From the IMG/VR virus record IMGVR_UViG_3300013121_000022, positions 96,001 to 160,000 of that record: a stretch of 64,000 nucleotides of DNA; one strand, written 5' to 3'. Shown in pieces: positions 1 to 64,000 of the stretch. Numbering within the stretch: the stretch's first letter is position 1; each line of letters starts with the position of its first letter. The position numbers were made by a program, and so were the translations under genes. The stretch comes from a virus (taxonomy: Duplodnaviria > Caudoviricetes). A model generated the notes under the pieces. It did not search any database and was not told the DNA's origin. It worked only from the letters and a program-made list of their open reading frames with translations.

Positions 1-90
1 GAATCGATGTCGTTTAGCGATAAAGATTTGGACGAATCAATGACTGAGGTTTTGAACGACTTCAAAAAAGATTTTACGGAAGTGTGGTAA

Positions 91-435
91 ATGTCGCGAA
101 ATGCCGTTGGGTTTATGTACAATGCAGAAGCGTATACTCTTTCGTTTAGAGATTCGGGCGGACGACTTCTATCTACAGGTGTCTCGGAATTTAGATGCCA
201 TTTTTTGCCGATCTCAAATTCGGTATCTCGAACTCCATTTGGCGGCGCAAGTTCATATCAGGCTTATTGCGATGGGCGTTTAGGAATTCGAGCGGGAGAT
301 TTTTTTGTTCTTACTAAGTGGTACGGATCGGGAATCAATCCTCCCCGTCGATTTAGAGTGGATGGTATGGGCGAGTATCCGCATCCCATTCTCAGTCATT
401 TGACACTAGCTCTTTCGGAACACGTTCAAGAATAA
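91..435 (+). CDS. putative head-closure/head-tail adaptor protein
   Basis: 114 aa; first of four small genes preceding the major tail protein; assigned by synteny. Confidence 0.55.
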   Translation: MSRNAVGFMYNAEAYTLSFRDSGGRLLSTGVSEFRCHFLPISNSVSRTPFGGASSYQAYCDGRLGIRAGDFFVLTKWYGSGINPPRRFRVDGMGEYPHPILSHLTLALSEHVQE

Positions 436-875
436 TGATTACTCTATCGTTAACCGTAGATGGTATTGAATCGACCATTGAAAAAGCAAAGAAGTTCAAT
501 ACGTTCTTTCAGACCTATGAATTTGTAGAGGATTTATCTCAAGCATCTGTAAGAGTATTCGAGTCAAACTTCAAGCCTAATGGTATTGGTCGAATTGATT
601 ACCGACTTAAGTCGGACGATAAAGGTGTATCATCCGAAATATTTGTCAAGTCGGAATTTAAGTATCTGTTCTTTGTTGACAGGGGAACTCCGGCGCACGT
701 CATCAACGGTAAACCCATTCTGACGTGGATTGATAAACAAAGCGAAAAAAGACTGTTTGCAACAAAAGTAAATCACCCGGGAATTCAAGCAACTCACTGG
801 ATCGATAAGGGTGGTCAGAGAATTGCACAAACATTTGTAGCAATGACTCAGGAAGCGCTATCTGAACTCAGATGA
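435..875 (+). CDS. putative neck protein (HK97 gp10-like)
   Basis: FVDRGTPAHVI...KVNHPGIQATHW motif typical of gp10-like neck proteins; synteny. Confidence 0.65.
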   Translation: MITLSLTVDGIESTIEKAKKFNTFFQTYEFVEDLSQASVRVFESNFKPNGIGRIDYRLKSDDKGVSSEIFVKSEFKYLFFVDRGTPAHVINGKPILTWIDKQSEKRLFATKVNHPGIQATHWIDKGGQRIAQTFVAMTQEALSELR

Positions 876-1333
876 ATCAATACAAAAATGTCAAAGTAGC
901 TTTGCGAAACTTTCTGATGGAAAAGTTGAGCTTGACTGGCGAACAAGTTTTTCGTGCTCCACCTAAGCCTACCAGTATCACTCACTATCCGGCAATTATT
1001 ATTAGATCGGCGCAGACTCAAAAAATAAACGAAGACGGGCCAATCAAGAACGATCATCGAATTTTGCTTGGAATCATGACTCGCGGACGTGATCCCACTG
1101 TCGTATCAGATGAATTAGATGACCTACTTCAATCGTTGGATAATGCTGTTTCTCAATATGGGGCTAGGGGACTGGACGCAAATTTGGCCGAAAACAGTCG
1201 TTGGACAGAGTTCACACGCGCCAATGAACCCACTGACTTCAACAATGTGGTTCAGGACGATGTGGGATATGTCGTGTATGGTGTCACAGCCGGAATTCGC
1301 ATTCGAGAGGTGCTTCCAACCGATCTTGGATAA
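872..1333 (+). CDS. putative tail terminator protein
   Basis: YPAIII motif, 153 aa, directly upstream of major tail gene. Confidence 0.6.
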   Translation: MNQYKNVKVALRNFLMEKLSLTGEQVFRAPPKPTSITHYPAIIIRSAQTQKINEDGPIKNDHRILLGIMTRGRDPTVVSDELDDLLQSLDNAVSQYGARGLDANLAENSRWTEFTRANEPTDFNNVVQDDVGYVVYGVTAGIRIREVLPTDLG

Positions 1334-1373
1334 CATCATGGTACAATCATTACATCTATAACCCGTAACGCCG

Positions 1374-1421
1374 AATGCCCGGTGAGGGAGAATATCTATT
1401 CTCTTTCATTGGGCATTTTTT
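1374..1421 (+). terminator. long hairpin followed by U-tract
   Basis: AATGCCCGGTGAGGGAGAAT-atct-ATTCTCTTTCATTGGGCATT-TTTT. Confidence 0.55.
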
Positions 1422-1438
1422 CTTAAGGAGATTCAATA

Positions 1439-1936
1439 ATGGCAACAGTAACAGTAGCCAACATCATAATTGGAGCGGCAACCCTTAAACTTGACGGTGT
1501 GGACGTTGGCGCAATTTCGGGAGGTCTTTCTATTACAAAATCGACTGACGTTTACAACGTCGAAGTTGATAATGTTCGTGCGGCAGTTAAGTACGTTCCT
1601 GTAAAAGAAAACTTCTCAATCAAGACCAACTTGGCCGAAGCAACCCTCAATAACATTCGTTTGGTCTGGAACATTCCATCGAATAAATTGACCACAGGTG
1701 TTTTGCAACTAGGCTTGTCAACCGGATTGGTTGAACACACGCTGGAAGTTACAGGTATTGCTCCAAACGGTTTGACTCGTGTCTATCGAGCATTCCGCGC
1801 AATTTCTGTTCGTCCATCTGAACACGCATATTTGCGAACAAAGGAAACATTGATTCCGGTTGAATTCGACATTTTGCCAGATTTGACTCAGGCAATTGGA
1901 ACTGAACTCGGAACAATCACAGATTACAACTTCTAA
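1439..1936 (+). CDS. major tail (tube) protein
   Basis: NIIIGAA..DVGAISGG pattern of siphovirus tail tube proteins; AAGGAG RBS; upstream of chaperone and tape measure. Confidence 0.8.
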   Translation: MATVTVANIIIGAATLKLDGVDVGAISGGLSITKSTDVYNVEVDNVRAAVKYVPVKENFSIKTNLAEATLNNIRLVWNIPSNKLTTGVLQLGLSTGLVEHTLEVTGIAPNGLTRVYRAFRAISVRPSEHAYLRTKETLIPVEFDILPDLTQAIGTELGTITDYNF

Positions 1937-1992
1937 AGTCACCATCTGAATAATTCCGGTGACACCTTAAAGACAGGAGAAACGCCGAACAC

Positions 1993-2463
1993 ATGAGTAC
2001 AAAAAGAGATCGATCAAGATTTATCCCTGAACCAGTATCAGTTTGGTTGGGACAGGGAGAATACGTCAAAGAATATAAAGTCGTACCAGCGGCATGGTCG
2101 TCGCTGTATTCTTTGAAGTCTGTTTTACGATCATTACTAGAGGACGTTACCGCACTTTGGAATTCCGAAATTCTAACGAGTGTCAAGGCGGCGGTATCTG
2201 ATTCGAGTGACGAAAACGGATCGAAAATGCTTCAATCCATTTTGGTCAATGATGGATTGTGGGCTTTGGTGGATAAGATCATTGAAAAGCCATACGAGAT
2301 TTTTTCGTTGGCTATTCCTGATTTGGACTCCAATTTATTTTCTCAAGACAATCCTAATGGGGCAACCATTCCGCAAGTTTGGGAAACCTTCAAGGTTATT
2401 GCCGAAGTCAATCAGTTGGAGATAGCAAAAAACCTGCTAACGGGCAAGGGTCTGACGAACTAG
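1993..2463 (+). CDS. tail assembly chaperone (gpG-like)
   Basis: between tube and tape measure; in-frame A-AAA-AAC slippery site at 2427-2433. Confidence 0.8.
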   Translation: MSTKRDRSRFIPEPVSVWLGQGEYVKEYKVVPAAWSSLYSLKSVLRSLLEDVTALWNSEILTSVKAAVSDSSDENGSKMLQSILVNDGLWALVDKIIEKPYEIFSLAIPDLDSNLFSQDNPNGATIPQVWETFKVIAEVNQLEIAKNLLTGKGLTN

Positions 2464-2708
2464 AGATAGATAGTCTCATTGCCCGTTTGATCCTAATTAC
2501 TCATCTCTCTCCAGAGATCGTCTTGAAGATGACACCTGCACAAAGTGAAATCATCATTCAAGAGTATGTGCAAATGAATAGTTCAGAAAATGATGTACGC
2601 GAAGTTCCGCTTTCTGACATCACTAGCACTCCAGTTCAAACAGCAACGCTGGACGCCGAATCTACAGCACGATTAAAGGCTGAGATGGCTAAACTCAAGA
2701 ATCCATGA
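2427..2708 (+). CDS. -1 frameshift extension of tail chaperone (gpGT-like)
   Basis: open -1 frame (ORF 2379..2708) entered at the slippery heptamer. Confidence 0.75.
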   Translation, partial: KKPANGQGSDELEIDSLIARLILITHLSPEIVLKMTPAQSEIIIQEYVQMNSSENDVREVPLSDITSTPVQTATLDAESTARLKAEMAKLKNP

Positions 2709-5700
2709 ACACAACTGTAGGCGACATCATCCTTAAGATTGGCGCAACATTCGACTCATCCGGTACGAAGTCTTTGCAAAGCGAGATTGCAAAGACTCGT
2801 ACTGGTATCGACAGCTTGCGTCAGTCTTTAGCGCAACTCAACCAAATAAAACTTGATAATGCTCAAATCATTCAACGCCTACAATCGATTGTAAATGGCG
2901 TAATTCGATTCCGAGAGGTCATGGAATCAGTGATTGGTGTTGCATCTCGATTTGGAGCGGGTGTTGCAAATTCGCTTGGGGGGGGTATCAACAACTTTAT
3001 TGCGCGTGTCTCGCAAGCCATTAATCCAGTCAACGCTTTGCGCGGAGCGATTAGCGGTTTGCGTCGCGTATTTGATATTGCACTAGGAATTGCTCTATTC
3101 AATTCACTTCAACAGTTGACCAGTCAAGCTTTGTCAATGATCAATCAGTTGTCGCCATTGACAACGGGTGTATTGGCGGGACAAATTGATACATCGTTCA
3201 AAGCCCTGTCGATTACAGCGGCAAACGCAGGAATCACATTTGACTCTGTTCGCGATTCAGTAAATGTTCTAAGGGCATCTGGCATCAAGGCAGAGGAAGC
3301 GATTAAAGCCTTAACTCAGGGCTTGCAGATCGGACTTAAGCCCGATCAAATCAAGCAGTTGGCAGGCGCGGCTCAGAATCTTGCCGTTGTCATTGGAACG
3401 GATTCATCCGAAGCGTTCAATCGACTGTTTCAGGCGGTGGTGCGCGGCGATTCGCAAATGTTGCGATTTGCTGGCATCATGAAAACAACCGATCAAATTA
3501 TTCAAGAGTTTGCTCGTTCACATGGAAAGACAGCGGCAGAAGTTCGCGCTAATACCCTATTAATGCGTCAGGCATTTGTGGAGGGTATTCTTGGAGAGGC
3601 ATCTAAGTTTGCGGGTGTATACGAAGCATCTCTAACCGAACTTCAAAAACGTATCGGTTCATTTAGTCGAACCTTTCAAGATTTACAAATCGGCATTGGT
3701 GGAATTTTTACCCCATTACTGGCAGGTGGATTGGGTGGAGTTGAAGAACTTACCGAACGTATTTCGCGACTGTTTTTTGTTACAAAGAAACAGGCCGGAG
3801 AAAATTACGGCAAGATTCTAGCCGATCAACTCAATCAAGCCACTGCCGAACAAATCAAACTAACTGGTAGCACCGAAAGTTACACACAGGTTCAAGCCCT
3901 TACGCAAAAACAAGTATTCTCGCTTGGGGCGGCATTTGACGCTTATCGTACCGCATCAACTACAGGTGGGGACAAAGCAGTTAAAGCGCAAGAGGAATTG
4001 AATGCAGTTTTGATCAAAGTCTCGAAATCCACTGGAGCGAGTATTGATCAACTCAAGAAGCTTGGTGAAACCGGAAAATTATCCTTTGACACCATTGTAA
4101 AGGAAGGTAAGGCGTTTGATCCGTCCAATTTGGCTGTAGGTCTATATTCTCTCAATAAAGCCCTTGCAGGCTTGTTTGAGGACGGTATGAAGGCAGCTCT
4201 TGGAAATGCCTTCAAACAAGTCAAATTGGATTCGCCAGAGGGTATTGAACAAGCCATTGACTGGGGCATCAACTTGGTCGCTGGATTCTCCAATGGTTTA
4301 TTACAGGGTATCAACAATACGCTTGTTCCCGCGCTCGTTTCGGTAGCACAAACCGTTGTTAGTTTCTTGGGTATATTTAGTCCGGCAGAGCAAGGGCCAC
4401 TTGCTCAGGATATGTCCAAGTGGGGATCAAATCTTGGTGAGTCGTTTGCCGATGGTATTACAGAGGGAACTCCAGCGGTTGCTAATGCATCCGAAGAAAT
4501 GGCGCAAACAGTTGCCGACAACCTGAATCCAGAGGAATCGCCAATTCTATCTGCAATTCAAGAGTATGGTCGTACAATATCTCGTGCTCTTTTGACTGGT
4601 CTTAAAATTCAAGATTTCAGTGAACTCAATTTCTTGGGCGGAATCGCTCAAAGTTTACTTGGTGGAGGCCAACAGGACTCGCAGGGACTTCAAAATTCAG
4701 AACGCGCCAGAGAATTAATTGCTCAGGCGTTGAATGATATTCGCTCAGGCGGATCGGTAGCACAAGGTACATTGTCGAGTTTACAAGGCTTGCTTGGCAA
4801 CGCCTTTCAGGATTACGCCAAATACTTTGATTTACTAAGTCAAGTTACAGATGAGGAAGAATTTCAAGCCGAAAGCGAAAAGAAGTTGGCGCAAGCGAAA
4901 GATGAAATTGCATCCGCCACAGATCGTGTTCGTGAAGCAACTGAACGACTTCGCCAATTTGAGCAGGATACCGCCGATATTCCAGAACGTTACACTCGTG
5001 GGCGCAGACGCCAGTTGCAGGAAGAATTAGATGCCGCTCGTCAAGAGGAAGAAAAGCGACGACTGGCCGCACAGCAACTATCTGAGGATATTCAAAAGAA
5101 AGAAGACGCCAACAAAAAGATTCGGGAACAAATCGCGCTTCAACGTGCTTTGATTCAAGAACTTGCCAGACAAGCGGCGGCACAAGCGCAGATCAACAAA
5201 CTGACTCAGCAAACACCACAACCCAATCCAGTGGACGTGGCCGCAGTTACCAGTCGTTTAGAAGAATTGGCCGGAAAATTACCGGACAAGATTCGAGAGA
5301 AGTTGATTAGGGCATTTGCGCCAGTACGCGAAGAATTCGACAAGCTGCTTGCTTTTATTAATGGTGCTCTTGGTAAAGAGTTGAACTTACCATCTAACTT
5401 TGCTAATTTATCTCAAGAAGAACAACGAGATATTTTGCAGAGTCTTACTCCATCTTATGCGGCTGGAAAAGATTTTGCCAAAGCGTTAGGTGGAATTGGC
5501 GGATCGCTCAAAGGTGCGTTTGATGGCGTCTTGGCGTTTTTCAATAGTCCAAACGTTCAAAGCGGACTCAAACTAATCAAAGATATTTTGAGCACCGACA
5601 CTGGTAAAAGTGTAATCACCTTTGCTATTGGTGGTTTGTTGTTGAACAGTTTGTCGGGCGGATTGTTAAGTGGAATTGCTCGATTCTTGTTTAGCACAAC

Positions 5701-7111
5701 CGTTGGTCAGGCCGCGTTACTTGGAGTCCCAATTACTGCCGCGATTTTGTTTACACTGAATGCAATCACCGAAGGCGATCTTGCTAGGGATTTCATGAAG
5801 TGGTTTGAACCCGGAACAATTGAACAAGCAAAAATCTTGCTGTCGGTTTTACTGACTGATGATTCGATTTCGGCAACTGATAAGGTTGCGTTAGTCTTCA
5901 AGGAAATCTTGGGATATTTGTCTACCACTAACGATAAACTCGTTGGATTTTTGACAACCATCAATATCCCATTGGTTATTGCAAAATCAATTGCCTCTGA
6001 AACCTACAGACTCATTACGAGTGTTGAAGTAGTTTTAGGCAGAGTGTTGGGAGTAAAAATTCCACAGCCATTGATTGACTTTGCAGAATTGATCCGACAA
6101 TATGCCAATATCGGACTTGATTTTGCTCCAACAAAGCCCAACCAACAGGTTGCCGATGAATCTCAGACTCCGCCTAACCAAAAGCCATTACTGGATCAAG
6201 TAACCGATTCGGCGGCGGCGACTTTGACGGAAGTCTTTAGAATTATCAGTGAAAAGGGATCGGCAATTTCTCAGTCAGTCTATGACTTGATTACCGCTCC
6301 ATCTTTGCAACACTTTATTGATTTGGCAAACGAACTTGTCTGGAACTCCGTTGTACCGGATATGATTGACGAGATTATCGGTCAGTTCTCAAGAGGCGCA
6401 TCGTCCATTGGAACTATATCGTCAATTATTACCAGACTGGTGTTGAGTGCATTTGGAGCAATGGCGTCGGGCGTTGCCCGTATTGTTCAGGGCTTATTGA
6501 ACTTCGCGGTTGGCGCGTTTACGGCATTGTTACGAACAATCTCGAATTTTACATTTTCATCGTCATCGCTGATCAACTTGTTCGTTTCAAACTTGAGTCG
6601 ATCTGTAACAAGTATTTCAAGCATCTTGATTCGTATTCAAGGACTATTCTTTAGTGCTTCCAGTGTCATTACGCAAACTTGGACTCAGATGATTTTGACG
6701 TTGAATTTCTTGAACAATATGATGGTTACAAACGTTACCAACATGATCACTAGAGTCATCAATGGATTTAAGGCGCTATACGATACATTGGTTGGAAATT
6801 CAATTGTTCCAGATTTGGCGGATGAAATTGTTGCCAACTTCGCCGGATTGACTCCGCGCACTGGCCGAGAAGTCTCTGGATTTAAGTCGATGGTTGAAGA
6901 TCAATTAAGCGCAATTGATGGTCAAATGAACATCAAGACACCTGCTAGAGTCGCTGGCGCAAGTCAATCAACCAAGATTGTAGTCGATCAATCGGGTTGG
7001 GTGTTCCCCGCCAACATGGACGCGGCGCAACAAGCAACCATCAAGCGTATTGCTCGTGAAGAATCCTACAACGGAATCATTTCTGTATTTGAAAAGGCAA
7101 AACCAGTCTAA
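2705..7111 (+). CDS. tail tape measure protein
   Basis: 1468 aa, Ala/Gly/Leu-rich helical, coiled-coil centre, LVGNSIVPD motifs; synteny. Confidence 0.92.
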   Translation: MNTTVGDIILKIGATFDSSGTKSLQSEIAKTRTGIDSLRQSLAQLNQIKLDNAQIIQRLQSIVNGVIRFREVMESVIGVASRFGAGVANSLGGGINNFIARVSQAINPVNALRGAISGLRRVFDIALGIALFNSLQQLTSQALSMINQLSPLTTGVLAGQIDTSFKALSITAANAGITFDSVRDSVNVLRASGIKAEEAIKALTQGLQIGLKPDQIKQLAGAAQNLAVVIGTDSSEAFNRLFQAVVRGDSQMLRFAGIMKTTDQIIQEFARSHGKTAAEVRANTLLMRQAFVEGILGEASKFAGVYEASLTELQKRIGSFSRTFQDLQIGIGGIFTPLLAGGLGGVEELTERISRLFFVTKKQAGENYGKILADQLNQATAEQIKLTGSTESYTQVQALTQKQVFSLGAAFDAYRTASTTGGDKAVKAQEELNAVLIKVSKSTGASIDQLKKLGETGKLSFDTIVKEGKAFDPSNLAVGLYSLNKALAGLFEDGMKAALGNAFKQVKLDSPEGIEQAIDWGINLVAGFSNGLLQGINNTLVPALVSVAQTVVSFLGIFSPAEQGPLAQDMSKWGSNLGESFADGITEGTPAVANASEEMAQTVADNLNPEESPILSAIQEYGRTISRALLTGLKIQDFSELNFLGGIAQSLLGGGQQDSQGLQNSERARELIAQALNDIRSGGSVAQGTLSSLQGLLGNAFQDYAKYFDLLSQVTDEEEFQAESEKKLAQAKDEIASATDRVREATERLRQFEQDTADIPERYTRGRRRQLQEELDAARQEEEKRRLAAQQLSEDIQKKEDANKKIREQIALQRALIQELARQAAAQAQINKLTQQTPQPNPVDVAAVTSRLEELAGKLPDKIREKLIRAFAPVREEFDKLLAFINGALGKELNLPSNFANLSQEEQRDILQSLTPSYAAGKDFAKALGGIGGSLKGAFDGVLAFFNSPNVQSGLKLIKDILSTDTGKSVITFAIGGLLLNSLSGGLLSGIARFLFSTTVGQAALLGVPITAAILFTLNAITEGDLARDFMKWFEPGTIEQAKILLSVLLTDDSISATDKVALVFKEILGYLSTTNDKLVGFLTTINIPLVIAKSIASETYRLITSVEVVLGRVLGVKIPQPLIDFAELIRQYANIGLDFAPTKPNQQVADESQTPPNQKPLLDQVTDSAAATLTEVFRIISEKGSAISQSVYDLITAPSLQHFIDLANELVWNSVVPDMIDEIIGQFSRGASSIGTISSIITRLVLSAFGAMASGVARIVQGLLNFAVGAFTALLRTISNFTFSSSSLINLFVSNLSRSVTSISSILIRIQGLFFSASSVITQTWTQMILTLNFLNNMMVTNVTNMITRVINGFKALYDTLVGNSIVPDLADEIVANFAGLTPRTGREVSGFKSMVEDQLSAIDGQMNIKTPARVAGASQSTKIVVDQSGWVFPANMDAAQQATIKRIAREESYNGIISVFEKAKPV

Positions 7112-7512
7112 TGGCTAATCAACAGGGTTTAGGCGGAAATTATGCACTTGGATTTACTAATCCTCCAACTCCACTTGAGTCGGTTGGTATTGTCGATCCA
7201 TTTCCGGGAGAGCTTCAACCGTTCTCCGAAGTTTTGGGCGTAGCCGGATCGGGTAAGCAAGTCCGTTTGGGATTACCAATTGCTAAATGGACTTGGGGAA
7301 TGCTTGATCAAACACAATTTGGTTATTTTATGCAGTTCATCTCTGGAGGGGATTCGCGGGTGTATATTAAAACTCGCGTTCCGTCTGGAACGGTTATGAC
7401 ATATCATACGTTTCAGGCAACTATGCATTACCCTTCTAAGGCAACTCCTGTAGCGGGTGGATTATGGCGAGATGTTGAAATAGTGTTTACTCACTTAGTC
7501 AACGCTCCATAA
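7111..7512 (+). CDS. putative distal tail protein
   Basis: 133 aa immediately after tape measure. Confidence 0.55.
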   Translation: MANQQGLGGNYALGFTNPPTPLESVGIVDPFPGELQPFSEVLGVAGSGKQVRLGLPIAKWTWGMLDQTQFGYFMQFISGGDSRVYIKTRVPSGTVMTYHTFQATMHYPSKATPVAGGLWRDVEIVFTHLVNAP

Positions 7513-7514
7513 TA

Positions 7515-7528
7515 GATCGGCGCAGATC
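7515..7528 (+). repeat. dispersed 14-bp motif GATCGGCGCAGATC (representative copy)
   Basis: perfect copies at 7515, 19009(-), 29192, 38380, 45400, 46558; 13/14 at 29561, 50361; 12/14 at 1005, 33497(-), 43998. Confidence 0.9.
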
Positions 7529-7531
7529 AAT

Positions 7532-10500
7532 ATGGCGTTTACAGCTTCACAACTTGAAATTCTTCGCAGAAAGCTTCAATACCAGCAAGTTTATCTTGCT
7601 ATCGAATCTCCTATTACCGTTTGGACAGGTCGAGTTGCGGGTTCTCCCAATCCCGGTGCAAACGTCATTACTTTTTCAAACGAAAATGTCATTGCCACTC
7701 CGGTCAACTCATACACTTTACTGGTAGGTTCGACTGCCGGAGCGAGAGATAAGGGTGTTGTTCGTTTTCGATCCAAGTCGGGCAGTACATTAACTCTTGG
7801 CTACAACCATATTGATTGGGATAATGGCGATTACTTGACTATTGTTCGTCAGGTACGACCCTGGGCTTTATTTCCATCGGTGGATGGATCAAAAGAAGAT
7901 CAAGACATTACCTATTCAAACCAAAATAGTCAGGTCGATCCAATCGCGAGAATCGGATCAAGTGCGGCCTGTGCTTTTCGAGATCAAGATGGCTATGCGC
8001 GAGTCAAGTTTTATAGCAACTCTGAAGCAGTATCCGGTAGCTTATCGTCTCATGCATGGACATTTGAAGGCGGACTTCCCGCATCATCAAGTTCGGCGGG
8101 ATCGGTTGGGACTCCCATTGAGGTTTTATTCTCAGGACTTGGACAACATTGGGTGACATATACCGTCACGGATACCAATGGAAAATCCAGCACACGCTAC
8201 TGTATCGTATATGTGTTTGATCGCGACGGAGTGGGTGCGCCACTGGTTCAAGACAATACCAACTATGGACTATCTGCCTTTGAAGTTACGAGCTTGACTG
8301 GAAATTACGAAGATGGTGGTTGGTCACTGGAGTTCAACTCTGAATATCTAAGATCGAATTGGTTGGAGGGTTCTCAGGTAGTTGTATTCGCAGATCAATA
8401 CTGGACAGGCGAACAAACCAATATTGGACTTGGCTGGAGTTATCGAGAAAACATTTTGTTTTCGGGTTGGATCAAAAGCAGTCGAACCAACGAAACTGCC
8501 GACAAATCGTACACCACGTTTTCCTGCTATGGGCCTGTAGGCTGGCTGAAAGAAGCAGAAGCATGGCCTGCTAATTTGACATACGCAAGTAGCGGCTGGC
8601 ATGGACTTGGGGCGAGTATGACTCCAGATCGGGCATCCCTACATTTATTGCGCGAACATTCAAATTTAGACTTGCTATGTGACATTACCCTAACGGGTGT
8701 TTCGTCGTCATTGTTGTACGTAGATTGTGCAGAGGACAGACTTTATAACCAAATCAACAATCAAATTTTGTCGAGTATTAGTGCCCGTCTCTTATCAGAT
8801 CGTCTTGGTCGCTTGATTGCTGAACAAAATCAGCAACTTATTCCTGTAGCGTCTCGATCCGCAGATACGCTTATGATCTTTACATCAGAGGATTGGCGAG
8901 ATGAAATAAGTTTGGGTGATGAATTTGACTTCACCCAAGTCAGTCAAATTGACTTTGCAGGTTTCTATTACTCTGGTGCTGATCCTAAAAAATACTATTC
9001 ACTTGCTCCTGGACGCGAGCTTTCCACTGGATCAATCGAGCAAATTACCGGAGTTCGCGCTGATACGCAAGAAGCTACTAATATTTTGGCAGGCTTGTAT
9101 TTGGCATGGCGCAATAACAAATTTCAGGATGTCCGTTTACCCCTTGCCGGATTTATGCCTATGGATATTGTTCCGCAACAACGAATATCGATTACCTTAG
9201 CGGCAAGCGATACAACGCGTCAATTGGTTTGGTCGGCTAAATCGTTCTGGATTCGATCCGTTGTTCATGATTTGACACGCGGATCGATTGCGACTGACAT
9301 AACTGCTGAGGCCGAATCGGACGGGCCACCCGGAGTAACCAATATTATTCCTGATGACGCTCCGCCTGCATATCCAGATTATGCGGGATCGTTTGATATA
9401 CCCGAAATTACTCCTACTGATGTACCCGAAGCTACTGTAGAAGCGGGTGATGGAAATACGATGTTCGGAATTAGTTATAACAATTCCTACATTGTTCGCA
9501 CGTTTGACTTTTTGGCGGTATCTCCGACATGGACAGATATTACAGGTGCGTGTACCGGAACAAAGTATGTCTTTCGCCTTGATCCGTTTGATCCTGCAAA
9601 TAAAGCCACTTGTTTGACTTCAACGGGAGTCTGGTATTCAACAAACATTCGCGATACTTCGCCAACGTGGACACAAAGTATTTCTAATACCCAACTGGCA
9701 ACCTTATGCGGAAAAACACTGTCTTATGATTTTCAGCTGTGCCACATGAGTCATACAATTGTGTCGGAAGGAAAATTGTATGTCATGATTTTGAATGCCA
9801 CTGATTCGGCTGGCAACTATTATGAGTCGGTGTTATTCAAGACATCCAATTATGCATCTGGATCGTCGGGATGGTCTGCCATTGTCAATAAAATTTGGGG
9901 ATATAAGGCTTTATCTCCGAACGCAGAAGCATTGGCGATTAGCCAACGCAATCCTGGTTATATATTTGCATCAGTTGGAATGTATAGTTACCCAAACGTA
10001 GCTGGGCAACTATGCAAATCAACGGACGATGGAGTAACATGGACTTATCATGTCATTAGCGGAACTGATCCGCAAAACGGATGTCATTTGTTTATTCCAT
10101 ATACTGGCAACAACGATCAAATCATTTATGCTGGTCATCCTACACACTCAGGAAGTCATTCTGGCAAATTTGTTAAATCGACTAATGGTGGAGCTTCATG
10201 GTCTGGTATAACGACAGGCGGATTGATGTGGACTCCCGAATCCATGACGGAATCGCCTATTGTTACAGGCGGAACAGCGACATGGGTCATTATTGATGAT
10301 ACACTGTATATTTATGACGGTACAACTCTTACGGGCATAGGAGCAAGTCCCGGATCAACTAGCTTGGCAGGTAATGCGGCCAAAGGTGGTTTCGGCGGAT
10401 GGCCTTTTGATAACAACATTATTCGTTTGTCGTATCGTGACGGATCGGGTTACTGTCGGGTGTATCGATCTACAGATGGCGGATTGAATTGGACAGACTG

Positions 10501-10576
10501 CACTGGTAACATATCATCTATTTTCACAGGTACACACTTGGTTTATCTTGTTCCAATTTGGGTTGCATATTCATGA
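7532..10576 (+). CDS. baseplate hub/tail-tip protein with PKD-like and BNR/Asp-box beta-propeller regions
   Basis: 1014 aa; WTFEGG and YTVTDTNG (PKD-like); repeated STDDGVTW/STNGGASW/STDGGLNW Asp-boxes. Confidence 0.7.
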   Translation: MAFTASQLEILRRKLQYQQVYLAIESPITVWTGRVAGSPNPGANVITFSNENVIATPVNSYTLLVGSTAGARDKGVVRFRSKSGSTLTLGYNHIDWDNGDYLTIVRQVRPWALFPSVDGSKEDQDITYSNQNSQVDPIARIGSSAACAFRDQDGYARVKFYSNSEAVSGSLSSHAWTFEGGLPASSSSAGSVGTPIEVLFSGLGQHWVTYTVTDTNGKSSTRYCIVYVFDRDGVGAPLVQDNTNYGLSAFEVTSLTGNYEDGGWSLEFNSEYLRSNWLEGSQVVVFADQYWTGEQTNIGLGWSYRENILFSGWIKSSRTNETADKSYTTFSCYGPVGWLKEAEAWPANLTYASSGWHGLGASMTPDRASLHLLREHSNLDLLCDITLTGVSSSLLYVDCAEDRLYNQINNQILSSISARLLSDRLGRLIAEQNQQLIPVASRSADTLMIFTSEDWRDEISLGDEFDFTQVSQIDFAGFYYSGADPKKYYSLAPGRELSTGSIEQITGVRADTQEATNILAGLYLAWRNNKFQDVRLPLAGFMPMDIVPQQRISITLAASDTTRQLVWSAKSFWIRSVVHDLTRGSIATDITAEAESDGPPGVTNIIPDDAPPAYPDYAGSFDIPEITPTDVPEATVEAGDGNTMFGISYNNSYIVRTFDFLAVSPTWTDITGACTGTKYVFRLDPFDPANKATCLTSTGVWYSTNIRDTSPTWTQSISNTQLATLCGKTLSYDFQLCHMSHTIVSEGKLYVMILNATDSAGNYYESVLFKTSNYASGSSGWSAIVNKIWGYKALSPNAEALAISQRNPGYIFASVGMYSYPNVAGQLCKSTDDGVTWTYHVISGTDPQNGCHLFIPYTGNNDQIIYAGHPTHSGSHSGKFVKSTNGGASWSGITTGGLMWTPESMTESPIVTGGTATWVIIDDTLYIYDGTTLTGIGASPGSTSLAGNAAKGGFGGWPFDNNIIRLSYRDGSGYCRVYRSTDGGLNWTDCTGNISSIFTGTHLVYLVPIWVAYS

Positions 10577-11922
10577 CTACTTTAGATGAGGCACGAGCTG
10601 TAATTGATCGTTTTTCTGGACGATTCAAACCTAAGCAAACTCAACTGTTTGGCGTGTTGGGCAATGGTTCTGGAATTGTTACTGGAACACGATCTAATAA
10701 CGTTTTTGTCAGAATTGGATCATCTCCGCCTGTAGAAATATTCAACATGCGTGTGCCTCCTATCAACGACTTGCCCGTTGCGATTGGCTACGATCAAAAC
10801 CCAAGCTTGATGGAAGTTTTGGATGTTGATAAGACCAGAGTTACTGATTGGTTGAATTATGCTTATGTTCCGCCACACGCACACTCGCATACATATGGAG
10901 ATGAGGCGAGTGGATACCCTGACATTATCTATTTACAAAAGCGTCAATTTATTCCGTTGATGTGTATTCCGACAACCCCGCCAAGTATGGTTGTCAAAGT
11001 CTTGTCGGATTATTATCCATATGGAGTGTCTTGGAAATACTTTTCCGGTGCAAACTCTGCCAATCTTTCGTCATATCGACCCGGAACTGGCAATGCTCGA
11101 TTTGTGACAATTTACATTGATGCAACTTCAAACACACTCGGATATATTTCAGGATCGGCGTATTCATTGGCATTCCCGCCAGATGAAGTTAGAGATTACA
11201 TTCCTGTTCCGCCAGAGGGATCAATTCCGGTTGCGGCCATTTTGCTAACCGGATCGGGCGAGTCTCGTATTGTTGAAAGCGACATTTATGATGTTCGACT
11301 GATTTATAACTCTCTTGGTGGAACGTCAACTCCAACGTATGCCAGTTCGTCACTTAATCCCGAAACACTTGATCCAACTCGGAGTGCTCAACCGGGAACG
11401 TCTAGTTATCCAGCTCGCTTAGATCATCGTCATGCGATCAATCTGTATGGATCGGGTATTCCATCCGGTATTGCTTATGGGCCTCGTAAAGGTATCTCGC
11501 CCTGGGCGGCTCGTGAAGATCATACTCATCATTTAACATCGGGTATTATTCCGACATGGGCGATTGCCGATCAAGCTATCACATCGGCAAAAATTGCTAC
11601 CGAAGCGATCTATCCCTATCACATTGGTTCGGGTGTGATCAAGCAATATCATCTAGACTCATCGATTAGTCTTGGATCGTCCTCTGGAACATCATCGGCA
11701 GGCGGACACTTACATGGTCTGGCTCGATGGAGTGTATATTCTGGTTTGGCAACTGTTGATTTGCCAGATTATGCAGAATATCTGGAAAGCATATCAAACT
11801 TGGGGTATGAACTTGATCCGATTAATTTCGTTTTAACTGCATCCGGTGATAAAATTCAGTTTAATCCACCGTTTTCTGGAAGTGGTATTGTTGTTGCACA
11901 TTACGTAATAGCTCAACTATGA
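10573..11922 (+). CDS. minor tail/fibre protein
   Basis: ARLDHRH/AREDHTH and AITSAKIA fibre-type repeats. Confidence 0.6.
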   Translation: MTTLDEARAVIDRFSGRFKPKQTQLFGVLGNGSGIVTGTRSNNVFVRIGSSPPVEIFNMRVPPINDLPVAIGYDQNPSLMEVLDVDKTRVTDWLNYAYVPPHAHSHTYGDEASGYPDIIYLQKRQFIPLMCIPTTPPSMVVKVLSDYYPYGVSWKYFSGANSANLSSYRPGTGNARFVTIYIDATSNTLGYISGSAYSLAFPPDEVRDYIPVPPEGSIPVAAILLTGSGESRIVESDIYDVRLIYNSLGGTSTPTYASSSLNPETLDPTRSAQPGTSSYPARLDHRHAINLYGSGIPSGIAYGPRKGISPWAAREDHTHHLTSGIIPTWAIADQAITSAKIATEAIYPYHIGSGVIKQYHLDSSISLGSSSGTSSAGGHLHGLARWSVYSGLATVDLPDYAEYLESISNLGYELDPINFVLTASGDKIQFNPPFSGSGIVVAHYVIAQL

Positions 11923-12626
11923 CATTTTATCTTTTTAATCCGACTACTAATAGCCCAATTGCCGTTGTAGATTTGACGTTAGTCAATGGTCAAATTGTAT
12001 TACGCCCAAATGAACTGGTACTGAATTCATCGGTAACTCCAAGCGCCTATTCAAGTAATCAAGACAACTTATCTATTACTGGATTGAATACGGCAACAAC
12101 TATTCGAATGTCATCAACTGGTACAATCAACATTACAGGATTGGCGAATGGGAGTGATGGAAAAACACTGTTTATTCATAATGTTGGCGTAAATAACATT
12201 TTGTTTTTGTCAGAAGACAGCGGTAGTTTAGCGGCTAATAGATTTGCCTTACCAGATACAGTCACCCTGAGCGCCAATTCAATTATCATTGTTCAATATG
12301 ATGGTACAAGTCAACGTTGGAGAATTTTGTATGCAGGTTCTGGAGGGGTTGGATCGCCCGGAACGTGGTATGAAACTGAAATCGATTTTGGCTCAACCCC
12401 GGTGTTTGATGCTCAATTTACAATAGTCGATGTTACTGTTGGGGCAACTGACAAAATTATTGTTGTTTCAAGCGGTAATGCTCCAACTGGACTGGCAGTC
12501 GGAGAAGGTCAATTCGACAATATTGGATATACCGCAAAAGCGGCATCAGGCAGTTTTACACTATGGGCAATTGCTGTCCCTGGGCCAGTTATGGGTAAGC
12601 GAAAAATCTTTTATCAAATAGGTTAA
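11919..12626 (+). CDS. putative tail fibre-associated structural protein
   Basis: SLAANRF..QYDGTSQRWR motif seen in fibre shaft domains; synteny. Confidence 0.5.
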   Translation: MTFYLFNPTTNSPIAVVDLTLVNGQIVLRPNELVLNSSVTPSAYSSNQDNLSITGLNTATTIRMSSTGTINITGLANGSDGKTLFIHNVGVNNILFLSEDSGSLAANRFALPDTVTLSANSIIIVQYDGTSQRWRILYAGSGGVGSPGTWYETEIDFGSTPVFDAQFTIVDVTVGATDKIIVVSSGNAPTGLAVGEGQFDNIGYTAKAASGSFTLWAIAVPGPVMGKRKIFYQIG

Positions 12627-12632
12627 AACATT

Positions 12633-14156
12633 ATGGCAAACATTCAAGGTGGTTCAGATACCGCCAATATTCAAAACGTAGATGCAAATTACAATGGACA
12701 GGTCAATCTTCCATATACAACTCCAGCGGGTGTCGATCAGGGTGGAGGATTATCAAAGGCGGGTTTTGCGTCTGTGGCCGCCGAATCCGATCCGGGTGAA
12801 ATCACTGGTACGCGACTGATTCGGCAAATTGAGGCATCCGAAGACTTTAGAGTCCGCGCAGGACTTGATTCTTTATTGTTCCATCATTCATTTGAAGGAA
12901 CAAACATCGCAAGAGATCGTATTCAGCAAAACGATACCACAGCAACTGCGGCTCAGGCTACTGGAATTTTGACTATCAATAGCGGTGCAAGCGTCACCTC
13001 TGGTCAGGGTTGTAACATTCGCACCTATAGAACATTTCCGGTTTTCGGATCATATCCGACTTATATTGATATGTGGTTGCGTGAAACTAATCCATCAGCA
13101 ACCAATGCGGTTAGCGAATGGGGGCTTGGTTATGTTTCTGGTGTTACCGTTCAAGTAGTGGACGGTATATTTTTCCGACGATTGTCGGGAGGTCAGTTAC
13201 GAGCAGTCATGGTGTTCAACAGCGTAGATGTGGCTACTGTTGATATTAACACTGCGAACGTACCTTCCCGTGATGGTTCAGGATCGTTTGACGAGGCTGA
13301 AATCAATCATTATCTAATCACTTTCCATGCCGATGTTGCTAATTTCTGGATCAATGATGTTCTGGTCGCGTCCATTAAATCTTTGTCTACTCAGGGATCG
13401 CCAACCTATGCAGTAACCCAACCAATTTTTGCTCGTGTTTACAATTCAGCTGGAGCGTCGGCGGCTCGACAACTTGGTATTGCGCTTTTGTCGGCATCGC
13501 TTGGCGACATGCATTCTGGTAAGCCCTATGGTCATCAAGTGGCAGGTTTTGGTGGTGGTTCATATCAGATTCAACCCGGAACTGCATCAGGGCCAACTGT
13601 TACACGTGGTACAGGCGCAAACGGATGGCCTACTTCTGCAACCGCTCGTGCCGCTGGTACATGGACAGCAACTTCAGCTCCGGCGCTAAATTCACTTGGT
13701 GGAAACTGGCTAAGTCCGGCAATATCTACACTAACATCCGAAGCAGATTATCCGGTTTTTGCTTATCTTAATCCAGCGGGTGCTGTAGGTGTACCCGGAA
13801 AGACCTTGTATATTACTCAAGTCAAATGGGGTAAAACAATTGCAACCGTTGCAGCTGCAACCAACTCCATTATTTTGAACTACATATTGGGAGTGGGATC
13901 GACTGGTTCTGGTACGGCAGTGGCAGAAGCGGCGGCAGCTGTTGCAGCTCGCGGAATTGTATTGGATAACATTCCATTCAAATCAACTGCCGCTATTGGT
14001 GATTATGTTGAAGGTGGTCAAATGGATTTCTCGCAAGCTCCATTGGTTGTTCCTCCGGGATGCTATCTTCACTTTATTGTTCGTCCATTCGGAACTGTCG
14101 CGTCTAATACTTTGGTTGTCGCAAGTTCAGTTGCGTTTGCTGGATATTTTGAATAA
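12633..14156 (+). CDS. putative virion structural/receptor-binding protein
   Basis: 507 aa Gly/Ala/Thr-rich beta protein in the tail operon. Confidence 0.5.
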   Translation: MANIQGGSDTANIQNVDANYNGQVNLPYTTPAGVDQGGGLSKAGFASVAAESDPGEITGTRLIRQIEASEDFRVRAGLDSLLFHHSFEGTNIARDRIQQNDTTATAAQATGILTINSGASVTSGQGCNIRTYRTFPVFGSYPTYIDMWLRETNPSATNAVSEWGLGYVSGVTVQVVDGIFFRRLSGGQLRAVMVFNSVDVATVDINTANVPSRDGSGSFDEAEINHYLITFHADVANFWINDVLVASIKSLSTQGSPTYAVTQPIFARVYNSAGASAARQLGIALLSASLGDMHSGKPYGHQVAGFGGGSYQIQPGTASGPTVTRGTGANGWPTSATARAAGTWTATSAPALNSLGGNWLSPAISTLTSEADYPVFAYLNPAGAVGVPGKTLYITQVKWGKTIATVAAATNSIILNYILGVGSTGSGTAVAEAAAAVAARGIVLDNIPFKSTAAIGDYVEGGQMDFSQAPLVVPPGCYLHFIVRPFGTVASNTLVVASSVAFAGYFE

Positions 14157-14168
14157 GACATATATCTA

Positions 14169-15005
14169 ATGCCAAATACAGCACTCAATAGAACAATTGC
14201 ATTGGTATTGACAAATAAAAGCGGCGGCAGTGTCGTACAGGGCGATGTCGTGATTGTTGGGTCGGCTACTGCTTCATCTTTTGTTACCAACTCTACTTTA
14301 GCTTTAGTGACAGACGTAATTGGGGTTGTTATTGAACCCAATGGAATTGCGAATAATTACGATGGACTGATTGCGATTCAAGGTTATGTTCCAAAAATAA
14401 ACTTGTCGTCATCCGCTTCTTTGGGTGATACATTTCATTTGGATTCAGTCGCCAAACAAGCCGTTCCACACTCGGATCGGAGATCGTCTGATTTTGGTCA
14501 GGTTTTGACTACCGGATCGACTCCACGAGCTTATTTGTTTGGGCAAAATAAAATTCCATCATACGCAAAACTCAGCGACGTTAAATCGGCTGGAACAAAT
14601 GGTGGAACATTCACATCTGGATCGTGGCAAACTAGAACACTGAATACGGAAGACACAGATGACGATGGTATCGTGTCTTTGTCATCAAATCAGTTTACTT
14701 TACAGGCCGGAACATATCGAATTTGTGCATCAACTCCTGCTTATTATATTGCGGCTCATAAAGCCAAACTATACAATATTACTGCGGCGGTTGATGTAAT
14801 TCTCGGAACAACCGAGATGTCGTATACGGACGGATCAATTACTACCAGATCGATGGTCGTTGGACAATTTACAATATCGTCTGCCAGTGTTTTTGAAATA
14901 CAACATCGATGCGAAATCACTAGAGCAACCGATGGACTTGGATACCGATCAAACTTCGGAGTTGCAGAAGTCTATACCGTTGTTGAACTCTGGAAATTGT
15001 ACTAA
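14169..15005 (+). CDS. virion decoration/fibre paralog 1
   Basis: N-terminal capsid-cement-like beta domain plus C-terminal C1q-like domain (TSGSWQTRTLNT..FTLQAGTY). Confidence 0.55.
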   Translation: MPNTALNRTIALVLTNKSGGSVVQGDVVIVGSATASSFVTNSTLALVTDVIGVVIEPNGIANNYDGLIAIQGYVPKINLSSSASLGDTFHLDSVAKQAVPHSDRRSSDFGQVLTTGSTPRAYLFGQNKIPSYAKLSDVKSAGTNGGTFTSGSWQTRTLNTEDTDDDGIVSLSSNQFTLQAGTYRICASTPAYYIAAHKAKLYNITAAVDVILGTTEMSYTDGSITTRSMVVGQFTISSASVFEIQHRCEITRATDGLGYRSNFGVAEVYTVVELWKLY

Positions 15006-15007
15006 CT

Positions 15008-15835
15008 ATGCCAACAGCTCTTAATCGATCTATTGTTGTTTTTTTGACCAATAAAAGCGGATTGCAAGTTAGTTATGGATCGGTGGTTGTCCTAAATGCT
15101 GTTTCGAGTAGCTTTACCTTGAATACTACCGAAGGCTTGATCAACAATTCGGTGGGTGTCGTGGCCGAACCTACAGGCATTTCTAACGACGCTCAAGGTG
15201 CGGTAATTATTGGCGGTTATGTTCCTCAGATCAACTTGGATTCCGGATGTACGATTCTTGATTTTATTAAGACATCCAGCACAAGCGGAAAAGGAAAACC
15301 ATTTACCCCTAAAGGCAGGGGCGCATTTGGACAAGCTCTTACCGCATCTGTCAATCCAGAAGCAATCCTGTTTGGATCGATTTTATCGGTTGAATCGTAT
15401 GCACTGTTTGTTGATCAAAAATCGGCTGGAACGGGTGGCGGGACATCTACATCTGGATCGTGGCAAACTAGAACACTGAATACGGTAATTAGCAATAGCG
15501 ATAATATTGCATCGTTATCGTCAAACCAACTTACATTACAAGCAGGAACATATCGACTTAGAGCTAGAGCGCCTGCCTACTTTACCGATAGAACTCAAGC
15601 ACGTTGGCGCAATGTGACTGATGGCACAACAACACTGGTTGGTAGCACAATTTACCTAACGGCTGGCGCTTACGATGGCGCGAATTGGGTTGAAGGGGAA
15701 TTTACGATTATCGCAGCTAAAACTTTTGAATTACAGCAACGCGTCACTGTAACGTCGGCTACATATGGATTCGGCGTTAACCCAAGTTTCGATGAAAACG
15801 CGATATATGCTACGGTTGAACTCTGGAAATTATGA
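15008..15835 (+). CDS. virion decoration/fibre paralog 2
   Basis: colinear with paralog 1. Confidence 0.55.
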   Translation: MPTALNRSIVVFLTNKSGLQVSYGSVVVLNAVSSSFTLNTTEGLINNSVGVVAEPTGISNDAQGAVIIGGYVPQINLDSGCTILDFIKTSSTSGKGKPFTPKGRGAFGQALTASVNPEAILFGSILSVESYALFVDQKSAGTGGGTSTSGSWQTRTLNTVISNSDNIASLSSNQLTLQAGTYRLRARAPAYFTDRTQARWRNVTDGTTTLVGSTIYLTAGAYDGANWVEGEFTIIAAKTFELQQRVTVTSATYGFGVNPSFDENAIYATVELWKL

Positions 15836-16665
15836 CAAACACAGCTTTACAACGCACAATTGCAAGTCTTCTTTTGAACTCATCAGGCGGAAATGTAAGT
15901 AAGGGCGATGTAGTGATAGTCGGATCGTCGGTTGCGTCTTCCTTTACTACAACAACGACAGTTGGTTTACAAAGCGATCTGATTGGTGTTGCACTTGAAG
16001 ATATTCCTTCTGGATCGCAAGGCATGGTTGCGGTTCAGGGCTATGTGCCGAAAATCAATTTGTCAGCGTCCGCGTCGTTGGGCGATACATTTTGTACGCA
16101 TTCGGTTGCCAAACAAGCCGTTCCTCATTCATTGAGGCAAATTGGTGACTTTGGTCAGGTTTTGACTACCGGATCAACCCCCGAAGCAATTTTATTTACA
16201 GTTGTTGATCGACCAGCAATAGCTGTTCTTAGAGACGAAAAAGCTGCTAACACACAAGGTGGAGCAAGTACAAGCGGATCGTGGTTGACTCGTGATTTGA
16301 ATACCGAAGTATACGATCCATATGGCATTGTATCGCTTTCGGCCAATCAATTTACTCTACAAGCCGGAACTTACAAAATCAGAGTCACATCTCCATTTAT
16401 GACAGCTTCTGGCGCACGAATTAGACTAAGGAACATAACCGATTCAACTACAACTTGCGTGGGTACAAGTGCTTACAATCAGACTCCCGATCTTGTAGAA
16501 TGTATTAGCACGATTGACGATGTGTTTACAATTTCGGCGGCGAAAGTGTTTGAAATTCAATATCGAGTTGTATTGTCCAGAGCAACCAACGGATTGGGTG
16601 TAAGCGGTGGCGATTTAGGCGAAGTCGAAGTATATACCAGAGTCTTTATTGAGAAGATCGACTAA
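15832..16665 (+). CDS. virion decoration/fibre paralog 3
   Basis: colinear with paralogs 1 and 2. Confidence 0.55.
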   Translation: MTNTALQRTIASLLLNSSGGNVSKGDVVIVGSSVASSFTTTTTVGLQSDLIGVALEDIPSGSQGMVAVQGYVPKINLSASASLGDTFCTHSVAKQAVPHSLRQIGDFGQVLTTGSTPEAILFTVVDRPAIAVLRDEKAANTQGGASTSGSWLTRDLNTEVYDPYGIVSLSANQFTLQAGTYKIRVTSPFMTASGARIRLRNITDSTTTCVGTSAYNQTPDLVECISTIDDVFTISAAKVFEIQYRVVLSRATNGLGVSGGDLGEVEVYTRVFIEKID

Positions 16666-16741
16666 AATTTTAATATTGACGGATTAGCAATCTTGCCTTA
16701 CCATTTATCATCCGCAATTGTAGAGAAAGGCTTGACAAATT

Positions 16742-17515
16742 ATGCTGGTTTATGTTTCTGGAAAATACTCCGCCGATCCAGATTCGACGGATGACGCAGA
16801 TTCTCAGGTTCTTGAAAATATCAAATTGGCCGGACGAGTTGCCGGAGAATTATGGGACAAAGGACATGCTGTTTTGTGTCCACACACCAACACTAATCAT
16901 TTCCTTGTGCCAGTCAAAAATACCACATGGGAAGATTACATGCGCGGCGATTACATGATGATCGCTCGATGTGATGCTGTGGTAATGCTTCCGAATTGGG
17001 AAACCAGTCGGGGGGCGCGAGCTGAATTGGCTTATGCGGAAGGCTTAAAAATTCCGATCTACTATTATCCACAACTACCTGAATTGCATCCTACCGAAGT
17101 GTTATCACCAGTGCAATGCAAGCGTTTTGCAGAAACACTTGGACAAATGTATCGAACACATCTTTCCAAGAATCACGATTATAGTCCGGCCAATATTCTT
17201 GGCATGGGTGAAGTTGGAGGCGTGGTTCGCTTGTGGGATAAAGCAATTCGACTGGCAAATTTGAATGGTATTCAACTTCATCTTAATGACGTATATTTCA
17301 GTAATCAGTCGGATGAATTCAAGCCTTTGATTTGGTCGTTGCTGGTCAATACTTTAAGTCTAGTAAACAAGCTGGGCTTTAGATTCAAAATCACAAAAAT
17401 TATGGTTGGTAAAACAAAATCCGCAAAGAACGAATCGATTGATGATACCTTGATCGATTTATCGGTTTATGCGATTATTCAGCGCCTGCTAATGGCGGGA
17501 GAGTGGGGTAGATAA
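16742..17515 (+). CDS. nucleoside deoxyribosyltransferase-like (DUF4406) fused to DUF1599-like nucleotide-modification domain
   Basis: VYVSGKY..CDAVVMLPNWETSRGARAE; C-terminal KNHDY..RLWDK..ESIDDTLIDLSVYAII. Confidence 0.7.
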   Translation: MLVYVSGKYSADPDSTDDADSQVLENIKLAGRVAGELWDKGHAVLCPHTNTNHFLVPVKNTTWEDYMRGDYMMIARCDAVVMLPNWETSRGARAELAYAEGLKIPIYYYPQLPELHPTEVLSPVQCKRFAETLGQMYRTHLSKNHDYSPANILGMGEVGGVVRLWDKAIRLANLNGIQLHLNDVYFSNQSDEFKPLIWSLLVNTLSLVNKLGFRFKITKIMVGKTKSAKNESIDDTLIDLSVYAIIQRLLMAGEWGR

Positions 17516-17516
17516 C

Positions 17517-18266
17517 ATGAGAGGTTTAGAATTTGAAAAGAAATCGGGAGGGGCGGCAATTTTCTTGGCGTTGCTTGGTTTGGTTACAATTATGATTGCG
17601 TTGTTCTTTTTGTATCTGAACAATCAGTTTTCGGCTTTTGGATTTGTTGAAGCGACGGGTGGAGAAGTATTGTCAGTCAAAAACAACATCTGGACAATCG
17701 GAGTTGATGTGAAGTCGGGCGGTTCGTTTGGTATGTTGGCGGGATGGGCTGGTTCAATTTTAGTCACTGTTATTCAATTGATCTTTTGGGTTCACGATCC
17801 TAACGTAATTTTCAGGACAACAGATAAGTTGTTTCGACAGCTTATGTACTTGCTGATTGTCTATGATTTCTTATCAACCGTCTATTACTTGACAAGTTTG
17901 GGCATCGAGACTTTTCCACTCGAATTGCCTTTTGCAATGGCGACGTGGCATGTCTTTACGCTGAATGGACTTATTCAGTTTGGACTGATCTTGTTTATTT
18001 CGTTTGCCTTTTTGTCGGTAGGATCGGAGTTCTGGTTGGCTCTTGGATGGACTTTATTCTCGTTGCACATTGTCGAAGCAATATCAGTAGTTCAAAACTG
18101 GCTTGACAATGCTCAGGAATCTTTTGAGCGTTCGAGATTAAATAAAGTTGATAGGCGCATCGATCAAATGAAACAGCAATCCCAAACCAATCAGGCGCGG
18201 CCTGCTCAAAACTTCAATCGGCCAAATCAGCCACAGCGCACATATCAGCCACAATCACAAACTTAA
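17517..18266 (+). CDS. multi-pass membrane protein
   Basis: about four hydrophobic segments, Gln-rich tail. Confidence 0.7.
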   Translation: MRGLEFEKKSGGAAIFLALLGLVTIMIALFFLYLNNQFSAFGFVEATGGEVLSVKNNIWTIGVDVKSGGSFGMLAGWAGSILVTVIQLIFWVHDPNVIFRTTDKLFRQLMYLLIVYDFLSTVYYLTSLGIETFPLELPFAMATWHVFTLNGLIQFGLILFISFAFLSVGSEFWLALGWTLFSLHIVEAISVVQNWLDNAQESFERSRLNKVDRRIDQMKQQSQTNQARPAQNFNRPNQPQRTYQPQSQT

Positions 18267-18270
18267 ACAA

Positions 18271-18307
18271 AAAAAGAGACATCATCGCAATGATGTCTCT
18301 TTTTTTA
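18271..18307. terminator. bidirectional intrinsic terminator
   Basis: AAAAAGAGACATCA-tcgcaa-TGATGTCTCTTTTTTT between convergent genes. Confidence 0.85.
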
Positions 18308-18313
18308 TTCAAC

Positions 18314-18829
18314 CTACAACTCAATGTACTTGCGCCATTCTTCCTTGATCTCTCCACCAAACCGAGAAATTACAAAGGTGTTGCCTCTTGGCGTCTTTGG
18401 TTCACTCAGCAACTTCATGCCTGCCTCATTGGGCGTCCTGCTTCCCTTTTTGGTATTGCATTTCTTGCAGGAGCAAACCGTGTTACCCCAAGTGTTTAAT
18501 CCCCCTTTGGACTTGGGAATAATGTGATCAACAGTGGGAGCTTTCCATTTGTTACTCTTGTCGGTTGTGATACCGCAGTATTGACAAATGTGGTTGTCAC
18601 GCTTGAACACGCCTTGACCACTCCACACAGCGCCACGTCGGGGTACATTGATGTATCGCTTCAACACAATTACACTTGGAATTTCAAATACAATCGACTG
18701 AGATCGAACGTGCTTGCCAGTTCCCTCTACAAAATTGGCGCGTTCATTCAAAATCAAATTGATTGCTCGTTTGTCGCTCATAGTTGCATGAGGCGATCCG
18801 TCTGCGTTCAATACCAGAACTTGAGTCAT
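18314..18829 (-). CDS. HNH endonuclease (McrA/HNH_5-like)
   Basis: VLVLNAD..RDNHICQYCG..TVDHIIPKSKGG..WGNTVCSCKKCNTKKG. Confidence 0.92.
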   Translation of the reverse strand: MTQVLVLNADGSPHATMSDKRAINLILNERANFVEGTGKHVRSQSIVFEIPSVIVLKRYINVPRRGAVWSGQGVFKRDNHICQYCGITTDKSNKWKAPTVDHIIPKSKGGLNTWGNTVCSCKKCNTKKGSRTPNEAGMKLLSEPKTPRGNTFVISRFGGEIKEEWRKYIEL

Positions 18830-18853
18830 GTTTGTAATTCCTTTCTTGAAGTG

Positions 18854-18927
18854 TACTCCCGACAGGACTTGAACCTGCAACCTTGAGATTAAAAGTCTCT
18901 TGCTCTACTCTATTGAGCTACGGGAGC
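18854..18927 (-). tRNA. tRNA-Lys(UUU)
   Basis: cloverleaf on minus strand, loop CTTTTAA. Confidence 0.9.
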
Positions 18928-18932
18928 ATAGG

Positions 18933-19005
18933 TGCATCCGGTGGGACTTGAACCCACAACCTTGAAATTAAGAGTTTCCTGCTCTGCCAATTGAGCTACG
19001 GATAC
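18933..19005 (-). tRNA. tRNA-Lys(CUU)
   Basis: cloverleaf on minus strand, loop CTCTTAA. Confidence 0.9.
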
Positions 19006-19153
19006 ATCGATCTGCGCCGATCATAACACATTGGTCGGTTAGTTGTCAATCAACAACTGGAGTGGAATACACTAACACAACGCCCAAAGTTGGTTGAACT
19101 TCTTTGCAATACACTGCCGAGATCGACAGTTACGATAAACAACACTTCCTGAT

Positions 19154-19633
19154 TCATGTTTCATCCTCCATTTCGATTTCACCACTTTCCAGTGTTGTAA
19201 ATTTTACACCTTGCGCGTAATACTTTACAACTCCCGCATGGCGTTGTAGTTGAACCATGCCGCCATACTCTTTGTAATAGAATGCAACCAGTTCGGTTGC
19301 TAACTGATTGTGTTCTTGGAATTTACATTCATAAAATTTTCCGTCCGGCATCATCCAACCATTAACTTCTTTTTTGAATGGTGTTGGCGTGGGCGGAAAA
19401 TCATTGTAAAACTGAACATACACCGACTCGTATTCATTATTGTACATTGTGTATGTATTAAGAACCTGCAAAGTCGCAGGTTTGATTGTGTAACTCGATC
19501 CAACTCCCCAATACATTCGAGATGGAAACATGGACTTGAAATGAACCAAGTATGGGCCAACTTCACAAGGTGGACATTCTGGATTGGCGTATGTTTCGAT
19601 AAACTTCACAGCATAAATGGTTTCTGTTTTCAT
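19154..19633 (-). CDS. hypothetical protein (leaderless)
   Basis: ATG 7 nt after a TTGACA-17-TATGAT promoter. Confidence 0.65.
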   Translation of the reverse strand: MKTETIYAVKFIETYANPECPPCEVGPYLVHFKSMFPSRMYWGVGSSYTIKPATLQVLNTYTMYNNEYESVYVQFYNDFPPTPTPFKKEVNGWMMPDGKFYECKFQEHNQLATELVAFYYKEYGGMVQLQRHAGVVKYYAQGVKFTTLESGEIEMEDET

Positions 19634-19639
19634 GCGGTT

Positions 19640-19701
19640 ATCATAGATCAAAAAAGTATTTGTGTCAAGTGTTTGACAAACCCAAAAAATTCAAGTATCA
19701 T
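19640..19701. promoter_or_regulatory. back-to-back divergent sigma70-type promoters
   Basis: minus TTGACA(19668-63)/TATGAT; plus TTGACA(19673-78)/TATCAT; both 17-nt spacing. Confidence 0.75.
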
Positions 19702-19708
19702 TGCCGCC

Positions 19709-20017
19709 ATGAGACAAGTGAGCATCGTATTTATCAAGACGGGAGATCAAAACTCTGACATCCGCCGACTCAAATTGATTTTGGCACAGTCCAAAAAGGG
19801 GCAAGGCGCTGATGGACTGTCTATTGATTTTCGAGAATCGTTCAACGACACATCGGGTGTTGTGGTTGATTTTGAAAATGTTTCGATTGGTGTAGACACA
19901 ATCGATGTATGGCGCAAACGCGGATACTCGGTTTCAGAAGATCAGGTACAAGAAATTCAACCAGAAATATTGACGGACGCGAAACCTGAAACACGAATAG
20001 ATTATAATGATTTTTAG
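19709..20017 (+). CDS. hypothetical protein (leaderless)
   Basis: 3' part of ORF 19310..20017; ATG at the predicted +1. Confidence 0.6.
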   Translation: MRQVSIVFIKTGDQNSDIRRLKLILAQSKKGQGADGLSIDFRESFNDTSGVVVDFENVSIGVDTIDVWRKRGYSVSEDQVQEIQPEILTDAKPETRIDYNDF

Positions 20018-20021
20018 AAAT

Positions 20022-20094
20022 GCGCCTGTGGTGTAATGGTCAACATGACACTCTTATAAGGTGTGGATTGAAGGTTCGAGTCCTTTCGGGCGTA
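20022..20094 (+). tRNA. tRNA-Ile(UAU)
   Basis: stem ACACT/GGTGT, loop CTTATAA. Confidence 0.85.
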
Positions 20095-20098
20095 CAAT

Positions 20099-20170
20099 GG
20101 CGAGGTAGCTAAGCGGTTAAGGCAACTGTCTGCAAAACAGTGATGAAGGGTTCGACTCCCTTTCTCGCCT
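20099..20170 (+). tRNA. tRNA-Cys(GCA)
   Basis: loop CTGCAAA, U73. Confidence 0.92.
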
Positions 20171-20172
20171 CT

Positions 20173-20244
20173 GCTTCCGTAGTTCAAAGGATAGAATACC
20201 AGTTTCCTAAACTGCCAATCTCGGTTCGAGTCCGAGCGGAAGCA
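20173..20244 (+). tRNA. tRNA-Arg(CCU)
   Basis: loop TTCCTAA. Confidence 0.9.
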
Positions 20245-20262
20245 CAAGAAAGAGAACTATTA

Positions 20263-21357
20263 ATGAAAATCAAAACCGATGTATTACTCTCCGCACTATC
20301 TGATACACTCAAAGCAACAAAAGAAAACGCAACAAACCCAACGCTGGCCTACATCAAAATAGAAAAAGACACAGACTCAAATCGCTGTTCGTTAGTTGGA
20401 ACGAACATGGAGTTTACCGTTGGCCGAACTATCGATGTTGAGGGAAATGAATCTGTTTCGCTGTTGATTGATGGCAGAAAAATTCACGACATCATTTCAT
20501 CTGTGCCTGACGAGTACATCACCGTTACTATTCTATCTCAAAAAATTAAAGTGTCGAGTTCGATTAGCGAACTTACTCTATCAACTTTGGTTGCTGATGA
20601 TTTTCCAAAAGTTGACAACGGTGGAGAACGTGCCGCACTGGTAAGCTCAGATTCTTTGGCGCTTTGGAGAGAGGCGATGTGGTGTACATCTTCTGATGTC
20701 CATGATACCTTTAAGAATGGTGTCAACCTAACGTTTGATAAGTCGGGTAAATCCATTCATGTTGAAACAGGGAATGGATTTAGATGCTCTATTCTGAAAT
20801 GTCCGGCGCAAGAGGTTTATGGCAACTTCAATGCTCTTGTTCCAGTAAACAACTTGATCAAAATGATGTCATTGGCAGTTGAAGACGTATTTGGCATTTT
20901 TGTCTCTAGCTCTTATATTGTCTTTCAATCCAAAAATGGTTTTACTCGATCTGCGCTGATCGAAGCAAAGTTTCCAGAATGGTTGTCAAAAATCAAAAAG
21001 ACTACTTTGGTCGGAATCAAAGTTGACCGAGATTCAACCCTGCAATCTCTCAAGTCGGCCTTGATTGTTGCTAAGGATTCAGCGAACAAGGTGATCTTGA
21101 CGTGGGACAATACTCAAATTCATATTCACGCCGAATCGGAAACCGGAAACGTAGATTTGCATGTTCCGCACAAAGGCTTGATTGGAGATCAGAAAGTCTC
21201 TTTCAAGATTGGTTTTGACTGTATATCGTTGCGCGATGCGCTGACGTTCGGCGGAGATGTTACTATGTGGTTGACTTCTAGTGATCTGTATGCTCGTTTT
21301 AGTCGAGAAAAAGATGATTGGATTGGAGTAGTTATGCCACGAAAGGTGTCACAATGA
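20263..21357 (+). CDS. dnaN: DNA polymerase III beta sliding clamp
   Basis: ~364 aa; P.LAYIKIE, GTNME, DDFP, TGNGFR, SALIEAKFPEW, C-terminal VVMP. Confidence 0.85.
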   Translation: MKIKTDVLLSALSDTLKATKENATNPTLAYIKIEKDTDSNRCSLVGTNMEFTVGRTIDVEGNESVSLLIDGRKIHDIISSVPDEYITVTILSQKIKVSSSISELTLSTLVADDFPKVDNGGERAALVSSDSLALWREAMWCTSSDVHDTFKNGVNLTFDKSGKSIHVETGNGFRCSILKCPAQEVYGNFNALVPVNNLIKMMSLAVEDVFGIFVSSSYIVFQSKNGFTRSALIEAKFPEWLSKIKKTTLVGIKVDRDSTLQSLKSALIVAKDSANKVILTWDNTQIHIHAESETGNVDLHVPHKGLIGDQKVSFKIGFDCISLRDALTFGGDVTMWLTSSDLYARFSREKDDWIGVVMPRKVSQ

Positions 21358-21971
21358 ACAATACTACTTTGGTTGTTACTTTGCTGGATGAATCTGGATC
21401 GATGCTTGAACAAGACAAATCAGAAGTGGCAGTTCTAGCCTTCAATCAATTTGTCAAGGATCAAAACAATATTCCCGGATGCTATTTTTCGTTACATGTG
21501 TTTTCAGATCGCCAGAAGATCGCGGGTACTCCGCGCACCATTCCCCATCTTCGGACTATATTTGAAAATGTTCCGTCAAATATAGTCAAATTCACACGCG
21601 ATCAGTATGATCCAGAGGGTTCTACTCCATTGTACGATGCGTTATCGGATTTGATTGATTTGATTGGTATGCGATTGTCTCTGTTGCCAGAATATGATCG
21701 TCCTTCTAAAGTTATTTTTGTGGTTATCACAGACGGTCAGGAAAATTCCAGTAAGCATACAAAGTATGCGGACTTGATGGAAAAAATTAAACATCAACAA
21801 GAAAAGTATTCTTGGGAGTTTGTTTTTGCGATGTCTGGTGTTACATATAACGAATTTCAAAGCGTCGCTAATTTCTCGACAACATTTTCTGCGTCTGACT
21901 CCAAAACGGTTGAAGCGAGTTATGCGAGTTCATCGCGATATGTCACCAGTTCAAGAACCGATAAACACTAA
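21354..21971 (+). CDS. von Willebrand factor A domain protein
   Basis: LLDESGSM (MIDAS), GSTPLYDA, VITDGQENSS. Confidence 0.9.
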   Translation: MNNTTLVVTLLDESGSMLEQDKSEVAVLAFNQFVKDQNNIPGCYFSLHVFSDRQKIAGTPRTIPHLRTIFENVPSNIVKFTRDQYDPEGSTPLYDALSDLIDLIGMRLSLLPEYDRPSKVIFVVITDGQENSSKHTKYADLMEKIKHQQEKYSWEFVFAMSGVTYNEFQSVANFSTTFSASDSKTVEASYASSSRYVTSSRTDKH

Positions 21972-21972
21972 A

Positions 21973-22554
21973 ATGCGATCTCGGCGAATTGTTTTTACGT
22001 CCGATCAACATTTCGGGCACGCGAATATCATCAAGTATCAACATCGTCCATATAAAAATGTGGACGAGATGGATTCTGCCTTAATTGAATCGTGGAACGC
22101 AAAAGTCGATCACGATGATATTGTGTTTCATCTTGGAGATTTTACACTTGGCGATGAACGACAGGCCGCAAGATATTTCTCTCGACTGAACGGGGCGATT
22201 GGCGTTGTACGCGGCTCGCACGATGACAGATGGTATAAAAATTCGGTTTACTATCGATCTCGATCTGGAATTCCAGTAAAGTTACTCGGAGATCGTTTCG
22301 ACTATTCATCTGCGATGATCGGTGAGGACGGGCGTAATCTGTTGATCGTGATGTCTCATTATGCAATGGCGCGATGGCCGATTTCGCATTATGGATCGCT
22401 ACATGTATTTGGACACTCACATGGAAACTTTGAAGGCATCGGAAAATCAGTTGATGTTGGGGTTGACGTTTATCCAAACCTATTGTATATTGAGGAAGTA
22501 GTCGAAATCTTGGCGAAAAAATCATCACCTGAGAACCATCTGAGAAAGAGTTGA
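21973..22554 (+). CDS. calcineurin-like metallophosphoesterase
   Basis: SDQHFGH, HLGDF, GSHD, SHY, GHSH motifs. Confidence 0.92.
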   Translation: MRSRRIVFTSDQHFGHANIIKYQHRPYKNVDEMDSALIESWNAKVDHDDIVFHLGDFTLGDERQAARYFSRLNGAIGVVRGSHDDRWYKNSVYYRSRSGIPVKLLGDRFDYSSAMIGEDGRNLLIVMSHYAMARWPISHYGSLHVFGHSHGNFEGIGKSVDVGVDVYPNLLYIEEVVEILAKKSSPENHLRKS

Positions 22555-22556
22555 AA

Positions 22557-23126
22557 ATGGGACAGCGATATTACTTTCCGAACGTCAAAAACTGGCAAGA
22601 TGCCTTGAATAGCTTGGATTTGGGGTTACAACATTTTGGGTTTACCATGAAGTTGTCCGGCGTCATGTTTCAGGGTATGGGCAAGACGGTTGTGCTTGTG
22701 TTGCCTTCCTCTGAACTTCCTCATGCCGCAGTTGAAGTTGTCGAACTTGATGCCGAGCAAGCGGCGGCATTGGTCAAGCAAACCGATCAACCCGAAGTGT
22801 TGGCTGGACACGATGGACAAGACAAGGTATGGGTTCGTAAACTTCAATATGAAGTGTCGGGTCATACACAACAACAAGTTTGGTGGGCGGATCACTTTAC
22901 CTGCCAGTATTGTGGACGTGGATTGCCGGAAGTTCAGTTGACCATCGATCATTTTCATCCGCTGGACTTGGGCGGAGTAAACGATTCGAGCAACTATCTG
23001 ACAGCTTGCAAGAAATGCAATAAGAATAAGGGCAATACGCCTGCTTTGAAGTGGTGCGCCGACAATCATCTGGATTACAATTTGCTGGTTGATTATTTGC
23101 GCCAGAGAAAATTAACTCGTAAGTGA
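22557..23126 (+). CDS. HNH endonuclease
   Basis: CQYCG..TIDHFHP..GG..NYLTACKKCNKNKG. Confidence 0.88.
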   Translation: MGQRYYFPNVKNWQDALNSLDLGLQHFGFTMKLSGVMFQGMGKTVVLVLPSSELPHAAVEVVELDAEQAAALVKQTDQPEVLAGHDGQDKVWVRKLQYEVSGHTQQQVWWADHFTCQYCGRGLPEVQLTIDHFHPLDLGGVNDSSNYLTACKKCNKNKGNTPALKWCADNHLDYNLLVDYLRQRKLTRK

Positions 23127-23140
23127 TACAATAGCGAGAT

Positions 23141-23213
23141 GCCGCTATAGTTCAGTTGGCAGAACGTCATCTTGGTAAGATGAAGGTGGTGGGTTCGATC
23201 CCCACTGGCGGCT
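23141..23213 (+). tRNA. tRNA-Thr(GGU)
   Basis: TCATC-TTGGTAA-GATGA. Confidence 0.92.
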
Positions 23214-23227
23214 CTTTGGAGTATCTA

Positions 23228-23440
23228 ATGGACGTTATCAATTTAGCAACCGGACAATGTGTAAGCTATAGTTTATCCGAAAAACAGGCTTTGATTGCGG
23301 CAGTTCAACAGTTTGATCGTAAAAACTGGCAGACTTGGAACTATCCAACTCCAGATCAAGTTGTATTTATTGAGGGACAACATACAATCGCATTGGGCGA
23401 TTGGTGTGTACTCAAAACAGAAAGAGAGACAGCATGTTAG
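23228..23440 (+). CDS. hypothetical protein
   Basis: GGAG RBS before ATG. Confidence 0.55.
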   Translation: MDVINLATGQCVSYSLSEKQALIAAVQQFDRKNWQTWNYPTPDQVVFIEGQHTIALGDWCVLKTERETAC

Positions 23441-23682
23441 TTTATCGAGTATCAGTCAAGGCAGTGGTCACAGAAGAAAACGAAAAGAATACCGATCAGG
23501 TCAAGATAAAATTTGTGGACATCGGCATTTACGATGTTCAGGCCAACGACTATAATGCGGCGGCTGAAAAAGCTTATGAGGTTGCGAAAGACAATCCAAC
23601 TTACAAAGAAATTACAGCTGACGTTGAAGTTGAAGTGGTCGCAACCAATATCAAACTTCTGTCAAAGCCAGATGAATTGTAG
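23434..23682 (+). CDS. hypothetical protein
   Basis: overlaps the preceding gene; plausible composition. Confidence 0.55.
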   Translation: MLVYRVSVKAVVTEENEKNTDQVKIKFVDIGIYDVQANDYNAAAEKAYEVAKDNPTYKEITADVEVEVVATNIKLLSKPDEL

Positions 23683-23811
23683 TTCTTGACAGATTGAATT
23701 TTTGAGATTAGAATGTAAATATCTTTGCTATCAACGTTTCTAGGTCATCAGGACTTAGCGCATAAACGAAACGGACGAGTGATAGTGAGCGTACTCACTC
23801 AAAACTTGAAC

Positions 23812-24231
23812 ATGAAAAATAACTTGAAAACTCCATGCAGATACTGTCCGTTTAGATCGTCGTCTTTACCGAGATGGTTGGGCGGTATTGAACCCGAACA
23901 ATTTATCAATGATGCATTGAGCGAGTCTGGAAATGCATGTCACATTGATCTCGAACATCAACGTGAATTTTGGCAGAACGAGCAGGACAGTGGTCAACTT
24001 AACAATGTGGATGACAGTATTATCGATGAGTTGATCGAATCTGATGTTGAACAATGCGCTGGAGCACTAGCTTTTGGTTCGATTATGGGCAAGGTATATC
24101 GAAATAAAAACAAAGAAGCGCAACGCAGGATGGTCGGAAACGTTGACGGTATAATGAACTATAAAGAATTTTTAGTTCATCATGCCAGTACAGATAATTT
24201 CAGGCGCAAGTCTGATGGAAAAAGATTTTGA
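23812..24231 (+). CDS. Cys/His-rich hypothetical protein
   Basis: PCRYCPFR..ACH..QCAGAL motif. Confidence 0.6.
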   Translation: MKNNLKTPCRYCPFRSSSLPRWLGGIEPEQFINDALSESGNACHIDLEHQREFWQNEQDSGQLNNVDDSIIDELIESDVEQCAGALAFGSIMGKVYRNKNKEAQRRMVGNVDGIMNYKEFLVHHASTDNFRRKSDGKRF

Positions 24232-24264
24232 CAAAAACCATCCGTAAAATATTGCGATGGTTAT

Positions 24265-24351
24265 GCAATCGTGGTGGAACTGGTATACACGCAAGCCTAA
24301 GAAGCTTGTTCCCGTTATAAAGGATTGGAGGTTCAAATCCTCTCGATTGCA
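24265..24351 (+). tRNA. tRNA-Leu(AAG)
   Basis: class II, CAAGC-CTAAGAA-GCTTG. Confidence 0.85.
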
Positions 24352-24429
24352 CAAAGGTGTTGACTAGATATATATAGTCGCCTTGCTGTTGAGGCCAGAT
24401 TCCGAAAACACTGGAACAACAGTATACCC

Positions 24430-24515
24430 GCATGAGTGGCGAAATGGTAGACGCGCAATGCTCAGAACGTTGTGACCTTAAATAAGTCGTAAGGGTTCGA
24501 GTCCCTTTTCATGCA
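24430..24515 (+). tRNA. tRNA-Leu(CAG)
   Basis: class II, loop CTCAGAA. Confidence 0.9.
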
Positions 24516-24572
24516 CAGACTTATGTACCACGCGTACAAAAAGTTACAGAGTCCCGCAATGGACTCCGGTTA

Positions 24573-24655
24573 GCCGATATGGTGGAATGCAGACACACTA
24601 CGTTTAGAGCGTAGCGATCTAAAAAATCGTGCAGGTTCAAATCCTGTTATCGGCA
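24573..24655 (+). tRNA. tRNA-Leu(UAG)
   Basis: class II, CTACG-TTTAGAG-CGTAG. Confidence 0.9.
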
Positions 24656-24738
24656 CAAGACTGATGTTCAAATAATCCGTATCCAGATTCTTTTGAACTG
24701 AGTCACCGATGCAATCGGCGGATAACGGTTGCATCAAC

Positions 24739-24822
24739 GCCTGATTGGTGGAATGGTAGACACACGACACTTAAAATGTCGCGATCTCAACAATCGTAAG
24801 AGTTCGAGTCTCTTATCAGGCA
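24739..24822 (+). tRNA. tRNA-Leu(UAA)
   Basis: class II, CGACA-CTTAAAA-TGTCG. Confidence 0.9.
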
Positions 24823-24840
24823 CACGAAAGGTTTATAAAT

Positions 24841-25434
24841 ATGACAATCAAAGCAATCGTCTTTGATCTTGATGGGGTTTTGGTGGATACGCCTGAACTT
24901 CACTATGAAGCTCTCAACCAAGCGTTGGGGCTTTTTGGTTTTAATATCTCTCGACAAGATCACGATTCAAAATTCAATGGCCTGCCAACTCGGACTAAAC
25001 TGGAAATGCTAAACGTTGATCCGGCGATTCGCGGATTGGTAATGGAACTAAAACAACAATATACTCGGCAGGCAATTTCCAAAATTCAACCAAACTATCA
25101 AAAGATTATGATGCTGAGAAGTCTATCGTGGCGCTATCATCTTGGAGTTGCTTCTAACGCACTCCAAGACACCTGTTATTCGATATTGGAAGCAGCTCGA
25201 CTGGATTCGTATTTTACAACTGTGTGGGGCGGAGATGGGGTGAAAAAAACAAAGCCCGATCCAGAGATATATAGGAAGATTATCAAAAAACTTGAAGTAC
25301 AACCAGATCAATGCTTGGTTCTGGAAGACACTCAATACGGTGTTCAGGCCGCACTAGGTGCTGGTGCTCAATGCATTCAAGTAACCTATCCTCAAGTTCA
25401 TAGTGGATTATTCGTGCGAAAGGGCTTATTATGA
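24841..25434 (+). CDS. HAD-family phosphatase
   Basis: FDLDGVL, ASN, KPDPEIY, LEDT..G. Confidence 0.92.
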   Translation: MTIKAIVFDLDGVLVDTPELHYEALNQALGLFGFNISRQDHDSKFNGLPTRTKLEMLNVDPAIRGLVMELKQQYTRQAISKIQPNYQKIMMLRSLSWRYHLGVASNALQDTCYSILEAARLDSYFTTVWGGDGVKKTKPDPEIYRKIIKKLEVQPDQCLVLEDTQYGVQAALGAGAQCIQVTYPQVHSGLFVRKGLL

Positions 25435-26183
25435 ATATAGTGATTCCCATGTCGGGCGCGGGAAAAAGATTTTTGGATGCAGGCTATACCGATCCAAAAC
25501 CATTCATTTTAGTCGATGGTCAACCCATGATTATGCGTGTGACCAACAACGTCTCGGTTAGATCATCCAAAAATCATAACAACATAGTTTGGCTGGTTAG
25601 AACTGAACACCTTGATCGCGCTCAAGATATTCAGCAGGAAATGCGAGATCGCAATATCATTCCCAATGCAACCTACAACATCATAAAAGTTTCCGGCCTC
25701 ACACAAGGCGCGGCGTGTACTGTATTAATGGCCTCTGGTATTATCAATAACGATCAACCTTTAATTATTGCTAACTCCGATCAACTGACCGATTCTTCGG
25801 TTGATGGATTTGTTGAGTATTGTCAAAAGAACAACGCGGATGGCGGTATTATCACGTTTCGATCAAGCGCCGACAAATGGAGTTATGTTCGTTTGGATAA
25901 GCAAGGAATATTGGTTGATGAAGTTGCTGAAAAAGTTGTCATTTCAAATCTTGCCACTCTTGGAATTTACTATTTTCGGCGTGGTTCTGATTTTTGTTCA
26001 GCGGCTGTGAAATCTATCAGGTATAACATGCGGCATCGCAATGAATTCTATGTTGCACCTGTATTCAATGAAATGATTTTGCTTGGCAAGCGAATTTATC
26101 ACTACGAAATTCCAGATTATTGTGCACATGGACTTGGAACTCCCGAAGACCTTGAAAGGTATTTACTGCATGGACGCCAATAA
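25431..26183 (+). CDS. sugar nucleotidyltransferase/GT-A protein
   Basis: IPMSGAGKRF..PKPFI, ANSDQ, EK..S, GLGTPEDL. Confidence 0.9.
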   Translation: MNIVIPMSGAGKRFLDAGYTDPKPFILVDGQPMIMRVTNNVSVRSSKNHNNIVWLVRTEHLDRAQDIQQEMRDRNIIPNATYNIIKVSGLTQGAACTVLMASGIINNDQPLIIANSDQLTDSSVDGFVEYCQKNNADGGIITFRSSADKWSYVRLDKQGILVDEVAEKVVISNLATLGIYYFRRGSDFCSAAVKSIRYNMRHRNEFYVAPVFNEMILLGKRIYHYEIPDYCAHGLGTPEDLERYLLHGRQ

Positions 26184-26898
26184 CTCATATACACAAATGC
26201 AGAAAAAATATTACGAAGAAAACGCGACGATAATGGCAGTGGAGGATCATCGCGGCCACAATAACAATCCAGATTATTACGGAATTCTATTATCAGACAT
26301 CACAACCAATCCAGAATACTGGACTGGTAAAACCGCCCTAGACTTTGGTTGTGGAACTGGACGAAATATTGCCAATCTGTATCGTTTAGCAAAGTGGAAA
26401 TTTGTCGATGGTTGCGACATTGCGCGAAACAACTTGTATGAAGCACATCGTTTATTGACGGAACGTGGTGTTTCCGGTTTTACACTTTACCCCGTCTCAG
26501 GCGTTGATCTTGGTGGTATCCCAAGTAAAAAATATGACTTTGTAATGTCAACCATTGTTCTTCAACACATCGCCGTGTGGTCAATTCGACTGAGTATTTT
26601 AACTGACATCTTTCGAGTGATGAAATCGGGCGGATTATTCTCGTTTCAAGTTGTTAAATATCCGTTGCCGCGAGATCGATATAATATCGCTGACTATCAT
26701 GAAGACAAATGGGATGCGCCAAATACAAATGGAGGGTACGATTTTAGCGTAGATAACGAACAAGATTTGATAAATGACTTGACACGCATTGGGTTTGAAG
26801 TGATTGAAACAATAAGCAGACCTGAATGGGAATATATCAATCAAGAATACGCTCACAATAACAATCGTTGGGTATTTGTTAAGGCGCGTAAACCATGA
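26170..26898 (+). CDS. class I SAM-dependent methyltransferase
   Basis: LDFGCGTGR, YDFVMSTIVLQH, K.GG. Confidence 0.9.
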   Translation: MDANNSYTQMQKKYYEENATIMAVEDHRGHNNNPDYYGILLSDITTNPEYWTGKTALDFGCGTGRNIANLYRLAKWKFVDGCDIARNNLYEAHRLLTERGVSGFTLYPVSGVDLGGIPSKKYDFVMSTIVLQHIAVWSIRLSILTDIFRVMKSGGLFSFQVVKYPLPRDRYNIADYHEDKWDAPNTNGGYDFSVDNEQDLINDLTRIGFEVIETISRPEWEYINQEYAHNNNRWVFVKARKP

Positions 26899-27653
26899 TA
26901 AATGGTACGTATATCTTTCATGTTTTTGAAACACTCACGATTTCAAATTTGTATTCGGCTATCGATAGCATAGTAAGTCAGACGTTCGATAGCAATCAGT
27001 TTGACTTCGTGTTGTACAATTCGTCGCGTTATTGGGAAAATTCCGAGAGATTGCTCGATGGAATTCAGTCTCGGTTGCATGGCATGTTTCGGAGTTTTAG
27101 ATTTATCAATCCAGACGTTCCTACCGACTCGACTCTAGCTGATTTACAGTGGCAAATCAGCAACATTGATGGATCGGACTTCTATTTCACACATAAGGCC
27201 GATTTTGTGTTAGGAGATAAAACTATCCAGAGAGTTGCGAATTTATTTGAGAACGTACATCAGCCTCTTTATGTTAGTTTTTGCAAGTTCGATGTCAGAG
27301 AAGATGTCAACGATCTTGAAACTTATATACTCTCAGGTAGATCGTTTGACAGAATTTTAGATCGTGCGGATGCGTGGGATGTAACTGCTTGCCTTCCAAA
27401 AGATTGGGAAACCCACGACTACAGGTTTCTTGGCTATCGGGGATGGGATGGAACAATGCATTGCTACAACGAACAAGCTAGACGAAATATACAACTTACT
27501 GACTTTTGCAGCTTGGACACTGTGCAATCAAATCGAACAAACGGCATCGACTGGATTTTTGGTGATACTCGATTTTGGGCGCTTCATAAGTTTCATGCCT
27601 TACCTAACGGCAGGGGCGATGCCCGTAAAGATTTAGATGGAAAACGATTCTAA
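26895..27653 (+). CDS. putative glycosyltransferase-like protein
   Basis: AIDSIVSQT, KADF, H.FH motifs; operon context. Confidence 0.5.
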   Translation: MINGTYIFHVFETLTISNLYSAIDSIVSQTFDSNQFDFVLYNSSRYWENSERLLDGIQSRLHGMFRSFRFINPDVPTDSTLADLQWQISNIDGSDFYFTHKADFVLGDKTIQRVANLFENVHQPLYVSFCKFDVREDVNDLETYILSGRSFDRILDRADAWDVTACLPKDWETHDYRFLGYRGWDGTMHCYNEQARRNIQLTDFCSLDTVQSNRTNGIDWIFGDTRFWALHKFHALPNGRGDARKDLDGKRF

Positions 27654-28282
27654 TGAACACCCTCATTGTCATCGCGCATCACAATGGATCGCGGTACATT
27701 CCGGCTTTGCTGGATAGCTTGAAGTGGCATGATCGGAAAGATATTGTCGTTATAGATACTGGCTCAACGTCCAACGAACTCGATCTATTGCCACAAGATA
27801 TACAGGTCGATGAAATTTATGGTGGATATTGTGTTGGCGCATATAAATGGGCATATCGATGGTATCCTGATTACGACTCGTATTTTTTTATGCACGACTC
27901 CATGAGGGCAAAAACAAATTTTCTTCCGGCCTTTCAGTCAAAAGGCGATGTTGTTGCATGGATCGATTTTCCAATGGATTATGGTGAACAAGAACGCGAG
28001 TACATTGAATCGCAGTACGGGAAGGATAATCATTCGCCCAACGCAATCTTTGGGCCAATTTTTTACGCCACTCATCAGGCAATGCAGGGTCTGGCGAACA
28101 ACAATAAATTTCCGCGCAACCCTAAAAATCGAGCGGAACTTTGCGCCTCTGAACGTGCTTTTGCCATAGCTTTTCATCAGTGTGGATTTCGAGTCGATCA
28201 TCTTGAAGAATATGACAACCAGCGTTTGGACATTAGTCGAGATTACGTGTTGTTTGATAAGTTCAGACCAAATCGAGTATAA
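27653..28282 (+). CDS. glycosyltransferase family 2-like protein
   Basis: VIAHHNG..LLDSL..VIDTGS..FMHDS..ERAF. Confidence 0.7.
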   Translation: MNTLIVIAHHNGSRYIPALLDSLKWHDRKDIVVIDTGSTSNELDLLPQDIQVDEIYGGYCVGAYKWAYRWYPDYDSYFFMHDSMRAKTNFLPAFQSKGDVVAWIDFPMDYGEQEREYIESQYGKDNHSPNAIFGPIFYATHQAMQGLANNNKFPRNPKNRAELCASERAFAIAFHQCGFRVDHLEEYDNQRLDISRDYVLFDKFRPNRV

Positions 28283-28284
28283 AT

Positions 28285-28527
28285 ATGTTCAATAAGTATG
28301 TGTATGAAATTTTGAAGACAAGCATTGTGTGGTATCCGATCATTGGCTTGGTTTTTGCGACAGGAGTAATGATTCGGATGATTCTAGATGATCCGCTATG
28401 GTTTATTAGGCACATAAATCAACAGCGTGAACGACATATGTGGTTTGCGATGATATTGATGTCTGCCTGCCTTTGGCCTTATTTTCTTGGTAGACTGATT
28501 TGGAGTAGTGTTCAAAAACTTTTATAG
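28285..28527 (+). CDS. small membrane protein
   Basis: two hydrophobic helices. Confidence 0.55.
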   Translation: MFNKYVYEILKTSIVWYPIIGLVFATGVMIRMILDDPLWFIRHINQQRERHMWFAMILMSACLWPYFLGRLIWSSVQKLL

Positions 28528-28537
28528 GACAACTAAC

Positions 28538-28747
28538 ATGCCATACCGAAATGTTCGTAATGATGCAAGAAATTCCGATCCAAACGTTACTTTGCAAGAA
28601 TTAATGCAAATGTTGAGCACTGTAATAAGTTGTGGAGGATGTGCCAACTTGACATCTGTTGCCTCACAACATACTTGCAAGACATGTGGCCGGACTCTGT
28701 GTGGCGAATGCGGTAATCTCTGTAAAGATCATCGAAAGGTTTCGTGA
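28538..28747 (+). CDS. small zinc-finger protein
   Basis: CxxC..CxxC..CxxC..CxxH. Confidence 0.55.
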   Translation: MPYRNVRNDARNSDPNVTLQELMQMLSTVISCGGCANLTSVASQHTCKTCGRTLCGECGNLCKDHRKVS

Positions 28748-29196
28748 TGTTCATGAATGAAACTGGTATTTCCATAGGATTTGATACGGTAATTCCACCA
28801 AACGATTTTTGCGTTTTTGTTGTACCCATATTTGATATCAAGTAGTCATTCGTTTTCACCGAGCAAACCGCCTGAACTTAGATGCTGTAGAGTTGCTAAC
28901 ACAGACCTGAGTGTTGTAGTTGAATCAATTAATTTCCGCTCACGTAACGAAAATTTTTTTGGAGCTGTTTTTGCTCTGTATGCTCTAACCGCAGGATCGT
29001 TATCCAAAATTATTACATTGGAAAAACCTCAAGTCTGCTTCTCTGTTCTATCACAATCTAATTCAGGTCGTTCAAATCACCGATTGGCGGTTGAGGCATT
29101 ATACTGCGACAAACCCATTGTGTTTGCATATGTAGATCGACATCGAAAGACATTCCTTGACTTAGTTGCTGAACTAGGGTAATATCAACGTGATCG

Positions 29197-29570
29197 GCGC
29201 AGATCAAGTTGTCGAGCTCGAAAGAGTTAGGAACTTCCCGACGATACAGGAGCAATCCTGAAAACCCTCCACATGAAAACAGCAAGTGTGGACAGTTCGA
29301 CTGAACTGATGTCAACGGCAACAGAGAACATTCCGCTCGAAAGAGTAACGGGTGAAAAGGACGGTGATACCCGTCCGGCATGTCAAGGTAACTTGCTTGC
29401 ATAGGCGACAGGACAGGGGATCGCAAGGTGGCGCAAGATAGGCTACGGTTTATCTTGTAGAACCGCAGTATAAACGGTACGACAGAATAACACTCAGTCG
29501 CACTAGGATATACCATCAACCCGATGAGAAAGATGACAACCTAAACAGAATCGGGGGTATGATCGGCGCA
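29197..29570 (+). ncRNA. rnpB: RNase P RNA (phage-encoded)
   Basis: AGGAACTTCCCGAC pairs with AAACAGAATCGGGGGTAT (P4, bulged U); GCAACAGAGAAC..CCGC; GGGTGAAAAGG; GCAAGG; P2 GTTGTC/GACAAC; GAAA-capped P3. Confidence 0.88.
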
Positions 29571-29649
29571 GATTGGTTCTTGACAAAAAAATATAACCGA
29601 TCCATAATAATCTCAACTTCCACTATCTCACAGAAAGAGGATACCGAAC

Positions 29650-29826
29650 ATGGAACTCAAAATTGTTTCTGCAAAAGCTGGTGATCAGTACGTGAATCTG
29701 GTGGGTCAAACATTTCCGGTGGTTCGTGAACTGGAAACAATCTACGTGATTGAAGTTGAGGGCAAAAGCGTCTATGTTCGTGAGGACGACTGCGAAGTAA
29801 AAATCATTGAACCAGTTGCGGCCTAA
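29650..29826 (+). CDS. 58-aa hypothetical protein (not in ORF track)
   Basis: TTGACA promoter at 29580, AAGAGGA RBS; MELKIVSAK...EPVAA. Confidence 0.7.
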   Translation: MELKIVSAKAGDQYVNLVGQTFPVVRELETIYVIEVEGKSVYVREDDCEVKIIEPVAA

Positions 29827-29886
29827 ATAATTATTCTACTTGACAGGCTTTATCAAGTCAGGTAGAATAATTTGCGTGAGGGTCAT

Positions 29887-30120
29887 ATGAAATATACCGA
29901 TAAGTTTGAAGTGGACACTAACGGTAAAATCATTGGTGCTGAAACGCATCCGAATGCGCCCGTAATTGTAAATTTTTATCGTGTTGTCAACGGCAAGAAG
30001 CGATACAATAAACTTGCGAAGCGGTTACATTTTTTTACCGAACAACACTTTCAGAGCAACACCGATTTCTTGAATCGAATGAGCGCACGTAAAGATCGGG
30101 TATATTATCGGGCAAACTAA
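29887..30120 (+). CDS. hypothetical protein
   Basis: promoter TTGACA at 29840; GAGG RBS. Confidence 0.55.
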   Translation: MKYTDKFEVDTNGKIIGAETHPNAPVIVNFYRVVNGKKRYNKLAKRLHFFTEQHFQSNTDFLNRMSARKDRVYYRAN

Positions 30121-30127
30121 ATAACAA

Positions 30128-30198
30128 GCGGGTATAGTATAACGGTATTATAAAAGCCTTCCAAGTTTAAGACGCGGGTTCGACTCCCGCTATCCGCT
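30128..30198 (+). tRNA. tRNA-Gly(UCC)
   Basis: loop CTTCCAA. Confidence 0.9.
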
Positions 30199-30339
30199 CA
30201 GAGAATAGCACGAGTGACTAACGTTGCGAAATGGTTGAATACAGAGTCCTGACGTTGATCTATACTGCTTAGGCACACATGGATCATGAGGTCAAAAAAC
30301 TAATCCTCAACACATCCGGCATTATGCTAATTTTGCCAT

Positions 30340-30412
30340 GCGGTTGTAATTCAGTTGGTAGAATATCTCTTTGCCAAAGAGAATGTCGTGGGTTCGAGTC
30401 CCATCAGCCGCT
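30340..30412 (+). tRNA. tRNA-Gly(GCC)
   Basis: TCTCT-TTGCCAA-AGAGA. Confidence 0.92.
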
Positions 30413-30483
30413 CTTGTTATAAAGTCCTAAACTGAAATAGACCATAGTTCCGACAACATGTATCAACCTTACGCCACGATTAA

Positions 30484-30555
30484 GCCGATGTAGCTCAATG
30501 GTAGAGCAACTTCCTTGTAAGAAGAAGGTTAAGGGTTCAAGTCCCTTCATTGGCT
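30484..30555 (+). tRNA. tRNA-Thr(UGU)
   Basis: loop CTTGTAA. Confidence 0.92.
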
Positions 30556-30622
30556 CAGTGTCCCATCAACAATTTATAGCAGGAGTCTTATCCTACTATG
30601 GACAGGGAATATGGGACAATCT

Positions 30623-30695
30623 GCCGGATTAGCTCAGTTGGTAGAGTATCTTTTTCGTAAAAAGAGGGTCACGAGTTCGATTCTCGTATCCGGCT
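30623..30695 (+). tRNA. tRNA-Thr(CGU)
   Basis: TCTTT-TTCGTAA-AAAGA. Confidence 0.92.
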
Positions 30696-30775
30696 CAGGT
30701 TCGTTTCATTGTGTCTCATTTAGGAATGAGACAAAGCCTCTTGACAAAGAGGCTTTTTTGATCTATATTTGTCTC

Positions 30776-30982
30776 ATGACATCTAAAACCGATAAGCCAA
30801 AGAAAATTGAAGCAGGACGCTATTTGTATCGTGGTGTAATTATTCGTCGCAATCCATCAGTCGCGTCGGGTTGGTATGGATCGTGGTTATTCAACGACAG
30901 CGGAGCAGATAGTTTGAATGATGCCTGCCAACAAATCGATTCTCGAATTGAGGCCAGAAAAAATGAAACTATCAATCGCTAA
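30776..30982 (+). CDS. hypothetical protein (leaderless)
   Basis: TTGACA(30741)-17-TATATT, ATG 7 nt later. Confidence 0.65.
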   Translation: MTSKTDKPKKIEAGRYLYRGVIIRRNPSVASGWYGSWLFNDSGADSLNDACQQIDSRIEARKNETINR

Positions 30983-31310
30983 TCTCCGAAAAAGCGAAAT
31001 TCCTTCCGAAGTAAAGAATCGTGTTTTAGATTTGATCAAAACCCATCGTACTCGTGCTTTGTCTTTGGAATATCGAGACAATCTTTATCTTGACGAAGGA
31101 TCGGACTATACGTTTTATTTGAACGGTGAACAAAAATCTGTTTCCATGATGTCCGCCGAAGGGTTTCATGCTGGTGGTCAGCCGATTGAATATAAGGTTG
31201 GCGCAACCCTGCCTCTGCCATTTGGTGTGTGGGTCGTGGAAAGGAAATTGTTTTTGGGTAAATATCTTATTCGCATTATTCACAACAACGGACAAAAGGA
31301 GCTGAAATGA
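30963..31310 (+). CDS. hypothetical protein
   Basis: GAGG RBS; operon packing. Confidence 0.6.
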   Translation: MKLSIANLRKSEIPSEVKNRVLDLIKTHRTRALSLEYRDNLYLDEGSDYTFYLNGEQKSVSMMSAEGFHAGGQPIEYKVGATLPLPFGVWVVERKLFLGKYLIRIIHNNGQKELK

Positions 31311-31507
31311 AGTTCTATTATGTGGCCTATACATGGGTAGATAACACATCAAACGGAGTCGGTAATGCATACATTACTTCTACAGGGCTAGACAACAAAA
31401 CCGCAATTGAACTCGTCAAACAAAACATTATCGATTTGCTGGCTAAAGAAAGAGATAATCCTAACGTTGTGATTACAAACTTGATTGAATTAAGGAGTCT
31501 CGACTAA
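31307..31507 (+). CDS. hypothetical protein
   Basis: AAGGAG RBS, ATGA overlap. Confidence 0.6.
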   Translation: MKFYYVAYTWVDNTSNGVGNAYITSTGLDNKTAIELVKQNIIDLLAKERDNPNVVITNLIELRSLD

Positions 31508-31508
31508 T

Positions 31509-31745
31509 ATGAAACGCCAATACTATCTCACTTACGTTAAGCTCCCGCCCGAAGACGAATTTGATGAATGGACGCAAATCGCCAAAACAAAAACTTTATC
31601 ACAAGCGTCTCAGGCAGCTGTCGATGCAGGTGCTGAGGCAGTGATTTATTTCGTTACTGATACGCTGGCAGGTCGTCATTGGTATCGCAATTCTGTTTGC
31701 ATCAATGACTTGGTTCACTACAACAAAATTGTTTTTGCGGCATAA
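31509..31745 (+). CDS. hypothetical protein
   Basis: AAGGAG RBS. Confidence 0.6.
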   Translation: MKRQYYLTYVKLPPEDEFDEWTQIAKTKTLSQASQAAVDAGAEAVIYFVTDTLAGRHWYRNSVCINDLVHYNKIVFAA

Positions 31746-31757
31746 AGGATTCATAAC

Positions 31758-32651
31758 ATGGGATACGCACACATCGAAAATCTTTACAAGCCACATGTAA
31801 AAGAACTTCTCTTTATGTTTCGGGAAGTCTATGCACTCGAAAAGATACATGGATGCTCCGCCGAAATTAAGTTTACCGCCGAGATTGGAACTGGCAAAGT
31901 TGATGTTAGTTTTGACGGTGGGCTATTGTCGCCAGAACAATTCTCAAACATTATCGACAAGTCTATTGTAGAAAAGTTCGTGGAACTGAACAAGCAATAC
32001 AACAACGAAAGCATGTCTGTGTTTGGTGAGCTCTACGGTGGATCGATCAACCATATGAGCAAGGTGTATGGAGAGGAAAAACGCTTTGTTGTTTTTGATG
32101 TCAAGGTTGGCGATGTTTTCTTGTCTGTGCCACAGGCCGAAGACACAGCGAATCGACTTGGACTGGAATTCGTATCTTACAAGCGCATTCCGGTAACGAT
32201 TGAAGCCATTGATGCTGAACGGGACGCCGAATCGGTTCAGGCTATCCGCGTCGGAATGGGTTCTGGCAAATATCGCGAAGGTGTGGTTTTGCGTCCGTTG
32301 TTTGAAGCACGACTGAATAACGGCGAGCGAATTGTAGCCAAACACAAGCGTCCAGAACATTCTGAAACAAAGACTCCGCGAACTCTGAATGAGGATGAAC
32401 TGAAAGTCCTGTCCGATGCCAATGAAGTTGCAGAGGAATGGGTTACGGAAACCAGACTCCAGCATGTCTTGGACAAGATTACCGGAACACGAGATATGAA
32501 GTTGATGGGAACGGTAATAAAGGCCATGACTGAGGATGTGTACCGAGAGGCGCATGGCGAAATCGTGGAATCCAAAGCTATTCAAGGCGCAATCAGCAAG
32601 AAAACGGTTGCGCTTTACAAGAACTACCTTGAAACCGACAGCGTTCAATAA
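31758..32651 (+). CDS. RNA ligase, Rnl2-like
   Basis: motif I EKIHG, FGELYG, FVVFDV, EGVVLRP, AKHK. Confidence 0.85.
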   Translation: MGYAHIENLYKPHVKELLFMFREVYALEKIHGCSAEIKFTAEIGTGKVDVSFDGGLLSPEQFSNIIDKSIVEKFVELNKQYNNESMSVFGELYGGSINHMSKVYGEEKRFVVFDVKVGDVFLSVPQAEDTANRLGLEFVSYKRIPVTIEAIDAERDAESVQAIRVGMGSGKYREGVVLRPLFEARLNNGERIVAKHKRPEHSETKTPRTLNEDELKVLSDANEVAEEWVTETRLQHVLDKITGTRDMKLMGTVIKAMTEDVYREAHGEIVESKAIQGAISKKTVALYKNYLETDSVQ

Positions 32652-32888
32652 CAAAATTGAAGCACTGCTAGTCGATTTACATCGATGGGGAGTGCTTCAA
32701 TGTATTATCCGACAAGATCAAATGTTTTGCACTCCACCTGTAGCCGGACGTCCATCAATTGTTGATATGTTTGAAGTTGAATGGAGCGTTCATTCAGTCA
32801 AAGACGTTCCAGAGATCGTCTTGTACGTGACGGACACTACAGCCTACACGCGATTGCACAAATGGAATCAGAAAGAAAGCTTACTGAC

Positions 32889-33614
32889 ATGGACAATCTA
32901 AAAGAGATTGGGCAAACATGGATTGTTGAATTTCCAAGAACAAAACATCTTCCATTTCGCCCTAACGCCACTCGTGATGACCTAATTGCTACCCAAGTTC
33001 AGGCAAGCATTATTTTTGATCCGGCAGTTGTCGTATCAACAACTGAAAAAGTAGACGGGGCACAATTGGGAGTTGGAATTGTTGATGGTAATCTTTGTAT
33101 CCGCAACCGAAATCACGTGCTCAATAAAGGTTATCTCAGTCGCGGGGCGGCAGGCCGACAATTTGCGCCAACATGGACGTATTTTTACAAGCGAATTGAA
33201 GCACTAAAGGCAATGGAAAAGTTCGCAGGTGAGCCTTTGGTAATTTACGGAGAGTGGTTGTATGCGGTTCATTCAATTGTTTATGACACTTTAACTGTTC
33301 CGTTTTTGAGTTATGATATTTATTTGCCGGAACAAAAGATATTTATTAAAGGTGCTCTGGCTAGATCGCTACTAGAAAACTTTGGATGGTCAGTTGTTGA
33401 ACAACTTGAAAACAAGGGATCGTATGAAGAATTGTCGAAGTTGTGTCACCAAAAATCGGCCTATGGATCGACTAAGCGAGAGGGTGTTTATCTGTCGGTC
33501 TGCGCCGATAAAAAATCAGTCACACATCGATTCAAAATGGTACGTTCAGATTTCATTACTGGTGAACACTGGTCTAAGCGATCTATTATCAAGCAACCTA
33601 TGGTGAGGTTTTAA
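32889..33614 (+). CDS. RNA ligase-family nucleotidyltransferase
   Basis: FPRTKHL, EKVDG, YGEWL..HSI.Y, EGVY, KMVR. Confidence 0.85.
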   Translation: MDNLKEIGQTWIVEFPRTKHLPFRPNATRDDLIATQVQASIIFDPAVVVSTTEKVDGAQLGVGIVDGNLCIRNRNHVLNKGYLSRGAAGRQFAPTWTYFYKRIEALKAMEKFAGEPLVIYGEWLYAVHSIVYDTLTVPFLSYDIYLPEQKIFIKGALARSLLENFGWSVVEQLENKGSYEELSKLCHQKSAYGSTKREGVYLSVCADKKSVTHRFKMVRSDFITGEHWSKRSIIKQPMVRF

Positions 33615-33859
33615 TGATTCACTTAACACAAAAATCAAAAGATGATCACACCCATATTGACAAGGGCGATGTCGTTGTTACGCTTTGCGAACAACATGTT
33701 CCGTTTACGACAGCACAGGCAGATTGTGTGAGACATGCTATCAATCTTCTGGCGGTTGCCAATCAAAACATTTAATCTAGTTCCATTTGATGATGGAATA
33801 TACAGCACTTGACAATTTGGATTTATTATTATAATATGGTCGCACAGGAGTAAATACTT

Positions 33860-34195
33860 ATGCCAAGTTCTGATTTGCGAATTGTTCAAAAATTTCATAA
33901 TCGATATTCCGCCGAAGACTTGCAAAATCTGAGTCGTGCTAGTTACCATCGTTGTGCATACCTAGATAGCTTTGGCGGAACATGTGTATATGAAATTTTA
34001 GGAGCAACCGAACAACATAAGCCGATTTGCTATTATGTTGTCGAAGTGGCTGACGCTTATAAGCATCGTGGATCGATTAGAAACGGAGATATTGTGGCGG
34101 TAGTGTATTTTCCTGATGATCCAGATGGAAAGGAACGCAACAAAGAGTTTCGCAAGCACATTGATACTGTAAAGGTCGATCTTCGACTAGAATGA
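33860..34195 (+). CDS. hypothetical protein
   Basis: TTGACA/TATAAT promoter, AGGAG RBS. Confidence 0.65.
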   Translation: MPSSDLRIVQKFHNRYSAEDLQNLSRASYHRCAYLDSFGGTCVYEILGATEQHKPICYYVVEVADAYKHRGSIRNGDIVAVVYFPDDPDGKERNKEFRKHIDTVKVDLRLE

Positions 34196-34290
34196 GGTTT
34201 GGTAGCCAGACAAATATAACAAGTTGGCCGCACTCAATTTTTTAAGTTTTACCTATTGACATTTAGTTCATAAGCGTCTATACTGTCTTC

Positions 34291-34463
34291 TGTAAGTGAG
34301 AGAGAGATTGAGAGAGACGGGCGCAAGTCCGGCGAGTACGCAAGTTCTGATATACCACTCAGCCAGCCAGATAGAACGGTGGAGCGAACAATGGAGTGGC
34401 AACCCGATAAGCAGGGTTGGCAAGCGCACTGATAGTAGGAACGCTGTCAGGCTCAATCTTACA
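34291..34463 (+). ncRNA. candidate structured ncRNA (~170 nt)
   Basis: own promoter TTGACA(34256)-17-TATACT; ends pair TGTAAG/CTTACA and GATTGAG/CTCAATC; GCAA-capped hairpins. Confidence 0.65.
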
Positions 34464-34492
34464 AAAAACACAACCGAAAGGATAACGCGGCA

Positions 34493-34684
34493 ATGTCAAA
34501 ACTCAATTTGGGCGACACGGTGTATGTAAAGGGTTTTCGGAATCAAGGGACAACGACCATTGCTCGGTTTATGATCAATAAAAAGGGCGGAGTTGTATTG
34601 AACAATCCGATTAACGGTTTGTGGTGCTGGAATGTGAAGGATTTGGTTAAGATCAAATTACCAAAGGTGTTTAATGGAAATTAG
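34493..34684 (+). CDS. hypothetical protein
   Basis: AAGGA RBS. Confidence 0.55.
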   Translation: MSKLNLGDTVYVKGFRNQGTTTIARFMINKKGGVVLNNPINGLWCWNVKDLVKIKLPKVFNGN

Positions 34685-34859
34685 CGTGGGATTGAAAGTC
34701 ACATGGAATGACAACGGATTAACCCGATGGGATTATTTTGAACTTGTCATTCGCAACGGGCAGGAATTAGTTTTGTCGGGTTTTGGAAAAACCGTTCACA
34801 TCAAGGTTGAGGACTTGAAATATATCGAACCATTTGGAAAGTTACCAGAAAACGGTTGA
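34674..34859 (+). CDS. hypothetical protein
   Basis: AAGGTG RBS, overlap. Confidence 0.5.
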   Translation: MEISVGLKVTWNDNGLTRWDYFELVIRNGQELVLSGFGKTVHIKVEDLKYIEPFGKLPENG

Positions 34860-35073
34860 TGCCATTTGTATACTCTGTGATGTAGAAATCCAGCATACCG
34901 CGTTCGCGGAGGCATAAGAATGGGTGCAACCTGTGGTCTTGTCTGAGTAGGCAAAGGTCATGAACTTTGTTTGAATGGCATCATCCGTTTTCTGATAAAT
35001 TCGGTGGTACGATAACGCAAGTAATCTTGAAATTGATCCTTGACAGGATAGCAAAAGCGACTATAATTTTTTT

Positions 35074-36078
35074 CTGTTGGCCTGAACTTTACAAAAATTA
35101 CTGAGGGCGCTAATGGAGTTCAACTCTCCATCAGTAACATATCCAAATTGGAGTGGGGTAGTGCATACCCAAATCAAGGGAGGAAGCAAGCGAAAGCAAG
35201 CTGAAACCTGAGATTGAAACTCTAAGGCGGAGGGAACATCTAGTTCCCTTAGATAAAACCCGTAAGGGTAATAAAGGCGGATACCAATGGTCTGCCGGAT
35301 GCAAATCTCAACTAGACGAACTATCTTCGCTTGTGTTGGTGTAGGTGGTCGGCAAGAAATTGCAGGCTACTGAACAGCTAAGCCCACTGAAAAGGTGGTG
35401 AGTCCGAAAGACAAAACAATAAGATAGAGGGTAACAAGTTCGTTCGCAAGACGGGCGCTTACAAGACAATCGGCATCACTCCTAGCGGAACTTGCCAGAA
35501 AGTTAAGCGGTTACTGACAGCAAATCAGTGGCGGCAAAATGTGTGGTGTGGTAAAGGGATGCGTAAAAGTGTCTACAACCCGACAGGATACATCACGCAC
35601 AATTGGAAAAACTCTGCCTGAAGCTCAGGCTTGGCCTCTTAAGCAAATGCAATCGCAAAAATAAAGTCCTGTAGGTGTACGAGATTTACAGATACCCCTT
35701 CATTACCGTAACCAATCGGTGAATCAAGGCCACGAGCTTTGATATGTGCAACGAGTGAAGGATGTTCGGCGGCTTGCAACCGTTGGGCATCAGGCGCGGC
35801 GAGTGCATAGAAGATTTCGTAAACCTGAGTGGGTTGGGCTAAACCCACAAAAAGAAACTAAGCGACATCGTAAGCACAACGATACGCAAGGATAGCGGGG
35901 TAAAGTGTAGGATGATTGGGGTAACTCGATCTTGGAACAGAGCGGACACTGTGACGAACAGAACTGCTTGACTCTACACTAAAAAACGGAATGTGGCCTG
36001 AACCGTTTCTTGAAACGACTACCCTCTGGACTATATAGTCGAATGGACATATAATTCAGAGAGTGGTCATTTTTGTTT
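35074..36078 (+). ncRNA. large (~1 kb) structured ncRNA, possibly GOLLD-like
   Basis: no ORF of 60 aa or more on +; promoter TTGACA(35040)/TATAAT(35062); about 20 helices with GNRA loops; terminator-like hairpin at 36017-36078. Confidence 0.8.
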
Positions 36079-36101
36079 AACCGAAAGATGGAAAATTTTA
36101 C

Positions 36102-36698
36102 ATGAAGATGAATGCTGTTATGGTCGGAGATGTACACGGCAAGTGGGATCAATTCAAGTCGATTGCTGAAAAGGCAACGATGCCTGTGTTTCAGGTCGGT
36201 GACTTTGGATTTGGACTACGGAATCGTAAGCCCAACATCAAAGGCGATTGGCGTTTCATTCGCGGCAATCATGACGATCCAAGTTTAGCTAAAAAGGACA
36301 GTCATTATGCTGGCGACTTTGGCGTTTGGAACGGAGTGTTCTTTGTTTCGGGCGCAGCTTCAATTGATGTTGGTCAGCGTACTACTGGTGTTGACTGGTG
36401 GCCGGATGAACAATTGAATTACACGCAAATGCAAGAGGCATACAATCTGTATGTAAGATTTAAGCCAAAAATTGTTATCACTCATGATTGTCCAGATCAT
36501 TTCAAGTCGCATTTTATGACCTATGTCATCAAGCGATCCTCGACCGGAGTTTTATTGAATGCACTATATGAATTTCATGAGCCAGAGTTGTGGGTTTTTG
36601 GTCATCACCACAAAAGTCAGCAAACTCGATTCGGAAAAACAATGTTTGTTGGCCTTAGAGAACTTGAAACCCAAGAAATTGAATGGACGATTCCATAA
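36102..36698 (+). CDS. metallophosphoesterase
   Basis: GDVHG, VGDFG, RGNHD, THDCP, FGHHH. Confidence 0.92.
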   Translation: MKMNAVMVGDVHGKWDQFKSIAEKATMPVFQVGDFGFGLRNRKPNIKGDWRFIRGNHDDPSLAKKDSHYAGDFGVWNGVFFVSGAASIDVGQRTTGVDWWPDEQLNYTQMQEAYNLYVRFKPKIVITHDCPDHFKSHFMTYVIKRSSTGVLLNALYEFHEPELWVFGHHHKSQQTRFGKTMFVGLRELETQEIEWTIP

Positions 36699-36718
36699 TA
36701 TAGTCAAAAGAGAAGATC

Positions 36719-37360
36719 ATGACAACCTGTAAATGCTGTGGATCAATTATTACCAATGGAAACTCTCGTACATGGGATGAAATTCCGAGTTGCTTCAACT
36801 GGAGTCGTCGGGCGGTTGAAGTTGCTTTAGTTCAAAACTCCCCTATTGTGTTTTATGGCAATGTATGGGCATCGATCATAGCAGAGGCAACCAAGATTCT
36901 TGATAAGGAACTGGCGGTTTATCATGTCAAACCTTGTCCTTGCGGCAACTTCCGAAGCGCAGTTGCTTCGTGTACATGTTCGGTTAGACAAATTCAGTCG
37001 TGGGAGCGTAAACGCGATTTTCAAAGAGCATTGAGTGTGTATCATTTATGGATTGAAATTCATGATGCTGATGGACGACTAGATATTCATCAAAACAGGA
37101 CAGAAAAGATCGCTGATATTGTCAGTCGATCTAAAAGAGCACGAGATAAATTATCTAAGATCGATTCAAATCTCATTGAGGATTCGGGACAATCTCTATT
37201 ACAGGCATGGGACAGACAATCTCATATGTCGTATCGTTTACCAGCAATCAAGCATGTTGCAACCAGTATTGCATCTCTCTCGGCTTTATACTCAAGCGTC
37301 AACCATCTTTCGGCGGTACATATCGCTGAATCCATCCAATATCAGCGCAAAAATTGGTAA
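36719..37360 (+). CDS. degenerate ComM/YifB (Mg-chelatase-like) protein
   Basis: RRAVEVA, PCPCGNF..CTCS..QI and HIAESIQY motifs, but no Walker A/B. Confidence 0.6.
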   Translation: MTTCKCCGSIITNGNSRTWDEIPSCFNWSRRAVEVALVQNSPIVFYGNVWASIIAEATKILDKELAVYHVKPCPCGNFRSAVASCTCSVRQIQSWERKRDFQRALSVYHLWIEIHDADGRLDIHQNRTEKIADIVSRSKRARDKLSKIDSNLIEDSGQSLLQAWDRQSHMSYRLPAIKHVATSIASLSALYSSVNHLSAVHIAESIQYQRKNW

Positions 37361-37395
37361 TTGACAAATATATCATTTTGATCCACAATAACTGC

Positions 37396-37824
37396 ATGAA
37401 CACTACAAAATACATTCCTCGGCCTGACGCAACTTATCCAGAAATTCTGAAAACTCTCAAACATACCGCTACATATTTCAATGAATTGGTGGCGGCTATG
37501 GGACACAAGATCAAGTTTTTGGTTGCCGATGGAGAAATTGTTGTATCGGCAGATGGAATATACGAAGTATGTCGGATTGCTTTTTCTCGTGTTGAACAGA
37601 AATCGTTTGTGAAGAACACTACAACTCCGAAGTGGGAAGTGTATGCCTTGAAAACACTGCGGAGCACTCATTGGGATGAACCCGATGACGTTGATGCAGT
37701 TGAACTTGGTGAAACCAACAACTTTTGGGAACTCCTACCGCTGGTCGTTGGCATATTTTACAAAATTCAAACCGAACAATGGTTGGAAAACAAGGCTGAA
37801 CAAGAAAGCGATAAGGATTTATGA
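37396..37824 (+). CDS. hypothetical protein (leaderless)
   Basis: TTGACA(37361)-17-CACAAT, ATG 7 nt later. Confidence 0.6.
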   Translation: MNTTKYIPRPDATYPEILKTLKHTATYFNELVAAMGHKIKFLVADGEIVVSADGIYEVCRIAFSRVEQKSFVKNTTTPKWEVYALKTLRSTHWDEPDDVDAVELGETNNFWELLPLVVGIFYKIQTEQWLENKAEQESDKDL

Positions 37825-37988
37825 GCGACCACATTGCCCGTACTCAAAAGATCGTCAACCGCCGACACACTGACACTACAAAAATCTGCTACGGTTCGCC
37901 AACCGCTCACCAAAACGGCAAAGATCGAGCTTCACGCCGAACACGCCGCATCGTCAAAGCATTTCTTCGCAATCAAAATTTTGAATAA
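37821..37988 (+). CDS. 55-aa Arg-rich protein (not in ORF track)
   Basis: AAGGA RBS, ATGA overlap; ...KDRASRRTRRIVKAFLRN. Confidence 0.55.
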   Translation: MSDHIARTQKIVNRRHTDTTKICYGSPTAHQNGKDRASRRTRRIVKAFLRNQNFE

Positions 37989-38003
37989 AGAAAGCAGGTA
38001 GAC

Positions 38004-38222
38004 ATGGTAAATTTTCTTTTGGGCGTTGTTATGGTTTCAATCATTAACGTAATAGCAAGCATTATTTACACTGTGGCCTATACATCTGTCGAATCGAAAT
38101 ACGATTTTTTTGTTGCTTTGAGTGTCCGCGTTGCGCTATCTGTCTTCTGGCCTATCACCGTATTCTTTTGGGTTTTAGCGGACATCATTCGGTTCTGGCA
38201 GAAGCGTTACATTGAAAATTAG
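38004..38222 (+). CDS. small membrane protein
   Basis: two TM helices. Confidence 0.6.
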   Translation: MVNFLLGVVMVSIINVIASIIYTVAYTSVESKYDFFVALSVRVALSVFWPITVFFWVLADIIRFWQKRYIEN

Positions 38223-38262
38223 TTCTTGACAAAATACGGTCAAATGAGTATAACAAGCCAAG

Positions 38263-38394
38263 CGATCTGCGTGTTTTTGATAAGTTGAAATCGATGGAAG
38301 ATACAATACCCTGTCTCATCGGGCGAATCAAGAACCAACCAGAAACGGGATGCGATTTCAAGAGTAAAGGGATTTGAGAGATCGGCGCAGATCG
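38263..38394 (+). ncRNA. candidate structured ncRNA (~130 nt)
   Basis: promoter at 38226; CGATCTGCG/CGCAGATCG and TTGAAATCG/CGATTTCAA nested stems. Confidence 0.55.
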
Positions 38395-38406
38395 AGATTT
38401 ATATCT

Positions 38407-38760
38407 ATGAAAAATAAATTCAAAGTTGCCGCTCCATACGGACTAAAAACTGCTTATAGGTGGATTGTTGCGCCTAATGGAACTCCAGTGCTTGGAGTAT
38501 CAACCGGAGAATACTTGCAACGTATCGGCAATTTACGCGAGTCGGTTGTATATGTATTGAAAAGATCGGACAATCCAAAGCGCAAATGGGAAAACGATGT
38601 ATCGCGCTGTTTGTATTGTGATTATGGCGGCATTATCAGAAAGATTATCCATTATCTTCATCGAACTCGCACTTTTGAAAAATGGGAACTTGACGACATG
38701 GGTGATGAAATGCTAGATCACCTGAACGAATTGAGAAAAAGATACTTGACATCAGAGTAA
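38407..38760 (+). CDS. hypothetical protein
   Basis: ORF track, second Met. Confidence 0.5.
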   Translation: MKNKFKVAAPYGLKTAYRWIVAPNGTPVLGVSTGEYLQRIGNLRESVVYVLKRSDNPKRKWENDVSRCLYCDYGGIIRKIIHYLHRTRTFEKWELDDMGDEMLDHLNELRKRYLTSE

Positions 38761-38784
38761 AGCCTGCTATAATCGTTGAGGTTC

Positions 38785-38857
38785 GGGCAATTAGCGTAGT
38801 TGGGAACGCATCTCAATGGCATTGAGAAGATCATGGGTTCGAGTCCCATATTGTCCA
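38785..38857 (+). tRNA. tRNA-Ala(GGC)
   Basis: G3:U70; TCTCA-ATGGCAT-TGAGA. Confidence 0.92.
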
Positions 38858-38877
38858 CAGGAAAGAAATAATAACAC

Positions 38878-39174
38878 ATGAAAGCATTGTTACTCAAGGC
38901 TGATAGATCGGAGCGGATGGTTGAACCAATCAACGGGAGATTTGACTTGAATCAAATCTACTCTCTGATTGGGTGTGAAGTTTTTCAACCCATTCAACTC
39001 AATGACAACCGGAAAGTTTTATTGGTCGATGAAGACGGAAAACTAAAAAAACTACCAATCAATCAAAGGGCAACAAAGCTTTTTCATCAAGCAGGCGGAG
39101 CGGAATTTGATTTTGTAGTTGGTGATGTGTTGGTTGTTGTTAACAGCGGAAGTCAGTACGTTGGGTATTTGTAG
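38878..39174 (+). CDS. DUF3846-like protein
   Basis: VDEDGKLKKLPINQRAT..VVGDV. Confidence 0.75.
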   Translation: MKALLLKADRSERMVEPINGRFDLNQIYSLIGCEVFQPIQLNDNRKVLLVDEDGKLKKLPINQRATKLFHQAGGAEFDFVVGDVLVVVNSGSQYVGYL

Positions 39175-39179
39175 TTTTT

Positions 39180-39252
39180 GGGCAGGCATGTTCTAAGGGA
39201 GCGAGGAATACTTGCAATATTCCTGTTGTGGGTTCGATTCCCATTCTGTCCA
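39180..39252 (+). tRNA. tRNA-Ala(UGC), atypical D-arm
   Basis: G3:U70; GAATA-CTTGCAA-TATTC. Confidence 0.8.
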
Positions 39253-39254
39253 CT

Positions 39255-39590
39255 ATGATGCAACGTAAAGATAGTGATTGCATCATTATTAATAATATCT
39301 GTGTCCTATCTGTCTGGTCTGGTTTGGTCAGAGAAAAACATCGGAACACTAGGCGAAGATTTTCGAGCAGATTTCATAAATTGGTTTATGCGCGATGGGC
39401 TTGTCAGTCCAATGACAATCGCGTTGAAGGGTGCGCCTCTGTAACCGCACTCCCATAACATGAGGCAAAGCTTGTAAGAGACAAGTGGAAGTAGGGTTTT
39501 CAAGTCTGCTATCTAATAACCACACTCCGTCACTAGGGAAGCGTGAGCCGAAACGATGTGGCGCAGAGGAAAAACTTGCAGACATGCACA
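39255..39590 (+). ncRNA. candidate structured ncRNA
   Basis: ATGATGCAA/TTGCATCAT hairpin; TGTCTG/CAGACA long-range pair; several hairpins. Confidence 0.5.
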
Positions 39591-39591
39591 T

Positions 39592-39942
39592 TTCAAATTC
39601 TATATTCTGTTGTTCAGGGCGAGTGATTGACTGATCATCAACATTCGTTATAATCATCGCGTAAAAACTGTTGCCATAACAGTAGCGCACTAGACTATAC
39701 ACTTTCGCTGGTCTAGGTTGAACAATACCAATGACATAGAGCATCACAAGTGGGAGATACGAGCGAATGCTTTGAAGCAGTAATGCTTCTTAACCCACGT
39801 GAGTCGTCCCGAATCTTACAGCTAGTGGTCGGTGGCGTGAAGGAAAAATCCTTTCACAGAAATGTGTCGCTTAATAATTTAGTTGGTATGTCTTATCGGC
39901 TTTGCAACCGATTGATTTGAACAACAGAACATAGAATTTGAA
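39592..39942 (+). ncRNA. candidate ncRNA closed by a 25-bp inverted repeat
   Basis: 39592-39616 is complementary to 39918-39942 with one mismatch. Confidence 0.6.
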
Positions 39943-39948
39943 GTTTTT

Positions 39949-40021
39949 GGGCGATTAGCTTAGTTGGGAGAGCATTTCGTTCGCAACGAAAAGGTCGCGG
40001 GTTCAACTCCCGTATCGTCCA
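39949..40021 (+). tRNA. tRNA-Ala(CGC)
   Basis: TTTCG-TTCGCAA-CGAAA. Confidence 0.92.
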
Positions 40022-40036
40022 CAGAAAGAAAACAAT

Positions 40037-40357
40037 ATGACACCAGATATGGCGGCACAGAAGTGGCAATCCGTTCTCAAAAAACAAGATCAACAGCGTC
40101 AGCAAATTGAAGGGATGCTCACTATTGAGTTTGACCAAAAAGTTTTTCGCGCTGATACAGTCAAACCAAAACCACGTGCATGTGTTGCATCAGTACACGT
40201 ACAAACCATTTTCAATTTATGGTCATCCGCGTCTCAAGACAATCTTATTATGACCATCGATGAAATTTTGGAAGTTGTTTCAAATCACTATCAGAGTTTG
40301 GGATGGCTAACCGAAGTATCAGAAGAACGAGTTAGAATTTTATATCCAGAACAATAA
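40037..40357 (+). CDS. hypothetical protein
   Basis: ORF fills the gap between tRNAs. Confidence 0.55.
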   Translation: MTPDMAAQKWQSVLKKQDQQRQQIEGMLTIEFDQKVFRADTVKPKPRACVASVHVQTIFNLWSSASQDNLIMTIDEILEVVSNHYQSLGWLTEVSEERVRILYPEQ

Positions 40358-40358
40358 T

Positions 40359-40430
40359 CAGGGTGTACGTCAGCGGCAGACTACTACGTTTGGATCGTAG
40401 GGGACACTGGTTCGAGTCCAGTCATCCTGA
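40359..40430 (+). tRNA. tRNA-Pro(UGG)
   Basis: CTACG-TTTGGAT-CGTAG. Confidence 0.85.
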
Positions 40431-40441
40431 CAAAAAAAAGA

Positions 40442-40696
40442 ATGACACATTTTCTCAATCGCCAGTTTCAGTATATTCATCACTCAGATCATTTTTGTGA
40501 TCTCCGGCCAAATTGTACGCATCGAGACTTTTGGATGGCAGGCGATAAATTCGAGTGGGTGTTGAAGCAAAATCATCTGAATGGGCAACTCGATGTTTTG
40601 TATAATTCAAAAAGCGATCTTGAAACACTAAAATGGTGTCCCAATTGCGGGGGTAATATCGAATCAGTTATTCAATTTGTGATACAATTTTGTTAA
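40442..40696 (+). CDS. hypothetical protein with CPNCG motif
   Basis: ORF between tRNAs. Confidence 0.5.
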   Translation: MTHFLNRQFQYIHHSDHFCDLRPNCTHRDFWMAGDKFEWVLKQNHLNGQLDVLYNSKSDLETLKWCPNCGGNIESVIQFVIQFC

Positions 40697-40697
40697 T

Positions 40698-40771
40698 CGG
40701 GATGTAGCGCAGTTCGGTAGCGCACTTGCATGGGGTGCAAGGGGTCGCTGGTTCAAATCCAGTCATTCCGA
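40698..40771 (+). tRNA. tRNA-Pro(GGG)
   Basis: CTTGC-ATGGGGT-GCAAG. Confidence 0.92.
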
Positions 40772-40775
40772 CTAT

Positions 40776-40848
40776 ACAGGTGTACCTCAGCGGTTAGAGC
40801 GCCTTTCTTACAAAAAGGAAGTCGGGGGTTCGAGTCCCTCCACCTGTA
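40776..40848 (+). tRNA. tRNA-Val(UAC)
   Basis: CCTTT-CTTACAA-AAAGG. Confidence 0.9.
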
Positions 40849-40850
40849 CT

Positions 40851-40880
40851 AAAGCAACTCACGACTGAGTTGCTTTTTTA
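40851..40880 (+). terminator. intrinsic terminator
   Basis: AAAGCAACTCA-cgac-TGAGTTGCTTTTTT. Confidence 0.85.
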
Positions 40881-41023
40881 TTACAGGCACAAGTGTCTAC
40901 AACGAGACAGCGCCGGAAAAACTGTAAACCAAGCACAGCACAAGACCAGCAATAAATAGATACCGCACACAACAACGGGCACAATCCAACTCAAAAATTT
41001 TTTCTTCATAGGTGGATTTTAAC

Positions 41024-41326
41024 ATGGATTACACTGAAATGAAATCACAGATCGATACCTTGATGCACGAGAAAGAAAAAATAGATTCGCAGATTTCGTC
41101 CATTAAACGACAGTACATTCAAGAACACTGTCCCTATAAAGTTGGGCAGAAAATTATTCGTGCGGGTTATGAATATGAGATTCGATCTATCTACTTGGAT
41201 TTGACTGAGGAAAATACTTACATTTTAGGATGCATCAGGATTGGCGCAACGGGTCGTAGAGCATTCAGGGAATTGACATTTAGACCAAGTAAGTCTCAGG
41301 TCGAGTTTGACAACTCAAATGTGTAG
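41024..41326 (+). CDS. hypothetical protein
   Basis: GGTGGA RBS; CPYKVGQK motif. Confidence 0.6.
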   Translation: MDYTEMKSQIDTLMHEKEKIDSQISSIKRQYIQEHCPYKVGQKIIRAGYEYEIRSIYLDLTEENTYILGCIRIGATGRRAFRELTFRPSKSQVEFDNSNV

Positions 41327-41356
41327 TGTTATTATGTTTGCAATAGAAAGGTTGAT

Positions 41357-41623
41357 ATGTCTAAATTAAAGTCTGCTCTATCATGGGTGTTTTGGTTGCT
41401 TGTTCGGGTTATAGCCTTCCCGTTTCGACTGCTGGTTCAGTTTTCGTGGAAAATTCGGATGGCATGGTCGTACAATAAAGCGAACATCCAAAAATCAATC
41501 AGGGCTTTTTTTGTTGTCTGGATTTTAATACTGGCTTTGATCGTGTGTTTTTTCTTGGCCGGAGCTTTGATTGGCCTGCTGGTTGCAGGGTATCACATTG
41601 CATTGGGGTTGTTCGGGGTATAA
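41357..41623 (+). CDS. membrane protein
   Basis: AAAGG RBS; hydrophobic. Confidence 0.6.
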   Translation: MSKLKSALSWVFWLLVRVIAFPFRLLVQFSWKIRMAWSYNKANIQKSIRAFFVVWILILALIVCFFLAGALIGLLVAGYHIALGLFGV

Positions 41624-41631
41624 TAATTCAT

Positions 41632-41705
41632 CGGGATGTGATCGAGCATGGCAAGACTCTCCACTCGGACTGGAGGAATCGTTGGTTCAAATCCAACCAT
41701 CCCGA
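41632..41705 (+). tRNA. tRNA-Pro(CGG)
   Basis: CTCCA-CTCGGAC-TGGAG. Confidence 0.8.
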
Positions 41706-41711
41706 CACTTT

Positions 41712-42080
41712 ATGAACTTCATTGCCCTAGCAATCATTGCCCACTTGAGTTGGTACAATCCGGCCTTGTGCTATACAAGACCAATCAACTGTTTCGATCC
41801 CGATCACTGGTGGGTCATGGCGGCAGGATCGGACGCCAGAGAATGGTACAACAAATCTCTGGCGTGTCCCGAAACATATCCAATTGGATCGAAATGGATT
41901 ATCACTAACTCACGCAATCAATTGGCCGATGGACAATATCTATGCATGGATCGGGGCGGCATGATTGTTCAGAACGAAGATAGTTCAGTCGTCTTGGATT
42001 TGTTACGCAAAACCCCCATTTGGCACGAAGTGGTTCAGGTATTTGTTTTAGTTCCCAATCCCCTAGATAAACGACGATAG
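41712..42080 (+). CDS. RlpA/3D-domain-like secreted protein
   Basis: MAAG..SLACP..PIGS..CMDRGGMI..LDL double-psi barrel pattern. Confidence 0.5.
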   Translation: MNFIALAIIAHLSWYNPALCYTRPINCFDPDHWWVMAAGSDAREWYNKSLACPETYPIGSKWIITNSRNQLADGQYLCMDRGGMIVQNEDSSVVLDLLRKTPIWHEVVQVFVLVPNPLDKRR

Positions 42081-42092
42081 AAAGACAAACAC

Positions 42093-42359
42093 ATGATTGT
42101 CACGAAAGAATTTTTAAACGAGAGAGCTAAACGTTCAGTCGAAGCAGGATACCCAAAGCAAAAGTGGATTGAGTTTTGCGAAATGCTATTGAATATCGAC
42201 TGCGGCTTTGAACTCCACTTGAAAGAGGCCAAGACAACTGTTTCCAACAATCCGCAACAGGGAGTCAATCGACTAAACACCAAAGTACGTGGGCTTACAT
42301 CCCAAGACGGTGGTCGAAAAATCCACCTTGACTTTAGACACACTCGGCAAGTTCTATAG
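42093..42359 (+). CDS. hypothetical protein
   Basis: ORF track. Confidence 0.45.
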   Translation: MIVTKEFLNERAKRSVEAGYPKQKWIEFCEMLLNIDCGFELHLKEAKTTVSNNPQQGVNRLNTKVRGLTSQDGGRKIHLDFRHTRQVL

Positions 42360-42399
42360 GGCTTGACGATTTGTTTTGCGGCGAGAGATAATTATTTAT

Positions 42400-42475
42400 G
42401 GAGTTGTCAGCATAACAGGCCATGCGTCCCGACTTCGCCTAAAGAAGATATGAGTTCGAGTCTCATACAGCTCCC
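42400..42475 (+). tRNA. tRNA-like gene with aberrant anticodon arm
   Basis: acceptor GGAGTTG/CAGCTCC and T-arm ATGAG-TTCGAGT-CTCAT intact; no canonical anticodon stem. Confidence 0.65.
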
Positions 42476-42480
42476 AAATA

Positions 42481-42785
42481 ACCTGAACAACACAAAGCCG
42501 ACTTAGTTCATTGGATTGGACTGAGAGGGAGATTATAAAAGAGTGTTGTTGATTTACAAACAGGGAAGTCCAATTTAATCTGACTTGGACATTACTGGAT
42601 ATGAGAATGTTGTAAAGTAATAGATTGCGGTATCTGTTTACATAGGTCAGGAACTTCCCATTCAAGCCCTGCTGGTCGGCATTGCGCCGATTAGTGGAGC
42701 ATGGTACTCAGCGGGTGCGGGAACACCCTTAAGATAGAGTATCAGCAACGCCACAAACGTTGATAAAACCGTCTGACCGTATTTG
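42481..42785 (+). ncRNA. candidate structured ncRNA (~300 nt)
   Basis: AACAACAC/GTGTTGTT, AAACAG/CTGTTT, GGGAAGT/ACTTCCC and GGTCAG/CTGACC pairings. Confidence 0.55.
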
Positions 42786-42828
42786 TTACTTGACAACATT
42801 CTCGTATCCAGTATAATCAGAAACACAT

Positions 42829-42901
42829 GCCGATGTAACTCAACGGTTAGAGTATCATTCTGATAAGATGAAGGTTGGAGGTTCGATTCCTCTCATCGGT
42901 A
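42829..42901 (+). tRNA. tRNA-Ile(GAU)
   Basis: loop CTGATAA; promoter TTGACA/TATAAT at 42790. Confidence 0.92.
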
Positions 42902-43116
42902 CACGAGACTGTTCGCACTTCATAGGACGCGTAATTGCATAGAAGTGAACGTTCATAAAGATTAGACTTGTCGTTTTTATGAACCGTAAGTTACCGCATA
43001 GACTTAAGGGAATGCGGCGGGAACAAGTCACCATGCAACCAACCGACAGAGGTTCAAGGAATTATCGACTGTTTGCCAATAGCATAGAATCTTAGAGTTC
43101 ATAGAAATTGGATTAT

Positions 43117-43190
43117 CTAGGTATAGCTGAGTTCGGTAAAGCACTACGTTTGGAGCGTAGGGATCGAAAGTTCAAATCTTTCTACCTAGA
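43117..43190 (+). tRNA. tRNA-Pro(UGG), second copy
   Basis: CTACG-TTTGGAG-CGTAG. Confidence 0.88.
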
Positions 43191-43412
43191 CCTGCTTAAT
43201 GATGGGTAGCGTCCATCCGAAATCCGAACGTTATCGGAATGTTGATGGCATAGTATCTTTATGTGTTCACCGAGAATTGCGCGATCAACTTATGGTCAGC
43301 CATAAAGAGACACCTGCTGATGCTGACGTTGCATATTGGTCGGGCAGAAACCCGAATAACCAACGCAACCGAGTCGAGTGGTGTGACTTCCCCGTAGAGA
43401 GTAACGGTGCTT

Positions 43413-43487
43413 GCAACTATAGCTCAGTTGGTTAGAGCGTTTCGTTGACATCGAAAAGGTTCACAGGTTCGAGTCCTGTTAGTTGCA
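43413..43487 (+). tRNA. tRNA-Val(GAC)
   Basis: TTTCG-TTGACAT-CGAAA. Confidence 0.92.
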
Positions 43488-43578
43488 CAAACGTTTTGCT
43501 TCATGGGCAAGACGGGTCAAGCGGAACGGTGGGTTCAATTCCCTGCAACGACAAACGTGCATTCGCTTGACTAGAAAC

Positions 43579-43737
43579 GCTTTCAAAGAAATCCTCTGGC
43601 CTTGCCATTGCAGGGTAGTCCTGAAAAATTTTCCTTAGCGGGAAGAAAGAGCAAGGCGGCGAATCACGAAATGGCCGAAGTAACGGGTCGGCTAAACGCT
43701 AAGAGAAAGTGTCCGGCACATTGATTTCTTTGAAAGC
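43579..43737 (+). ncRNA. candidate ncRNA closed by a 15-bp stem
   Basis: GCTTTCAAAGAAATC/GATTTCTTTGAAAGC; inner CTTAGCG/CGCTAAG. Confidence 0.55.
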
Positions 43738-43768
43738 ATTTCTATAAACTCTCGAAAGGAACTTGAAC

Positions 43769-44260
43769 ATGAAAACTATCGCTGGAATTTTACAGTTGGC
43801 TTTGTGGGTGATTGGTCTGCCAAGTCTGATTGTTATCGGATTGATTGAGGCCGGACTTAAAATTACCACAAAGATCGTTACGTTGGTGTTATTGATTTTG
43901 TTTTTGTTTGTAACACCATTTGCGCTATTGTTTGCGGGAGTGGCAGGCATGACTCCGGCTGAAATGTGGAAAGTCTTGAAGGTAATTCTTCGGGCAAACT
44001 CGGCGCAGATCATTGGTCATAAGATTTACGAGATTGGCGCAGAACACGCCGAAGACTCCAGCAAGGATCACAAAACGGATGGGGTTGTAGTTGAAATTTT
44101 GGCAACTCGACAGGATTTTGAAAACATTCGCGATCAGGCCAACGAACAATTGCTTTGGTTTTCCAACATGACGTTTCGTTCATTGGGAACGACTGAGAAA
44201 TTCATCTACAGCTTTTATCTGGTCAACCTGCAACTTGACAAGTGGAAGCGACGCAAGTAA
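43769..44260 (+). CDS. membrane protein
   Basis: AAAGGA RBS; N-terminal TM helices. Confidence 0.65.
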   Translation: MKTIAGILQLALWVIGLPSLIVIGLIEAGLKITTKIVTLVLLILFLFVTPFALLFAGVAGMTPAEMWKVLKVILRANSAQIIGHKIYEIGAEHAEDSSKDHKTDGVVVEILATRQDFENIRDQANEQLLWFSNMTFRSLGTTEKFIYSFYLVNLQLDKWKRRK

Positions 44261-44267
44261 AATATAA

Positions 44268-44465
44268 CCGTTGCCGACTTGATTGAAACTTCTACGGAAG
44301 TGGACGGGCAACGCTGAAATCAGCGATGGATCGATAGGTGATCTAACAACTCAGAAAGAGCATGGTGTTCCGAAGCTCCCTTATCCGTCAGTCAATGAGT
44401 CGCTCGATGCCTACACCGGAGGCGAATAGCGAACAAGAAGCTTAGCAAAGCATAAGCCACAACGG
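44268..44465 (+). ncRNA. candidate multi-branched ncRNA (~200 nt)
   Basis: CCGTTG/CAACGG closure; GACTTGATTGA/TCAGTCAATGAGTC; hairpins ACTTC-TACG-GAAGT and CGCTG-AAAT-CAGCG. Confidence 0.55.
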
Positions 44466-44559
44466 ACATCGCTAAAAAAAGTGGTATAAGGCGACATAAT
44501 TTGAACCACCAAACAGATTGTTTATGCAATCTTACCCAATCAATTGCTGTCGCATATTT

Positions 44560-44630
44560 GGCCTGCTCCGCTAATGGTAGGCGTACTCATTCTCAATGAG
44601 TCAACCAGAGTTCGATTCTCTGGCAGGTCA
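44560..44630 (+). tRNA. tRNA-Glu(CUC)
   Basis: ACTCA-TTCTCAA-TGAGT. Confidence 0.85.
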
Positions 44631-44663
44631 CAAGATAATAGTTGGAAAGTGTTTTACAATCAT

Positions 44664-44734
44664 GGCCTATTCCTCTATCGGCAGGAGCACTCACTTTCAA
44701 TGAGAGAAGACGGGTTCGACTCCCGTATAGGTCA
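44664..44734 (+). tRNA. tRNA-Glu(UUC)
   Basis: loop CTTTCAA. Confidence 0.85.
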
Positions 44735-44937
44735 CAGCGCACGATACGGTTTCATTCAATGTATCGGGCAAGTCACAGCGGACTTGAAAAACGCAGCTTA
44801 TCGGTGATGCCAATGTTACAAAAAACGAGATGCCTGAACGAAGAAAAGCTACAGGTAGCAGTAACTTCTCAGGCTATGGTTTGTCGTCTTCTGTGTGATG
44901 GGAACTGATTGAACGGGCGAAGACGACAAACCATCAT

Positions 44938-45009
44938 TGACGGTTATCACAATGGTAGTGAAACTTACTGTTAATAAGTGCTATGGACGTTCGACTCGTC
45001 TACCGTCAG
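44938..45009 (+). tRNA. tRNA-Asn(GUU)
   Basis: ACTTA-CTGTTAA-TAAGT. Confidence 0.8.
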
Positions 45010-45010
45010 C

Positions 45011-45304
45011 ATGTTTACTCAAGCGATAAAAGACTTACAAGCAAAGAAAACCGTTCAGGTTCGTCCACGTGGCAATTCAATGACTGGACGCATAAACAGT
45101 GGTCAACTGGTCACAATTCGTCCCTGTGAACCTTCTAAGGTCAGCAAAGGGCAAGTTGTACTGGTTCGGGTAGGGCGGAACATGTATTTGCATTTGGTGG
45201 TAGATACAAAACCGGACAGTGTATTGATCGGCAACAATCACGGCAAGATCAATGGTTGGGTGTTCCGAGAAAAAGTGTACGGGATAGTCGAGAAAGTTGA
45301 ATGA
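45011..45304 (+). CDS. standalone S24/S26 peptidase-like domain
   Basis: RGNSM.G.I.SG..GQVVLVRV..YLHLV. Confidence 0.7.
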   Translation: MFTQAIKDLQAKKTVQVRPRGNSMTGRINSGQLVTIRPCEPSKVSKGQVVLVRVGRNMYLHLVVDTKPDSVLIGNNHGKINGWVFREKVYGIVEKVE

Positions 45305-45431
45305 ACTATAAACGCAAGCGATGCCGCCGACAAGTACGATGCAATTTATGCACTGATAACCGAATTGGTAATTCAGCCAAGAACGGGATCAAAAAAGCAG
45401 ATCGGCGCAGATCATCTCGTAAAAACAACAT

Positions 45432-45503
45432 TGGCCTCTAGCTCAATGGCAGAGCATCCGGCTGTTAACCGGAGGGTTGCTGGTTCGAGTCCAGCGAGGT
45501 CAG
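45432..45503 (+). tRNA. tRNA-Asn(GUU), second copy
   Basis: TCCGG-CTGTTAA-CCGGA. Confidence 0.92.
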
Positions 45504-45507
45504 CATA

Positions 45508-45677
45508 GCAGGTGAGTAGAAAACGACGACTGGATTATTCCAGCGTTATCTAGTGTGGTTCTAAATGGTAGCACTAGGAACATAAATCCGGCCAACCGAC
45601 ATAGGAGTAACAGACTCGCCCTCTTACCGTATTTGTGTTCTGGCAGAAACCAATGTCGAAAAACCATACTCACCTGT
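45508..45677 (+). ncRNA. candidate multi-branched ncRNA (~170 nt)
   Basis: GCAGGTGAGTA/TACTCACCTGT closure followed by U-tract; three inner stems. Confidence 0.55.
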
Positions 45678-45806
45678 TTTTTATTGTATCACCCTAAACG
45701 GAAGCTTTGGCCGATCTGTGTGCGCTTCGGAAGCTAGACTACGATACTCACAGGAAGATGAACGGAGAAGTAATTACTCTCAAAAATCGGGAAGTGGTAC
45801 AATTAT

Positions 45807-45878
45807 GCCATTGTAGCTCATTGGTAGAGCATCTATCTGAAGAATAGAGGGTTGTGGGTTCGATTCCCACTGATGGCA
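45807..45878 (+). tRNA. tRNA-Phe(GAA)
   Basis: TCTAT-CTGAAGA-ATAGA. Confidence 0.92.
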
Positions 45879-45882
45879 CTAT

Positions 45883-45962
45883 GCGTTGGAGCGGTGATGG
45901 GTGACACCAACTGACTGTAAATCAGCCGATTCGTCTTGCAGGTTCAAATCCTGTCCAACGCA
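45883..45962 (+). tRNA. tRNA-Tyr(GUA)
   Basis: loop CTGTAAA, longer variable arm. Confidence 0.85.
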
Positions 45963-45988
45963 CTGATAATTTCTTGAAAGGAACTTGA

Positions 45989-46183
45989 ATGGAGATCAAA
46001 AAGGGTCACACACTGGTTTACTCGATTGAATTAATTCGAGTTGCATCAGACAAAAACAAGGCATGGCCGAAGTATAAATACCTGATTATCGACGGAAAAA
46101 AAGTTCGATTTGAATTTGAATCGACATCCTATGCCAGTAGTTATTTTGTCGTTGCCAAGTACAAAAGAGAAATCACTTATTAG
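45989..46183 (+). CDS. hypothetical protein
   Basis: AAAGGA RBS. Confidence 0.55.
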   Translation: MEIKKGHTLVYSIELIRVASDKNKAWPKYKYLIIDGKKVRFEFESTSYASSYFVVAKYKREITY

Positions 46184-46186
46184 TTT

Positions 46187-46257
46187 GCATCTATGGCGTA
46201 ACGGTAGCGCAGTAGCCTTTTAAGCTTTTGGTCAGGGTTCGACTCCCTGTAGATGCA
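46187..46257 (+). tRNA. tRNA-Lys(UUU)
   Basis: loop CTTTTAA. Confidence 0.85.
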
Positions 46258-46260
46258 CAT

Positions 46261-46334
46261 GCGCTTGAAGCTGAGTCTGGAACAGCAAGAGACTCTTAAT
46301 CTCAAGGAAGTGGGTTCGATGCCCATCAAGCGCA
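46261..46334 (+). tRNA. tRNA-Lys(CUU)
   Basis: loop CTCTTAA. Confidence 0.85.
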
Positions 46335-46719
46335 CACACAACACGAGTTGTTGATCATCGTGCAAGGAACAGTAAGCATTGTGGATGGATGTATTACAGG
46401 TAGATGGACATTTGCAAAGCGTGGTCAAAATTACGATGTCAAGTTAGTAAAACAATGTGTACTCAATCGGGTCTAGGCAATGTCTCAGATAGGAGCTCCA
46501 CTTCATTTGAGTAAGTCCGACAGTCGAAAGCGATCTAATAAGGCTGGAGCTGAAAAAGATCGGCGCAGATCAACTTTATCACACTACAGGAAGCGATTCC
46601 ACCTAAGAAGCAATACGAGTTTGGTAGGCGACTGAATGGACTTGATTCGCGGCAAGGTCTAAACAGTGAACGTACAATGAACGAAAACATCAAACGCCTT
46701 GTGTGATAAAATCTCTGCA

Positions 46720-47322
46720 ATGAGACGTATCCGACACGGAACTTCAATCAAATTCGCCTTAAATAAATTTTCGCCCATGCAACACAAAGATGAATTCTTA
46801 TGGTTATGGGATCATCTGCCTCCACTTGAAACAGTTTTGGAAATTGGCATGGGTTATGGCGCAACAGCGGCGTTGTTTGCTTTTTCGGGCGCACAGGTTA
46901 CAACGATTGATCCAAAAGTAAAAACCGAATTGTATCAAGAGGTTGATGAAAACGAAGAATACACATTTGACTCACCGGAGTTCAAAAAGTTAGCGTGGTG
47001 GGCAAAGCCAGTTCGCTGGATAAGAAAATCAAGTCTTGACAAAACAGTAATTAGTGATGTAGAATTACCAAGCAATCAGAAATACGATTTACTACACATT
47101 GACGGAGATCATTCGCCAGAGGTATGTAGATCGGATTGGGAAACGTTCTCTCCAATGGCAAAGATAGTTGCCATTCATGATATTTATGGATGGGACAATG
47201 ATATGCACTGGAAGGATGGGCCAAGAGGTTTGTGGAGTGAACTTCGGGAAAGTAAGCAGTATAAAATGCAAGAGTGTTGTTTGCATGAAAGCGGCGGAAT
47301 GGGATTGATATGGATGTCATAA
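46720..47322 (+). CDS. class I SAM methyltransferase (Methyltransf_24-like)
   Basis: LEIGMGYG, DLLHIDGDH, VAIHD. Confidence 0.88.
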   Translation: MRRIRHGTSIKFALNKFSPMQHKDEFLWLWDHLPPLETVLEIGMGYGATAALFAFSGAQVTTIDPKVKTELYQEVDENEEYTFDSPEFKKLAWWAKPVRWIRKSSLDKTVISDVELPSNQKYDLLHIDGDHSPEVCRSDWETFSPMAKIVAIHDIYGWDNDMHWKDGPRGLWSELRESKQYKMQECCLHESGGMGLIWMS

Positions 47323-47573
47323 CTGCGGAATATACGATTAGGCCAGCACGATATGCCAAAAAAATGTTTGCAGTAGAAACCGTTCCAAATGGAACGGGAT
47401 GGAAAACAAAAGCAGATCGGGCGGCAGAGGCCGCACAAGGAAAAACAGTTCGTTACTCACATCGCGAAAAGTCGTACATTTTATCGGCTAGACAAGTCGA
47501 AAAATTCAAAGCTTTGATGTCAAGTAACAACAATATTTTCACTAAAGAATTGCTCGCGAGGACTAACGGCTAG
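47310..47573 (+). CDS. hypothetical protein
   Basis: ORF track; 3' end overlaps tRNA-Asp. Confidence 0.55.
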   Translation: MDVITAEYTIRPARYAKKMFAVETVPNGTGWKTKADRAAEAAQGKTVRYSHREKSYILSARQVEKFKALMSSNNNIFTKELLARTNG

Positions 47574-47626
47574 GTCGTTTCTCTGTCAAAGAAACAGTCA
47601 AGCGGGTTCGACTCCCGTCGTGGGCG
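47552..47626 (+). tRNA. tRNA-Asp(GUC)
   Basis: TTTCT-CTGTCAA-AGAAA, G73. Confidence 0.88.
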
Positions 47627-47632
47627 CACGTT

Positions 47633-47825
47633 GTTGTTAGCATTGAGAGTGTAGCACATTTTTGATTGACGCCGACTTGTTGCGTCGGACGTGCTATCAC
47701 ACGACAATCAAAAGTCCCTCACAAGGGATAAGTTGTCAGGCAACCATTGATAGATGTGACAATGAAAGGGCTACCGGAACTTATCCGGTTTCGATCTTGA
47801 TCGAAACCCTCTCAATGCTAACAAC
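47633..47825 (+). ncRNA. candidate pseudoknotted ncRNA closed by a 17-bp stem
   Basis: GTTGTTAGCATTGAGAG/CTCTCAATGCTAACAAC. Confidence 0.6.
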
Positions 47826-47959
47826 TAATTTACAAGTAGTAGCATATAACATACGATAGCATAAGGCTGACTACTTTGAGGCTGAAGCTTGGTTGCAAAC
47901 AATTAGTAAGCCGGAACAGCTCTGACTACGCGAAGTTGTATGCTGTTGCTTGTAAATTA
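47826..47959 (+). ncRNA. candidate ncRNA closed by a 25-bp stem containing G-U pairs
   Basis: 47826-47850 pairs with 47935-47959. Confidence 0.6.
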
Positions 47960-47963
47960 ATCT

Positions 47964-48035
47964 GCCGCTGTAGGCTAATGGATAAACCGCTAGTCTTCGG
48001 AACTAGCTTTCAGGGTTCGAGTCCCTGTGGCGGCG
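47964..48035 (+). tRNA. tRNA-Arg(UCG)
   Basis: CTAGT-CTTCGGA-ACTAG. Confidence 0.88.
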
Positions 48036-48148
48036 CTGAGTTATCTGGTTGCTTGCACGAGATGGATCGATACGTTGACGTGAGTTATTCTCAATAAAAT
48101 TTATGTATTGGCGTGAAGAACCAAACATAGAAATAACCAGACGTTTAT

Positions 48149-48367
48149 ATGACCGAACTTGTTCGCGAACTAATCAATAAACTGCTAGACGGAAAGCGGA
48201 TTTATCTTCCTAACGGACAAGTAATCGGCATGGGAGAAGATTTTTCAATCGGTTATATGTATATGACTCAGAGTGGCGAATGGTTCGTTGGTGCAATAAC
48301 CATTGACTTGACTGGTCTGGTTCAGGTAATAGAAAAATACAATCTCTCTCTTGATAATGTTCGCTAA
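48149..48367 (+). CDS. hypothetical protein
   Basis: ORF track. Confidence 0.5.
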   Translation: MTELVRELINKLLDGKRIYLPNGQVIGMGEDFSIGYMYMTQSGEWFVGAITIDLTGLVQVIEKYNLSLDNVR

Positions 48368-48369
48368 AT

Positions 48370-48441
48370 GCTCTCGTTCGTTAATGGATAAACGACAAAG
48401 CTTCTAACTTTCCCCTGTGGGTTCGACTCCCGCCGAGAGTA
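48370..48441 (+). tRNA. tRNA-Arg(UCU)
   Basis: loop CTTCTAA. Confidence 0.85.
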
Positions 48442-48446
48442 CACTT

Positions 48447-48653
48447 ATGATCAAAAAACAAAAAGTCAATCCTAACGCCATTGCGTATCCCGAAGTTACT
48501 GGATGGACGTGGATCGGAAATTCAAGTAAAGAAACCGCCGATGAAGCAGTACGTGGATACCAAGTGGCATTTCCAGAATACAAGAAATTACGGGCAGTTA
48601 AGTTTGTTGTGCCAGATACAAAAATCAAGTTTGCGGTATATATGAAGGCTTAA
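48447..48653 (+). CDS. hypothetical protein
   Basis: ORF after tRNA. Confidence 0.5.
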   Translation: MIKKQKVNPNAIAYPEVTGWTWIGNSSKETADEAVRGYQVAFPEYKKLRAVKFVVPDTKIKFAVYMKA

Positions 48654-48655
48654 AC

Positions 48656-49537
48656 ATGAACACAAAAATGACTCGAACCTACAAACCCTATAAGTCTCTG
48701 GAAAATACATTTGCTGAACATGGACTGAAACTTAAGGTTGTATCTGATCCAATTACTGGACGCGGAAACAAAAATCAGGCGCAGATCGATATTACGGGCA
48801 ATCATTTTCGTTTGTACGCTGGCAAGAATCCTGAAACCAAAATTGCTGTGCAACACGCCGATGGCAAACACATTTTGCTGATGGTGAACGAACCAGAGAC
48901 GACATTCAAAACCGAAGTCACTCACCCAATCAAACGAGACAAGATCATCAAGGTTGTTCCTAAACAATCAAAATGGTCAACTGAAAAATATCTAATTGAA
49001 CGTATTTTACCAGCAGGTGTACGGCACTTTTTGATGGGTCAAGACGAGCGCGGCTTGTTTATTTCAACTGTAGCCAACGTCACGACTGTTCAAAGCGCAT
49101 TGAATTCATTGAAACGCAAGCCAATTGTTGAGGCCGAGAAAAAGGTCAAGGTCGTTCGTCAAGGTGAATGGTTCTTTGTTCCGGCGACCAAAGAGGAAGT
49201 ACACTCGATTGAACTGAGTGGCATAACACATCGCAATCATTCAATTGGTGATGCAACCAAAGTTCGCAGTGGCAAGCCTCATGTTGCACAAGAATTGGTG
49301 GTTGCCGAAATTTATCCGCTTGGACATTTCTTGCCGGAAGTCGAATTGGGTTATAACCTAACACGCTACAACAACGATCCGGTTGTGAACAACATGAACA
49401 CTCCTTATTATTTTGCGGTGTTTGTTCGCGGTAAAGTTGCACATGAAGATCATAAGTCGGTTCAGTTCAGTTGCTGGATGAAGGTCATCAAGAATAACGA
49501 ACGTCCTAATGTTACGGGCGGAAAGTGGTTTGATTAA
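48656..49537 (+). CDS. conserved phage hypothetical protein
   Basis: 293 aa, RQGEWFFVP..H..HEDH motif. Confidence 0.7.
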   Translation: MNTKMTRTYKPYKSLENTFAEHGLKLKVVSDPITGRGNKNQAQIDITGNHFRLYAGKNPETKIAVQHADGKHILLMVNEPETTFKTEVTHPIKRDKIIKVVPKQSKWSTEKYLIERILPAGVRHFLMGQDERGLFISTVANVTTVQSALNSLKRKPIVEAEKKVKVVRQGEWFFVPATKEEVHSIELSGITHRNHSIGDATKVRSGKPHVAQELVVAEIYPLGHFLPEVELGYNLTRYNNDPVVNNMNTPYYFAVFVRGKVAHEDHKSVQFSCWMKVIKNNERPNVTGGKWFD

Positions 49538-49706
49538 TTCTTGACAGTATCAGAACTTGTGATACAATTCCGTTCATCATTGCAGAGCACACTTAGAAAG
49601 TTGAAAAAATACTTTCAGCACCTGTGTTTCTTTCGTGAAGTTGCCGAGTGGTAAAACCTAACTTCAAGCCGAACGCTTATTGCTGTGCGATAACAGCAAT
49701 GACAAT

Positions 49707-49792
49707 GGCCTTGTGGTGGAACTAGGTAGACACAGCAGACTCAAAATCTGCCGCCCTAAAAAAGCGTGAAGGTTCGACTCCTTTCAAGGCCA
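49707..49792 (+). tRNA. tRNA-Leu(CAA)
   Basis: GCAGA-CTCAAAA-TCTGC, class II. Confidence 0.92.
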
Positions 49793-49894
49793 CACGTTGG
49801 TTTGCGGAATAGGCGACAGCAAACATCTGGATCGGCATTACGCGGAGTCTTCCCTGCCGATGAATAAATGAAGACCTTGACCTATTCAAATTGA

Positions 49895-49966
49895 CGCGGG
49901 GTAGAGCAGTGGTAGCTCGCTTGGCTCATAACCAAGAGATCGCAAGTTCGAGTCTTGCTCCCGCTA
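49895..49966 (+). tRNA. tRNA-Met(CAU), initiator-like
   Basis: CGCGGGG 5' end with C1:U72 mismatch; loop CTCATAA. Confidence 0.88.
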
Positions 49967-49970
49967 CTTT

Positions 49971-50043
49971 GGCTAGTTTCGTTAATTGGATAAACGGGTA
50001 GTCTCCAAAACTATTCCTGAGAGTTCGAGTCTCTCACTGGCCG
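49971..50043 (+). tRNA. tRNA-Trp(CCA)
   Basis: GTAGT-CTCCAAA-ACTAT. Confidence 0.88.
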
Positions 50044-50045
50044 CA

Positions 50046-50276
50046 ATGCGAATTCATTTCGACAGAACAAAATTTGATCTTGTATTATTCGGTGCTCGTT
50101 CGCAAGGGTGTCAGTTTGTTTTTCAAGATCGAACCTATAAATTCATAGGCAACAAGAAGTACGCAGATGTTGCCAACAAAATCTTTCATGGATGGGTTAT
50201 GGATTACACAATGGAAGACGCCAAACGTTATACTCGTTGGGCGAAAGAAGTATGTCAGCGTAGTTCAGATGGATAG
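50046..50276 (+). CDS. hypothetical protein
   Basis: ORF; 3' end overlaps tRNA-Arg. Confidence 0.45.
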   Translation: MRIHFDRTKFDLVLFGARSQGCQFVFQDRTYKFIGNKKYADVANKIFHGWVMDYTMEDAKRYTRWAKEVCQRSSDG

Positions 50277-50327
50277 AACGCATTCCTGCGAAGAATGAGG
50301 TCGTGAGTTCGAGTCTCGCCGTTGACA
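50254..50327 (+). tRNA. tRNA-Arg(GCG)
   Basis: CATTC-CTGCGAA-GAATG. Confidence 0.88.
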
Positions 50328-50328
50328 C

Positions 50329-50358
50329 AAGCACTCATTATCATGGGTGCTTTTTTTA
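50329..50358 (+). terminator. intrinsic terminator
   Basis: AAGCACTCAT-tatc-ATGGGTGCTTTTTTT. Confidence 0.85.
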
Positions 50359-50434
50359 TTGATCGGCGCAGAGCGCGCCTTTAATATTGACACTTGAAAT
50401 CAACTAAGGGACAATTAAGAAAAGGAAAACATTC

Positions 50435-51496
50435 ATGGCAAAAAAATCAATCAATCAAGAACTTGAAACAGTGCTATCGAATATCGATAAGAAATACGGA
50501 GAGGGCGCAATTGTCAAAGTATCCGAAACCGAGATCAAGCATATCCCCGTTGTATCAACAGGATCGTTGAGTCTCAATCATGCGCTAGGCGTCGGCGGAT
50601 ACCCACTGAACCGTATCACTGAAATTTATGGGCCAGAATCGTCCGGCAAAACAACACTCTGTATTCACGCAATTGTTGAAGGTCAAAAGAAGTTTCCAGA
50701 TCGACAGGTTGCCTTTGTGGATATGGAACATGCTTTGGATATTGCATATACCGAAGCACTTGGAGCGGACTTGGATCGCTTGTATGTGTCACAGCCCGAT
50801 ACTGGCGAACAAGCACTAGAGATTACAGAAGCATTAGTTCGATCTGGTCAGTTTTCAGTCGTGGTTGTCGATTCGGTTGCAGCTCTTGTCCCTAAAGCCG
50901 AAATTGAAGGCGAAATGGGCGATGCTCAGGTTGGGCGACAAGCTCGATTGATGAGTCAGGCTATGCGTAAAATTTCTCCGGCGCTCAAGTCGAACGATAT
51001 TGATCGATCATGCGCCTTGATTTTTACTAATCAAATTCGGATGAAAATTGGCGTTATGTTTGGCAATCCAGAGACGACTAGCGGCGGCAACGCCTTGAAA
51101 TTTTATTCCAGTATCCGGCTAGATGTTCGCAAAACTGCGACAGTCAAAGATGCGGAAAAAGTCTCTTTATCAAATACAACTCGCGTCAAGGTGGTGAAGA
51201 ACAAGGTTGCTCCGCCATTCCGTGAGGCGATCTTGGATATTGAATTCGGCAAAGGTATCGATTTGGCGTCTGAACTGATTACACTTGGACTTGAATACAA
51301 TATTTTGGTCAAGCGTGGTGCGTTTTTCTCGTATAACGATAATCGTCTTGGTCAGGGAGCGGTAAACACCAAAAAATATATTTCCGAACACCCTGAGTTG
51401 GCATCTGAACTTACAGAGAAAATCGAGCAGGCTATTGCATCGGGTGTTGAAAAGCAAGTGGTTATCAAATCAGACACTGACTTAAGTGAAGAATAG
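50435..51496 (+). CDS. recA: recombinase RecA
   Basis: [53 protein letters not shown]. Confidence 0.98.
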
Positions 51497-51533
51497 TCTT
51501 GACAAAGATTGATATTTAGTTTATTATGCCGCT

Positions 51534-51758
51534 ATGCTGATTTACAAATTCCCAAACGATCCAGAGTTCAGTGAGGCATTGAAGAGTCTTGTAAACGGCA
51601 TAGCGGTAAACTTGAAAATCAGCATTCAGGTTCATGTAGCGGATAATAAAGTTGAAATCATAAGTAGTGATGTGGTAGACTTAGATGGTACACGCTATCC
51701 GGCTGAAATGGTTATCAAGCAATCGATTGATATGGTTGTCAAAACACTAAGAAAGTAA
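51534..51758 (+). CDS. hypothetical protein (leaderless)
   Basis: TTGACA(51499)-17-TATTAT, ATG 7 nt later. Confidence 0.6.
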   Translation: MLIYKFPNDPEFSEALKSLVNGIAVNLKISIQVHVADNKVEIISSDVVDLDGTRYPAEMVIKQSIDMVVKTLRK

Positions 51759-51760
51759 AT

Positions 51761-51853
51761 GGAGTAGAGGCGAATACTGGTTTGTCGCGTTTGTTTGCTA
51801 AACAAATCCACGATGTAAATCTGGTGTGGGTTCAATTCCTGCCTACTCCGCCA
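51761..51853 (+). tRNA. tRNA-Ser(GCU)
   Basis: TTTGT-TTGCTAA-ACAAA, class II, encoded CCA. Confidence 0.88.
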
Positions 51854-51857
51854 AAAC

Positions 51858-52151
51858 ATGGCTAAAACAATTCGTAATTACGAAGATTTTAAAAAATCGT
51901 CTTTACCAAAAAGCAGAACAAGAAGTTTACAGAGATTTATTGATGGAGTGCGAATCACAGGCGCACTAGGACGAGCATTAATGTCTAACCCATCGACTGT
52001 GCCAGTTGGCCTTAGAAGCAAAGGACGATCATTTGAATCGTTTGGGTTGTTTAATGTTGTTCGAGATTCAAGACCTCCGTTCCATGTACTGTCATGGAGT
52101 CTGACCGAGAAGGGAAAGCAAATCAAGCAACGATTGATGGAACTTGACTAA
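51858..52151 (+). CDS. hypothetical basic protein (possible winged helix)
   Basis: WSLTEKGK motif. Confidence 0.5.
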   Translation: MAKTIRNYEDFKKSSLPKSRTRSLQRFIDGVRITGALGRALMSNPSTVPVGLRSKGRSFESFGLFNVVRDSRPPFHVLSWSLTEKGKQIKQRLMELD

Positions 52152-52154
52152 CAT

Positions 52155-52227
52155 GGTGGCTATTGTGTAGTGGTCTGCACGAAGTGCTGTGAACACTTAG
52201 GTAAGGGTTCGATCCCCTTTAGTCACC
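52155..52227 (+). tRNA. tRNA-His(GUG)
   Basis: G-1/C73; AAGTG-CTGTGAA-CACTT. Confidence 0.9.
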
Positions 52228-52255
52228 CACGAAATAAACAGAAAGAGAGAAAGAT

Positions 52256-52468
52256 ATGTTAAATGACGAGCAGATAAAATCTTTGAAGGAAGACGGAATT
52301 CAACTCAACCACACTGAAAACAACTTGAGCTGGATTGCTACAATTGGTTATCTACCTTTTCCGCGTGGCATTGGTGATACCAAAGAATCGGCATTGTATA
52401 ACCTGTTGATCGATGTTGGTCTATTGAAAATTGAGAATAGGATTAATCCGATCTTGTTGTGGCGGTAA
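52256..52468 (+). CDS. hypothetical protein
   Basis: ORF track. Confidence 0.5.
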   Translation: MLNDEQIKSLKEDGIQLNHTENNLSWIATIGYLPFPRGIGDTKESALYNLLIDVGLLKIENRINPILLWR

Positions 52469-52500
52469 GTCCAACTCTGTCAAAATTTAGAAAGATTATC

Positions 52501-52755
52501 ATGCCATTTCAAACAATCCGAGAAGCTATTGCCGATGTTGAGAATTTGCCTGAGTTCATGAAAGAATTTCCAAGTATCATCGAGCTGCCCAACGGAAAGT
52601 TCGACTGGTTCTGCCTCAAGGGTAGTAAGGCCGGATACTACAACGACAGCAACTTATTTGTTCCTCTCAAGCATTACACGATTGTCCGAGAGTGGAGCGG
52701 TAGTAAATGGATTGAAGTTGGTATTCCGGTCATTGTAGAACGCGTAAGATGGTGA
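52501..52755 (+). CDS. hypothetical protein
   Basis: ORF track, second Met. Confidence 0.5.
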   Translation: MPFQTIREAIADVENLPEFMKEFPSIIELPNGKFDWFCLKGSKAGYYNDSNLFVPLKHYTIVREWSGSKWIEVGIPVIVERVRW

Positions 52756-52770
52756 TGTAATGTCACCAAT

Positions 52771-52865
52771 GGGTAGGTGGCAGAGTTCGGCTGATTGCGC
52801 TAGTCTTGAAAACTAGAAATCTTGCTAACAAGCAAGGTTCGTGGGTTCAAATCCCACCTTACCCG
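52771..52865 (+). tRNA. tRNA-Ser(UGA)
   Basis: CTAGT-CTTGAAA-ACTAG, class II. Confidence 0.92.
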
Positions 52866-52896
52866 CTAGTAACATATAACTTGAAAGAGAGAGAAT

Positions 52897-54141
52897 ATGC
52901 AGATCAATTTTTGGATTCCCGTTGTTGTAGTTGCCGTGATTACGGGGTTGGCGGCAATCTTCTTTCATCCGAAAGAGACGGTACGTAGGTCGGGCTATTA
53001 TCGTAAGTTTTCTCAATCACCATCAGTGACATGGTATGAGGCACTTGCGGTATTTTGCGCGGCCTTTTTTATTCAATGGCTTGGATGGAATATAGCCATT
53101 CGTCAGCAGGCCAGTGCGGTTGAGTTTTTAAATGGACACATCGCGGCCAAAGGATCGACTGACTGGCAGTTTGATGTATGCGATAGTTATTCCACAGATA
53201 AGGACGGTAATCGAACTTGCACAAGTCATCATACGGAGTATCGAACCAACTATTGGGCGAACACCAATTATGTTGAATTCTTTCCATCAGAAGGACACTT
53301 GAATTACGGAGATGTGAAACGAAACGATCCGCCTCCCCAACGATGGGCTTTAGCGCAAGTTGGCGATCCGGTTACGACATTGCACACTTACACCAATAAT
53401 GTCAAAGGTGCTGGACGACTCAACCAGATGTTTCCTAACTCGCCTTTGACACAAACCTTGCGCGATCAAAATGCATTTCCGCCATTACCTACTTCCCTTC
53501 ACTCGTTCGATTATGCACCAAAGGTGTTTTATATTGGTGGAACTCCCCAAAACGGAGAGACTTATAGCGATGTAACAGTCAAGTTTCGCGACGGGAAAAT
53601 CAATAGCGTCCATGTATATACCCTGAACGAATCATCTCGCGAAATGAACAAGATCAACGATCCGCTAGGCAACTCCAAGCAGGCGAATACCCAAGTCTTT
53701 TTTGTTGTGGGTCAACCAATTGAATACGCCAATGCTTACATGGATTATGCCGAAGGCGGGGGCAAGAATGATGTCAATGTCTTTGTCGGCCTGTCAGACG
53801 ATGGTCAGACAGTTGTATGGGCAACAGTACGATTTGGGCTGGTGGGATTTGATCAAACCGACGAATCGAACGGTGGATCAAACGCCATGCTGGACATCAA
53901 ATTAGGCCGCGAGCTGCGGCACAAGACACTGACTGAACTTGGCGGCTACACTGGTGTGGTCAAGTTGTCCGGCGAATACGTCAATCTGTATTTTGATCGT
54001 GTGCCAAACAAACAATTCAAGTTTTTGGAAGCAGAGTTTGAACCGCGTGGTGGTTGGGCGGTATTCGTGAACTTCACAACGTATATAGTGGCGCTCGTGT
54101 TGTTGGTTGTGGCGTTTATCGTAAACGTAGAAGAAATTTAA
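52897..54141 (+). CDS. membrane-anchored protein with large extracytoplasmic domain
   Basis: two N-terminal TMs, CDSY..CTSH loop, GGKNDV motif, C-terminal TM. Confidence 0.7.
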   Translation: MQINFWIPVVVVAVITGLAAIFFHPKETVRRSGYYRKFSQSPSVTWYEALAVFCAAFFIQWLGWNIAIRQQASAVEFLNGHIAAKGSTDWQFDVCDSYSTDKDGNRTCTSHHTEYRTNYWANTNYVEFFPSEGHLNYGDVKRNDPPPQRWALAQVGDPVTTLHTYTNNVKGAGRLNQMFPNSPLTQTLRDQNAFPPLPTSLHSFDYAPKVFYIGGTPQNGETYSDVTVKFRDGKINSVHVYTLNESSREMNKINDPLGNSKQANTQVFFVVGQPIEYANAYMDYAEGGGKNDVNVFVGLSDDGQTVVWATVRFGLVGFDQTDESNGGSNAMLDIKLGRELRHKTLTELGGYTGVVKLSGEYVNLYFDRVPNKQFKFLEAEFEPRGGWAVFVNFTTYIVALVLLVVAFIVNVEEI

Positions 54142-54167
54142 TCATAACGAAAGAGAGAAAACGACAA

Positions 54168-54836
54168 ATGAATACATCGAGTTATATCAAATATGGAGTC
54201 ATGGCTTTTCTGATCAGTGCCGTGTTACTTGGCCTGATTGCAGTGAACGGTTGGATTGGTGTTCAGAATGCATCCGCTGATTATGAGGCCGAAATTCCGG
54301 CGCAAATGTCGATTTGTGCTACTAAAGTTGACGCTGGTTATCAAACGATTCAGTTACAATATCAGATCAATCAATCACAGGGCGATACCATCAAGGGTTA
54401 TCTGGCGATGATGTTTCAGTCGGCGGTTGATCCCAATGGTCAAGAAACCTTTGCTCAATCTCAGAACAATTTGATTACCGCTGTAATGCAGTATTCTGTT
54501 TTGGGAAATACTGATTTGAATGCGCTTGCCCTGAATGTTCAAGATACCGTTGCGACAGTGTTTTCTGAATTTTCTTCTTGTTTAGGTCGGGCAAATGCAT
54601 TGAAGGCTGAATACAAAAAGGCACTTACGCGTTGGCCGAATAGTATCTTTGCCGATCAACTCAACTTGCCGAATAAGTTCAATGGAGAAGGCGCTAATAT
54701 GCCCAAGCGAGATATTGACGGAGACGGTTATTTGACTGTGTTTGATTATCAAACGACCATTGTCTCTAGCCTCACAGCAGGTACATTTGATACGGGACAA
54801 CTGCCGCAATTGGTGTTACCAACACAAGCTCCGTAA
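54168..54836 (+). CDS. LemA-like membrane protein
   Basis: N-terminal TM, helical body, Y..LTRWPNSIFA motif. Confidence 0.55.
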   Translation: MNTSSYIKYGVMAFLISAVLLGLIAVNGWIGVQNASADYEAEIPAQMSICATKVDAGYQTIQLQYQINQSQGDTIKGYLAMMFQSAVDPNGQETFAQSQNNLITAVMQYSVLGNTDLNALALNVQDTVATVFSEFSSCLGRANALKAEYKKALTRWPNSIFADQLNLPNKFNGEGANMPKRDIDGDGYLTVFDYQTTIVSSLTAGTFDTGQLPQLVLPTQAP

Positions 54837-54862
54837 ATAAATTAATAGTAGGACAGAATTTC

Positions 54863-54891
54863 AACTCCACTGGCAACAGTGGAGTTTTTTT
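54863..54891 (+). terminator. intrinsic terminator
   Basis: AACTCCACTG-gcaa-CAGTGGAGTTTTTTT. Confidence 0.85.
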
Positions 54892-54933
54892 GATTTCCGA
54901 ATGGTATAATATCTTTATTCATGGAGAAAAAAT

Positions 54934-56811
54934 ATGACTCTTAAATTGGGCGCACACTGTTTAACTGGCACATCGGATGCCATACGTTTGGCGCAAGCCG
55001 GAATGAAAATATTCAAGGTTATCGACAACGCTGGTATGGCGGACGATATTTTGAAAATTGTTCCAGACGCAACTATCATTGGATTGATTAGCACCGACTA
55101 TCGTCCGGTGGAAGATTACGACAAACTTACACCTAAACAGGCCGCAAACAAATTCTTCAACAACATCGTTGGAGGAATGCGATCTGCGAAGTCAGTCAAA
55201 ATGTGGGAAGGGCCAAACGAACCGTTGTGCGATACGATGGAACGCATGGATTTTTTCAATGCTTTTACTATTGAAATGATCGATCTCATGGCCGCAGAAG
55301 GCTGGAAATATGTGGTGGGTGGTTTTTCGGTTGGACAACCCCGTTTAGATATACCAGTATGGGAACATTATTTGCCTGCTATTCGCTACGGAATGCAACA
55401 TGGTGCGTGGTTGGGCTTGCATGAATATTCGTGGCCGGATATGCGATGGATGTATGGTCATAACCAGATTGATCCTAATGAAGACGCCGGAGATGAAGGT
55501 TGGGTTACACTTCGCTATCGCAAGGTCTATAGACAATTTTTAATTCCAAACAACTTGGTAATCCCGCTAATTATGACTGAGGCGGGAATTGATTCGGGCG
55601 TCAACCCGAAACCATTTGACGGTGGGGGTAATTTCCGCGATCAGGGTTATCGCGACGGAATCGATCAATGGAACAATGCGGTTCAAGAACCGAATGCTTA
55701 TTACGCTCGAAACTTGATGTGGTATGAATCGGAACTCGCCAAAGACGACTATGTTGTGGGCGCAACAGTTTTTACCATTGGAAGCACAGCTCGCTGGACG
55801 GATTTTGATATTGCAGGCACTGGTGTTATCGATGAACTAATAAAATATTTCAATGGCACTAAAAAGTTCGAGCCTTATCCGTCGGCCTACAAGCCTCTCA
55901 ACAATCAGTTAGTCAATCCATCATTTGAGGGCGGCTATTACAAACACAACGGAATCACTGAACTGCCCGTACCGGATGGCTGGAAATTTTGGTATCAAAC
56001 TGACACCAGTTTACGACTTCCTAATCAACAGTTTCAGTTTTATCCGCCAGAAAACGTTGTATGGAATTACATTCAGGCTAATCGACGCGATCAAATTGCA
56101 TTTTTCCGATCCGGCAAACGCATTCTAAAATGCTTCAAGGGTTGGGGAGCAATCTGGTTCAAGTTCAGTCAAAAGGCAAAAACAGTTGTTGGGCACACTT
56201 ACAGGTTTTCGGTAGATGTATATCCAGATTTAGTTGCTGATTACGATAAATTCGGCAACAAAGTTTTTGCCACTGATCCGATCTGCGGTGAGCATCGCGT
56301 TACTCTGGACGATGGTTGGTTTGATTGGCAGGATGGACGCAAACACCGATTTGGTGAATGGAGTACATTATCGGCCTCATTTGTTGCTACTCAATCAGAA
56401 CATGAAGTTGGATTTGAAATTAGAGGTCGTTACGGACTCAAAAACAATGGCTGGTTTATTGACAATGCGATCTTAGAAGACACAAGTATAAACGTTCCGC
56501 CTGTGGTCACTCCACCTGTGGTCGTTCCGCCCGTTGTTACTCCACCTGTAGTGACTCCGCCTCCAGTAGTTGTTTCTCCAGAAACAACATTATCTGTTTT
56601 GGATCGAGTAAAAGTAAATTCGCTGATCGGATTGAGAGTTCGGGAGACTCCAAGTATTACAGGAAAAATTTTAGCCGTTGAATCTTATGGCGCAAAGGGT
56701 TATGTCATGCGCGATAAAGTTGTCAAAGATGGAGTGACTTGGTATAAAGTTTTGTACGACAACGATATATACGGTTGGTCATCAATGGCCTATTTGGAGA
56801 AAACGTCATGA
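54934..56811 (+). CDS. glycoside hydrolase (GH-A-like) + CBM-like + Pro/Val linker + SH3 protein; candidate endolysin
   Basis: WEGPNEP, GLHEY, MTEAG; NPSFEGG; PPVVT repeats; GLRVRETPS..WY..GW. Confidence 0.7.
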   Translation: MTLKLGAHCLTGTSDAIRLAQAGMKIFKVIDNAGMADDILKIVPDATIIGLISTDYRPVEDYDKLTPKQAANKFFNNIVGGMRSAKSVKMWEGPNEPLCDTMERMDFFNAFTIEMIDLMAAEGWKYVVGGFSVGQPRLDIPVWEHYLPAIRYGMQHGAWLGLHEYSWPDMRWMYGHNQIDPNEDAGDEGWVTLRYRKVYRQFLIPNNLVIPLIMTEAGIDSGVNPKPFDGGGNFRDQGYRDGIDQWNNAVQEPNAYYARNLMWYESELAKDDYVVGATVFTIGSTARWTDFDIAGTGVIDELIKYFNGTKKFEPYPSAYKPLNNQLVNPSFEGGYYKHNGITELPVPDGWKFWYQTDTSLRLPNQQFQFYPPENVVWNYIQANRRDQIAFFRSGKRILKCFKGWGAIWFKFSQKAKTVVGHTYRFSVDVYPDLVADYDKFGNKVFATDPICGEHRVTLDDGWFDWQDGRKHRFGEWSTLSASFVATQSEHEVGFEIRGRYGLKNNGWFIDNAILEDTSINVPPVVTPPVVVPPVVTPPVVTPPPVVVSPETTLSVLDRVKVNSLIGLRVRETPSITGKILAVESYGAKGYVMRDKVVKDGVTWYKVLYDNDIYGWSSMAYLEKTS

Positions 56812-57290
56812 AATTGTATGCGCGAGTATTAACAGTTTTTGTTACATCGATTGTAACGATGATTGGACTTGTAGGTTTTAGTTTGCTGGCAACTCCATTT
56901 GCTTTATCGGCGGTTGCAACTCCTACTGCTCCGTTTCTATGTTTTGATAGCGTGGGTGAACCATATATTCTCGTGCCTCTCAAAACTCAATTAGCTTTGA
57001 CTGAAATCGCATTAACTCCAACATCAACCCCAACGCGATTTCCAACACCAACTAACCTGCCAGAAAAACCGTGTTCAATAGGAACTGCGACGGTGGTTAC
57101 TTCTGTTTTGAATGTAAGATCGGGTGCTGGCACAACGTTTTCTCTTGTCGGTGCTTCTCTGAAAAAAGGTGATACGTTTGACATCGCAGAGGTTAAAGGT
57201 ACATGGTTACGCCTGTGCGATTCAACGCAAAAATGGGTCAACTCTAAACTCGAAAACGGCACAGTCTTAGTAACCTACAAACTAAAATAA
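56808..57290 (+). CDS. secreted SH3b-domain protein with Pro/Thr linker
   Basis: signal/TM, TPTSTPTRFPTPT, LNVRSGAGT. Confidence 0.8.
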   Translation: MKLYARVLTVFVTSIVTMIGLVGFSLLATPFALSAVATPTAPFLCFDSVGEPYILVPLKTQLALTEIALTPTSTPTRFPTPTNLPEKPCSIGTATVVTSVLNVRSGAGTTFSLVGASLKKGDTFDIAEVKGTWLRLCDSTQKWVNSKLENGTVLVTYKLK

Positions 57291-57293
57291 CCG

Positions 57294-57322
57294 AACTCCA
57301 ACCGAAAGGTTGGAGTTTTTTT
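57294..57322 (+). terminator. intrinsic terminator
   Basis: AACTCCAACC-gaaa-GGTTGGAGTTTTTTT. Confidence 0.9.
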
Positions 57323-57360
57323 GTCTTGACATTTTTCTATACTTGAATTATAATGCCCTC

Positions 57361-59358
57361 ATGACATACTATTCTATTTCGGGCATCCTCAAGATGTGGC
57401 GCGATCTCGTTGAAGTGTATTCGCCGGACGACAATCTCAACAACTTTTTTAGTGAGTTGCGGGATTACGACAATCAAATCAGCCTTGCCTTAGAATTAGA
57501 CGATACCAATCTTACGGCAATATTGATTCTGGACAATGTACTTAAGCAGTATCTTGAAAATAAAAGCATCAATCTAAGCGAAATCGCCGGATCGAGAAGT
57601 AATGTTCTGAAATTCTTGGTTGAATATCAGAACTTAAATGACGCTTTACACGCGCCAGAGATTGAATCTTTGGTCAAGGATTTTCAAGATGGTATTGCAA
57701 CATCACTAAATAACGTTCAATGTTTGACACCCTCTGTTGCTGAACTAATCAGCAATCGTTTCATGTTGGCCGAAATACGCTTGGCCGCACTGAAATCAAA
57801 CCGCGATCTCAAGGTATTCAAGTTTTCATCCGGCAACAACGACGCCACTGACTTTGTGTTTTTCAAAGAAGTGCGCCAATACTTTGATGTCAATATTTTG
57901 TTGCAACTCGCCGCAAATCCGCATTTTCCAAATAGCATTAGTCTTCACTTGATTCGAGATGTTGTCAATGAAGAATTCTCGTATTTTGTCTTTTTGATAA
58001 AGAACGGTGACAATGTTTATTTGGTTGCCGACAACCCCGATTTACCTTCACCTGACTACAAGAACAGAGGCCGATCTCGATCTATTTCGCGCAAGTTTAG
58101 TGCTCGAATCGACGCTCATTATTTTCCGTATAGTTTTATGAACGTTGAGTTCAACAAAAAAACAGCTCTGTACGAAATCAAAAATTTTTACTCAACCGAT
58201 CTCGTGCCTGCCGATCAATCGAATATCGTTGGTCGCTTAAATGAAATGGATGCCGAAAGCATTGTGTGGGTGTATATGTTGTTTTGGTTATTTAAGCAAA
58301 AGTTCTTTGCCGATGAACCGATTCAACTTGAGCAATCCTATACAGGTGCGATGATTAGGACTGGAATTGAGTCTCCGAAAGTTTCAAACGCCATTATCAA
58401 GGCGTATCCAGCATTAAATGTTCAATCACTAACAACATCCTTGTTGACTAATTCAAATCCAGAGATTGTCAAACAGTGGAAATATGAACCTACGCATCAA
58501 AATCAATGGATGGAAGATCGCTATGCTGATAAAATCAAAAACACAGATCGGATATTGAATTACGTTGAAGTTCCGGCCTTGCCAGACGACTATAACGTTA
58601 AGACCGGAAACATAATTCAACATCACAAAAAAGATACTGACAGTTTTTTTGGTCAAGATAAACTAGAGGTTGCAATTCCGCTCAGAGGCGTATCTGTTAC
58701 CGATATGGGATCGGCGCAAACTTTGGAGCAAAACAGAATATTTTTTGCCCGTCTTTCTCAAGCTCGATCAATTCAGGTTTTGGCACAACAAGAGTTCAAC
58801 GCAACTCGTAAATCTGTTTTTGCATGGTATTTTTCACAAGTTGTACAAAACATCTCAGAACTTAAACGCGCCATTGCGACTGAAACGTTTATGTGTAATG
58901 TCTCAGTGCATAATTCTTATTCTCCAGATCGTCCTAGCATGGCGGATTCGTTTGACAGTCACATGGAATTGAGAAACATTTTTGTTCTTTTGCCGATTGA
59001 AAAAAGGCGGGGATGGTACGATGACGAGCAGGTGGTGTTGTTAGGTGGCGGAGATAGATTTAGACAATGCTACTTCACTAATGGTCAGGCGTCGTATGTC
59101 GCTAAATTCTATGTACGCGACAGCGATTCAATCGCCAGAGTGTGTAATTTATCGGTATCTGATTTACCTGATGTATTACAACACGTTCGGGGTGTTGATC
59201 GCTATATTGGAAATTCAATACTGTCTCGTATCGATCCATTGGATAATTTGAAAAATCCCTGGAACAAACTTGACTATAGCATTGAAATTGCATTATCCAA
59301 GCGAGCTCTGAATGCCATTCGCAAAGAATACGGGATCAAGAAAGAAAATCAGTCATGA
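57361..59358 (+). CDS. large hypothetical protein (leaderless)
   Basis: TTGACA(57326)-17-TATAAT(57349), ATG 7 nt later; 665 aa. Confidence 0.75.
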   Translation: MTYYSISGILKMWRDLVEVYSPDDNLNNFFSELRDYDNQISLALELDDTNLTAILILDNVLKQYLENKSINLSEIAGSRSNVLKFLVEYQNLNDALHAPEIESLVKDFQDGIATSLNNVQCLTPSVAELISNRFMLAEIRLAALKSNRDLKVFKFSSGNNDATDFVFFKEVRQYFDVNILLQLAANPHFPNSISLHLIRDVVNEEFSYFVFLIKNGDNVYLVADNPDLPSPDYKNRGRSRSISRKFSARIDAHYFPYSFMNVEFNKKTALYEIKNFYSTDLVPADQSNIVGRLNEMDAESIVWVYMLFWLFKQKFFADEPIQLEQSYTGAMIRTGIESPKVSNAIIKAYPALNVQSLTTSLLTNSNPEIVKQWKYEPTHQNQWMEDRYADKIKNTDRILNYVEVPALPDDYNVKTGNIIQHHKKDTDSFFGQDKLEVAIPLRGVSVTDMGSAQTLEQNRIFFARLSQARSIQVLAQQEFNATRKSVFAWYFSQVVQNISELKRAIATETFMCNVSVHNSYSPDRPSMADSFDSHMELRNIFVLLPIEKRRGWYDDEQVVLLGGGDRFRQCYFTNGQASYVAKFYVRDSDSIARVCNLSVSDLPDVLQHVRGVDRYIGNSILSRIDPLDNLKNPWNKLDYSIEIALSKRALNAIRKEYGIKKENQS

Positions 59359-59861
59359 AAATTTTAACTCCACAGGCTCAACAAGATCGCGAAAATTTTA
59401 TCAACGCCGATCTGTCGGCCTGCACATGCAATACAGGACATCCACCATGTTCTTTTTGTACTCACCCTGGAAACCCAATCAATCAGGACTTGAAATATAG
59501 TCCTGATTGCTGGATGGATGTTCATACTACCGACTCTATTCGAGCAGAACTAAACACCGAGACACGATTTTACTTGTTGGCTATAAGAAGCATTTGTCAA
59601 AAGGGATTTGACGCAATCGCAAAGCCATACTTGGACAAGAACGGATTTCATTTTGTGGTTGATGAGGAACATTGGTGTATATACGACTCAAATATGCGCT
59701 TTATGATTATCGATTCGTTTGACGGACGACATGACGGGCGCGATATTGAACATATTGAACTAAGCAACATTGTCCAGTTTTTACAAATCAGCATCGATGG
59801 CAAATACACCATCGGTATGATGTGTGAAAACTATAGTTCCAAAGCCAAATCGAGGTCTTGA
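59355..59861 (+). CDS. hypothetical protein with CTC..PPCSFCTHP motif
   Basis: ATGA overlap. Confidence 0.6.
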   Translation: MKILTPQAQQDRENFINADLSACTCNTGHPPCSFCTHPGNPINQDLKYSPDCWMDVHTTDSIRAELNTETRFYLLAIRSICQKGFDAIAKPYLDKNGFHFVVDEEHWCIYDSNMRFMIIDSFDGRHDGRDIEHIELSNIVQFLQISIDGKYTIGMMCENYSSKAKSRS

Positions 59862-59891
59862 CTAATTTGAATTATGAGATATAATTTATAC

Positions 59892-60035
59892 ACTAATTGC
59901 TTGCGTAGAATAGCAGGGAGTAGGCAACCTTAATTTGTTCAGTAAATAAAATCTGACCTGAACTGGTTGTTGACTAGGAAGCTCAACCCCTGGGTTGGGT
60001 GGAGTCGCAAATGAAATACCTGCCTAGCAGTTAGT
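59892..60035 (+). ncRNA. candidate structured ncRNA (~145 nt)
   Basis: promoter TTGACT/TATAAT upstream; ACTAATTGCT/AGCAGTTAGT and GCAGG/CCTGC closure. Confidence 0.55.
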
Positions 60036-60037
60036 AT

Positions 60038-60134
60038 GGATAGGCGGCAATGGTTGGCGCAAGCAGACCGCTTGGAAAGCGGTTAGTCGTGATAGTGATA
60101 TTGCGGCTTATGGGTTCGATCCCCATCCTATCCT
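60038..60134 (+). tRNA. tRNA-Ser(GGA)
   Basis: ACCGC-TTGGAAA-GCGGT, long variable arm, atypical D-arm. Confidence 0.8.
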
Positions 60135-60139
60135 CAATA

Positions 60140-60664
60140 ATGTTCAACGGAGTTTACGTGCAAAAGAAATTTTATCAACTCGGTGATTTTGGTCAAGCGA
60201 CAAACGAAAAGCTACCAACACCACGATTGGAATTGAGATGTGGATTAGACGTGGATTTGGCAAGTTGGCAATGGATATATCGATTGGTATTTAATGACGT
60301 TAACGGAAATGAATCTGCTATCGATATTGCTACTGAACACACGTACGAGAATCCGGTTGCCTCTGATGGTTTGTATTTGCCCGAAGGACTTGATAACATG
60401 ATTTCCAGCGACTCACTGGAATTGGGTATTCGGGCATTTGGAGTTTATGGCGCAAGAATTTTTCAAATTGGATTTGCGCCCGTAACAAACGCGTATCAGA
60501 TTTTAGAAAAGGCTGAGTGTCTATCCTGTATAAGCGCGGGACGTGATCAGTCCTTAATGGTTGGCGTAACCGATTATGGATTGCAGGTGTGGTGTAAGAA
60601 CTGCGATAAAAATGTTTTGCATATAGATTTTCAAGGTCGGCGTCATCCTGTTGTGTTTGGATAA
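60140..60664 (+). CDS. hypothetical protein
   Basis: C-terminal G.T..GLQVWC....NV.HIDF motif. Confidence 0.6.
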   Translation: MFNGVYVQKKFYQLGDFGQATNEKLPTPRLELRCGLDVDLASWQWIYRLVFNDVNGNESAIDIATEHTYENPVASDGLYLPEGLDNMISSDSLELGIRAFGVYGARIFQIGFAPVTNAYQILEKAECLSCISAGRDQSLMVGVTDYGLQVWCKNCDKNVLHIDFQGRRHPVVFG

Positions 60665-60666
60665 TT

Positions 60667-60753
60667 GGAGTTGCCCATAGGCGCGGTTAGCTATCTCGAA
60701 CATAGTGAAGTCGATTAATTATCGGCGTGAGAGTTCGACTCTCTCCAACTCCG
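60667..60753 (+). tRNA. tRNA-Ser(CGA), reduced D-arm
   Basis: GCTAT-CTCGAAC-ATAGT, class II. Confidence 0.75.
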
Positions 60754-60758
60754 CACTT

Positions 60759-60929
60759 ATGAATACTGTAATAGAGCAATTCAAAATGAATCTTCCTGTA
60801 TGTGAATGTTGTTTTTCGTATCTTGTCACTCTGCATTATTTGTACGACTACAAAAATAGATACTGCGAGTTTTATCGTTGCTGGTCATGCGATCATGAAT
60901 GGTGGAAGCATAAAAGACGTGAAACTTAA
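60759..60929 (+). CDS. small zinc-ribbon protein
   Basis: CECC..CWSCDHEW. Confidence 0.5.
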   Translation: MNTVIEQFKMNLPVCECCFSYLVTLHYLYDYKNRYCEFYRCWSCDHEWWKHKRRET

Positions 60930-61818
60930 ATTCTTGAACTTGGGAATTGCACTTGGAATTTTTTGCGCCATTGCTTTACAGTGGCAAGGTGGGTTTGACT
61001 GCCTGTGGTTCTTTTGTCGTCCGTATCATTCTGGTACGACAATTCCGGCGTTTGGACACATATTGCTATTCCCTCTTACATTTCTATCTTTTCCGTACTC
61101 ATGGATGATGGTGGTTTTTATAACCCTATCATCCATTTTTTTTGTTCATACTGTGCTTCGTCTGTCGGATTGGTATTTAACGGTTGCATTGCTATCTCCA
61201 ATAACATGGATGGAGCTATGGTTAGGCCAAATTGAATTTTTATATATGCTTGGCGTAGCCTTGATTGTATTGGATGAAGAAAAAAGAAAATCGGATTGGT
61301 GGACGGGAGTTGCGATCTTGCTGTTATCAGTCAAGCCTCAAATGTCGTGGTTGCTACTCGTATTCGTGGTCTGGTGGATTTATAAAGATGGTCGAAACGT
61401 GGGTGTTGTGTTTATTCCGTTGGTGCTGGCCGGACTGCTTTCGTTTTGTTTTTATGGCTGGTGGATACCAGACTGGTTGAGGGCGATTCCAAATGTGTAT
61501 GGTTGGTCGGCAATATACCCTTATGGATTTTTAGCATTGCCGCTTGCATGGTTGCCTACCAATAGACGAAATAAAATTTTTCTGACGCTACTGGTATCAT
61601 TGGTGGTTAATCCGCACGTCCTGATGTATCACTCGGTTTTGATCGCTCTATTTATTCCGTTTGGGCACGTGGTATCTCTGATGCTTTTTGTGTTCAAGGC
61701 ATTGGACTTGAGCATTATTATTCCCTTAGCTTGTTTGTTGGTGTTTGGAATAATCTGCCTAAAAACGCCTTATCTCTTGAATATTGCTCATAAGTTAGGT
61801 ATTGACATTTATAAATAG
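60919..61818 (+). CDS. GT87-like (GT-C) membrane glycosyltransferase
   Basis: multi-TM; LWLGQIE and LSVKPQ motifs. Confidence 0.75.
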   Translation: MKLKFLNLGIALGIFCAIALQWQGGFDCLWFFCRPYHSGTTIPAFGHILLFPLTFLSFPYSWMMVVFITLSSIFFVHTVLRLSDWYLTVALLSPITWMELWLGQIEFLYMLGVALIVLDEEKRKSDWWTGVAILLLSVKPQMSWLLLVFVVWWIYKDGRNVGVVFIPLVLAGLLSFCFYGWWIPDWLRAIPNVYGWSAIYPYGFLALPLAWLPTNRRNKIFLTLLVSLVVNPHVLMYHSVLIALFIPFGHVVSLMLFVFKALDLSIIIPLACLLVFGIICLKTPYLLNIAHKLGIDIYK

Positions 61819-61871
61819 TTGTCATATAATTCTCTCAACCTAAATACTATTCTTGAAGAAAGAGGATTTCA

Positions 61872-62219
61872 ATGTACGACACACTTTCACTAACCGAAAA
61901 GTTGGAGTTGTGGGGCAAACTTAAAGTTGAACTCGCGGCTCTTGAAAACGAGATCGAACCGCAAATTTTGTCGCTTGGGAATTCTCAAATTGTCGGCAAG
62001 GTTTCGGCAAAAATTTCAGAACCCCGCGATTCGTTTGACTACCAAAAAGCAGCTGCCAAGATCAAAGCCCCGTTTGCGGTAATTAAGCAACACACTACAC
62101 CAGTTACAGACTGGAAAGCGGTATGTGAGGCAGTGGGTCTACCAGACAGCGTAAAAGAGATGTTCCGCATCCCAAGCAAGAACGGCAAGCGCAAGGTCAA
62201 CTTCTCTCTGCTGGACTAA
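61872..62219 (+). CDS. hypothetical protein
   Basis: TTGACA/TATAAT promoter, AGAGGA RBS. Confidence 0.7.
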   Translation: MYDTLSLTEKLELWGKLKVELAALENEIEPQILSLGNSQIVGKVSAKISEPRDSFDYQKAAAKIKAPFAVIKQHTTPVTDWKAVCEAVGLPDSVKEMFRIPSKNGKRKVNFSLLD

Positions 62220-62225
62220 TCAAAC

Positions 62226-62254
62226 AAAAAGACTTCCAATTGGAAGTCTTTTTT
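62226..62254. terminator. bidirectional terminator
   Basis: AAAAAGACTTCC-aatt-GGAAGTCTTTTT. Confidence 0.85.
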
Positions 62255-62256
62255 AT

Positions 62257-62595
62257 TTAACGTCCGATCAATTCAATCGGTGGTCGCTCTCTGCCCATGA
62301 CGTTATGCCGAACGTATCTAACGTCTTTTACAACTCCATCACCGATGGGTTGAAAATCACCGAACTCCAATGGCTTGATTGTTGGCGTGGGCTTGATCAA
62401 ATACAGTCGAATGGTATCGGACACGATAACAGACACATTGTAGACAAGGGGCAAGACAAAGGGAAGGACAAACACCCATATCAATGAGACAAAGACATCT
62501 AAGGCGTTGTCCGTTGTCACGCTATATGCCGCAACACCCAACATTGCAATAAAGACACATTCCAGTGTGCATCTCCAAACAGTATTTAGTTTCAT
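62257..62595 (-). CDS. membrane protein
   Basis: two TMs. Confidence 0.6.
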   Translation of the reverse strand: MKLNTVWRCTLECVFIAMLGVAAYSVTTDNALDVFVSLIWVFVLPFVLPLVYNVSVIVSDTIRLYLIKPTPTIKPLEFGDFQPIGDGVVKDVRYVRHNVMGRERPPIELIGR

Positions 62596-63356
62596 AATTT
62601 ATTCTCCCGTAATTCTGCAACAAAACGATCTATTGATCGGGGTGTCAAGTTTAGATCAACGGCGGCTTGACGTTTGCTAAATGTCTCGCCCTGAGACTCT
62701 ATCCAAGACAAATATGCCTTGAAACCAGACAAGCCACGTTGAAATGTCGGGACTTGTCGGCCAACTGTCTGTCCGTCCGATGCAAATACAGTTTTTGAAG
62801 TGTCTCGAATTGTCGGACTCGGAGTCTGGCCTGCTTCTAGGCGCATTTTGGTTGTCTTGAGCTTTGTCTCGTTGTAATCGCGTCGCGCCTGCTCACTGTC
62901 GATCCAGTCTTGACGATCTTTGCTCCATCTGTCAATCCGTTCTTGATATTTTCGATACTCTCCACCAAAGGCAAAAGAAAGAGTTACGATAGCAAAGATT
63001 GGCCCTAACGCCAACACACTAATCATTGTAATGTTGTTGATTCCATTGCGTTCGCCAATCGTGCTTGCTTGAATGAAATTATAGGTCAACGAAATTCCAA
63101 GCGATACGATCAGGGCAATAACCGCTAATCTATTTCGACTGGAAATTGCCGAGAACGCTTCTGCTAACATACCGCCCTCAACGACAAGCGCCGCTAAGAA
63201 AGATTGTTGCGGACTCATAACGGATGAAAAGGCTGAATATGCCGAGACAAATAAAGTCAATAGTCCGGCGACCAACAATCCGCCATACAAATAAAGCACT
63301 GGCGGAAACGATGGCTTAGGAATCGTGTATTCATTGCTGTTCTGCAAGTTGTCCAT
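62592..63356 (-). CDS. four-TM protein with coiled coil and C-terminal HTH
   Basis: TM bundle; SKRQAAVDLNLTPRSIDR. Confidence 0.65.
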   Translation of the reverse strand: MDNLQNSNEYTIPKPSFPPVLYLYGGLLVAGLLTLFVSAYSAFSSVMSPQQSFLAALVVEGGMLAEAFSAISSRNRLAVIALIVSLGISLTYNFIQASTIGERNGINNITMISVLALGPIFAIVTLSFAFGGEYRKYQERIDRWSKDRQDWIDSEQARRDYNETKLKTTKMRLEAGQTPSPTIRDTSKTVFASDGQTVGRQVPTFQRGLSGFKAYLSWIESQGETFSKRQAAVDLNLTPRSIDRFVAELRENKL

Positions 63357-63525
63357 AGCGTTGCTTAATCCATTCGTCTAAAGTAGATTGATGTACTCGC
63401 CATTGCCCACCAATTTTGAAACCGGGCAACTCTTTGGATCGAAAGAACCGCTTGACTGTCCATTCGTCCAATCTCAATATCTCTGCAACTTCGGTAGGAG
63501 TTAAAATTTTATCGTGCTTGTCCAT
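63331..63525 (-). CDS. excisionase-family HTH_17 DNA-binding protein
   Basis: LTPTEVAEILRL..ELPGFKIGGQWRV..LDEWI. Confidence 0.9.
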   Translation of the reverse strand: MDKHDKILTPTEVAEILRLDEWTVKRFFRSKELPGFKIGGQWRVHQSTLDEWIKQRYGQLAEQQ

Positions 63526-63609
63526 ATCTTAATTATGCACAATATGTAAAAATCTTGCAAATTTTCAAAATTGCTTGACGACTGTGGATCGGCGTGGTAT
63601 ATTCTTGCC

Positions 63610-63939
63610 ATGACAACTACTTATCCAAAACCAAACTTTTTAGCGGTCTGTTCCTGTGGTAAACGCGCAATTATTTATTACGATCATGAGACGGATGATT
63701 TTGTGCCTTCCGATTCTTCGTGGTTGTTTGTGTATCAGAGTGAAGTTGAGCCTTATGATACTCGTGGTTGGAACTGTGGTCAGGCCGGACATACATCGCA
63801 TTACATCAACCATAGTCAACACGAATTGGATGCCGAGATAGACCTTGCCACAGCAACAAAAACGCCACAACCAGCACCCATCAAAAAACAAAAACCGAAG
63901 ACAAAAACAGAAACCGACGATAAATATAGCCTGTTTTAA
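63610..63939 (+). CDS. hypothetical protein (leaderless)
   Basis: TTGACG(63575)-17-TATATT, ATG 7 nt later. Confidence 0.6.
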   Translation: MTTTYPKPNFLAVCSCGKRAIIYYDHETDDFVPSDSSWLFVYQSEVEPYDTRGWNCGQAGHTSHYINHSQHELDAEIDLATATKTPQPAPIKKQKPKTKTETDDKYSLF

Positions 63940-64000
63940 TCCAAATATATCGCAAGGCTGAATTTGGGATATTTGACATTTTATTTGTTTTGATCTATAA

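What the first reader, a model, noticed from the sequence alone, without database searches (positions are those of the whole stretch)
1005..50374. Dispersed near-palindromic 14-mer GATC-GGCGCA-GATC at promoters and RNA ends
Seen: six perfect copies (7515, 19009 minus, 29192, 38380, 45400, 46558) and several near copies (29561, 50361, 1005, 33497, 43998). Perfect copies lie largely outside confident CDSs and follow the direction of transcription. One overlaps the -10 of the minus-strand tRNA-Lys promoter, one lies near the rnpB start, and two sit just upstream of TTGACA boxes (29580; recA 50387). Inference: an operator for a phage regulator (stoperator-like, potentially sensitive to GATC methylation), or a GAUC/GAUC RNA hairpin acting like boxB.
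Basis: partly seen in the sequence, partly recalled or inferred. Interest (0 to 1): 0.7.

Follow-up and report, generated by a model that had tools for sequence, protein, structure and literature searches.

The report
Genome-wide invariant 15-bp phage DNA word
An uncultured 172-kb, tRNA-rich phage carries about 40 copies (22 perfect) of one asymmetric 15-base DNA word, most likely the docking site of an unidentified phage DNA-binding protein; similar word systems are known, but this one points in large genome blocks rather than with the genes.

Summary
GATCGGCGCAGATC occurs 6 times in the window and 22 times in the 172.5-kb phage genome, against 0.006 or fewer expected. A further 7 copies have one mismatch and 11 have two. 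The unit is a sharp-edged 15-mer: base 15 is a purine in 29 of 29 copies, flanks are random, and the core is TCGGCGCAGA. The two perfectly palindromic versions never occur, so the asymmetry is selected.

It is read in all six frames, so the signal is in the DNA. Non-coding positions are enriched, but 26 of 40 copies lie inside genes.

"Follows transcription" holds in the window (11 of 13) but not genome-wide (24 of 39). All 11 copies from 160 kb to 17 kb are antisense to firmly called genes. Orientation is clustered in large domains (8 switches, p = 1e-4).

Four of 29 copies lie 0-8 nt after a host-type -10 box (p = 2e-4), and two overlap one.

Best reading (0.4): docking sites of one phage sequence-specific DNA-binding protein, like operators or stoperators. 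Rivals are T5/tf-like nick sites, a polar replication or recombination signal, and an RNA element, which is poorly supported.

This scan has noted comparable dispersed words in other phages.

The parts
7515..7528 (+). Perfect copy. It sits between a stop codon and the start codon of the 1014-aa tail-region gene, 1 nt after a TTTACT-16-CATAAT promoter-like site.
19009..19022 (-). Perfect copy. Its first three bases complete the -10 box (TATGAT) of a TTGACA-18 promoter. It lies 3 nt upstream of two minus-strand tRNA-Lys genes, which are followed by an HNH endonuclease gene.
29192..29205 (+). Perfect copy, 6 nt after TTGACT-17-TAATAT. Its bases 5-14 form the 5' strand of helix P1 of the RNase P-like RNA (29196-29574).
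29561..29574 (+). One-mismatch copy (last base T). It is the 3' strand of the RNase P P1 helix, and a TTGACA-17-CATAAT promoter starts 5 nt downstream.
38380..38393 (+). Perfect copy, 14 nt before an ATG start. It pairs with CGATCTGCG at 38263 to close a roughly 130-nt promoter-driven RNA (fold z-score -2.0).
45400..45413 (+). Perfect copy, intergenic, 18 nt upstream of tRNA-Asn (45432).
46558..46571 (+). Perfect copy in an ORF-free spacer. The surrounding 365 nt fold no better than shuffled sequence (z +0.97).
20948..20961 (-). One-mismatch copy (GATCAGCGCAGATC), antisense inside the sliding-clamp gene.
50361..50374 (+). One-mismatch copy between the terminator that follows tRNA-Arg and the TTGACA (50387) promoter of the recA/uvsX-like gene.
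1005..1018 (+). Two-mismatch copy inside a + strand gene.
33497..33510 (-). Two-mismatch copy, antisense inside an RNA-ligase-family gene (32781-33614).
43998..44045 (+). Two two-mismatch copies 34 nt apart (43998 and 44032) inside one + strand ORF.
63331..63525 (-). A 64-aa HTH_17 protein gene, the only hit to that family in the genome and a candidate reader of the motif. It lies at the head of the early region, where the motif orientation domains meet. The adjacent early promoter (63566-63600) has the half word GATCGGCG in its spacer.

Best explanation
The 14-mer is the body of an invariant, asymmetric 15-bp DNA word, GATCGGCGCAGATCR, with core TCGGCGCAGA. About 40 copies are maintained by selection around the whole 172.5-kb genome of an uncultured siphovirus-like phage. 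It most likely serves as the docking site of one phage-encoded, sequence-specific DNA-binding protein that binds as a monomer or an asymmetric complex and acts genome-wide. Shown: the word is real, it acts at the DNA level, it is asymmetric, and it is organised in orientation domains. Inferred: at the 4-6 copies that overlap the -10/+1 region of host-type promoters (RNase P RNA, minus-strand tRNA-Lys, a tail gene, an antisense promoter at genome 6572), binding would repress initiation, as an operator does. Also inferred: the copies at gene ends and inside genes would act as orientation-dependent roadblocks or architectural sites, as in the L5 stoperator and P1 C1 operator networks. The reader protein is not identified; the small HTH_17 protein at window 63331-63525 is one candidate.
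For: Over-representation: 22 perfect copies against 0.006 or fewer expected, and it is the top k-mer of the genome by far. Edges are sharp, flanks are random, and base 15 is a purine in 29/29 copies. The symmetric versions GATCGGCGCCGATC and GATCTGCGCAGATC occur 0 times. The word is read as DLRRS, ICAD, RSAQI, IGAD or DRRRS in all six frames with ordinary codons, so the signal is in the DNA and not in a peptide. 14/40 copies are not fully coding against 17% expected (p=0.005); for perfect copies it is 10/22. 4/29 copies lie 0-8 nt after a sigma-70-like -10 box on the motif strand, against 0.28 expected (p=1.8e-4), and two more overlap TATGAT. The register relative to the predicted start differs between sites, which suits an operator better than an RNA leader. 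No T7-type RNA polymerase or sigma-70 region 2 was found, so host-type promoters are the relevant ones. Precedents exist: more than 20 asymmetric 13-mers in L5 (PMC9283540) and 22 asymmetric 17-bp C1 operators in P1 (PMC8546580).
Against: Orientation follows transcription for only 24/39 copies, and all 11 copies from 160 kb to 17 kb are antisense to the genes. 26/40 copies lie inside genes, some more than 500 nt from a boundary. No repressor was identified among 109 distinct proteins scanned. No tyrosine integrase was found, so the phage may be strictly lytic. No relative is close enough to test conservation of the sites.
Confidence: 0.4

Rival explanations
1. Site-specific nick sites. A phage nickase cuts one strand within the word in packaged DNA, for example G/GCGCAG, as in T5/BF23, Pseudomonas phage tf and phiKMV-like phages.
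For: Known phage nick sites are exactly this kind of object: short, nearly invariant, asymmetric words placed without regard to genes or frames. Phage tf has 14 copies of TACT/RTGMC, and phiKMV-like phages use CGACxxxxxCCTA/CTCCGG (PMC3517423). The T5 major-nick consensus R/GCGCRGG matches the core G/GCGCAGA at 7 of 8 positions. The phage is a large siphovirus-like phage with a tRNA array and two HNH endonuclease genes. Motif orientation is independent of transcription over a 33-kb domain.
Against: In phage tf all sites are on one strand, and nicks in T5 and in phiKMV-like phages are likewise described as strand-specific; here 16 sites are on one strand and 23 on the other. The excess at -10/+1 positions is unexplained by nicking. 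The resemblance to T5 was noticed after the fact. The phage is not T5-like; its nearest cultured relatives are Streptomyces BE-cluster phages at 25-28% portal identity. No physical data are available.
Confidence: 0.2
2. A polar guide or barrier for a DNA-tracking machine, in the manner of Chi, KOPS or Ter sites or a lagging-strand priming signal. Orientation would then be set by position relative to an origin, a terminus or the genome ends, not by genes.
For: Orientation is strongly clustered: 8 switches among 39 sites (permutation p=1.2e-4). Switches fall in long gaps, mean 8.4 kb against 3.4 kb for same-strand neighbours (p=9e-5). A two-arm model fits 34/39 sites, against 24/39 for transcription. 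In that model the arrows diverge between 16952 and 26775, just upstream of the terS-like gene at 26804, inside a block of genes that all run the same way. They converge between 146361 and 160471, at the head of the early region. The density, about one site per 4.3 kb, is Chi-like. The phage encodes RecA/UvsX, UvrD-like and SNF2 helicases and a sliding clamp.
Against: Known polar motifs of the Chi and KOPS type are 5-8 nt. GC skew at fourfold-degenerate sites and tandem-repeat scans show no origin or terminus at the switch points. The 57-76 kb block is consistently '-' and coincides with a minus-strand gene block, so transcription is not irrelevant. The two arms would be very unequal, about 133 kb against 39 kb. 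The physical genome ends are unknown; the 141-bp terminal overlap looks like an assembly artefact.
Confidence: 0.15
3. An RNA-level element: a GAUC/GAUC hairpin like boxB, a 5' leader, or a pairing module that closes terminal helices of non-coding RNAs or pairs sense copies with antisense copies.
For: Two copies form helix P1 of the RNase P-like RNA. The copy at 38380 pairs with an inverted 9-mer to close a roughly 130-nt RNA. Copies in the early region would be perfectly complementary, as RNA, to copies elsewhere in the genome. This last point is inference.
Against: 15/39 copies are antisense to the local genes. The purine at base 15 is conserved relative to the motif, not relative to the transcript. 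The hairpin has only a 4-bp stem. Nearby partners of 9 nt or more occur at 2/22 sites against 7% of control positions. The spacer at 46336-46700 folds no better than shuffles. Predicted start sites fall at motif positions 1 to 10.
Confidence: 0.07
4. A word defined by the host, such as a DNA-uptake sequence, a host regulator box or a host Chi site, or a footprint of a mobile element.
For: Uptake sequences are similarly invariant and occur both in genes and between them. This rests on general knowledge.
Against: Scans of 2.9 million viral contigs and about 186,000 bacterial and archaeal genomes returned only single copies per record. The three viral records re-scanned whole each held one copy. 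The flanks share nothing, and there are no target duplications or paired ends.
Confidence: 0.05

Closest known systems
Operator/stoperator network of Cluster A mycobacteriophages (L5 gp71, TipsytheTRex repressor; PMC9283540)
   Same: Both have more than 20 copies of a 13-15-bp asymmetric word spread over the whole genome. Some copies sit in promoters, and others sit at short intergenic gaps or at stop and start codons.
   Different: In L5, orientation tracks transcription and the sites are mainly intergenic; the phage is temperate and has a known two-domain repressor. Here 15/39 copies are antisense, 65% lie inside genes, no repressor or tyrosine integrase was found, and the genome is three times larger.
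Phage P1 C1 repressor operators (22 asymmetric 17-bp sites dispersed over about 94 kb; PMC8546580)
   Same: The number of sites, the asymmetry, the dispersal over a large genome and control of scattered promoters are similar.
   Different: P1 operators act at promoters. Here only 4-6 of 29 copies overlap promoter-like sites, and no C1-like protein was identified.
Localized nick sites of T5/BF23, Pseudomonas phage tf and phiKMV-like phages (PMC3517423)
   Same: Both are short, near-invariant, asymmetric words whose position ignores genes. The core G/GCGCAGA resembles the T5 consensus R/GCGCRGG.
   Different: Known nick systems are described as strand-specific (shown for every site in tf); this word lies on both strands in blocks. 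Nicking is untested here.
ParB-family sites (parS, KorB operators of RK2, Noc-binding sites)
   Same: These are 13-16-bp words dispersed through genes and spacers. The phage encodes a ParB_N/Noc-like domain fused to a DNA methylase.
   Different: Those sites are true palindromes bound by dimers. Here the asymmetry is invariant, and the fusion protein has no recognisable ParB helix-turn-helix.
Chi, KOPS and Ter polar sequences
   Same: Orientation is organised in chromosome-scale domains, and the site density is similar to that of Chi.
   Different: The word is 15 nt rather than the 5-8 nt of Chi and KOPS, it occurs in a phage, and five sites do not fit the two-arm pattern.

Membership tests
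Cluster A-type stoperator/operator system | Many copies of one asymmetric 13-17-bp site across the genome | tested here: met
   There are 22 perfect, 7 one-mismatch and 11 two-mismatch copies, and the symmetric variants are absent.
Cluster A-type stoperator/operator system | Site orientation correlates with the direction of transcription | tested here: not met
   Only 24/39 copies are co-oriented, and 11/11 are antisense between 160 kb and 17 kb. Gene strands were checked with a dicodon model.
Cluster A-type stoperator/operator system | Sites lie in promoters and short intergenic spaces | tested here: inconclusive
   Non-coding positions are enriched (14/40 against 17% expected, p=0.005) and -10/+1 overlap is enriched (p=1.8e-4), but 26/40 copies lie inside genes.
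Cluster A-type stoperator/operator system | A cognate monomeric repressor and a temperate lifestyle | tested here: inconclusive
   No tyrosine integrase was found. One HTH_17 protein was found. No repressor family appeared among the scanned proteins. Serine integrases were not searched.
P1 C1-type dispersed operators | Asymmetric operators that overlap the promoters of scattered operons | tested here: inconclusive
   4/29 copies lie just after a -10 box and two overlap one. The remaining copies are not at promoter-like sites.
Phage nick sites (T5, tf, phiKMV) | All sites lie on one DNA strand | tested here: not met
   16 sites are on the minus strand and 23 on the plus strand, arranged in blocks.
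Phage nick sites (T5, tf, phiKMV) | A physical single-strand interruption at the site in virion DNA | not testable with these tools
   Only an assembled contig is available.
boxB/nut-type RNA hairpin | The element is present in the sense transcript and forms a stable stem-loop | tested here: not met
   15/39 copies are antisense. The stem has 4 bp, with -4.5 kcal/mol for the word and -2.2 for its complement.
parS/KorB/Noc palindromic sites | Dyad-symmetric site | tested here: not met
   Positions 5 and 10 are always G and A, there are 0 symmetric copies, and base 15 is a purine in 29/29 copies without a mirror partner.
Chi/KOPS/Ter polar motifs | Orientation set by replication arm or genome end | tested here: inconclusive
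   A two-arm model fits 34/39 sites and the clustering has p=1e-4. No independent marker of an origin, terminus or genome end was found.
DNA uptake sequences | The same word is highly repeated in the host genome | tested here: inconclusive
The host is unknown.
Bacterial RNase P RNA class A (for the flanked RNA at 29196-29574) | Reaches the Rfam gathering score | tested here: not met
   The match scores 58.9 bits against a gathering score of 100. It is a full-length alignment with E=2.8e-17.

The most novel reading that the evidence does not exclude
The word is a genome-architecture signal and not a gene regulator. It would be a long (15-nt) polar signpost or barrier, or a set of nick sites that alternate between strands, read by a phage-encoded DNA-tracking or DNA-cutting machine. 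Its orientation domains would be anchored at the terS/packaging start and at the head of the early region. That would make it a phage counterpart of Chi, KOPS or Ter sites, which has not been described.
Probability: 0.2. Interest if true: 0.8.

Novelty: new variant of a known kind. Interest (0 to 1): 0.55.

Why it matters
Dispersed invariant words are the visible half of genome-wide control systems in phages, such as the L5 stoperators, the P1 C1 operators and the still unexplained T5 nicks. This example sits in a large, apparently lytic, tRNA-rich phage with no close relative. It shows two unusual properties: orientation domains that ignore transcription over 33 kb, and reuse of the word as the closing helix of a phage RNase P-like RNA. 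Identifying the protein that reads it would reveal how a 172-kb phage coordinates or marks its genome. It could also shed light on the old question of what site-specific marks in large siphovirus genomes are for. The word is also a simple handle, as a 15-mer bait, for pulling out that protein.

Tried and rejected
Compositional bias was rejected: Markov models of order 1-5 expect 0.006 or fewer copies, and GATC and GCGC are at expectation.

A peptide-level repeat was rejected: the word is read in six frames as five different peptides.

A phage-polymerase or sigma promoter was rejected. No PF00940 or PF04542 match was found (the PF00940 control also found nothing, so that negative is weak). There is no fixed-distance -10 element downstream, and many copies are antisense.

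The cyanobacterial HIP1 palindrome GCGATCGC has 0 copies.

Comparative tests led nowhere. There was no megablast hit in phages. Exact-word scans of viral and bacterial collections gave only single copies per record. Portal relatives at 50-63% identity are fragments of 2.6-12 kb without the word. No relative of the tail protein was found. The exact-protein look-up was empty. Streptomyces phage BillNye, the nearest cultured kin, has no analogous high-copy k-mer in 100 kb.

The idea that the 134-aa genes ending at 1125 and 166526 are paralogues that preserve the word was rejected.

A link to the His-rich peptide tag was not significant: 2 of 8 sites are adjacent, roughly p=0.09 by my own estimate. 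The ACACGATCAA words are that peptide tag and not a second DNA motif.

No origin or terminus signal was seen at the orientation switch points, either in fourfold-site skew or as tandem repeats or iterons.

A temporal-class model (antisense copies = early genes) was rejected. Genes carrying the His-rich tag in one co-directional block carry both orientations, and the strongly promoter-rich tRNA region is co-oriented.

A search for a reader protein found only one HTH_17 protein, one ParB_N-methylase fusion and two HNH endonucleases. Nothing ties any of them to the word.
Full report
**What the window is.** The window is bases 96001-160000 of a 172,504-bp virus record with 43.3% G+C. Its 141-bp terminal overlap looks like the overlap of a circular assembly rather than a true terminal repeat; that is my inference.

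The phage is siphovirus-like, with a tape-measure protein. It has a portal and a terS-like gene. The window alone holds 43 tRNA genes. Other genes include:
- a sliding clamp and a RecA/UvsX-like recombinase;
- UvrD-like and SNF2 helicases, RtcB, a PARP-like protein and topoisomerase IB;
- a ParB_N-DNA methylase fusion and large polyvalent proteins;
- two HNH endonucleases.

No T7-type RNA polymerase, sigma-70 region 2 or tyrosine integrase was found. The nearest cultured relatives are Streptomyces BE-cluster phages, at only 25-28% portal identity.

**The observation.** Two more near copies exist, at 20948(-) and 44032.
- Genome-wide there are 22 perfect, 7 one-mismatch and 11 two-mismatch copies.
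- About half of the 18 three-mismatch matches exceed the shuffled expectation of roughly 7.5.
- Markov models up to order 5 expect 0.006 or fewer perfect copies.
- The word is the most repeated k-mer of the genome by a wide margin.

**Anatomy.** Aligning the 29 best copies shows random flanks and a sharp edge. Base 15 is a purine in 29 of 29 copies, so the unit is GATCGGCGCAGATCR.

Weaker copies keep the core TCGGCGCAGA, which has 34 copies, and lose the outer GATC letters. Half words outside full copies occur at about chance.

The word is a quasi-palindrome, yet the two symmetric versions never occur. The asymmetry itself is therefore selected.

Inside genes the word is read in all six relative frames, as DLRRS, ICAD, RSAQI, IGAD or DRRRS, with ordinary codons. 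The selection therefore acts on the DNA and not on a peptide.

**Where it lies.**
- 14 of 40 copies are not fully coding, against 17% expected (p=0.005).
- For perfect copies the figure is 10 of 22, and several overlap a stop codon through T+GA.
- Still, 26 of 40 copies are inside genes, some more than 500 nt from a boundary.
- Four of 29 copies lie 0-8 nt downstream of a sigma-70-like -10 box on the motif's own strand, against 0.28 expected (p=1.8e-4). These are genome positions 6572(-), 56887, 103515 (window 7515) and 125192 (window 29192).
- Two more copies, window 19009(-) and 29561, supply the GAT of a TATGAT box.
- The predicted start site falls anywhere from motif position 1 to 10. That variable register suits a DNA operator better than a defined RNA leader.

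**Orientation.** Genome-wide only 24 of 39 do.

All 11 copies from 160,471 through the record ends to 16,952 are antisense to + strand genes. A dicodon model calls those gene strands firmly, and Pfam supports several of them: the ParB-methylase, an ADP-ribosyltransferase and topoisomerase IB.

Orientation is nevertheless far from random:
- there are only 8 switches among 39 ordered sites (p=1.2e-4);
- switches fall in long gaps, mean 8.4 kb against 3.4 kb for same-strand neighbours (p=9e-5).

The domains are:

| Region | Motif strand | Local genes |
|---|---|---|
| 160 kb to 17 kb | - | + |
| 26-57 kb | + | mostly +; the copies at 39575 and 46647 lie in - genes |
| 57-76 kb | - | - (also five weak copies) |
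| 76-155 kb | + | + |

The 76-155 kb domain has three exceptions. One is at genome 115009 (window 19009), in a minus-strand tRNA-Lys/HNH cassette. The other two are antisense copies at genome 116948 (window 20948), in the clamp gene, and at 129497 (window 33497), in an RNA-ligase-family gene.

The switch between 16,952 and 26,775 lies inside a block of genes that all run the same way, just upstream of the terS-like gene at 26,804. A two-arm model fits 34 of 39 sites. I found no independent sign of an origin, terminus or genome end at the switch points.

**RNA uses.** A relaxed Rfam search finds a full-length RNase P class A match at 29196-29574 (58.9 bits, E=2.8e-17, below the gathering score). 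Its P1 helix is formed by the copy at 29192 pairing with the near copy at 29561.

The copy at 38380 pairs with an inverted 9-mer at 38263 to close a roughly 130-nt promoter-driven RNA, with a fold z-score of -2.0.

These look like local reuse of a self-complementary word and not its general function:
- nearby partners are no commoner than at control positions;
- the spacer around 46558 folds no better than shuffled sequence;
- the stand-alone hairpin has four base pairs;
- 15 copies would be transcribed as the complement.

**Elsewhere.** Exact-word scans of IMG/VR and of about 186,000 prokaryotic genomes returned only single copies per record. Three long viral records that I re-scanned whole had one copy each.

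Portal relatives at 50-63% identity are short fragments without the word. BillNye has no analogous k-mer. Conservation across relatives could therefore not be tested.

Notes from this scan report the same word in other windows of this genome. They also report comparable dispersed words in several unrelated phages. Those notes served as leads only.

**Interpretation.** The data establish a DNA-level, asymmetric, highly specific recognition word under selection. The most economical reader is one phage-encoded sequence-specific DNA-binding protein, for three reasons:
- the word overlaps promoters in variable register;
- it is enriched at gene boundaries;
- the L5 network (more than 20 asymmetric 13-mers, PMC9283540) and the P1 C1 network (22 asymmetric 17-bp operators, PMC8546580) are precedents.

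I put this reading at 0.4. It is not a member of the stoperator family as defined, because the orientation rule fails and no repressor or temperate lifestyle is evident.

The rivals are:
- **Nick sites (0.2).** The core resembles the T5 consensus R/GCGCRGG, and known nick words look just like this (PMC3517423). However, known nick systems are strand-specific.
- **A polar replication, recombination or translocase signal (0.15).** This reading best explains the orientation domains. It lacks any precedent at 15 nt and any independent landmark.
- **An RNA element (0.07).**
- **A host-defined word or a mobile-element footprint (0.05).**

**Verdict.** The feature is real and statistically overwhelming. 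I class it as a new variant of a known kind, the genome-wide phage recognition word. Its orientation-domain structure is unexplained and would deserve attention if the phage or its sequencing reads become available.

Noticed in passing
window 29196-29574 (+): A phage-encoded RNase P class A-like RNA. The covariance-model alignment is full length at 58.9 bits, E=2.8e-17, below the Rfam gathering score of 100. It has its own TTGACT-17-TAATAT promoter, and its P1 helix is built from two copies of the dispersed word.
   Followed up: partly
window 18314-19022 (-): A minus-strand cassette inside a plus-strand region: a promoter with the word, two tRNA-Lys genes (CTT and TTT anticodons), then an HNH endonuclease gene. 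It looks like a mobile endonuclease-tRNA module. A second HNH gene lies at window 22551-23126 (+).
   Followed up: partly
L125:16860-16945 (genome 56,860-56,945, +): A promoter-like site, a one-mismatch copy of the word (GATCGGCACAGATC) and a strong terminator hairpin follow one another within about 90 nt at the end of a gene block. This could be a roughly 50-nt small RNA that starts with the word.
   Followed up: no
window 63566-63600 (+), next to the HTH_17 gene at 63331-63525 (-): The first early-region promoter (TTGACG-17-TATATT) carries the half word GATCGGCG in its spacer. It lies about 40 nt from the start of the genome's only HTH_17 gene, which reads away from it on the minus strand.
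   Followed up: no
genome 8-50 kb (L123, L124, L125): The repeated words ACACGATCAA and GATCAACTTACTCA encode a His-rich peptide tag (K-H-x-P-G-x-H-D-Q-x-x-H-G) found in many large proteins. Two copies of the DNA word (14774 and 16952) lie within 45 nt of such tags.
   Followed up: partly
genome 8036-18028 (L123): An unusual gene set for a phage: a ParB_N/Noc-like domain fused to an N6/N4 DNA methylase, a RelA/SpoT-domain protein, an ADP-ribosyltransferase, a zeta-toxin-like kinase and a type IB topoisomerase. A PARP-like protein (61062-62315, -) and RtcB (43245-44483, -) lie elsewhere.
   Followed up: partly
whole genome: GC skew at fourfold-degenerate sites is mostly negative (-0.07 to -0.27) from about 168 kb through the record ends to about 54 kb, and scatters around zero (-0.10 to +0.15) in the rest. 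The break points do not match the motif orientation switches.
   Followed up: no
window 56493-56562: A 15/30-nt tandem repeat (TCCGCCTGTGGTCAC, about 4.5 copies) lies inside the 625-aa gene that carries a C-terminal SH3-like domain.
   Followed up: no
window 50375-64470: This 14.1-kb stretch has no copy of the word with two or fewer mismatches, the second-longest such gap in the genome. It spans the region where the two orientation domains meet.
   Followed up: partly

Follow-up and report, generated by a model that had tools for sequence, protein, structure and literature searches.

Which of the long spacers in a phage tRNA island encode RNA elements, and what such elements do, is the question raised by this locus of a complete, singleton phage genome of 172.5 kb with 46 tRNAs and a tmRNA. 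Coordinates are positions within the window, the 64,000-nt stretch of DNA that was analysed, unless marked as genome positions. ARAGORN places 33 tRNAs on the + strand between 30128 and 60752, and with a hexamer gene model 37% of the tRNA island is non-coding, compared to 12% outside it; most of the long non-coding stretches of the genome are concentrated here. The island contains 16 near-consensus sigma-70 promoters (11 or 12 of the 12 consensus positions matched in each), all on the + strand, and at least eight ORFs overlap a tRNA or terminate within 7 nt of one. Because the tRNA genes do not encode CCA, for which the phage has an adding enzyme, endonucleolytic 3' release is expected; as originally proposed, any spacer flanked by two tRNAs would be freed by RNase P together with a 3' endonuclease. 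The window from 29 to 61 kb is pictured as an early-type tRNA and RNA-repair island that would be transcribed from host sigma-70 promoters, probably as many short + strand units that intersperse tRNAs with small protein genes, leaders and modules of terminator plus promoter. Its genuine RNA genes and elements are few: a divergent, putative RNase P RNA, a candidate non-coding RNA of ~1 kb, two or more tRNA or tRNA-like genes that lacked annotation, and six long duplexes. Three kinds of non-coding feature here are genuine and without counterpart in Rfam: the six long-stem cassettes, the predicted ~1-kb RNA running from promoter to terminator, and a tRNA-like gene.

A heavy investment of the phage in RNA metabolism is supported by its putative RNase P RNA, two RNA ligases, CCA-adding enzyme, tRNA genes without CCA, Ro60-fold protein and tmRNA. 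The candidate RNase P RNA (29196-29574, + strand), identified by cmscan, resembles a divergent bacterial type A, and the original prediction that the phage encodes such an RNA is in keeping with a full-length class A match spanning all 367 positions of the model (RF00010) with the conserved regions aligned, although its score of 58.9 bits (E 1e-15 to 2e-17) is below the gathering threshold of 100. Its fold is more stable on the + strand (z -4.2) than on the - strand (z -1.8), a weak promoter (29157-29185) lies upstream, and copies of a dispersed GATCGGCGCAGATC motif flank it at 29192 and 29561. An RNase P RNA is also present in another phage's tRNA array (L009, 224 bits). Both predicted ligases are confirmed by PF09414 matches on the + strand. 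The first (31758-32651, E 7e-14) is Rnl2-like, with a below-cut-off match to TIGR02307 (Rnl2; E 9e-14) and homologues at 15 IMG/VR loci with 42-49% identity, and the second is at 32781-33614 (E 2e-16). Adjoining them is a calcineurin-like phosphoesterase (36102-36698, + strand; PF00149, E 5e-8), a candidate for RNA end-healing. The ligases, phosphoesterase and CCA-adding enzyme are the usual tRNA-repair kit, and nothing supports the proposal that the two ligases circularise spacer RNAs; in the 47628-47963 spacer no pairing joins the two ends.

The spacers had been proposed to contain more than a dozen structured RNA cassettes, with possible roles as decoys, scaffolds or ribozymes. Folding of 26 whole-spacer segments on both strands gives z-scores of +1.4 to -3.6 relative to dinucleotide shuffles, and because most segments are no stabler than these controls the proposal fails its own test for most of the spacers; others are small genes, leaders or missed tRNAs. 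Several spacers described as free of ORFs hold genes, at 38878-39174 (phrog_3777), 44978-45304 (with a homologue in L037), 47310-47573 and about 54142-54836. In the ~1-kb unit at 35074-36078 (+ strand), no ORF longer than 69 aa is present in any frame. This unit, a candidate large non-coding RNA, lies between a promoter matching 12/12 consensus positions (35040-35067) and a terminator-like hairpin with a U-tract (36012-36074, z -6); its successive thirds fold with z-scores of -2.4, -1.8 and -4.9, and there is no Rfam match at E≤10, including GOLLD and ROOL. The segment at 34291-34492 (+ strand), previously described as a closed cassette, is not significant as one; it takes in the predicted transcription start and the leader, next to the promoter (34256-34284, 11/12), of a unit of two ORFs (34493-34684 and 34674-34859), with a fold z-score of -2.75 on the + strand and -0.8 on the - strand and a stem of 19 bp with four mismatches. 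Similarly, 44268 corresponds to the transcription start of a near-consensus promoter, and at 59892 a transcription start precedes a tRNA that had been missed, the whole spacer having a z-score of -1.0.

That tRNA, a tRNA-Ser(GGA) at 60043-60133 (+ strand), is reported by ARAGORN at 85% thresholds downstream of a promoter at 59858-59885, and accords with the cloverleaf layout of a tRNA that has an acceptor stem, a T arm, a 7-nt anticodon loop and a long variable arm; its T arm is also recognisable by eye. Folding shows hairpins consistent with the anticodon arm, long variable arm and T arm; the acceptor pairing comes from ARAGORN and from reading by eye, and is absent from the minimum free energy (MFE) structure of the folded stretch, which is cut off at its 5' end. 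A tRNA-like gene at 42400-42476 (+ strand), found by a T-arm scan and folding and missed both by ARAGORN and by the Rfam tRNA model at E≤10, has its own promoter (42363-42392) and a cloverleaf as its MFE structure, with a 7-bp acceptor stem, a canonical T arm and an 'anticodon' loop of GCCUAAA. A perfect 16-bp hairpin (44876-44934, + strand; z -4.6) ends 3 nt before tRNA-Asn. Elsewhere in the genome, three T-arm motifs and a consensus promoter are located beside the gene for the Ro60-fold protein.

A scan for long-range stems (gap of at least 40 nt, score of at least 16), with six shuffled genomes as control, identifies seven genome-wide, six of which are within 34.8-48.0 kb of the window (~13 kb) and score 17-27. 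No stem in the shuffled genomes reaches 16, the maximum being 15.1. Only six spacer elements, at 34839, 39590, 42593, 43572, 47633 and 47826, have terminal stems beyond chance. Ten stems had been named originally, and four of these are real and long (39592, 25-29 bp; 43572, 22 bp; 47633, 20 bp; 47826, 25 bp), whereas those at 38263, 44268, 46575 and 59897 (about 7-12 bp), 45507 (12 bp) and 34296 all score 13 or less. The remaining two long stems, at 34839-35001 and 42593-42813 (33 bp), had not been named.

The six cassettes, designated A to F and all described on the + strand, have AT-rich arms (~28-40% GC) of 20-33 bp that enclose 84-301 nt. Cassette A (34839-35001) has 28-nt arms (34839-34866 and 34974-35001) that are 89% complementary (stem score 17.6), the 5' arm overlapping the end of ORF 34674-34859; its fold z-score is -5.1 and that of its interior -0.4. 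Cassette B (39590-39944), a duplex of 25-29 bp enclosing ~300 nt, terminates 4 nt upstream of tRNA-Ala(CGC) and contains a promoter (39627-39654, 11/12 match); its z-scores are -6.6 on the + strand, -5.4 on the - strand and -1.5 for the interior. Cassette C (42593-42813) is a 33-bp duplex with three G-U pairs and one mismatch enclosing 155 nt, and ends 15 nt before a tRNA; its 3' arm holds the -35 box of the tRNA-Ile (42829) promoter (12/12 match), and its z-scores are -7.2 (+ strand), -6.1 (- strand) and -1.7 (interior). Directly ahead of cassette D (43572-43744; 22 bp, z -4.2, interior -0.5) is a 56-nt closed domain (43516-43571, + strand) that retains the remnant of a T arm, and the two together (43516-43744) occupy most of the spacer from tRNA-Val to the following CDS. 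Cassette E (47633-47825), a 20-bp duplex enclosing 153 nt, begins 5 nt downstream of tRNA-Asp, with z-scores of -7.8 (+ strand), -8.3 (- strand) and -2.2 (interior). Cassette F (47826-47959) abuts E without a linker and ends 4 nt before tRNA-Arg, such that E and F tile one entire inter-tRNA spacer; its 25-bp duplex contains four G-U pairs, possible on the + strand only, and no other mismatch, and its z-scores are -4.3 on the + strand and -2.1 on the - strand.

The signal in the cassettes is the long-range inverted repeat itself. Their interiors fold like shuffles (z +0.15 to -2.2), and the multi-hairpin domains attributed to them are what random sequence gives; about 20 further spacers have z-scores from near 0 down to -3. 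As originally noted, the cassettes have no sequence in common, either among themselves or with the rest of the genome, with neither a shared motif nor a paralogue, and no relatives close enough for covariation were found. The spacers also lie outside known families as claimed: with Rfam 15, matches in 34196-36101 and 39254-48148 at E≤10 that do not overlap tRNAs are at chance level only (15-23 bits, E 1.5-10), and the rest of 28000-62000 at E≤1 yields, besides tRNAs, only the RNase P RNA and, at 29.5 bits (E 0.4), a weak match to Phe_leader. The tRNAs do not as a rule have a helix immediately upstream; five of the 46 do, against a background of 6-7%.

We tentatively favour, at somewhat less than even confidence, the interpretation that, in precursors carrying tRNAs and mRNAs, the six stems serve as duplexes for RNase III-type processing or for stability. 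The AU-rich long-range duplexes would arise within the polycistronic RNA as double-stranded elements that direct processing and confer stability, and would be cut by the host's RNase III; alternatively, they may block exonucleases after RNase P and the 3' endonuclease have freed the tRNAs. In either case they would separate neighbouring units and set leader and trailer ends. The features and their statistics are observed, and from them we infer the RNA-level role and the nuclease. The arms of the six duplexes are positioned flush with tRNA or ORF ends. RNase III usually requires a duplex of at least ~20 bp; all six stems are 20 bp or longer, B to F have at most one non-wobble mismatch, and no terminator lies between the arms of a cassette, such that each is predicted to present a near-continuous RNase III substrate of ~20 bp or longer within one transcript. 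An unrelated phage (L021) has a perfect 18-bp stem that closes 243 nt and ends 6 nt before tRNA-Pro. The wobble pairs counted in symmetric scans favour a + strand RNA (12 G-U, 3 A-C; one-sided binomial ~0.018), and five of the six cassettes are more stable on the + strand. Against the interpretation, cassettes A, B and D each have one A-C mismatch, equivalent to G-U on the - strand, the phage has no RNase III gene, and RNAs started at the promoter within B or at the one in C's 3' arm would lack one arm.

Because the - strand z-scores are nearly as strong and the interiors are unstructured, the cassette signal is equally that of a DNA inverted repeat, and an unlikely though substantial alternative is that the repeats are DNA-level features with no RNA role, such as neutral template-switch duplications, relics of terminal-inverted-repeat elements, or recombination or inversion sites. 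The confinement of significance to the repeats, the similar z-scores of the two strands, the AT-richness of the arms and the overlap of repeats with promoters all fit this, as does the island's holding most of the genome's long non-coding stretches; in the template-switch variant the repeats would survive only where the genome is non-coding. The 12 to 3 excess of G-U over A-C and the arms flush with tRNA ends argue against it, as does the uniqueness of every repeat, which leaves no repeat family. The ends of the arms show no target-site duplication, and the complete genome lacks a serine or tyrosine recombinase (PF00239, PF00589). A MITE-like element is rejected on the uniqueness of the cassettes and the lack of duplications, and an invertible promoter segment (inverton) on the lack of a recombinase and because only B encloses a promoter.

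It is improbable, as a narrower form of the original proposal would have it, that tRNA processing frees the cassettes, and perhaps other spacers, as stable small RNAs with a function, which might act as Y-RNA-like Ro60 partners or as decoys. In Y RNAs the two ends pair into a terminal stem and the interior varies, the layout seen in the cassettes, and the tiling of a whole inter-tRNA spacer by E and F is also in keeping with such RNAs. The phage encodes a Ro60-fold protein of 490 aa (genome 65570-67042), whose 13 best matches in the PDB (TM 0.55-0.62) are without exception Ro60/TROVE, a Thermus phage Ro60 among them; Pfam TROVE is not detected in it. The end-formed long stem and the Ro60-fold protein are thus both present, but a Ro-binding helix or model match and linkage to the Ro60 gene are not: the interiors fold like shuffles, there is no common motif or paralogy, YrlA (RF02553), Y_RNA (RF00019) and other Rfam models give no match at E≤10, and the Ro60-like gene is ~63-78 kb from the cassettes. 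Moreover, the record of L021, which has a similar cassette, lacks the Ro60-like protein family. The fuller proposal, in which tRNA punctuation, including by the phage RNase P RNA, frees unrelated stem-closed stable RNAs with functions of their own, for example as Y-like Ro60 partners or decoys against host RNA-targeting defences, is very doubtful. Chance pairing in AT-rich spacers is scarcely conceivable for the six long stems, being refuted by the shuffled genomes, but stands for the short ones at 38263, 44268, 45507, 46575, 59897 and 34296, of a kind of which shuffled genomes give 7-11.

The processing duplexes that we favour have several counterparts. rRNA operons have RNase III processing stalks, and the early RNA of phage T7 has RNase III sites; like these, the cassettes are duplexes of at least 20 bp formed from flanking sequences at unit boundaries of polycistronic RNA; here, however, the enclosed segments are without recognisable function or conservation, and cleavage is predicted. 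The phage T4 tRNA cluster contains the stable 'species 1 and 2' RNAs (rnaC, rnaD), and its precursor is processed by RNase III and RNase P. By analogy, the present array would be transcribed in long precursors with small ORFs and non-tRNA stable RNAs, the parts being released by host endonucleases. It differs from the T4 cluster in its much greater size, with 34 tRNAs over about 30 kb, in its many internal sigma-70 promoters, in its long-range duplexes (84-301 nt enclosed) and in that the phage supplies a putative RNase P RNA and a CCA-adding enzyme, and it is known from sequence alone. Neighbours are released by tRNA punctuation in mitochondrial transcripts, MALAT1-mascRNA and MHV68 tRNA-miRNA units, where, as may be the case here, tRNA-processing enzymes set the ends of flanking RNAs; those products are proven, whereas release in this phage is inferred from gene layout. 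The cassettes resemble the Y RNAs that accompany Ro60 (Rsr), such as YrlA, in the end-formed terminal stem and the Ro60-fold protein of the same phage, and differ in having no Y RNA model match, no shared Ro-binding helix and no adjacency to the Ro60-like gene. GOLLD (RF02032) and ROOL are large RNAs of phages and prophages that typically adjoin tRNAs (PMC5737381, PMC12286853), and a GOLLD RNA lies inside the tRNA array of L023 (165 bits). The six cassettes are much smaller, with interiors not detectably structured, and no GOLLD or ROOL model matches here at E≤10; as a large ORF-free RNA within a phage tRNA array, the 35074-36078 unit is the nearest analogue in this genome.

Folding of 26 spacer segments from the island (the tRNA array with RNA-repair genes at ~28.3–61 kb), on both strands and against dinucleotide shuffles, sets six elements apart from the rest. 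Most segments have z-scores of +1.4 to -2.8 (negative being more stable than shuffles) without strand bias, including the 46575 spacer at +0.5 and the 59892 spacer at -1.0. Five reach -3.0 to -3.6 (30697–30917, 43489–43571, 44736–44937, 45505–45806 and 50329–50434); in several of them a simple or terminator-like hairpin is part of the segment. The six elements, referred to as cassettes A (34839–35001), B (39590–39944), C (42593–42813), D (43572–43744), E (47633–47825) and F (47826–47959), exceed all of these, with z-scores of -4.2 to -7.8. Their interiors folded alone are not significant (+0.15 to -2.2); they fold like shuffled sequence, so that a 'multi-hairpin domain' is to be expected from any sequence of such composition. 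The real signal is a long-range inverted repeat. The original prediction of more than a dozen multi-hairpin RNA cassettes is thus reduced to about eight to ten genuine RNA features, with most spacers near shuffle level. Above threshold, Rfam matches tRNAs only. In practical terms, a multi-hairpin fold in an AT-rich spacer should not be taken as a sign of structure; the long-range stems alone withstand controls.

A genome-wide scan for pairs of ungapped complementary arms 40–500 nt apart finds seven stems scoring at least 16, six of them at 34.8–48.0 kb; six block-shuffled genomes contain none, with a maximum score of 15.1. At scores of at least 13 the shuffles yield 7–11 stems and the real genome has nine in that band besides the seven long ones, so the previously proposed 7–12 bp stems at 38263, 44268, 45507, 46575 and 59897, and the interrupted stem at 34296, are at chance level; the 38263 stem consists of a copy of a dispersed DNA motif. 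Cassettes A–F have no paralogues, which confirms the proposal that they share architecture but not sequence. Their placement is conspicuous: cassette E begins 5 nt 3' of tRNA-Asp and abuts F without a linker, B and F end 4 nt before the next tRNA and C 15 nt before it, and tRNA-Asn is preceded at 3 nt by a perfect 16-bp hairpin. Promoters are located inside B and within the 3' arm of C. The array follows no general rule of a helix ending 2–7 nt before each tRNA (5 of 46, versus a background of 6–7%).

The reading that we tentatively favor is that the six stems are duplexes for RNase III-type processing or stability at the RNA level. Symmetric scans give 12 G-U wobble pairs when the + strand is read and three when the - strand is read (A-C on the + strand), a one-sided binomial probability of ~0.018. 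Cassette F, otherwise free of mismatches, has four G-U pairs and C has three, and the + strand fold is the more stable in five of the six. It is unlikely that the stems are DNA-level repeats: z-scores are similar on the + and - strands, and A, B and D each contain one A-C, but the lack of paralogues argues against a family of repeat elements, the complete genome encodes no serine or tyrosine recombinase, and no target-site duplications are seen at the arm ends. Less likely still is that they are stable functional RNAs, a reading that would make them a new class of phage small RNAs and that faces the same unremarkable interiors. A more specific suggestion, that the cassettes are Y-RNA-like, is kept alive by a 490-aa protein (genome coordinates 65570–67042, - strand) that is predicted to fold as Ro60, with a TROVE ring and a vWA domain containing a DxSGS motif. 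All of the top 13 PDB matches to its predicted fold (13/13) are Ro60/TROVE proteins, including a Thermus phage Ro60, and the Pfam TROVE domain is not detected. Against a Y-RNA-like identity, Y RNA models match no cassette, the cassettes have no common motif, and the Ro60-like gene is ~63–78 kb distant. Homologues of the 490-aa protein with 24–44% identity are present on other phage-like contigs beside ThiF-like genes, and in five other tRNA-array phages the family gives a single weak match, to the vWA part. Circularization of the spacer RNAs by the phage ligases, as once envisaged, finds no support: no pairing joins the two ends of the 47628–47963 spacer, and the ligases, phosphoesterase and CCA enzyme together make up a standard tRNA-repair kit; a retron-type RNA is rejected given that the complete genome has no reverse transcriptase. 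Under the favored processing reading, six duplexes flush with tRNA ends offer a concrete and testable handle on how long arrays are cut.

Annotation of phage tRNA arrays usually distinguishes tRNAs and 'spacers'; in this phage, the latter resolve into promoters, small genes, missed tRNAs and a few real RNA elements. With a home-made hexamer score trained on 90 long ORFs of the genome, 37% of the 28.3–61 kb region is non-coding versus 12% elsewhere; this model under-calls short and membrane ORFs (e.g. 41357–41623 and 38004–38222, both small and membrane-protein-like), and, as weakly scored genes are present in several spacers, the 37% is an upper bound. The spacers thus do not uniformly lack credible ORFs as had been thought: they contain a gene at 38878–39174 matching phrog_3777 (E 2e-8), one at 44978–45304 that has a weak CI-like match as well as homologues in another phage, and small genes scoring as coding at 47310–47573 and about 54142–54836. 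The island has 16 matches at 11 or more of 12 positions to TTGACA-N16-18-TATAAT, all on the + strand (16/16), and the supposed cassette starts at 34291, 44268 and 59892 are transcription starts of such near-consensus promoters. Termination and re-initiation signals overlap at 30733–30769 and 36012–36074, where the next unit has its -35 box, or its promoter as a whole, inside a terminator hairpin. In at least eight cases a small ORF overlaps a tRNA or stops no more than 7 nt from the 5' end of one (29887–30128, 39174–39180, 40357–40359, 46183–46187, 48367–48370, 51758–51761, 52151–52156 and 60664–60663), and RNase P cleavage would therefore set the 3' ends of those mRNAs.

Inside the '59892 cassette', now resolved into a promoter start and a tRNA, ARAGORN with relaxed thresholds identifies an unannotated tRNA-Ser(GGA) at 60043–60133, missed by default ARAGORN and Rfam, which raises the serine isoacceptors to four. 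Directly 3' of a promoter at 42363–42392, the minimum free energy fold of 42400–42476 is a cloverleaf with a 7-bp acceptor stem and a canonical T arm; its anticodon region is odd, with a 7-nt loop, GCCUAAA, that could read CUA (amber). The gene 5' of it (41817–42080) ends in TAG and is followed by an in-frame ORF (42093–42359). TAG recoding through this tRNA-like gene was rejected: the genome as a whole bears no sign of it, TAG is the stop codon of 24 of 207 genes, and apparent read-through extensions are simply neighboring genes. A T-arm remnant lies at 43529. The best candidate for a large non-coding RNA is the unit at 35074–36078, which matches nothing in Rfam and has a 12/12 promoter, a terminal hairpin with a U-tract and no ORF longer than 69 aa.

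At 29196–29574, Rfam in E-value mode gives a match over the full length of bacterial RNase P class A RNA (58.9 bits, E 1e-15; the gathering score is 100), in which all conserved stretches align (AGGAA..UCC, ACAGAGAACA, GGGUGAAAAGG, AGAAAGAUG and AACAGAAUCGGGG). A 14-mer of its unusual P4 strand used as a query gives chance matches only, none near other RNase P motifs. The P1 ends are formed by two copies of a 14-bp quasi-palindrome, GATCGGCGCAGATC, found at ~38 dispersed sites genome-wide in both orientations, genic and intergenic, with unrelated flanks (in the window at 1005, 7515, 19009, 20948, 29192, 29561, 38380, 45400, 46558 and 50361). It is probably a protein-binding or methylation site at the DNA level.

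The phage record is 172,504 bp long with direct terminal repeats and a completeness rating of 100%, and contains 46 tRNAs and one tmRNA (ARAGORN); 33 of the tRNAs are + strand genes in the interval 30128–60752, and the tRNA genes lack an encoded CCA. An Rnl2-like RNA ligase (31758–32651) and a second RNA ligase (32781–33614), both PF09414, and a calcineurin-type phosphoesterase (36102–36698) are encoded in the island, and a CCA-adding enzyme and a Tpt1-like domain elsewhere in the genome; neither RnpA nor RNase III genes were found in it. With the candidate RNase P RNA, this gene content makes 'RNA factory' a fair description. Two more loci with RNA- or nucleotide-modifying functions, at genome coordinates 12674–14701 and 33262–35829 and both outside the window, encode a RelA/SpoT-domain protein and a large Tpt1/KptA 2'-phosphotransferase-domain protein beside an ART-PolyVal protein. 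A 293-aa protein (48656–49537) has no sequence match in Pfam, PHROG, NCBIfam or PDB. Its homologues occur in 23 IMG/VR loci, 10 of which have tRNA genes within 10 kb, and it may mark phage tRNA arrays or act as a factor in them.

By sequence comparison the phage is a singleton, and searches for relatives suited to covariation analysis found none. Island DNA shares nothing with phage records beyond one tRNA fragment, and none of 38 fetched loci has nucleotide similarity to any spacer, nor do the loci of RNA ligase homologues, which in IMG/VR reach only 42–49% identity. The nearest relatives of RecA are bacterial (~60%), the portal matches one 12-kb fragment (58%), and the methyltransferase used as a metagenome query finds nothing. 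A near-complete tRNA set, a candidate RNase P RNA of its own, a CCA-adding enzyme, RNA ligases, a Ro60-like protein and a tmRNA are united in this phage, and few phages would match such host-independence of tRNA supply and repair.

A literature search, incomplete in coverage and weak as evidence, returned no paper describing an RNase P RNA encoded by a phage, or spacers of tRNA arrays closed by stems. Both occur in other large phages whose tRNA arrays were located with homologues of two island proteins. One array (L009) has a canonical RNase P RNA of 224 bits at 19177–19530 between tRNA-Leu and tRNA-Arg, its other large gaps being ORFs rather than RNAs. In another (L021), an 18-bp perfect stem closes 243 nt and lies 6 nt before tRNA-Pro; stem-closed spacers thus recur sporadically. 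A third (L023) has a GOLLD RNA above threshold at 5399–5869 inside the array and, together with the RNase P RNA of L009, places structured RNAs in phage tRNA arrays among things of a known kind.

What the first reader, a model, noticed from the sequence alone, without database searches (positions are those of the whole stretch)
29197..29570. Phage-encoded RNase P RNA with a divergent P4 and a P1 built from the dispersed repeat
Seen: the RNase P conserved regions are present, but P4 is a compensated variant (ACT-T-CCCGA pairing with TCGGGGGT) of the usual AAGUCCGGG/CCCGGCUU. The gene is flanked by two copies of the 14-bp motif, whose halves (CGCAGATCA/TGATCGGCG) can form P1. No RnpA gene is in this window. 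Phage rnpB genes are uncommon. Inference: it supports processing of the ~45 tRNAs and ncRNA cassettes.
Basis: partly seen in the sequence, partly recalled or inferred. Interest (0 to 1): 0.75.

Follow-up and report, generated by a model that had tools for sequence, protein, structure and literature searches.

The report
Phage-encoded full-length Chloroflexota-type RNase P RNA
A complete 172-kb phage with 46 tRNA genes carries its own full-length, compacted copy of the RNase P ribozyme (the RNA enzyme that trims new tRNAs); its odd-looking catalytic helix is the normal form of the bacterial phylum Chloroflexota, which points to the phage's host.

Summary
Window 29191-29575 (+) is a full-length bacterial type-A RNase P RNA: RF00010 aligns over model positions 1-367 at 58.9 bits, E about 1e-18 for the genome. 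That is below Rfam's gathering score of 100, so a default scan misses it. P1 is made of two direct copies of a 14-16-bp quasi-palindromic motif that occurs 33 times in the genome. The complete genome has no rnpA.

The new point is that this P4 is not a phage invention. The same two strands occur in at least 240 cellular and metagenomic RNase P RNAs, almost all Chloroflexota, and these also score only 54-100 bits on RF00010. The phage RNA shares further Chloroflexota traits but is compact, AT-shifted and on a very long branch. Its helices are kept by compensatory changes: 26 of 33 doubly changed pairs stay canonical.

Most likely it is an active catalytic subunit that uses the host's RnpA protein to mature the phage's CCA-less tRNA precursors. 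The host is probably a low-GC Chloroflexota.

I found no paper on viral RNase P RNAs. This scan had already noted phage RNase P RNAs, mostly miniature ones, on other DNA. The role of the motif remains unexplained.

The parts
29157..29185 (+). Sigma-70-like promoter (TTGACT, 17-nt spacer, TAATAT). It places the predicted transcription start at about 29191-29193, the first bases of P1.
   Evidence: Promoter scan, 9 of 12 matches. Consensus match only; not shown to be used.
29191..29575 (+). RNase P RNA gene (type A, Chloroflexota-type), about 385 nt including the full P1.
   Evidence: RF00010 match at 29196-29574, model 1-367, 58.9 bits. Fold z = -4.26. Helices verified by coordinates.
29191..29206 (+). 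Dispersed motif copy 1 (UGAUCGGCGCAGAUCA), which is the 5' strand of P1.
29560..29575 (+). Dispersed motif copy 2 (UGAUCGGCGCAGAUUG), which is the 3' strand of P1.
29208..29228 (+). P2 5' strand (29208-29214, pairing with 29534-29540) and a minimal P3 hairpin (AGCUC-GAAA-GAGUU, 29215-29228).
   Evidence: Two P2 pairs and the P3 closing pair are double compensations of pairs that are 92-99% invariant in the phylum.
29229..29241 (+). CR-I: J3/4 plus the P4 5' strand (AGGAACUUCCCGA) with the bulged U at 29236.
   Evidence: The identical 14-mer is found in 196 of 214 Chloroflexota-type RNAs.
29242..29260 (+). P5 5' strand (CGAU, pairing with 29420-29423) and the J5/7 hairpin CAGGA-GCAA-UCCUG (29247-29260).
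   Evidence: Three P5 pairs are double compensations. A hairpin at this position is also present in L089, L241, L317 and L236.
29265..29418 (+). Specificity domain: P7, P8 with the 11-nt loop GAAAACAGCAA, P9, P10/11, CR-II (ACAGAGAACA), a minimal P12, CR-III (GGGUGAAAAGG), P13, and P14 with a GUAA loop.
   Evidence: Segment lengths are compared with 150 relatives.
29424..29526 (+). J5/15 (CAA), the P15-P17 hairpin (29427-29464; the L15 loop is GGC/AGA with no GGU), a middle hairpin (29468-29513) and a short hairpin (29514-29526).
   Evidence: Relatives show the same three-hairpin layout and the GACGG / UAAC / AGGA motifs.
29527..29559 (+). CR-IV (AGAAAGAUGA), the P2 3' strand, and CR-V with the P4 3' strand (AACAGAAUCGGGGGUA).
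   Evidence: The pattern occurs in at least 120 metagenome contigs and at least 120 genomes.
29580..29608 (+). The next promoter-like site (TTGACA, 17-nt spacer, CATAAT), for the downstream gene at 29650-29826. No intrinsic terminator lies between it and the RNA.
   Evidence: 11 of 12 matches, and 0 terminator-like sites in 28700-30200.

Best explanation
The stretch is a functional gene for the catalytic RNA of RNase P. It is of the bacterial type-A architecture in the form typical of Chloroflexota, and the phage lineage acquired it long ago from a Chloroflexota host.

It appears to be transcribed from its own sigma-70-like promoter, starting at P1. It keeps both the catalytic and the specificity domain in trimmed form. 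During infection it most likely assembles with the host's RnpA protein, since the phage has none. The enzyme would then cleave the 5' leaders from the phage's 46 tRNA precursors and the tmRNA precursor. These precursors lack encoded CCA and are finished by the phage's own CCA-adding enzyme.

Shown: homology, completeness of the architecture, maintenance of pairing, absence of rnpA, and the Chloroflexota signature. Inferred: transcription, use of host RnpA, catalytic activity and the substrates.
For: Homology and completeness.
- RF00010 gives a full-length match, E 1e-18.
- CR-I to CR-V are all present, as are P1-P5, P7-P14, P15-17 and P18-like hairpins.

The sub-threshold score is a phylum trait.
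- Five cellular Chloroflexota genomes score 54.1, 67, 70.1, 95.8 and 100 bits.
- Only 1 of 18 loci reaches the gathering score.

Chloroflexota signature.
- The CR-IV/CR-V pattern hits at least 120 metagenome contigs and at least 120 species genomes, almost all labelled Chloroflexota.
- 196 of 214 have the identical 5' strand.
- The L8 loop, the J5/7 hairpin and the three 3' hairpins are shared.

Selection on structure.
- A consensus structure derived without the phage row gives 72% canonical pairs in register, against 28-43% with partners slid.
- 26 of 33 pairs changed on both sides remain canonical, against 34% expected (p = 1.5e-7).
- These include pairs in P2, P3 and P5 that are 80-99% invariant in the phylum.
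- 103 of 126 phylum-invariant columns are kept.

It belongs to the phage, not a host fragment.
- It lies mid-genome in a complete record with direct terminal repeats.
- Its GC is 0.48, against a median of 0.62 for relatives.
- It is at most 56.5% identical to any relative.
- It is flanked by the phage's own motif.
- It has no coding potential: the antisense ORF is not a called gene and has no Pfam hit.

Context of demand.
- The genome has 46 tRNAs plus a tmRNA; only 1 encodes CCA, and T is at -1 in about 38 of 47.
- It encodes a CCA-adding enzyme.
- The L15 loop lacks GGU, as expected where CCA is not encoded (the link is established knowledge of the RCCA-L15 interaction).
- A promoter-like site sits directly upstream.
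Against: No relative from the same phage clade was found, so conservation within phages could not be tested.

The branch is very long: 2.88 substitutions per site against a median of 0.07. 23 of 126 phylum-invariant columns differ, whereas the worst cellular sequence keeps 110. This could reflect relaxed constraint.

In the simple alignment, 25 consensus pairs read as broken. Several of these are register errors (P8 and P14 were checked), but P10/P11 and P15 are weak. P3 and P12 are minimal. No terminator was found.
Confidence: 0.72

Rival explanations
1. It is a decaying passenger: an RNase P RNA gene captured from a host that is no longer functional and is drifting.
For: The branch is very long. 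23 of 126 invariant columns are changed. It scores below the gathering threshold. Several helices are minimal or weak.
Against: Neutral drift to about 45% divergence would not keep 26 of 33 doubly changed pairs canonical (p = 1.5e-7). It would also not keep every conserved region, the bulged U, the L8 motif and the GNRA loops. Cellular Chloroflexota copies also score as low as 54 bits. The gene has a promoter-like site and phage-like base composition, which implies long residence.
Confidence: 0.1
2. It works as RNase P, but either without the host protein (RNA alone) or with an unrecognised phage-encoded cofactor.
For: No rnpA is found by two models in a complete genome. Many small ORFs of unknown function lie nearby: 29650-29826 and 29872-30120 have no Pfam family.
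Against: The regions known to contact RnpA in bacterial holoenzymes (CR-IV/CR-V, P3/P4 surroundings; established knowledge from the Thermotoga maritima holoenzyme structure) are kept in the Chloroflexota form. This fits use of a Chloroflexota RnpA. No candidate phage protein shows any similarity to RnpA.
Confidence: 0.1
3. It is a decoy or regulator: an RNase P RNA look-alike that sequesters host RnpA or pre-tRNAs to shut down host tRNA maturation, rather than catalysing cleavage.
For: The phage carries a large RNA-manipulation toolkit: a CCA-adding enzyme, a Tpt1-like domain and a RelA/SpoT domain. Several invariant positions are altered.
Against: The catalytic-core sequences (J3/4, P4 with the bulged U, ACAGAA of CR-V, GCAAGG of J5/15) are unchanged from the cellular Chloroflexota enzymes. 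A decoy would not need an intact active site and an intact specificity domain. The phage itself needs 5' maturation of 46 tRNAs.
Confidence: 0.05
4. It is an assembly artefact or host contamination: a cellular rnpB wrongly joined into a viral contig, or an attP-type fragment of rnpB.
For: The other 'viral' copy found (L089) is probably host flank of a prophage. It lies at the contig end, is 82% identical to an Anaerolineae MAG, and has the cellular rnpB-tRNA arrangement.
Against: The window's copy lies about 47 kb from the nearer end of a complete 172.5-kb genome. It sits between phage genes and phage tRNAs. It has the phage's low GC, and both its ends are made of the phage's own dispersed motif. 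It is full length and at most 56.5% identical to any cellular copy, so it is not an att-site fragment.
Confidence: 0.02

Closest known systems
RNase P RNA of cellular Chloroflexota (Chloroflexus, Roseiflexus, Kouleothrix, Anaerolineae, Caldilineae, Ardenticatenia, Herpetosiphonaceae; type A)
   Same: The P4 strands are identical (AGGAACUUCCCGAC / AACAGAAUCGGGGGUA). It has the same long L8 loop (GAAA(A)CAGCAA), a hairpin in J5/7, P13 and P14, three hairpins between J5/15 and CR-IV with the GACGG / UAAC / AGGA motifs, and no GGU in the L15 loop. Its RF00010 score falls in the same range.
   Different: It is encoded by a phage. It is at most 56.5% identical, whereas cellular copies are a median of 63.5% identical to each other. 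It is the second-shortest core of 151 (331 nt against a median of 385), with minimal P3 and P12. It has the lowest GC (0.48 against 0.62). 23 of 126 phylum-invariant columns are changed, many in compensated pairs. P1 is made from a phage genome-wide motif. It is not next to tRNA-Arg(gcg) as in several cellular loci.
Bacterial type-A RNase P RNA in general (E. coli M1 RNA / rnpB; Rfam RF00010)
   Same: The overall two-domain architecture, all five conserved regions, P4 with a bulged U, and the J5/15 GCAAGG element. It is a ribozyme that cleaves pre-tRNA 5' leaders together with one small protein (RnpA).
   Different: Four P4 pairs differ from the near-universal sequence: three changed on both sides and one wobble. 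There is no GGU in L15. A hairpin replaces the usual single-stranded J5/7, so a P6 pseudoknot is not evident. It scores below the family's gathering score.
Miniature phage-encoded RNase P RNAs, as in earlier notes of this scan and in G007 found here (L469 1501-1721, 221 nt)
   Same: They are encoded by large tRNA-rich phages that lack rnpA, and they match RF00010 end to end below the gathering score.
   Different: The miniature RNAs lack the specificity domain, keep the canonical P4 (AAGUCCGGG/CCCGGCUU) and sit flush between tRNAs. The window's RNA keeps the whole specificity domain, has the Chloroflexota P4 and has its own promoter-like site.

Membership tests
Bacterial RNase P RNA class A (Rfam RF00010) | Covariance-model score at or above the curated gathering score (100 bits). 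| tested here: not met
   58.9 bits. The same test fails for most bona fide cellular Chloroflexota genes: 54-100 bits, with 1 of 18 and 1 of 5 over the cut-off. The threshold is therefore not informative for this lineage.
Bacterial RNase P RNA class A (Rfam RF00010) | End-to-end alignment to the model at a significant E-value. | tested here: met
   Model positions 1-367 of 367; E 3e-17 for the region and 1.3e-18 for the genome.
Bacterial RNase P RNA class A (Rfam RF00010) | Conserved regions CR-I to CR-V, and a P4 helix with a bulged U formed by CR-I and CR-V. | tested here: met
   All five are aligned at high posterior probability. P4 has 8 pairs plus the bulged U. The P4 sequence is the Chloroflexota variant.
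Bacterial RNase P RNA class A (Rfam RF00010) | Specificity domain with P7-P12 plus P13 and P14 (the type-A hallmark, as opposed to P10.1 in type B). | tested here: met
   P7, P8, P9, P12, P13 (6 bp) and P14 (9 bp, GUAA loop) were verified. P10/P11 are only weakly paired.
Bacterial RNase P RNA class A (Rfam RF00010) | GGU motif in the L15 loop that pairs with the tRNA 3'-CCA. | tested here: not met
   The L15 loop is GGC/AGA. This is expected where CCA is not gene-encoded: only 1 of 46 phage tRNA genes has CCA.
Bacterial RNase P RNA class A (Rfam RF00010) | P6 pseudoknot between J5/7 and L17. | tested here: inconclusive
   J5/7 holds a hairpin with a GCAA loop, and the P15-17 arm ends in a UACG tetraloop. 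No P6 partner is evident. Cellular Chloroflexota relatives have the same J5/7 hairpin.
Bacterial RNase P RNA class A (Rfam RF00010) | Catalyses 5' leader removal from pre-tRNA and works with RnpA. | not testable with these tools
   No rnpA in the phage genome. Activity requires a bench assay.
Chloroflexota-type RNase P RNA (subgroup defined here by sequence signature) | P4 strands AGGAAC(U/C)UCCCGAC and AACAGAAUCGGGGGUA. | tested here: met
   Both are exact in the window. They are shared with 214 extracted relatives, of which 104 of 105 with a named phylum are Chloroflexota.
Chloroflexota-type RNase P RNA (subgroup defined here by sequence signature) | A 10-11-nt L8 loop GAAA(A)CAG(C/U)AA, a J5/7 hairpin, and three hairpins between J5/15 and CR-IV. 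| tested here: met
   Side-by-side folds of the phage RNA, L089, L241, L317 and L236. Segment lengths fall within the phylum's range.

The most novel reading that the evidence does not exclude
This would be the first full-length, two-domain RNase P ribozyme documented in a virus. It would be a phage-adapted enzyme that takes over tRNA 5' maturation in a Chloroflexota host. Its terminal helix P1 would have been rebuilt from a genome-wide phage motif, tying the ribozyme's ends to whatever the motif does: binding of a regulator at the transcription start, strand-specific nicking, or cassette recombination. Its production or acquisition would then be under phage-specific control.
Probability: 0.3. 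Interest if true: 0.75.

Novelty: new member of a known kind. Interest (0 to 1): 0.6.

Why it matters
RNase P is regarded as a universal cellular housekeeping ribozyme. In eight full-text searches I found no paper describing a virus that encodes its RNA subunit. This scan's own notes list several phage copies, mostly miniature ones.

This copy is full length. It shows that a phage with a near-complete tRNA set, a tmRNA and a CCA-adding enzyme can also bring the catalyst for tRNA 5' maturation while relying on the host for the small protein.

The lineage-specific P4, L8 and J5/7 signature assigns an uncultivated 172-kb phage to a Chloroflexota host, a phylum with very few known phages.

The work also documents two points for annotation. 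Chloroflexota RNase P RNAs change four pairs of the otherwise near-universal P4, and Rfam's gathering threshold misses most of them.

Finally, the compact phage version is a natural experiment in which parts of a type-A RNase P RNA can be trimmed.

Tried and rejected
Nucleotide search of the phage collection. Blastn and megablast with the RNA and with 10 kb around it gave no match.

Viral-contig scans.
- Pattern scans for the RNA's own sequence and for CR-I plus CR-II: 0 hits in both.
- The 16-mer of CR-V: 14 hits, and only L089 is a real RNase P RNA.
- CR-I plus AACAGA: L089 again, plus a chance hit in coding-like sequence, L348.
- L089 was first taken as a second phage copy and then rejected. 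It lies at the contig end, is 82% identical to an Anaerolineae MAG, and has the cellular rnpB-tRNA-Leu arrangement, so it is probably prophage flank.

Protein anchors.
- Terminase gave one 12-kb relative at 58% identity and otherwise relatives at 30% or less.
- The 209-aa neighbour has relatives at 45-62% identity in glycosylation gene clusters. Their contigs are short, lack DNA, or hold no RNase P core motifs.
- The 121-aa upstream ORF has no homologue.

Motif scan of viral contigs. All hits were single, chance-level matches. G007, a contig of similar size, is unrelated.

A full-length covariance model of my own was not attempted, because the tool's stated time limits rule out a model of about 380 positions.

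The older comparative RNase P papers (Haas and Brown 1998; Haas et al. 1994) are not held. I therefore cannot say whether the Chloroflexi P4 variant is described there.

GC skew does not explain the motif's polarity blocks.

Full report
**What is there.** A default Rfam scan of the 64-kb window reports only tRNAs. Scanning 28900-29900 with the permissive threshold gives one strong match. RF00010 (bacterial RNase P class A) aligns at 29196-29574 on the + strand over model positions 1-367 of 367, at 58.9 bits and E 3e-17. Searched against the whole genome, the E-value is 1.3e-18.

The + strand folds far better than shuffles (z = -4.26, 0 of 100 shuffles as good). The - strand does not (z = -1.59). 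The only sizeable ORF overlapping the stretch is antisense. It has no Pfam family and is not a called gene in the protein collection.

The window is bases 96001-160000 of a complete 172,504-bp IMG/VR virus record. The record has 141-bp direct terminal repeats and 43.3% GC.

- P4, checked base by base: the 5' strand ACU-U-CCCGA (29233-29241) pairs with UCGGGGGU (29551-29558). The pairs are A-U, C-G, U.G, a bulged U, then C-G, C-G, C-G, G-C, A-U. Against the family consensus AAGUCCGGG/CCCGGCUU, three pairs are changed on both sides and one becomes a wobble.
- The motif: the 14-mer occurs 16 times in the window against 0.26 expected. The 13-mer occurs 33 times in the genome.
- P1: the copies at 29191-29206 and 29560-29575 are the two strands of P1. 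The motif is a quasi-palindrome (TGATC-G-GCGC-A-GATCA), so two direct copies pair over 16 positions with two G.A mismatches.

The whole genome has no rnpA by Pfam PF00825 or NCBIfam TIGR00188. It also has no HARP-type PIN_5 protein. The control genomes ring in each search.

**The P4 variant is a Chloroflexota signature.** Of 105 genome-derived rows with a named phylum, 104 are Chloroflexota. They span Chloroflexia, Anaerolineae, Caldilineae, Ardenticatenia and others.

Of 214 hits with sequence upstream, 196 carry the identical 5' strand AGGAACTTCCCGAC. The other 18 carry AGGAACCTCCCGAC. So both strands of the 'divergent' P4 are the norm in this phylum.

These cellular genes also do badly on RF00010. 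Five genomes score 54.1, 67, 70.1, 95.8 and 100 bits, and only 1 of 18 loci passes the gathering score. A published tool paper likewise reports only partial predictions for Roseiflexus and Chloroflexus (PMC2996960). The phage's 58.9 bits is therefore normal for the lineage and is not evidence of decay.

**Further shared traits.** Anchor-delimited segments were folded side by side. The phage RNA and its relatives share:

- a hairpin in J5/7 (phage: CAGGA-GCAA-UCCUG);
- a long L8 loop (phage GAAAACAGCAA; relatives GAAACAGCAA or GAAACAGUAA);
- three hairpins between J5/15 and CR-IV, the middle one carrying GACGG, UAAC and AGGA motifs.

Every module is present in the phage RNA but sits at the short end of the range. 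The core from CR-I to CR-V is 331 nt against a median of 385, the second shortest of 151. P12 is the shortest. GC is the lowest, 0.48 against a median of 0.62.

**Is it maintained by selection?** The phage RNA is at most 56.5% identical to any of 183 unique relatives, which are a median of 63.5% identical to each other. It keeps 103 of 126 columns that are at least 95% conserved in the phylum.

A consensus structure was computed without the phage row. On it, the phage forms canonical pairs at 63 of 88 positions (72%), against 28-43% when the 3' partners are slid by 1-3 bases. Of 33 pairs where the phage differs from the majority on both sides, 26 are still canonical, against 34% expected from composition (p = 1.5e-7).

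The compensated pairs include ones that hardly ever vary in the phylum. Examples are two pairs in P2, the closing pair of P3, and three of the four pairs of P5 (CUCC/GGAG became CGAU/AUCG).

Many of the 25 pairs called 'broken' are register errors of the simple alignment. P8 and P14 pair well when read directly. P10/P11 and P15 are genuinely weak.

In a quick maximum-likelihood tree the phage row has a terminal branch of 2.88 against a median of 0.07. It falls in the Anaerolineae/Caldilineae/Ardenticatenia half (SH-aLRT 98). With such a long branch and a skewed composition, I treat this placement only as a hint.

**Context.** The genome has 46 tRNA genes and a tmRNA. Only one tRNA gene encodes CCA, although all have C at position 74. 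About 38 of 47 genes have T at -1, the base bacterial RNase P prefers (the preference is established knowledge).

The phage encodes a CCA-adding enzyme (PolyA_pol head plus HD domain). It also has Tpt1-like and RelA/SpoT domains. The L15 loop is GGC/AGA without GGU, as expected when substrates lack CCA.

A promoter-like site (TTGACT, 17-nt spacer, TAATAT; 29157-29185) puts the predicted start at the first bases of P1. No terminator follows, and the next promoter-like site begins at 29580.

**Is it really phage DNA?** Yes. It lies about 47 kb from the nearer end of a complete genome, has the phage's base composition, and is flanked by the phage's own motif.

The only other 'viral' Chloroflexota-type copy found is L089 (106.1 bits). 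It sits at the end of a 22-kb contig next to tRNA-Leu. It is 82% identical to an Anaerolineae MAG, and the contig carries Mu-F-like and methylase genes. I read it as host flank of a prophage.

The relative closest to the phage RNA is L160. It lies in a cellular locus (TruA, L13, S9, a histidine kinase) at 44.7% GC. Low-GC Chloroflexota that could host a 43% GC phage therefore exist.

**Other phages.** By chance, one of five large viral records examined (G007, 171 kb) has an RF00010 match. G007 is unrelated to this phage. Its match is a 221-nt miniature at 71.7 bits, with the canonical P4 and no specificity domain, wedged between tRNAs.

Earlier notes of this scan describe similar miniature phage RNase P RNAs on other DNA. 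Eight full-text searches found no paper on virus-encoded RNase P RNA.

**The motif.** About 21 of the 33 copies lie inside ORFs, in sense and antisense orientation. The strand switches in blocks that do not follow GC skew. The motif is not enriched in other viral contigs. It is thus primarily a DNA-level element of this genome.

In three places it begins 5-8 nt after a -10-like hexamer. That two copies coincide exactly with both P1 strands cannot be chance. Either P1 was recruited from, or replaced by, motif copies (for example through recombination at motif sites), or the motif also acts in RNA. I could not decide between these.

**Verdict.** This is a real, full-length, structurally maintained Chloroflexota-type RNase P RNA gene in a phage. 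It is most likely active with the host's RnpA on the phage's own tRNA precursors (confidence about 0.7). Activity, expression and host remain inferences.

Noticed in passing
whole genome; window copies at 1005, 7515, 19010(-), 20949(-), 29192, 29561, 38380, 45400, 46558, 50361: The motif (T)GATCGGCGCAGATC(A) has 33 copies, most of them inside ORFs on either strand. Its polarity runs in blocks and is unrelated to GC skew. Some copies sit at predicted transcription starts or just before start codons. Copies 45400 and 46558 bracket five tRNAs. Its function is unknown; untested ideas are an operator, a nick site or a cassette boundary.
   Followed up: partly
L469 1501-1721 (-), i.e. G007:C1:101792-102012, IMGVR_UViG_3300045007_000064: An unrelated 171-kb phage carries a 221-nt miniature RNase P RNA (RF00010, 71.7 bits). 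It has the canonical P4 and no specificity domain, and lies flush between tRNA genes.
   Followed up: partly
all 46 tRNA genes of the genome (window 18853-60752 and genome 163878-164831): Every tRNA gene has C at position 74, usually followed by A, yet only one encodes CCA. About 80% have T at -1.
   Followed up: no
genome 163325-163638 (outside the window): A phage-encoded tmRNA, found by ARAGORN.
   Followed up: no
L003:2292-3989, L002:12674-14701, L003:9013-13290, L003:13262-15829: The genome encodes a CCA-adding enzyme (PolyA_pol head plus HD), a 675-aa protein with a RelA/SpoT domain, a 1425-aa ART-PolyVal protein and an 855-aa Tpt1/PARP-like protein. Together these form an unusually rich RNA and nucleotide toolkit.
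   Followed up: no
window 28750-29190: The only ORF here (28817-29182, 121 aa) has no homologue and is not a called gene. The stretch upstream of the RNase P promoter may be non-coding.
   Followed up: partly
L223-L342 (cellular Chloroflexota); examples L290, L160, L155: Rfam RF00010 at its gathering score misses most Chloroflexota rnpB genes (1 of 18 found). The gene often sits inside tRNA clusters, after tRNA-Arg(gcg).
   Followed up: partly
L089 / L349-L350 (IMGVR_UViG_3300014348_000069): A 22-kb 'viral' contig with a Mu-F-like head protein and two DNA methylases ends in a cellular-looking rnpB plus tRNA-Leu. It is probably a prophage next to, or integrated at, that locus in an Anaerolineae-like genome.
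   Followed up: partly
window 25431-28282 and relatives L352, L353: The genes upstream of the RNA belong to a large phage-borne cluster of sugar-nucleotide enzymes, glycosyltransferases and methyltransferases. Relatives at 45-62% identity sit in several uncultivated phage contigs.
   Followed up: no
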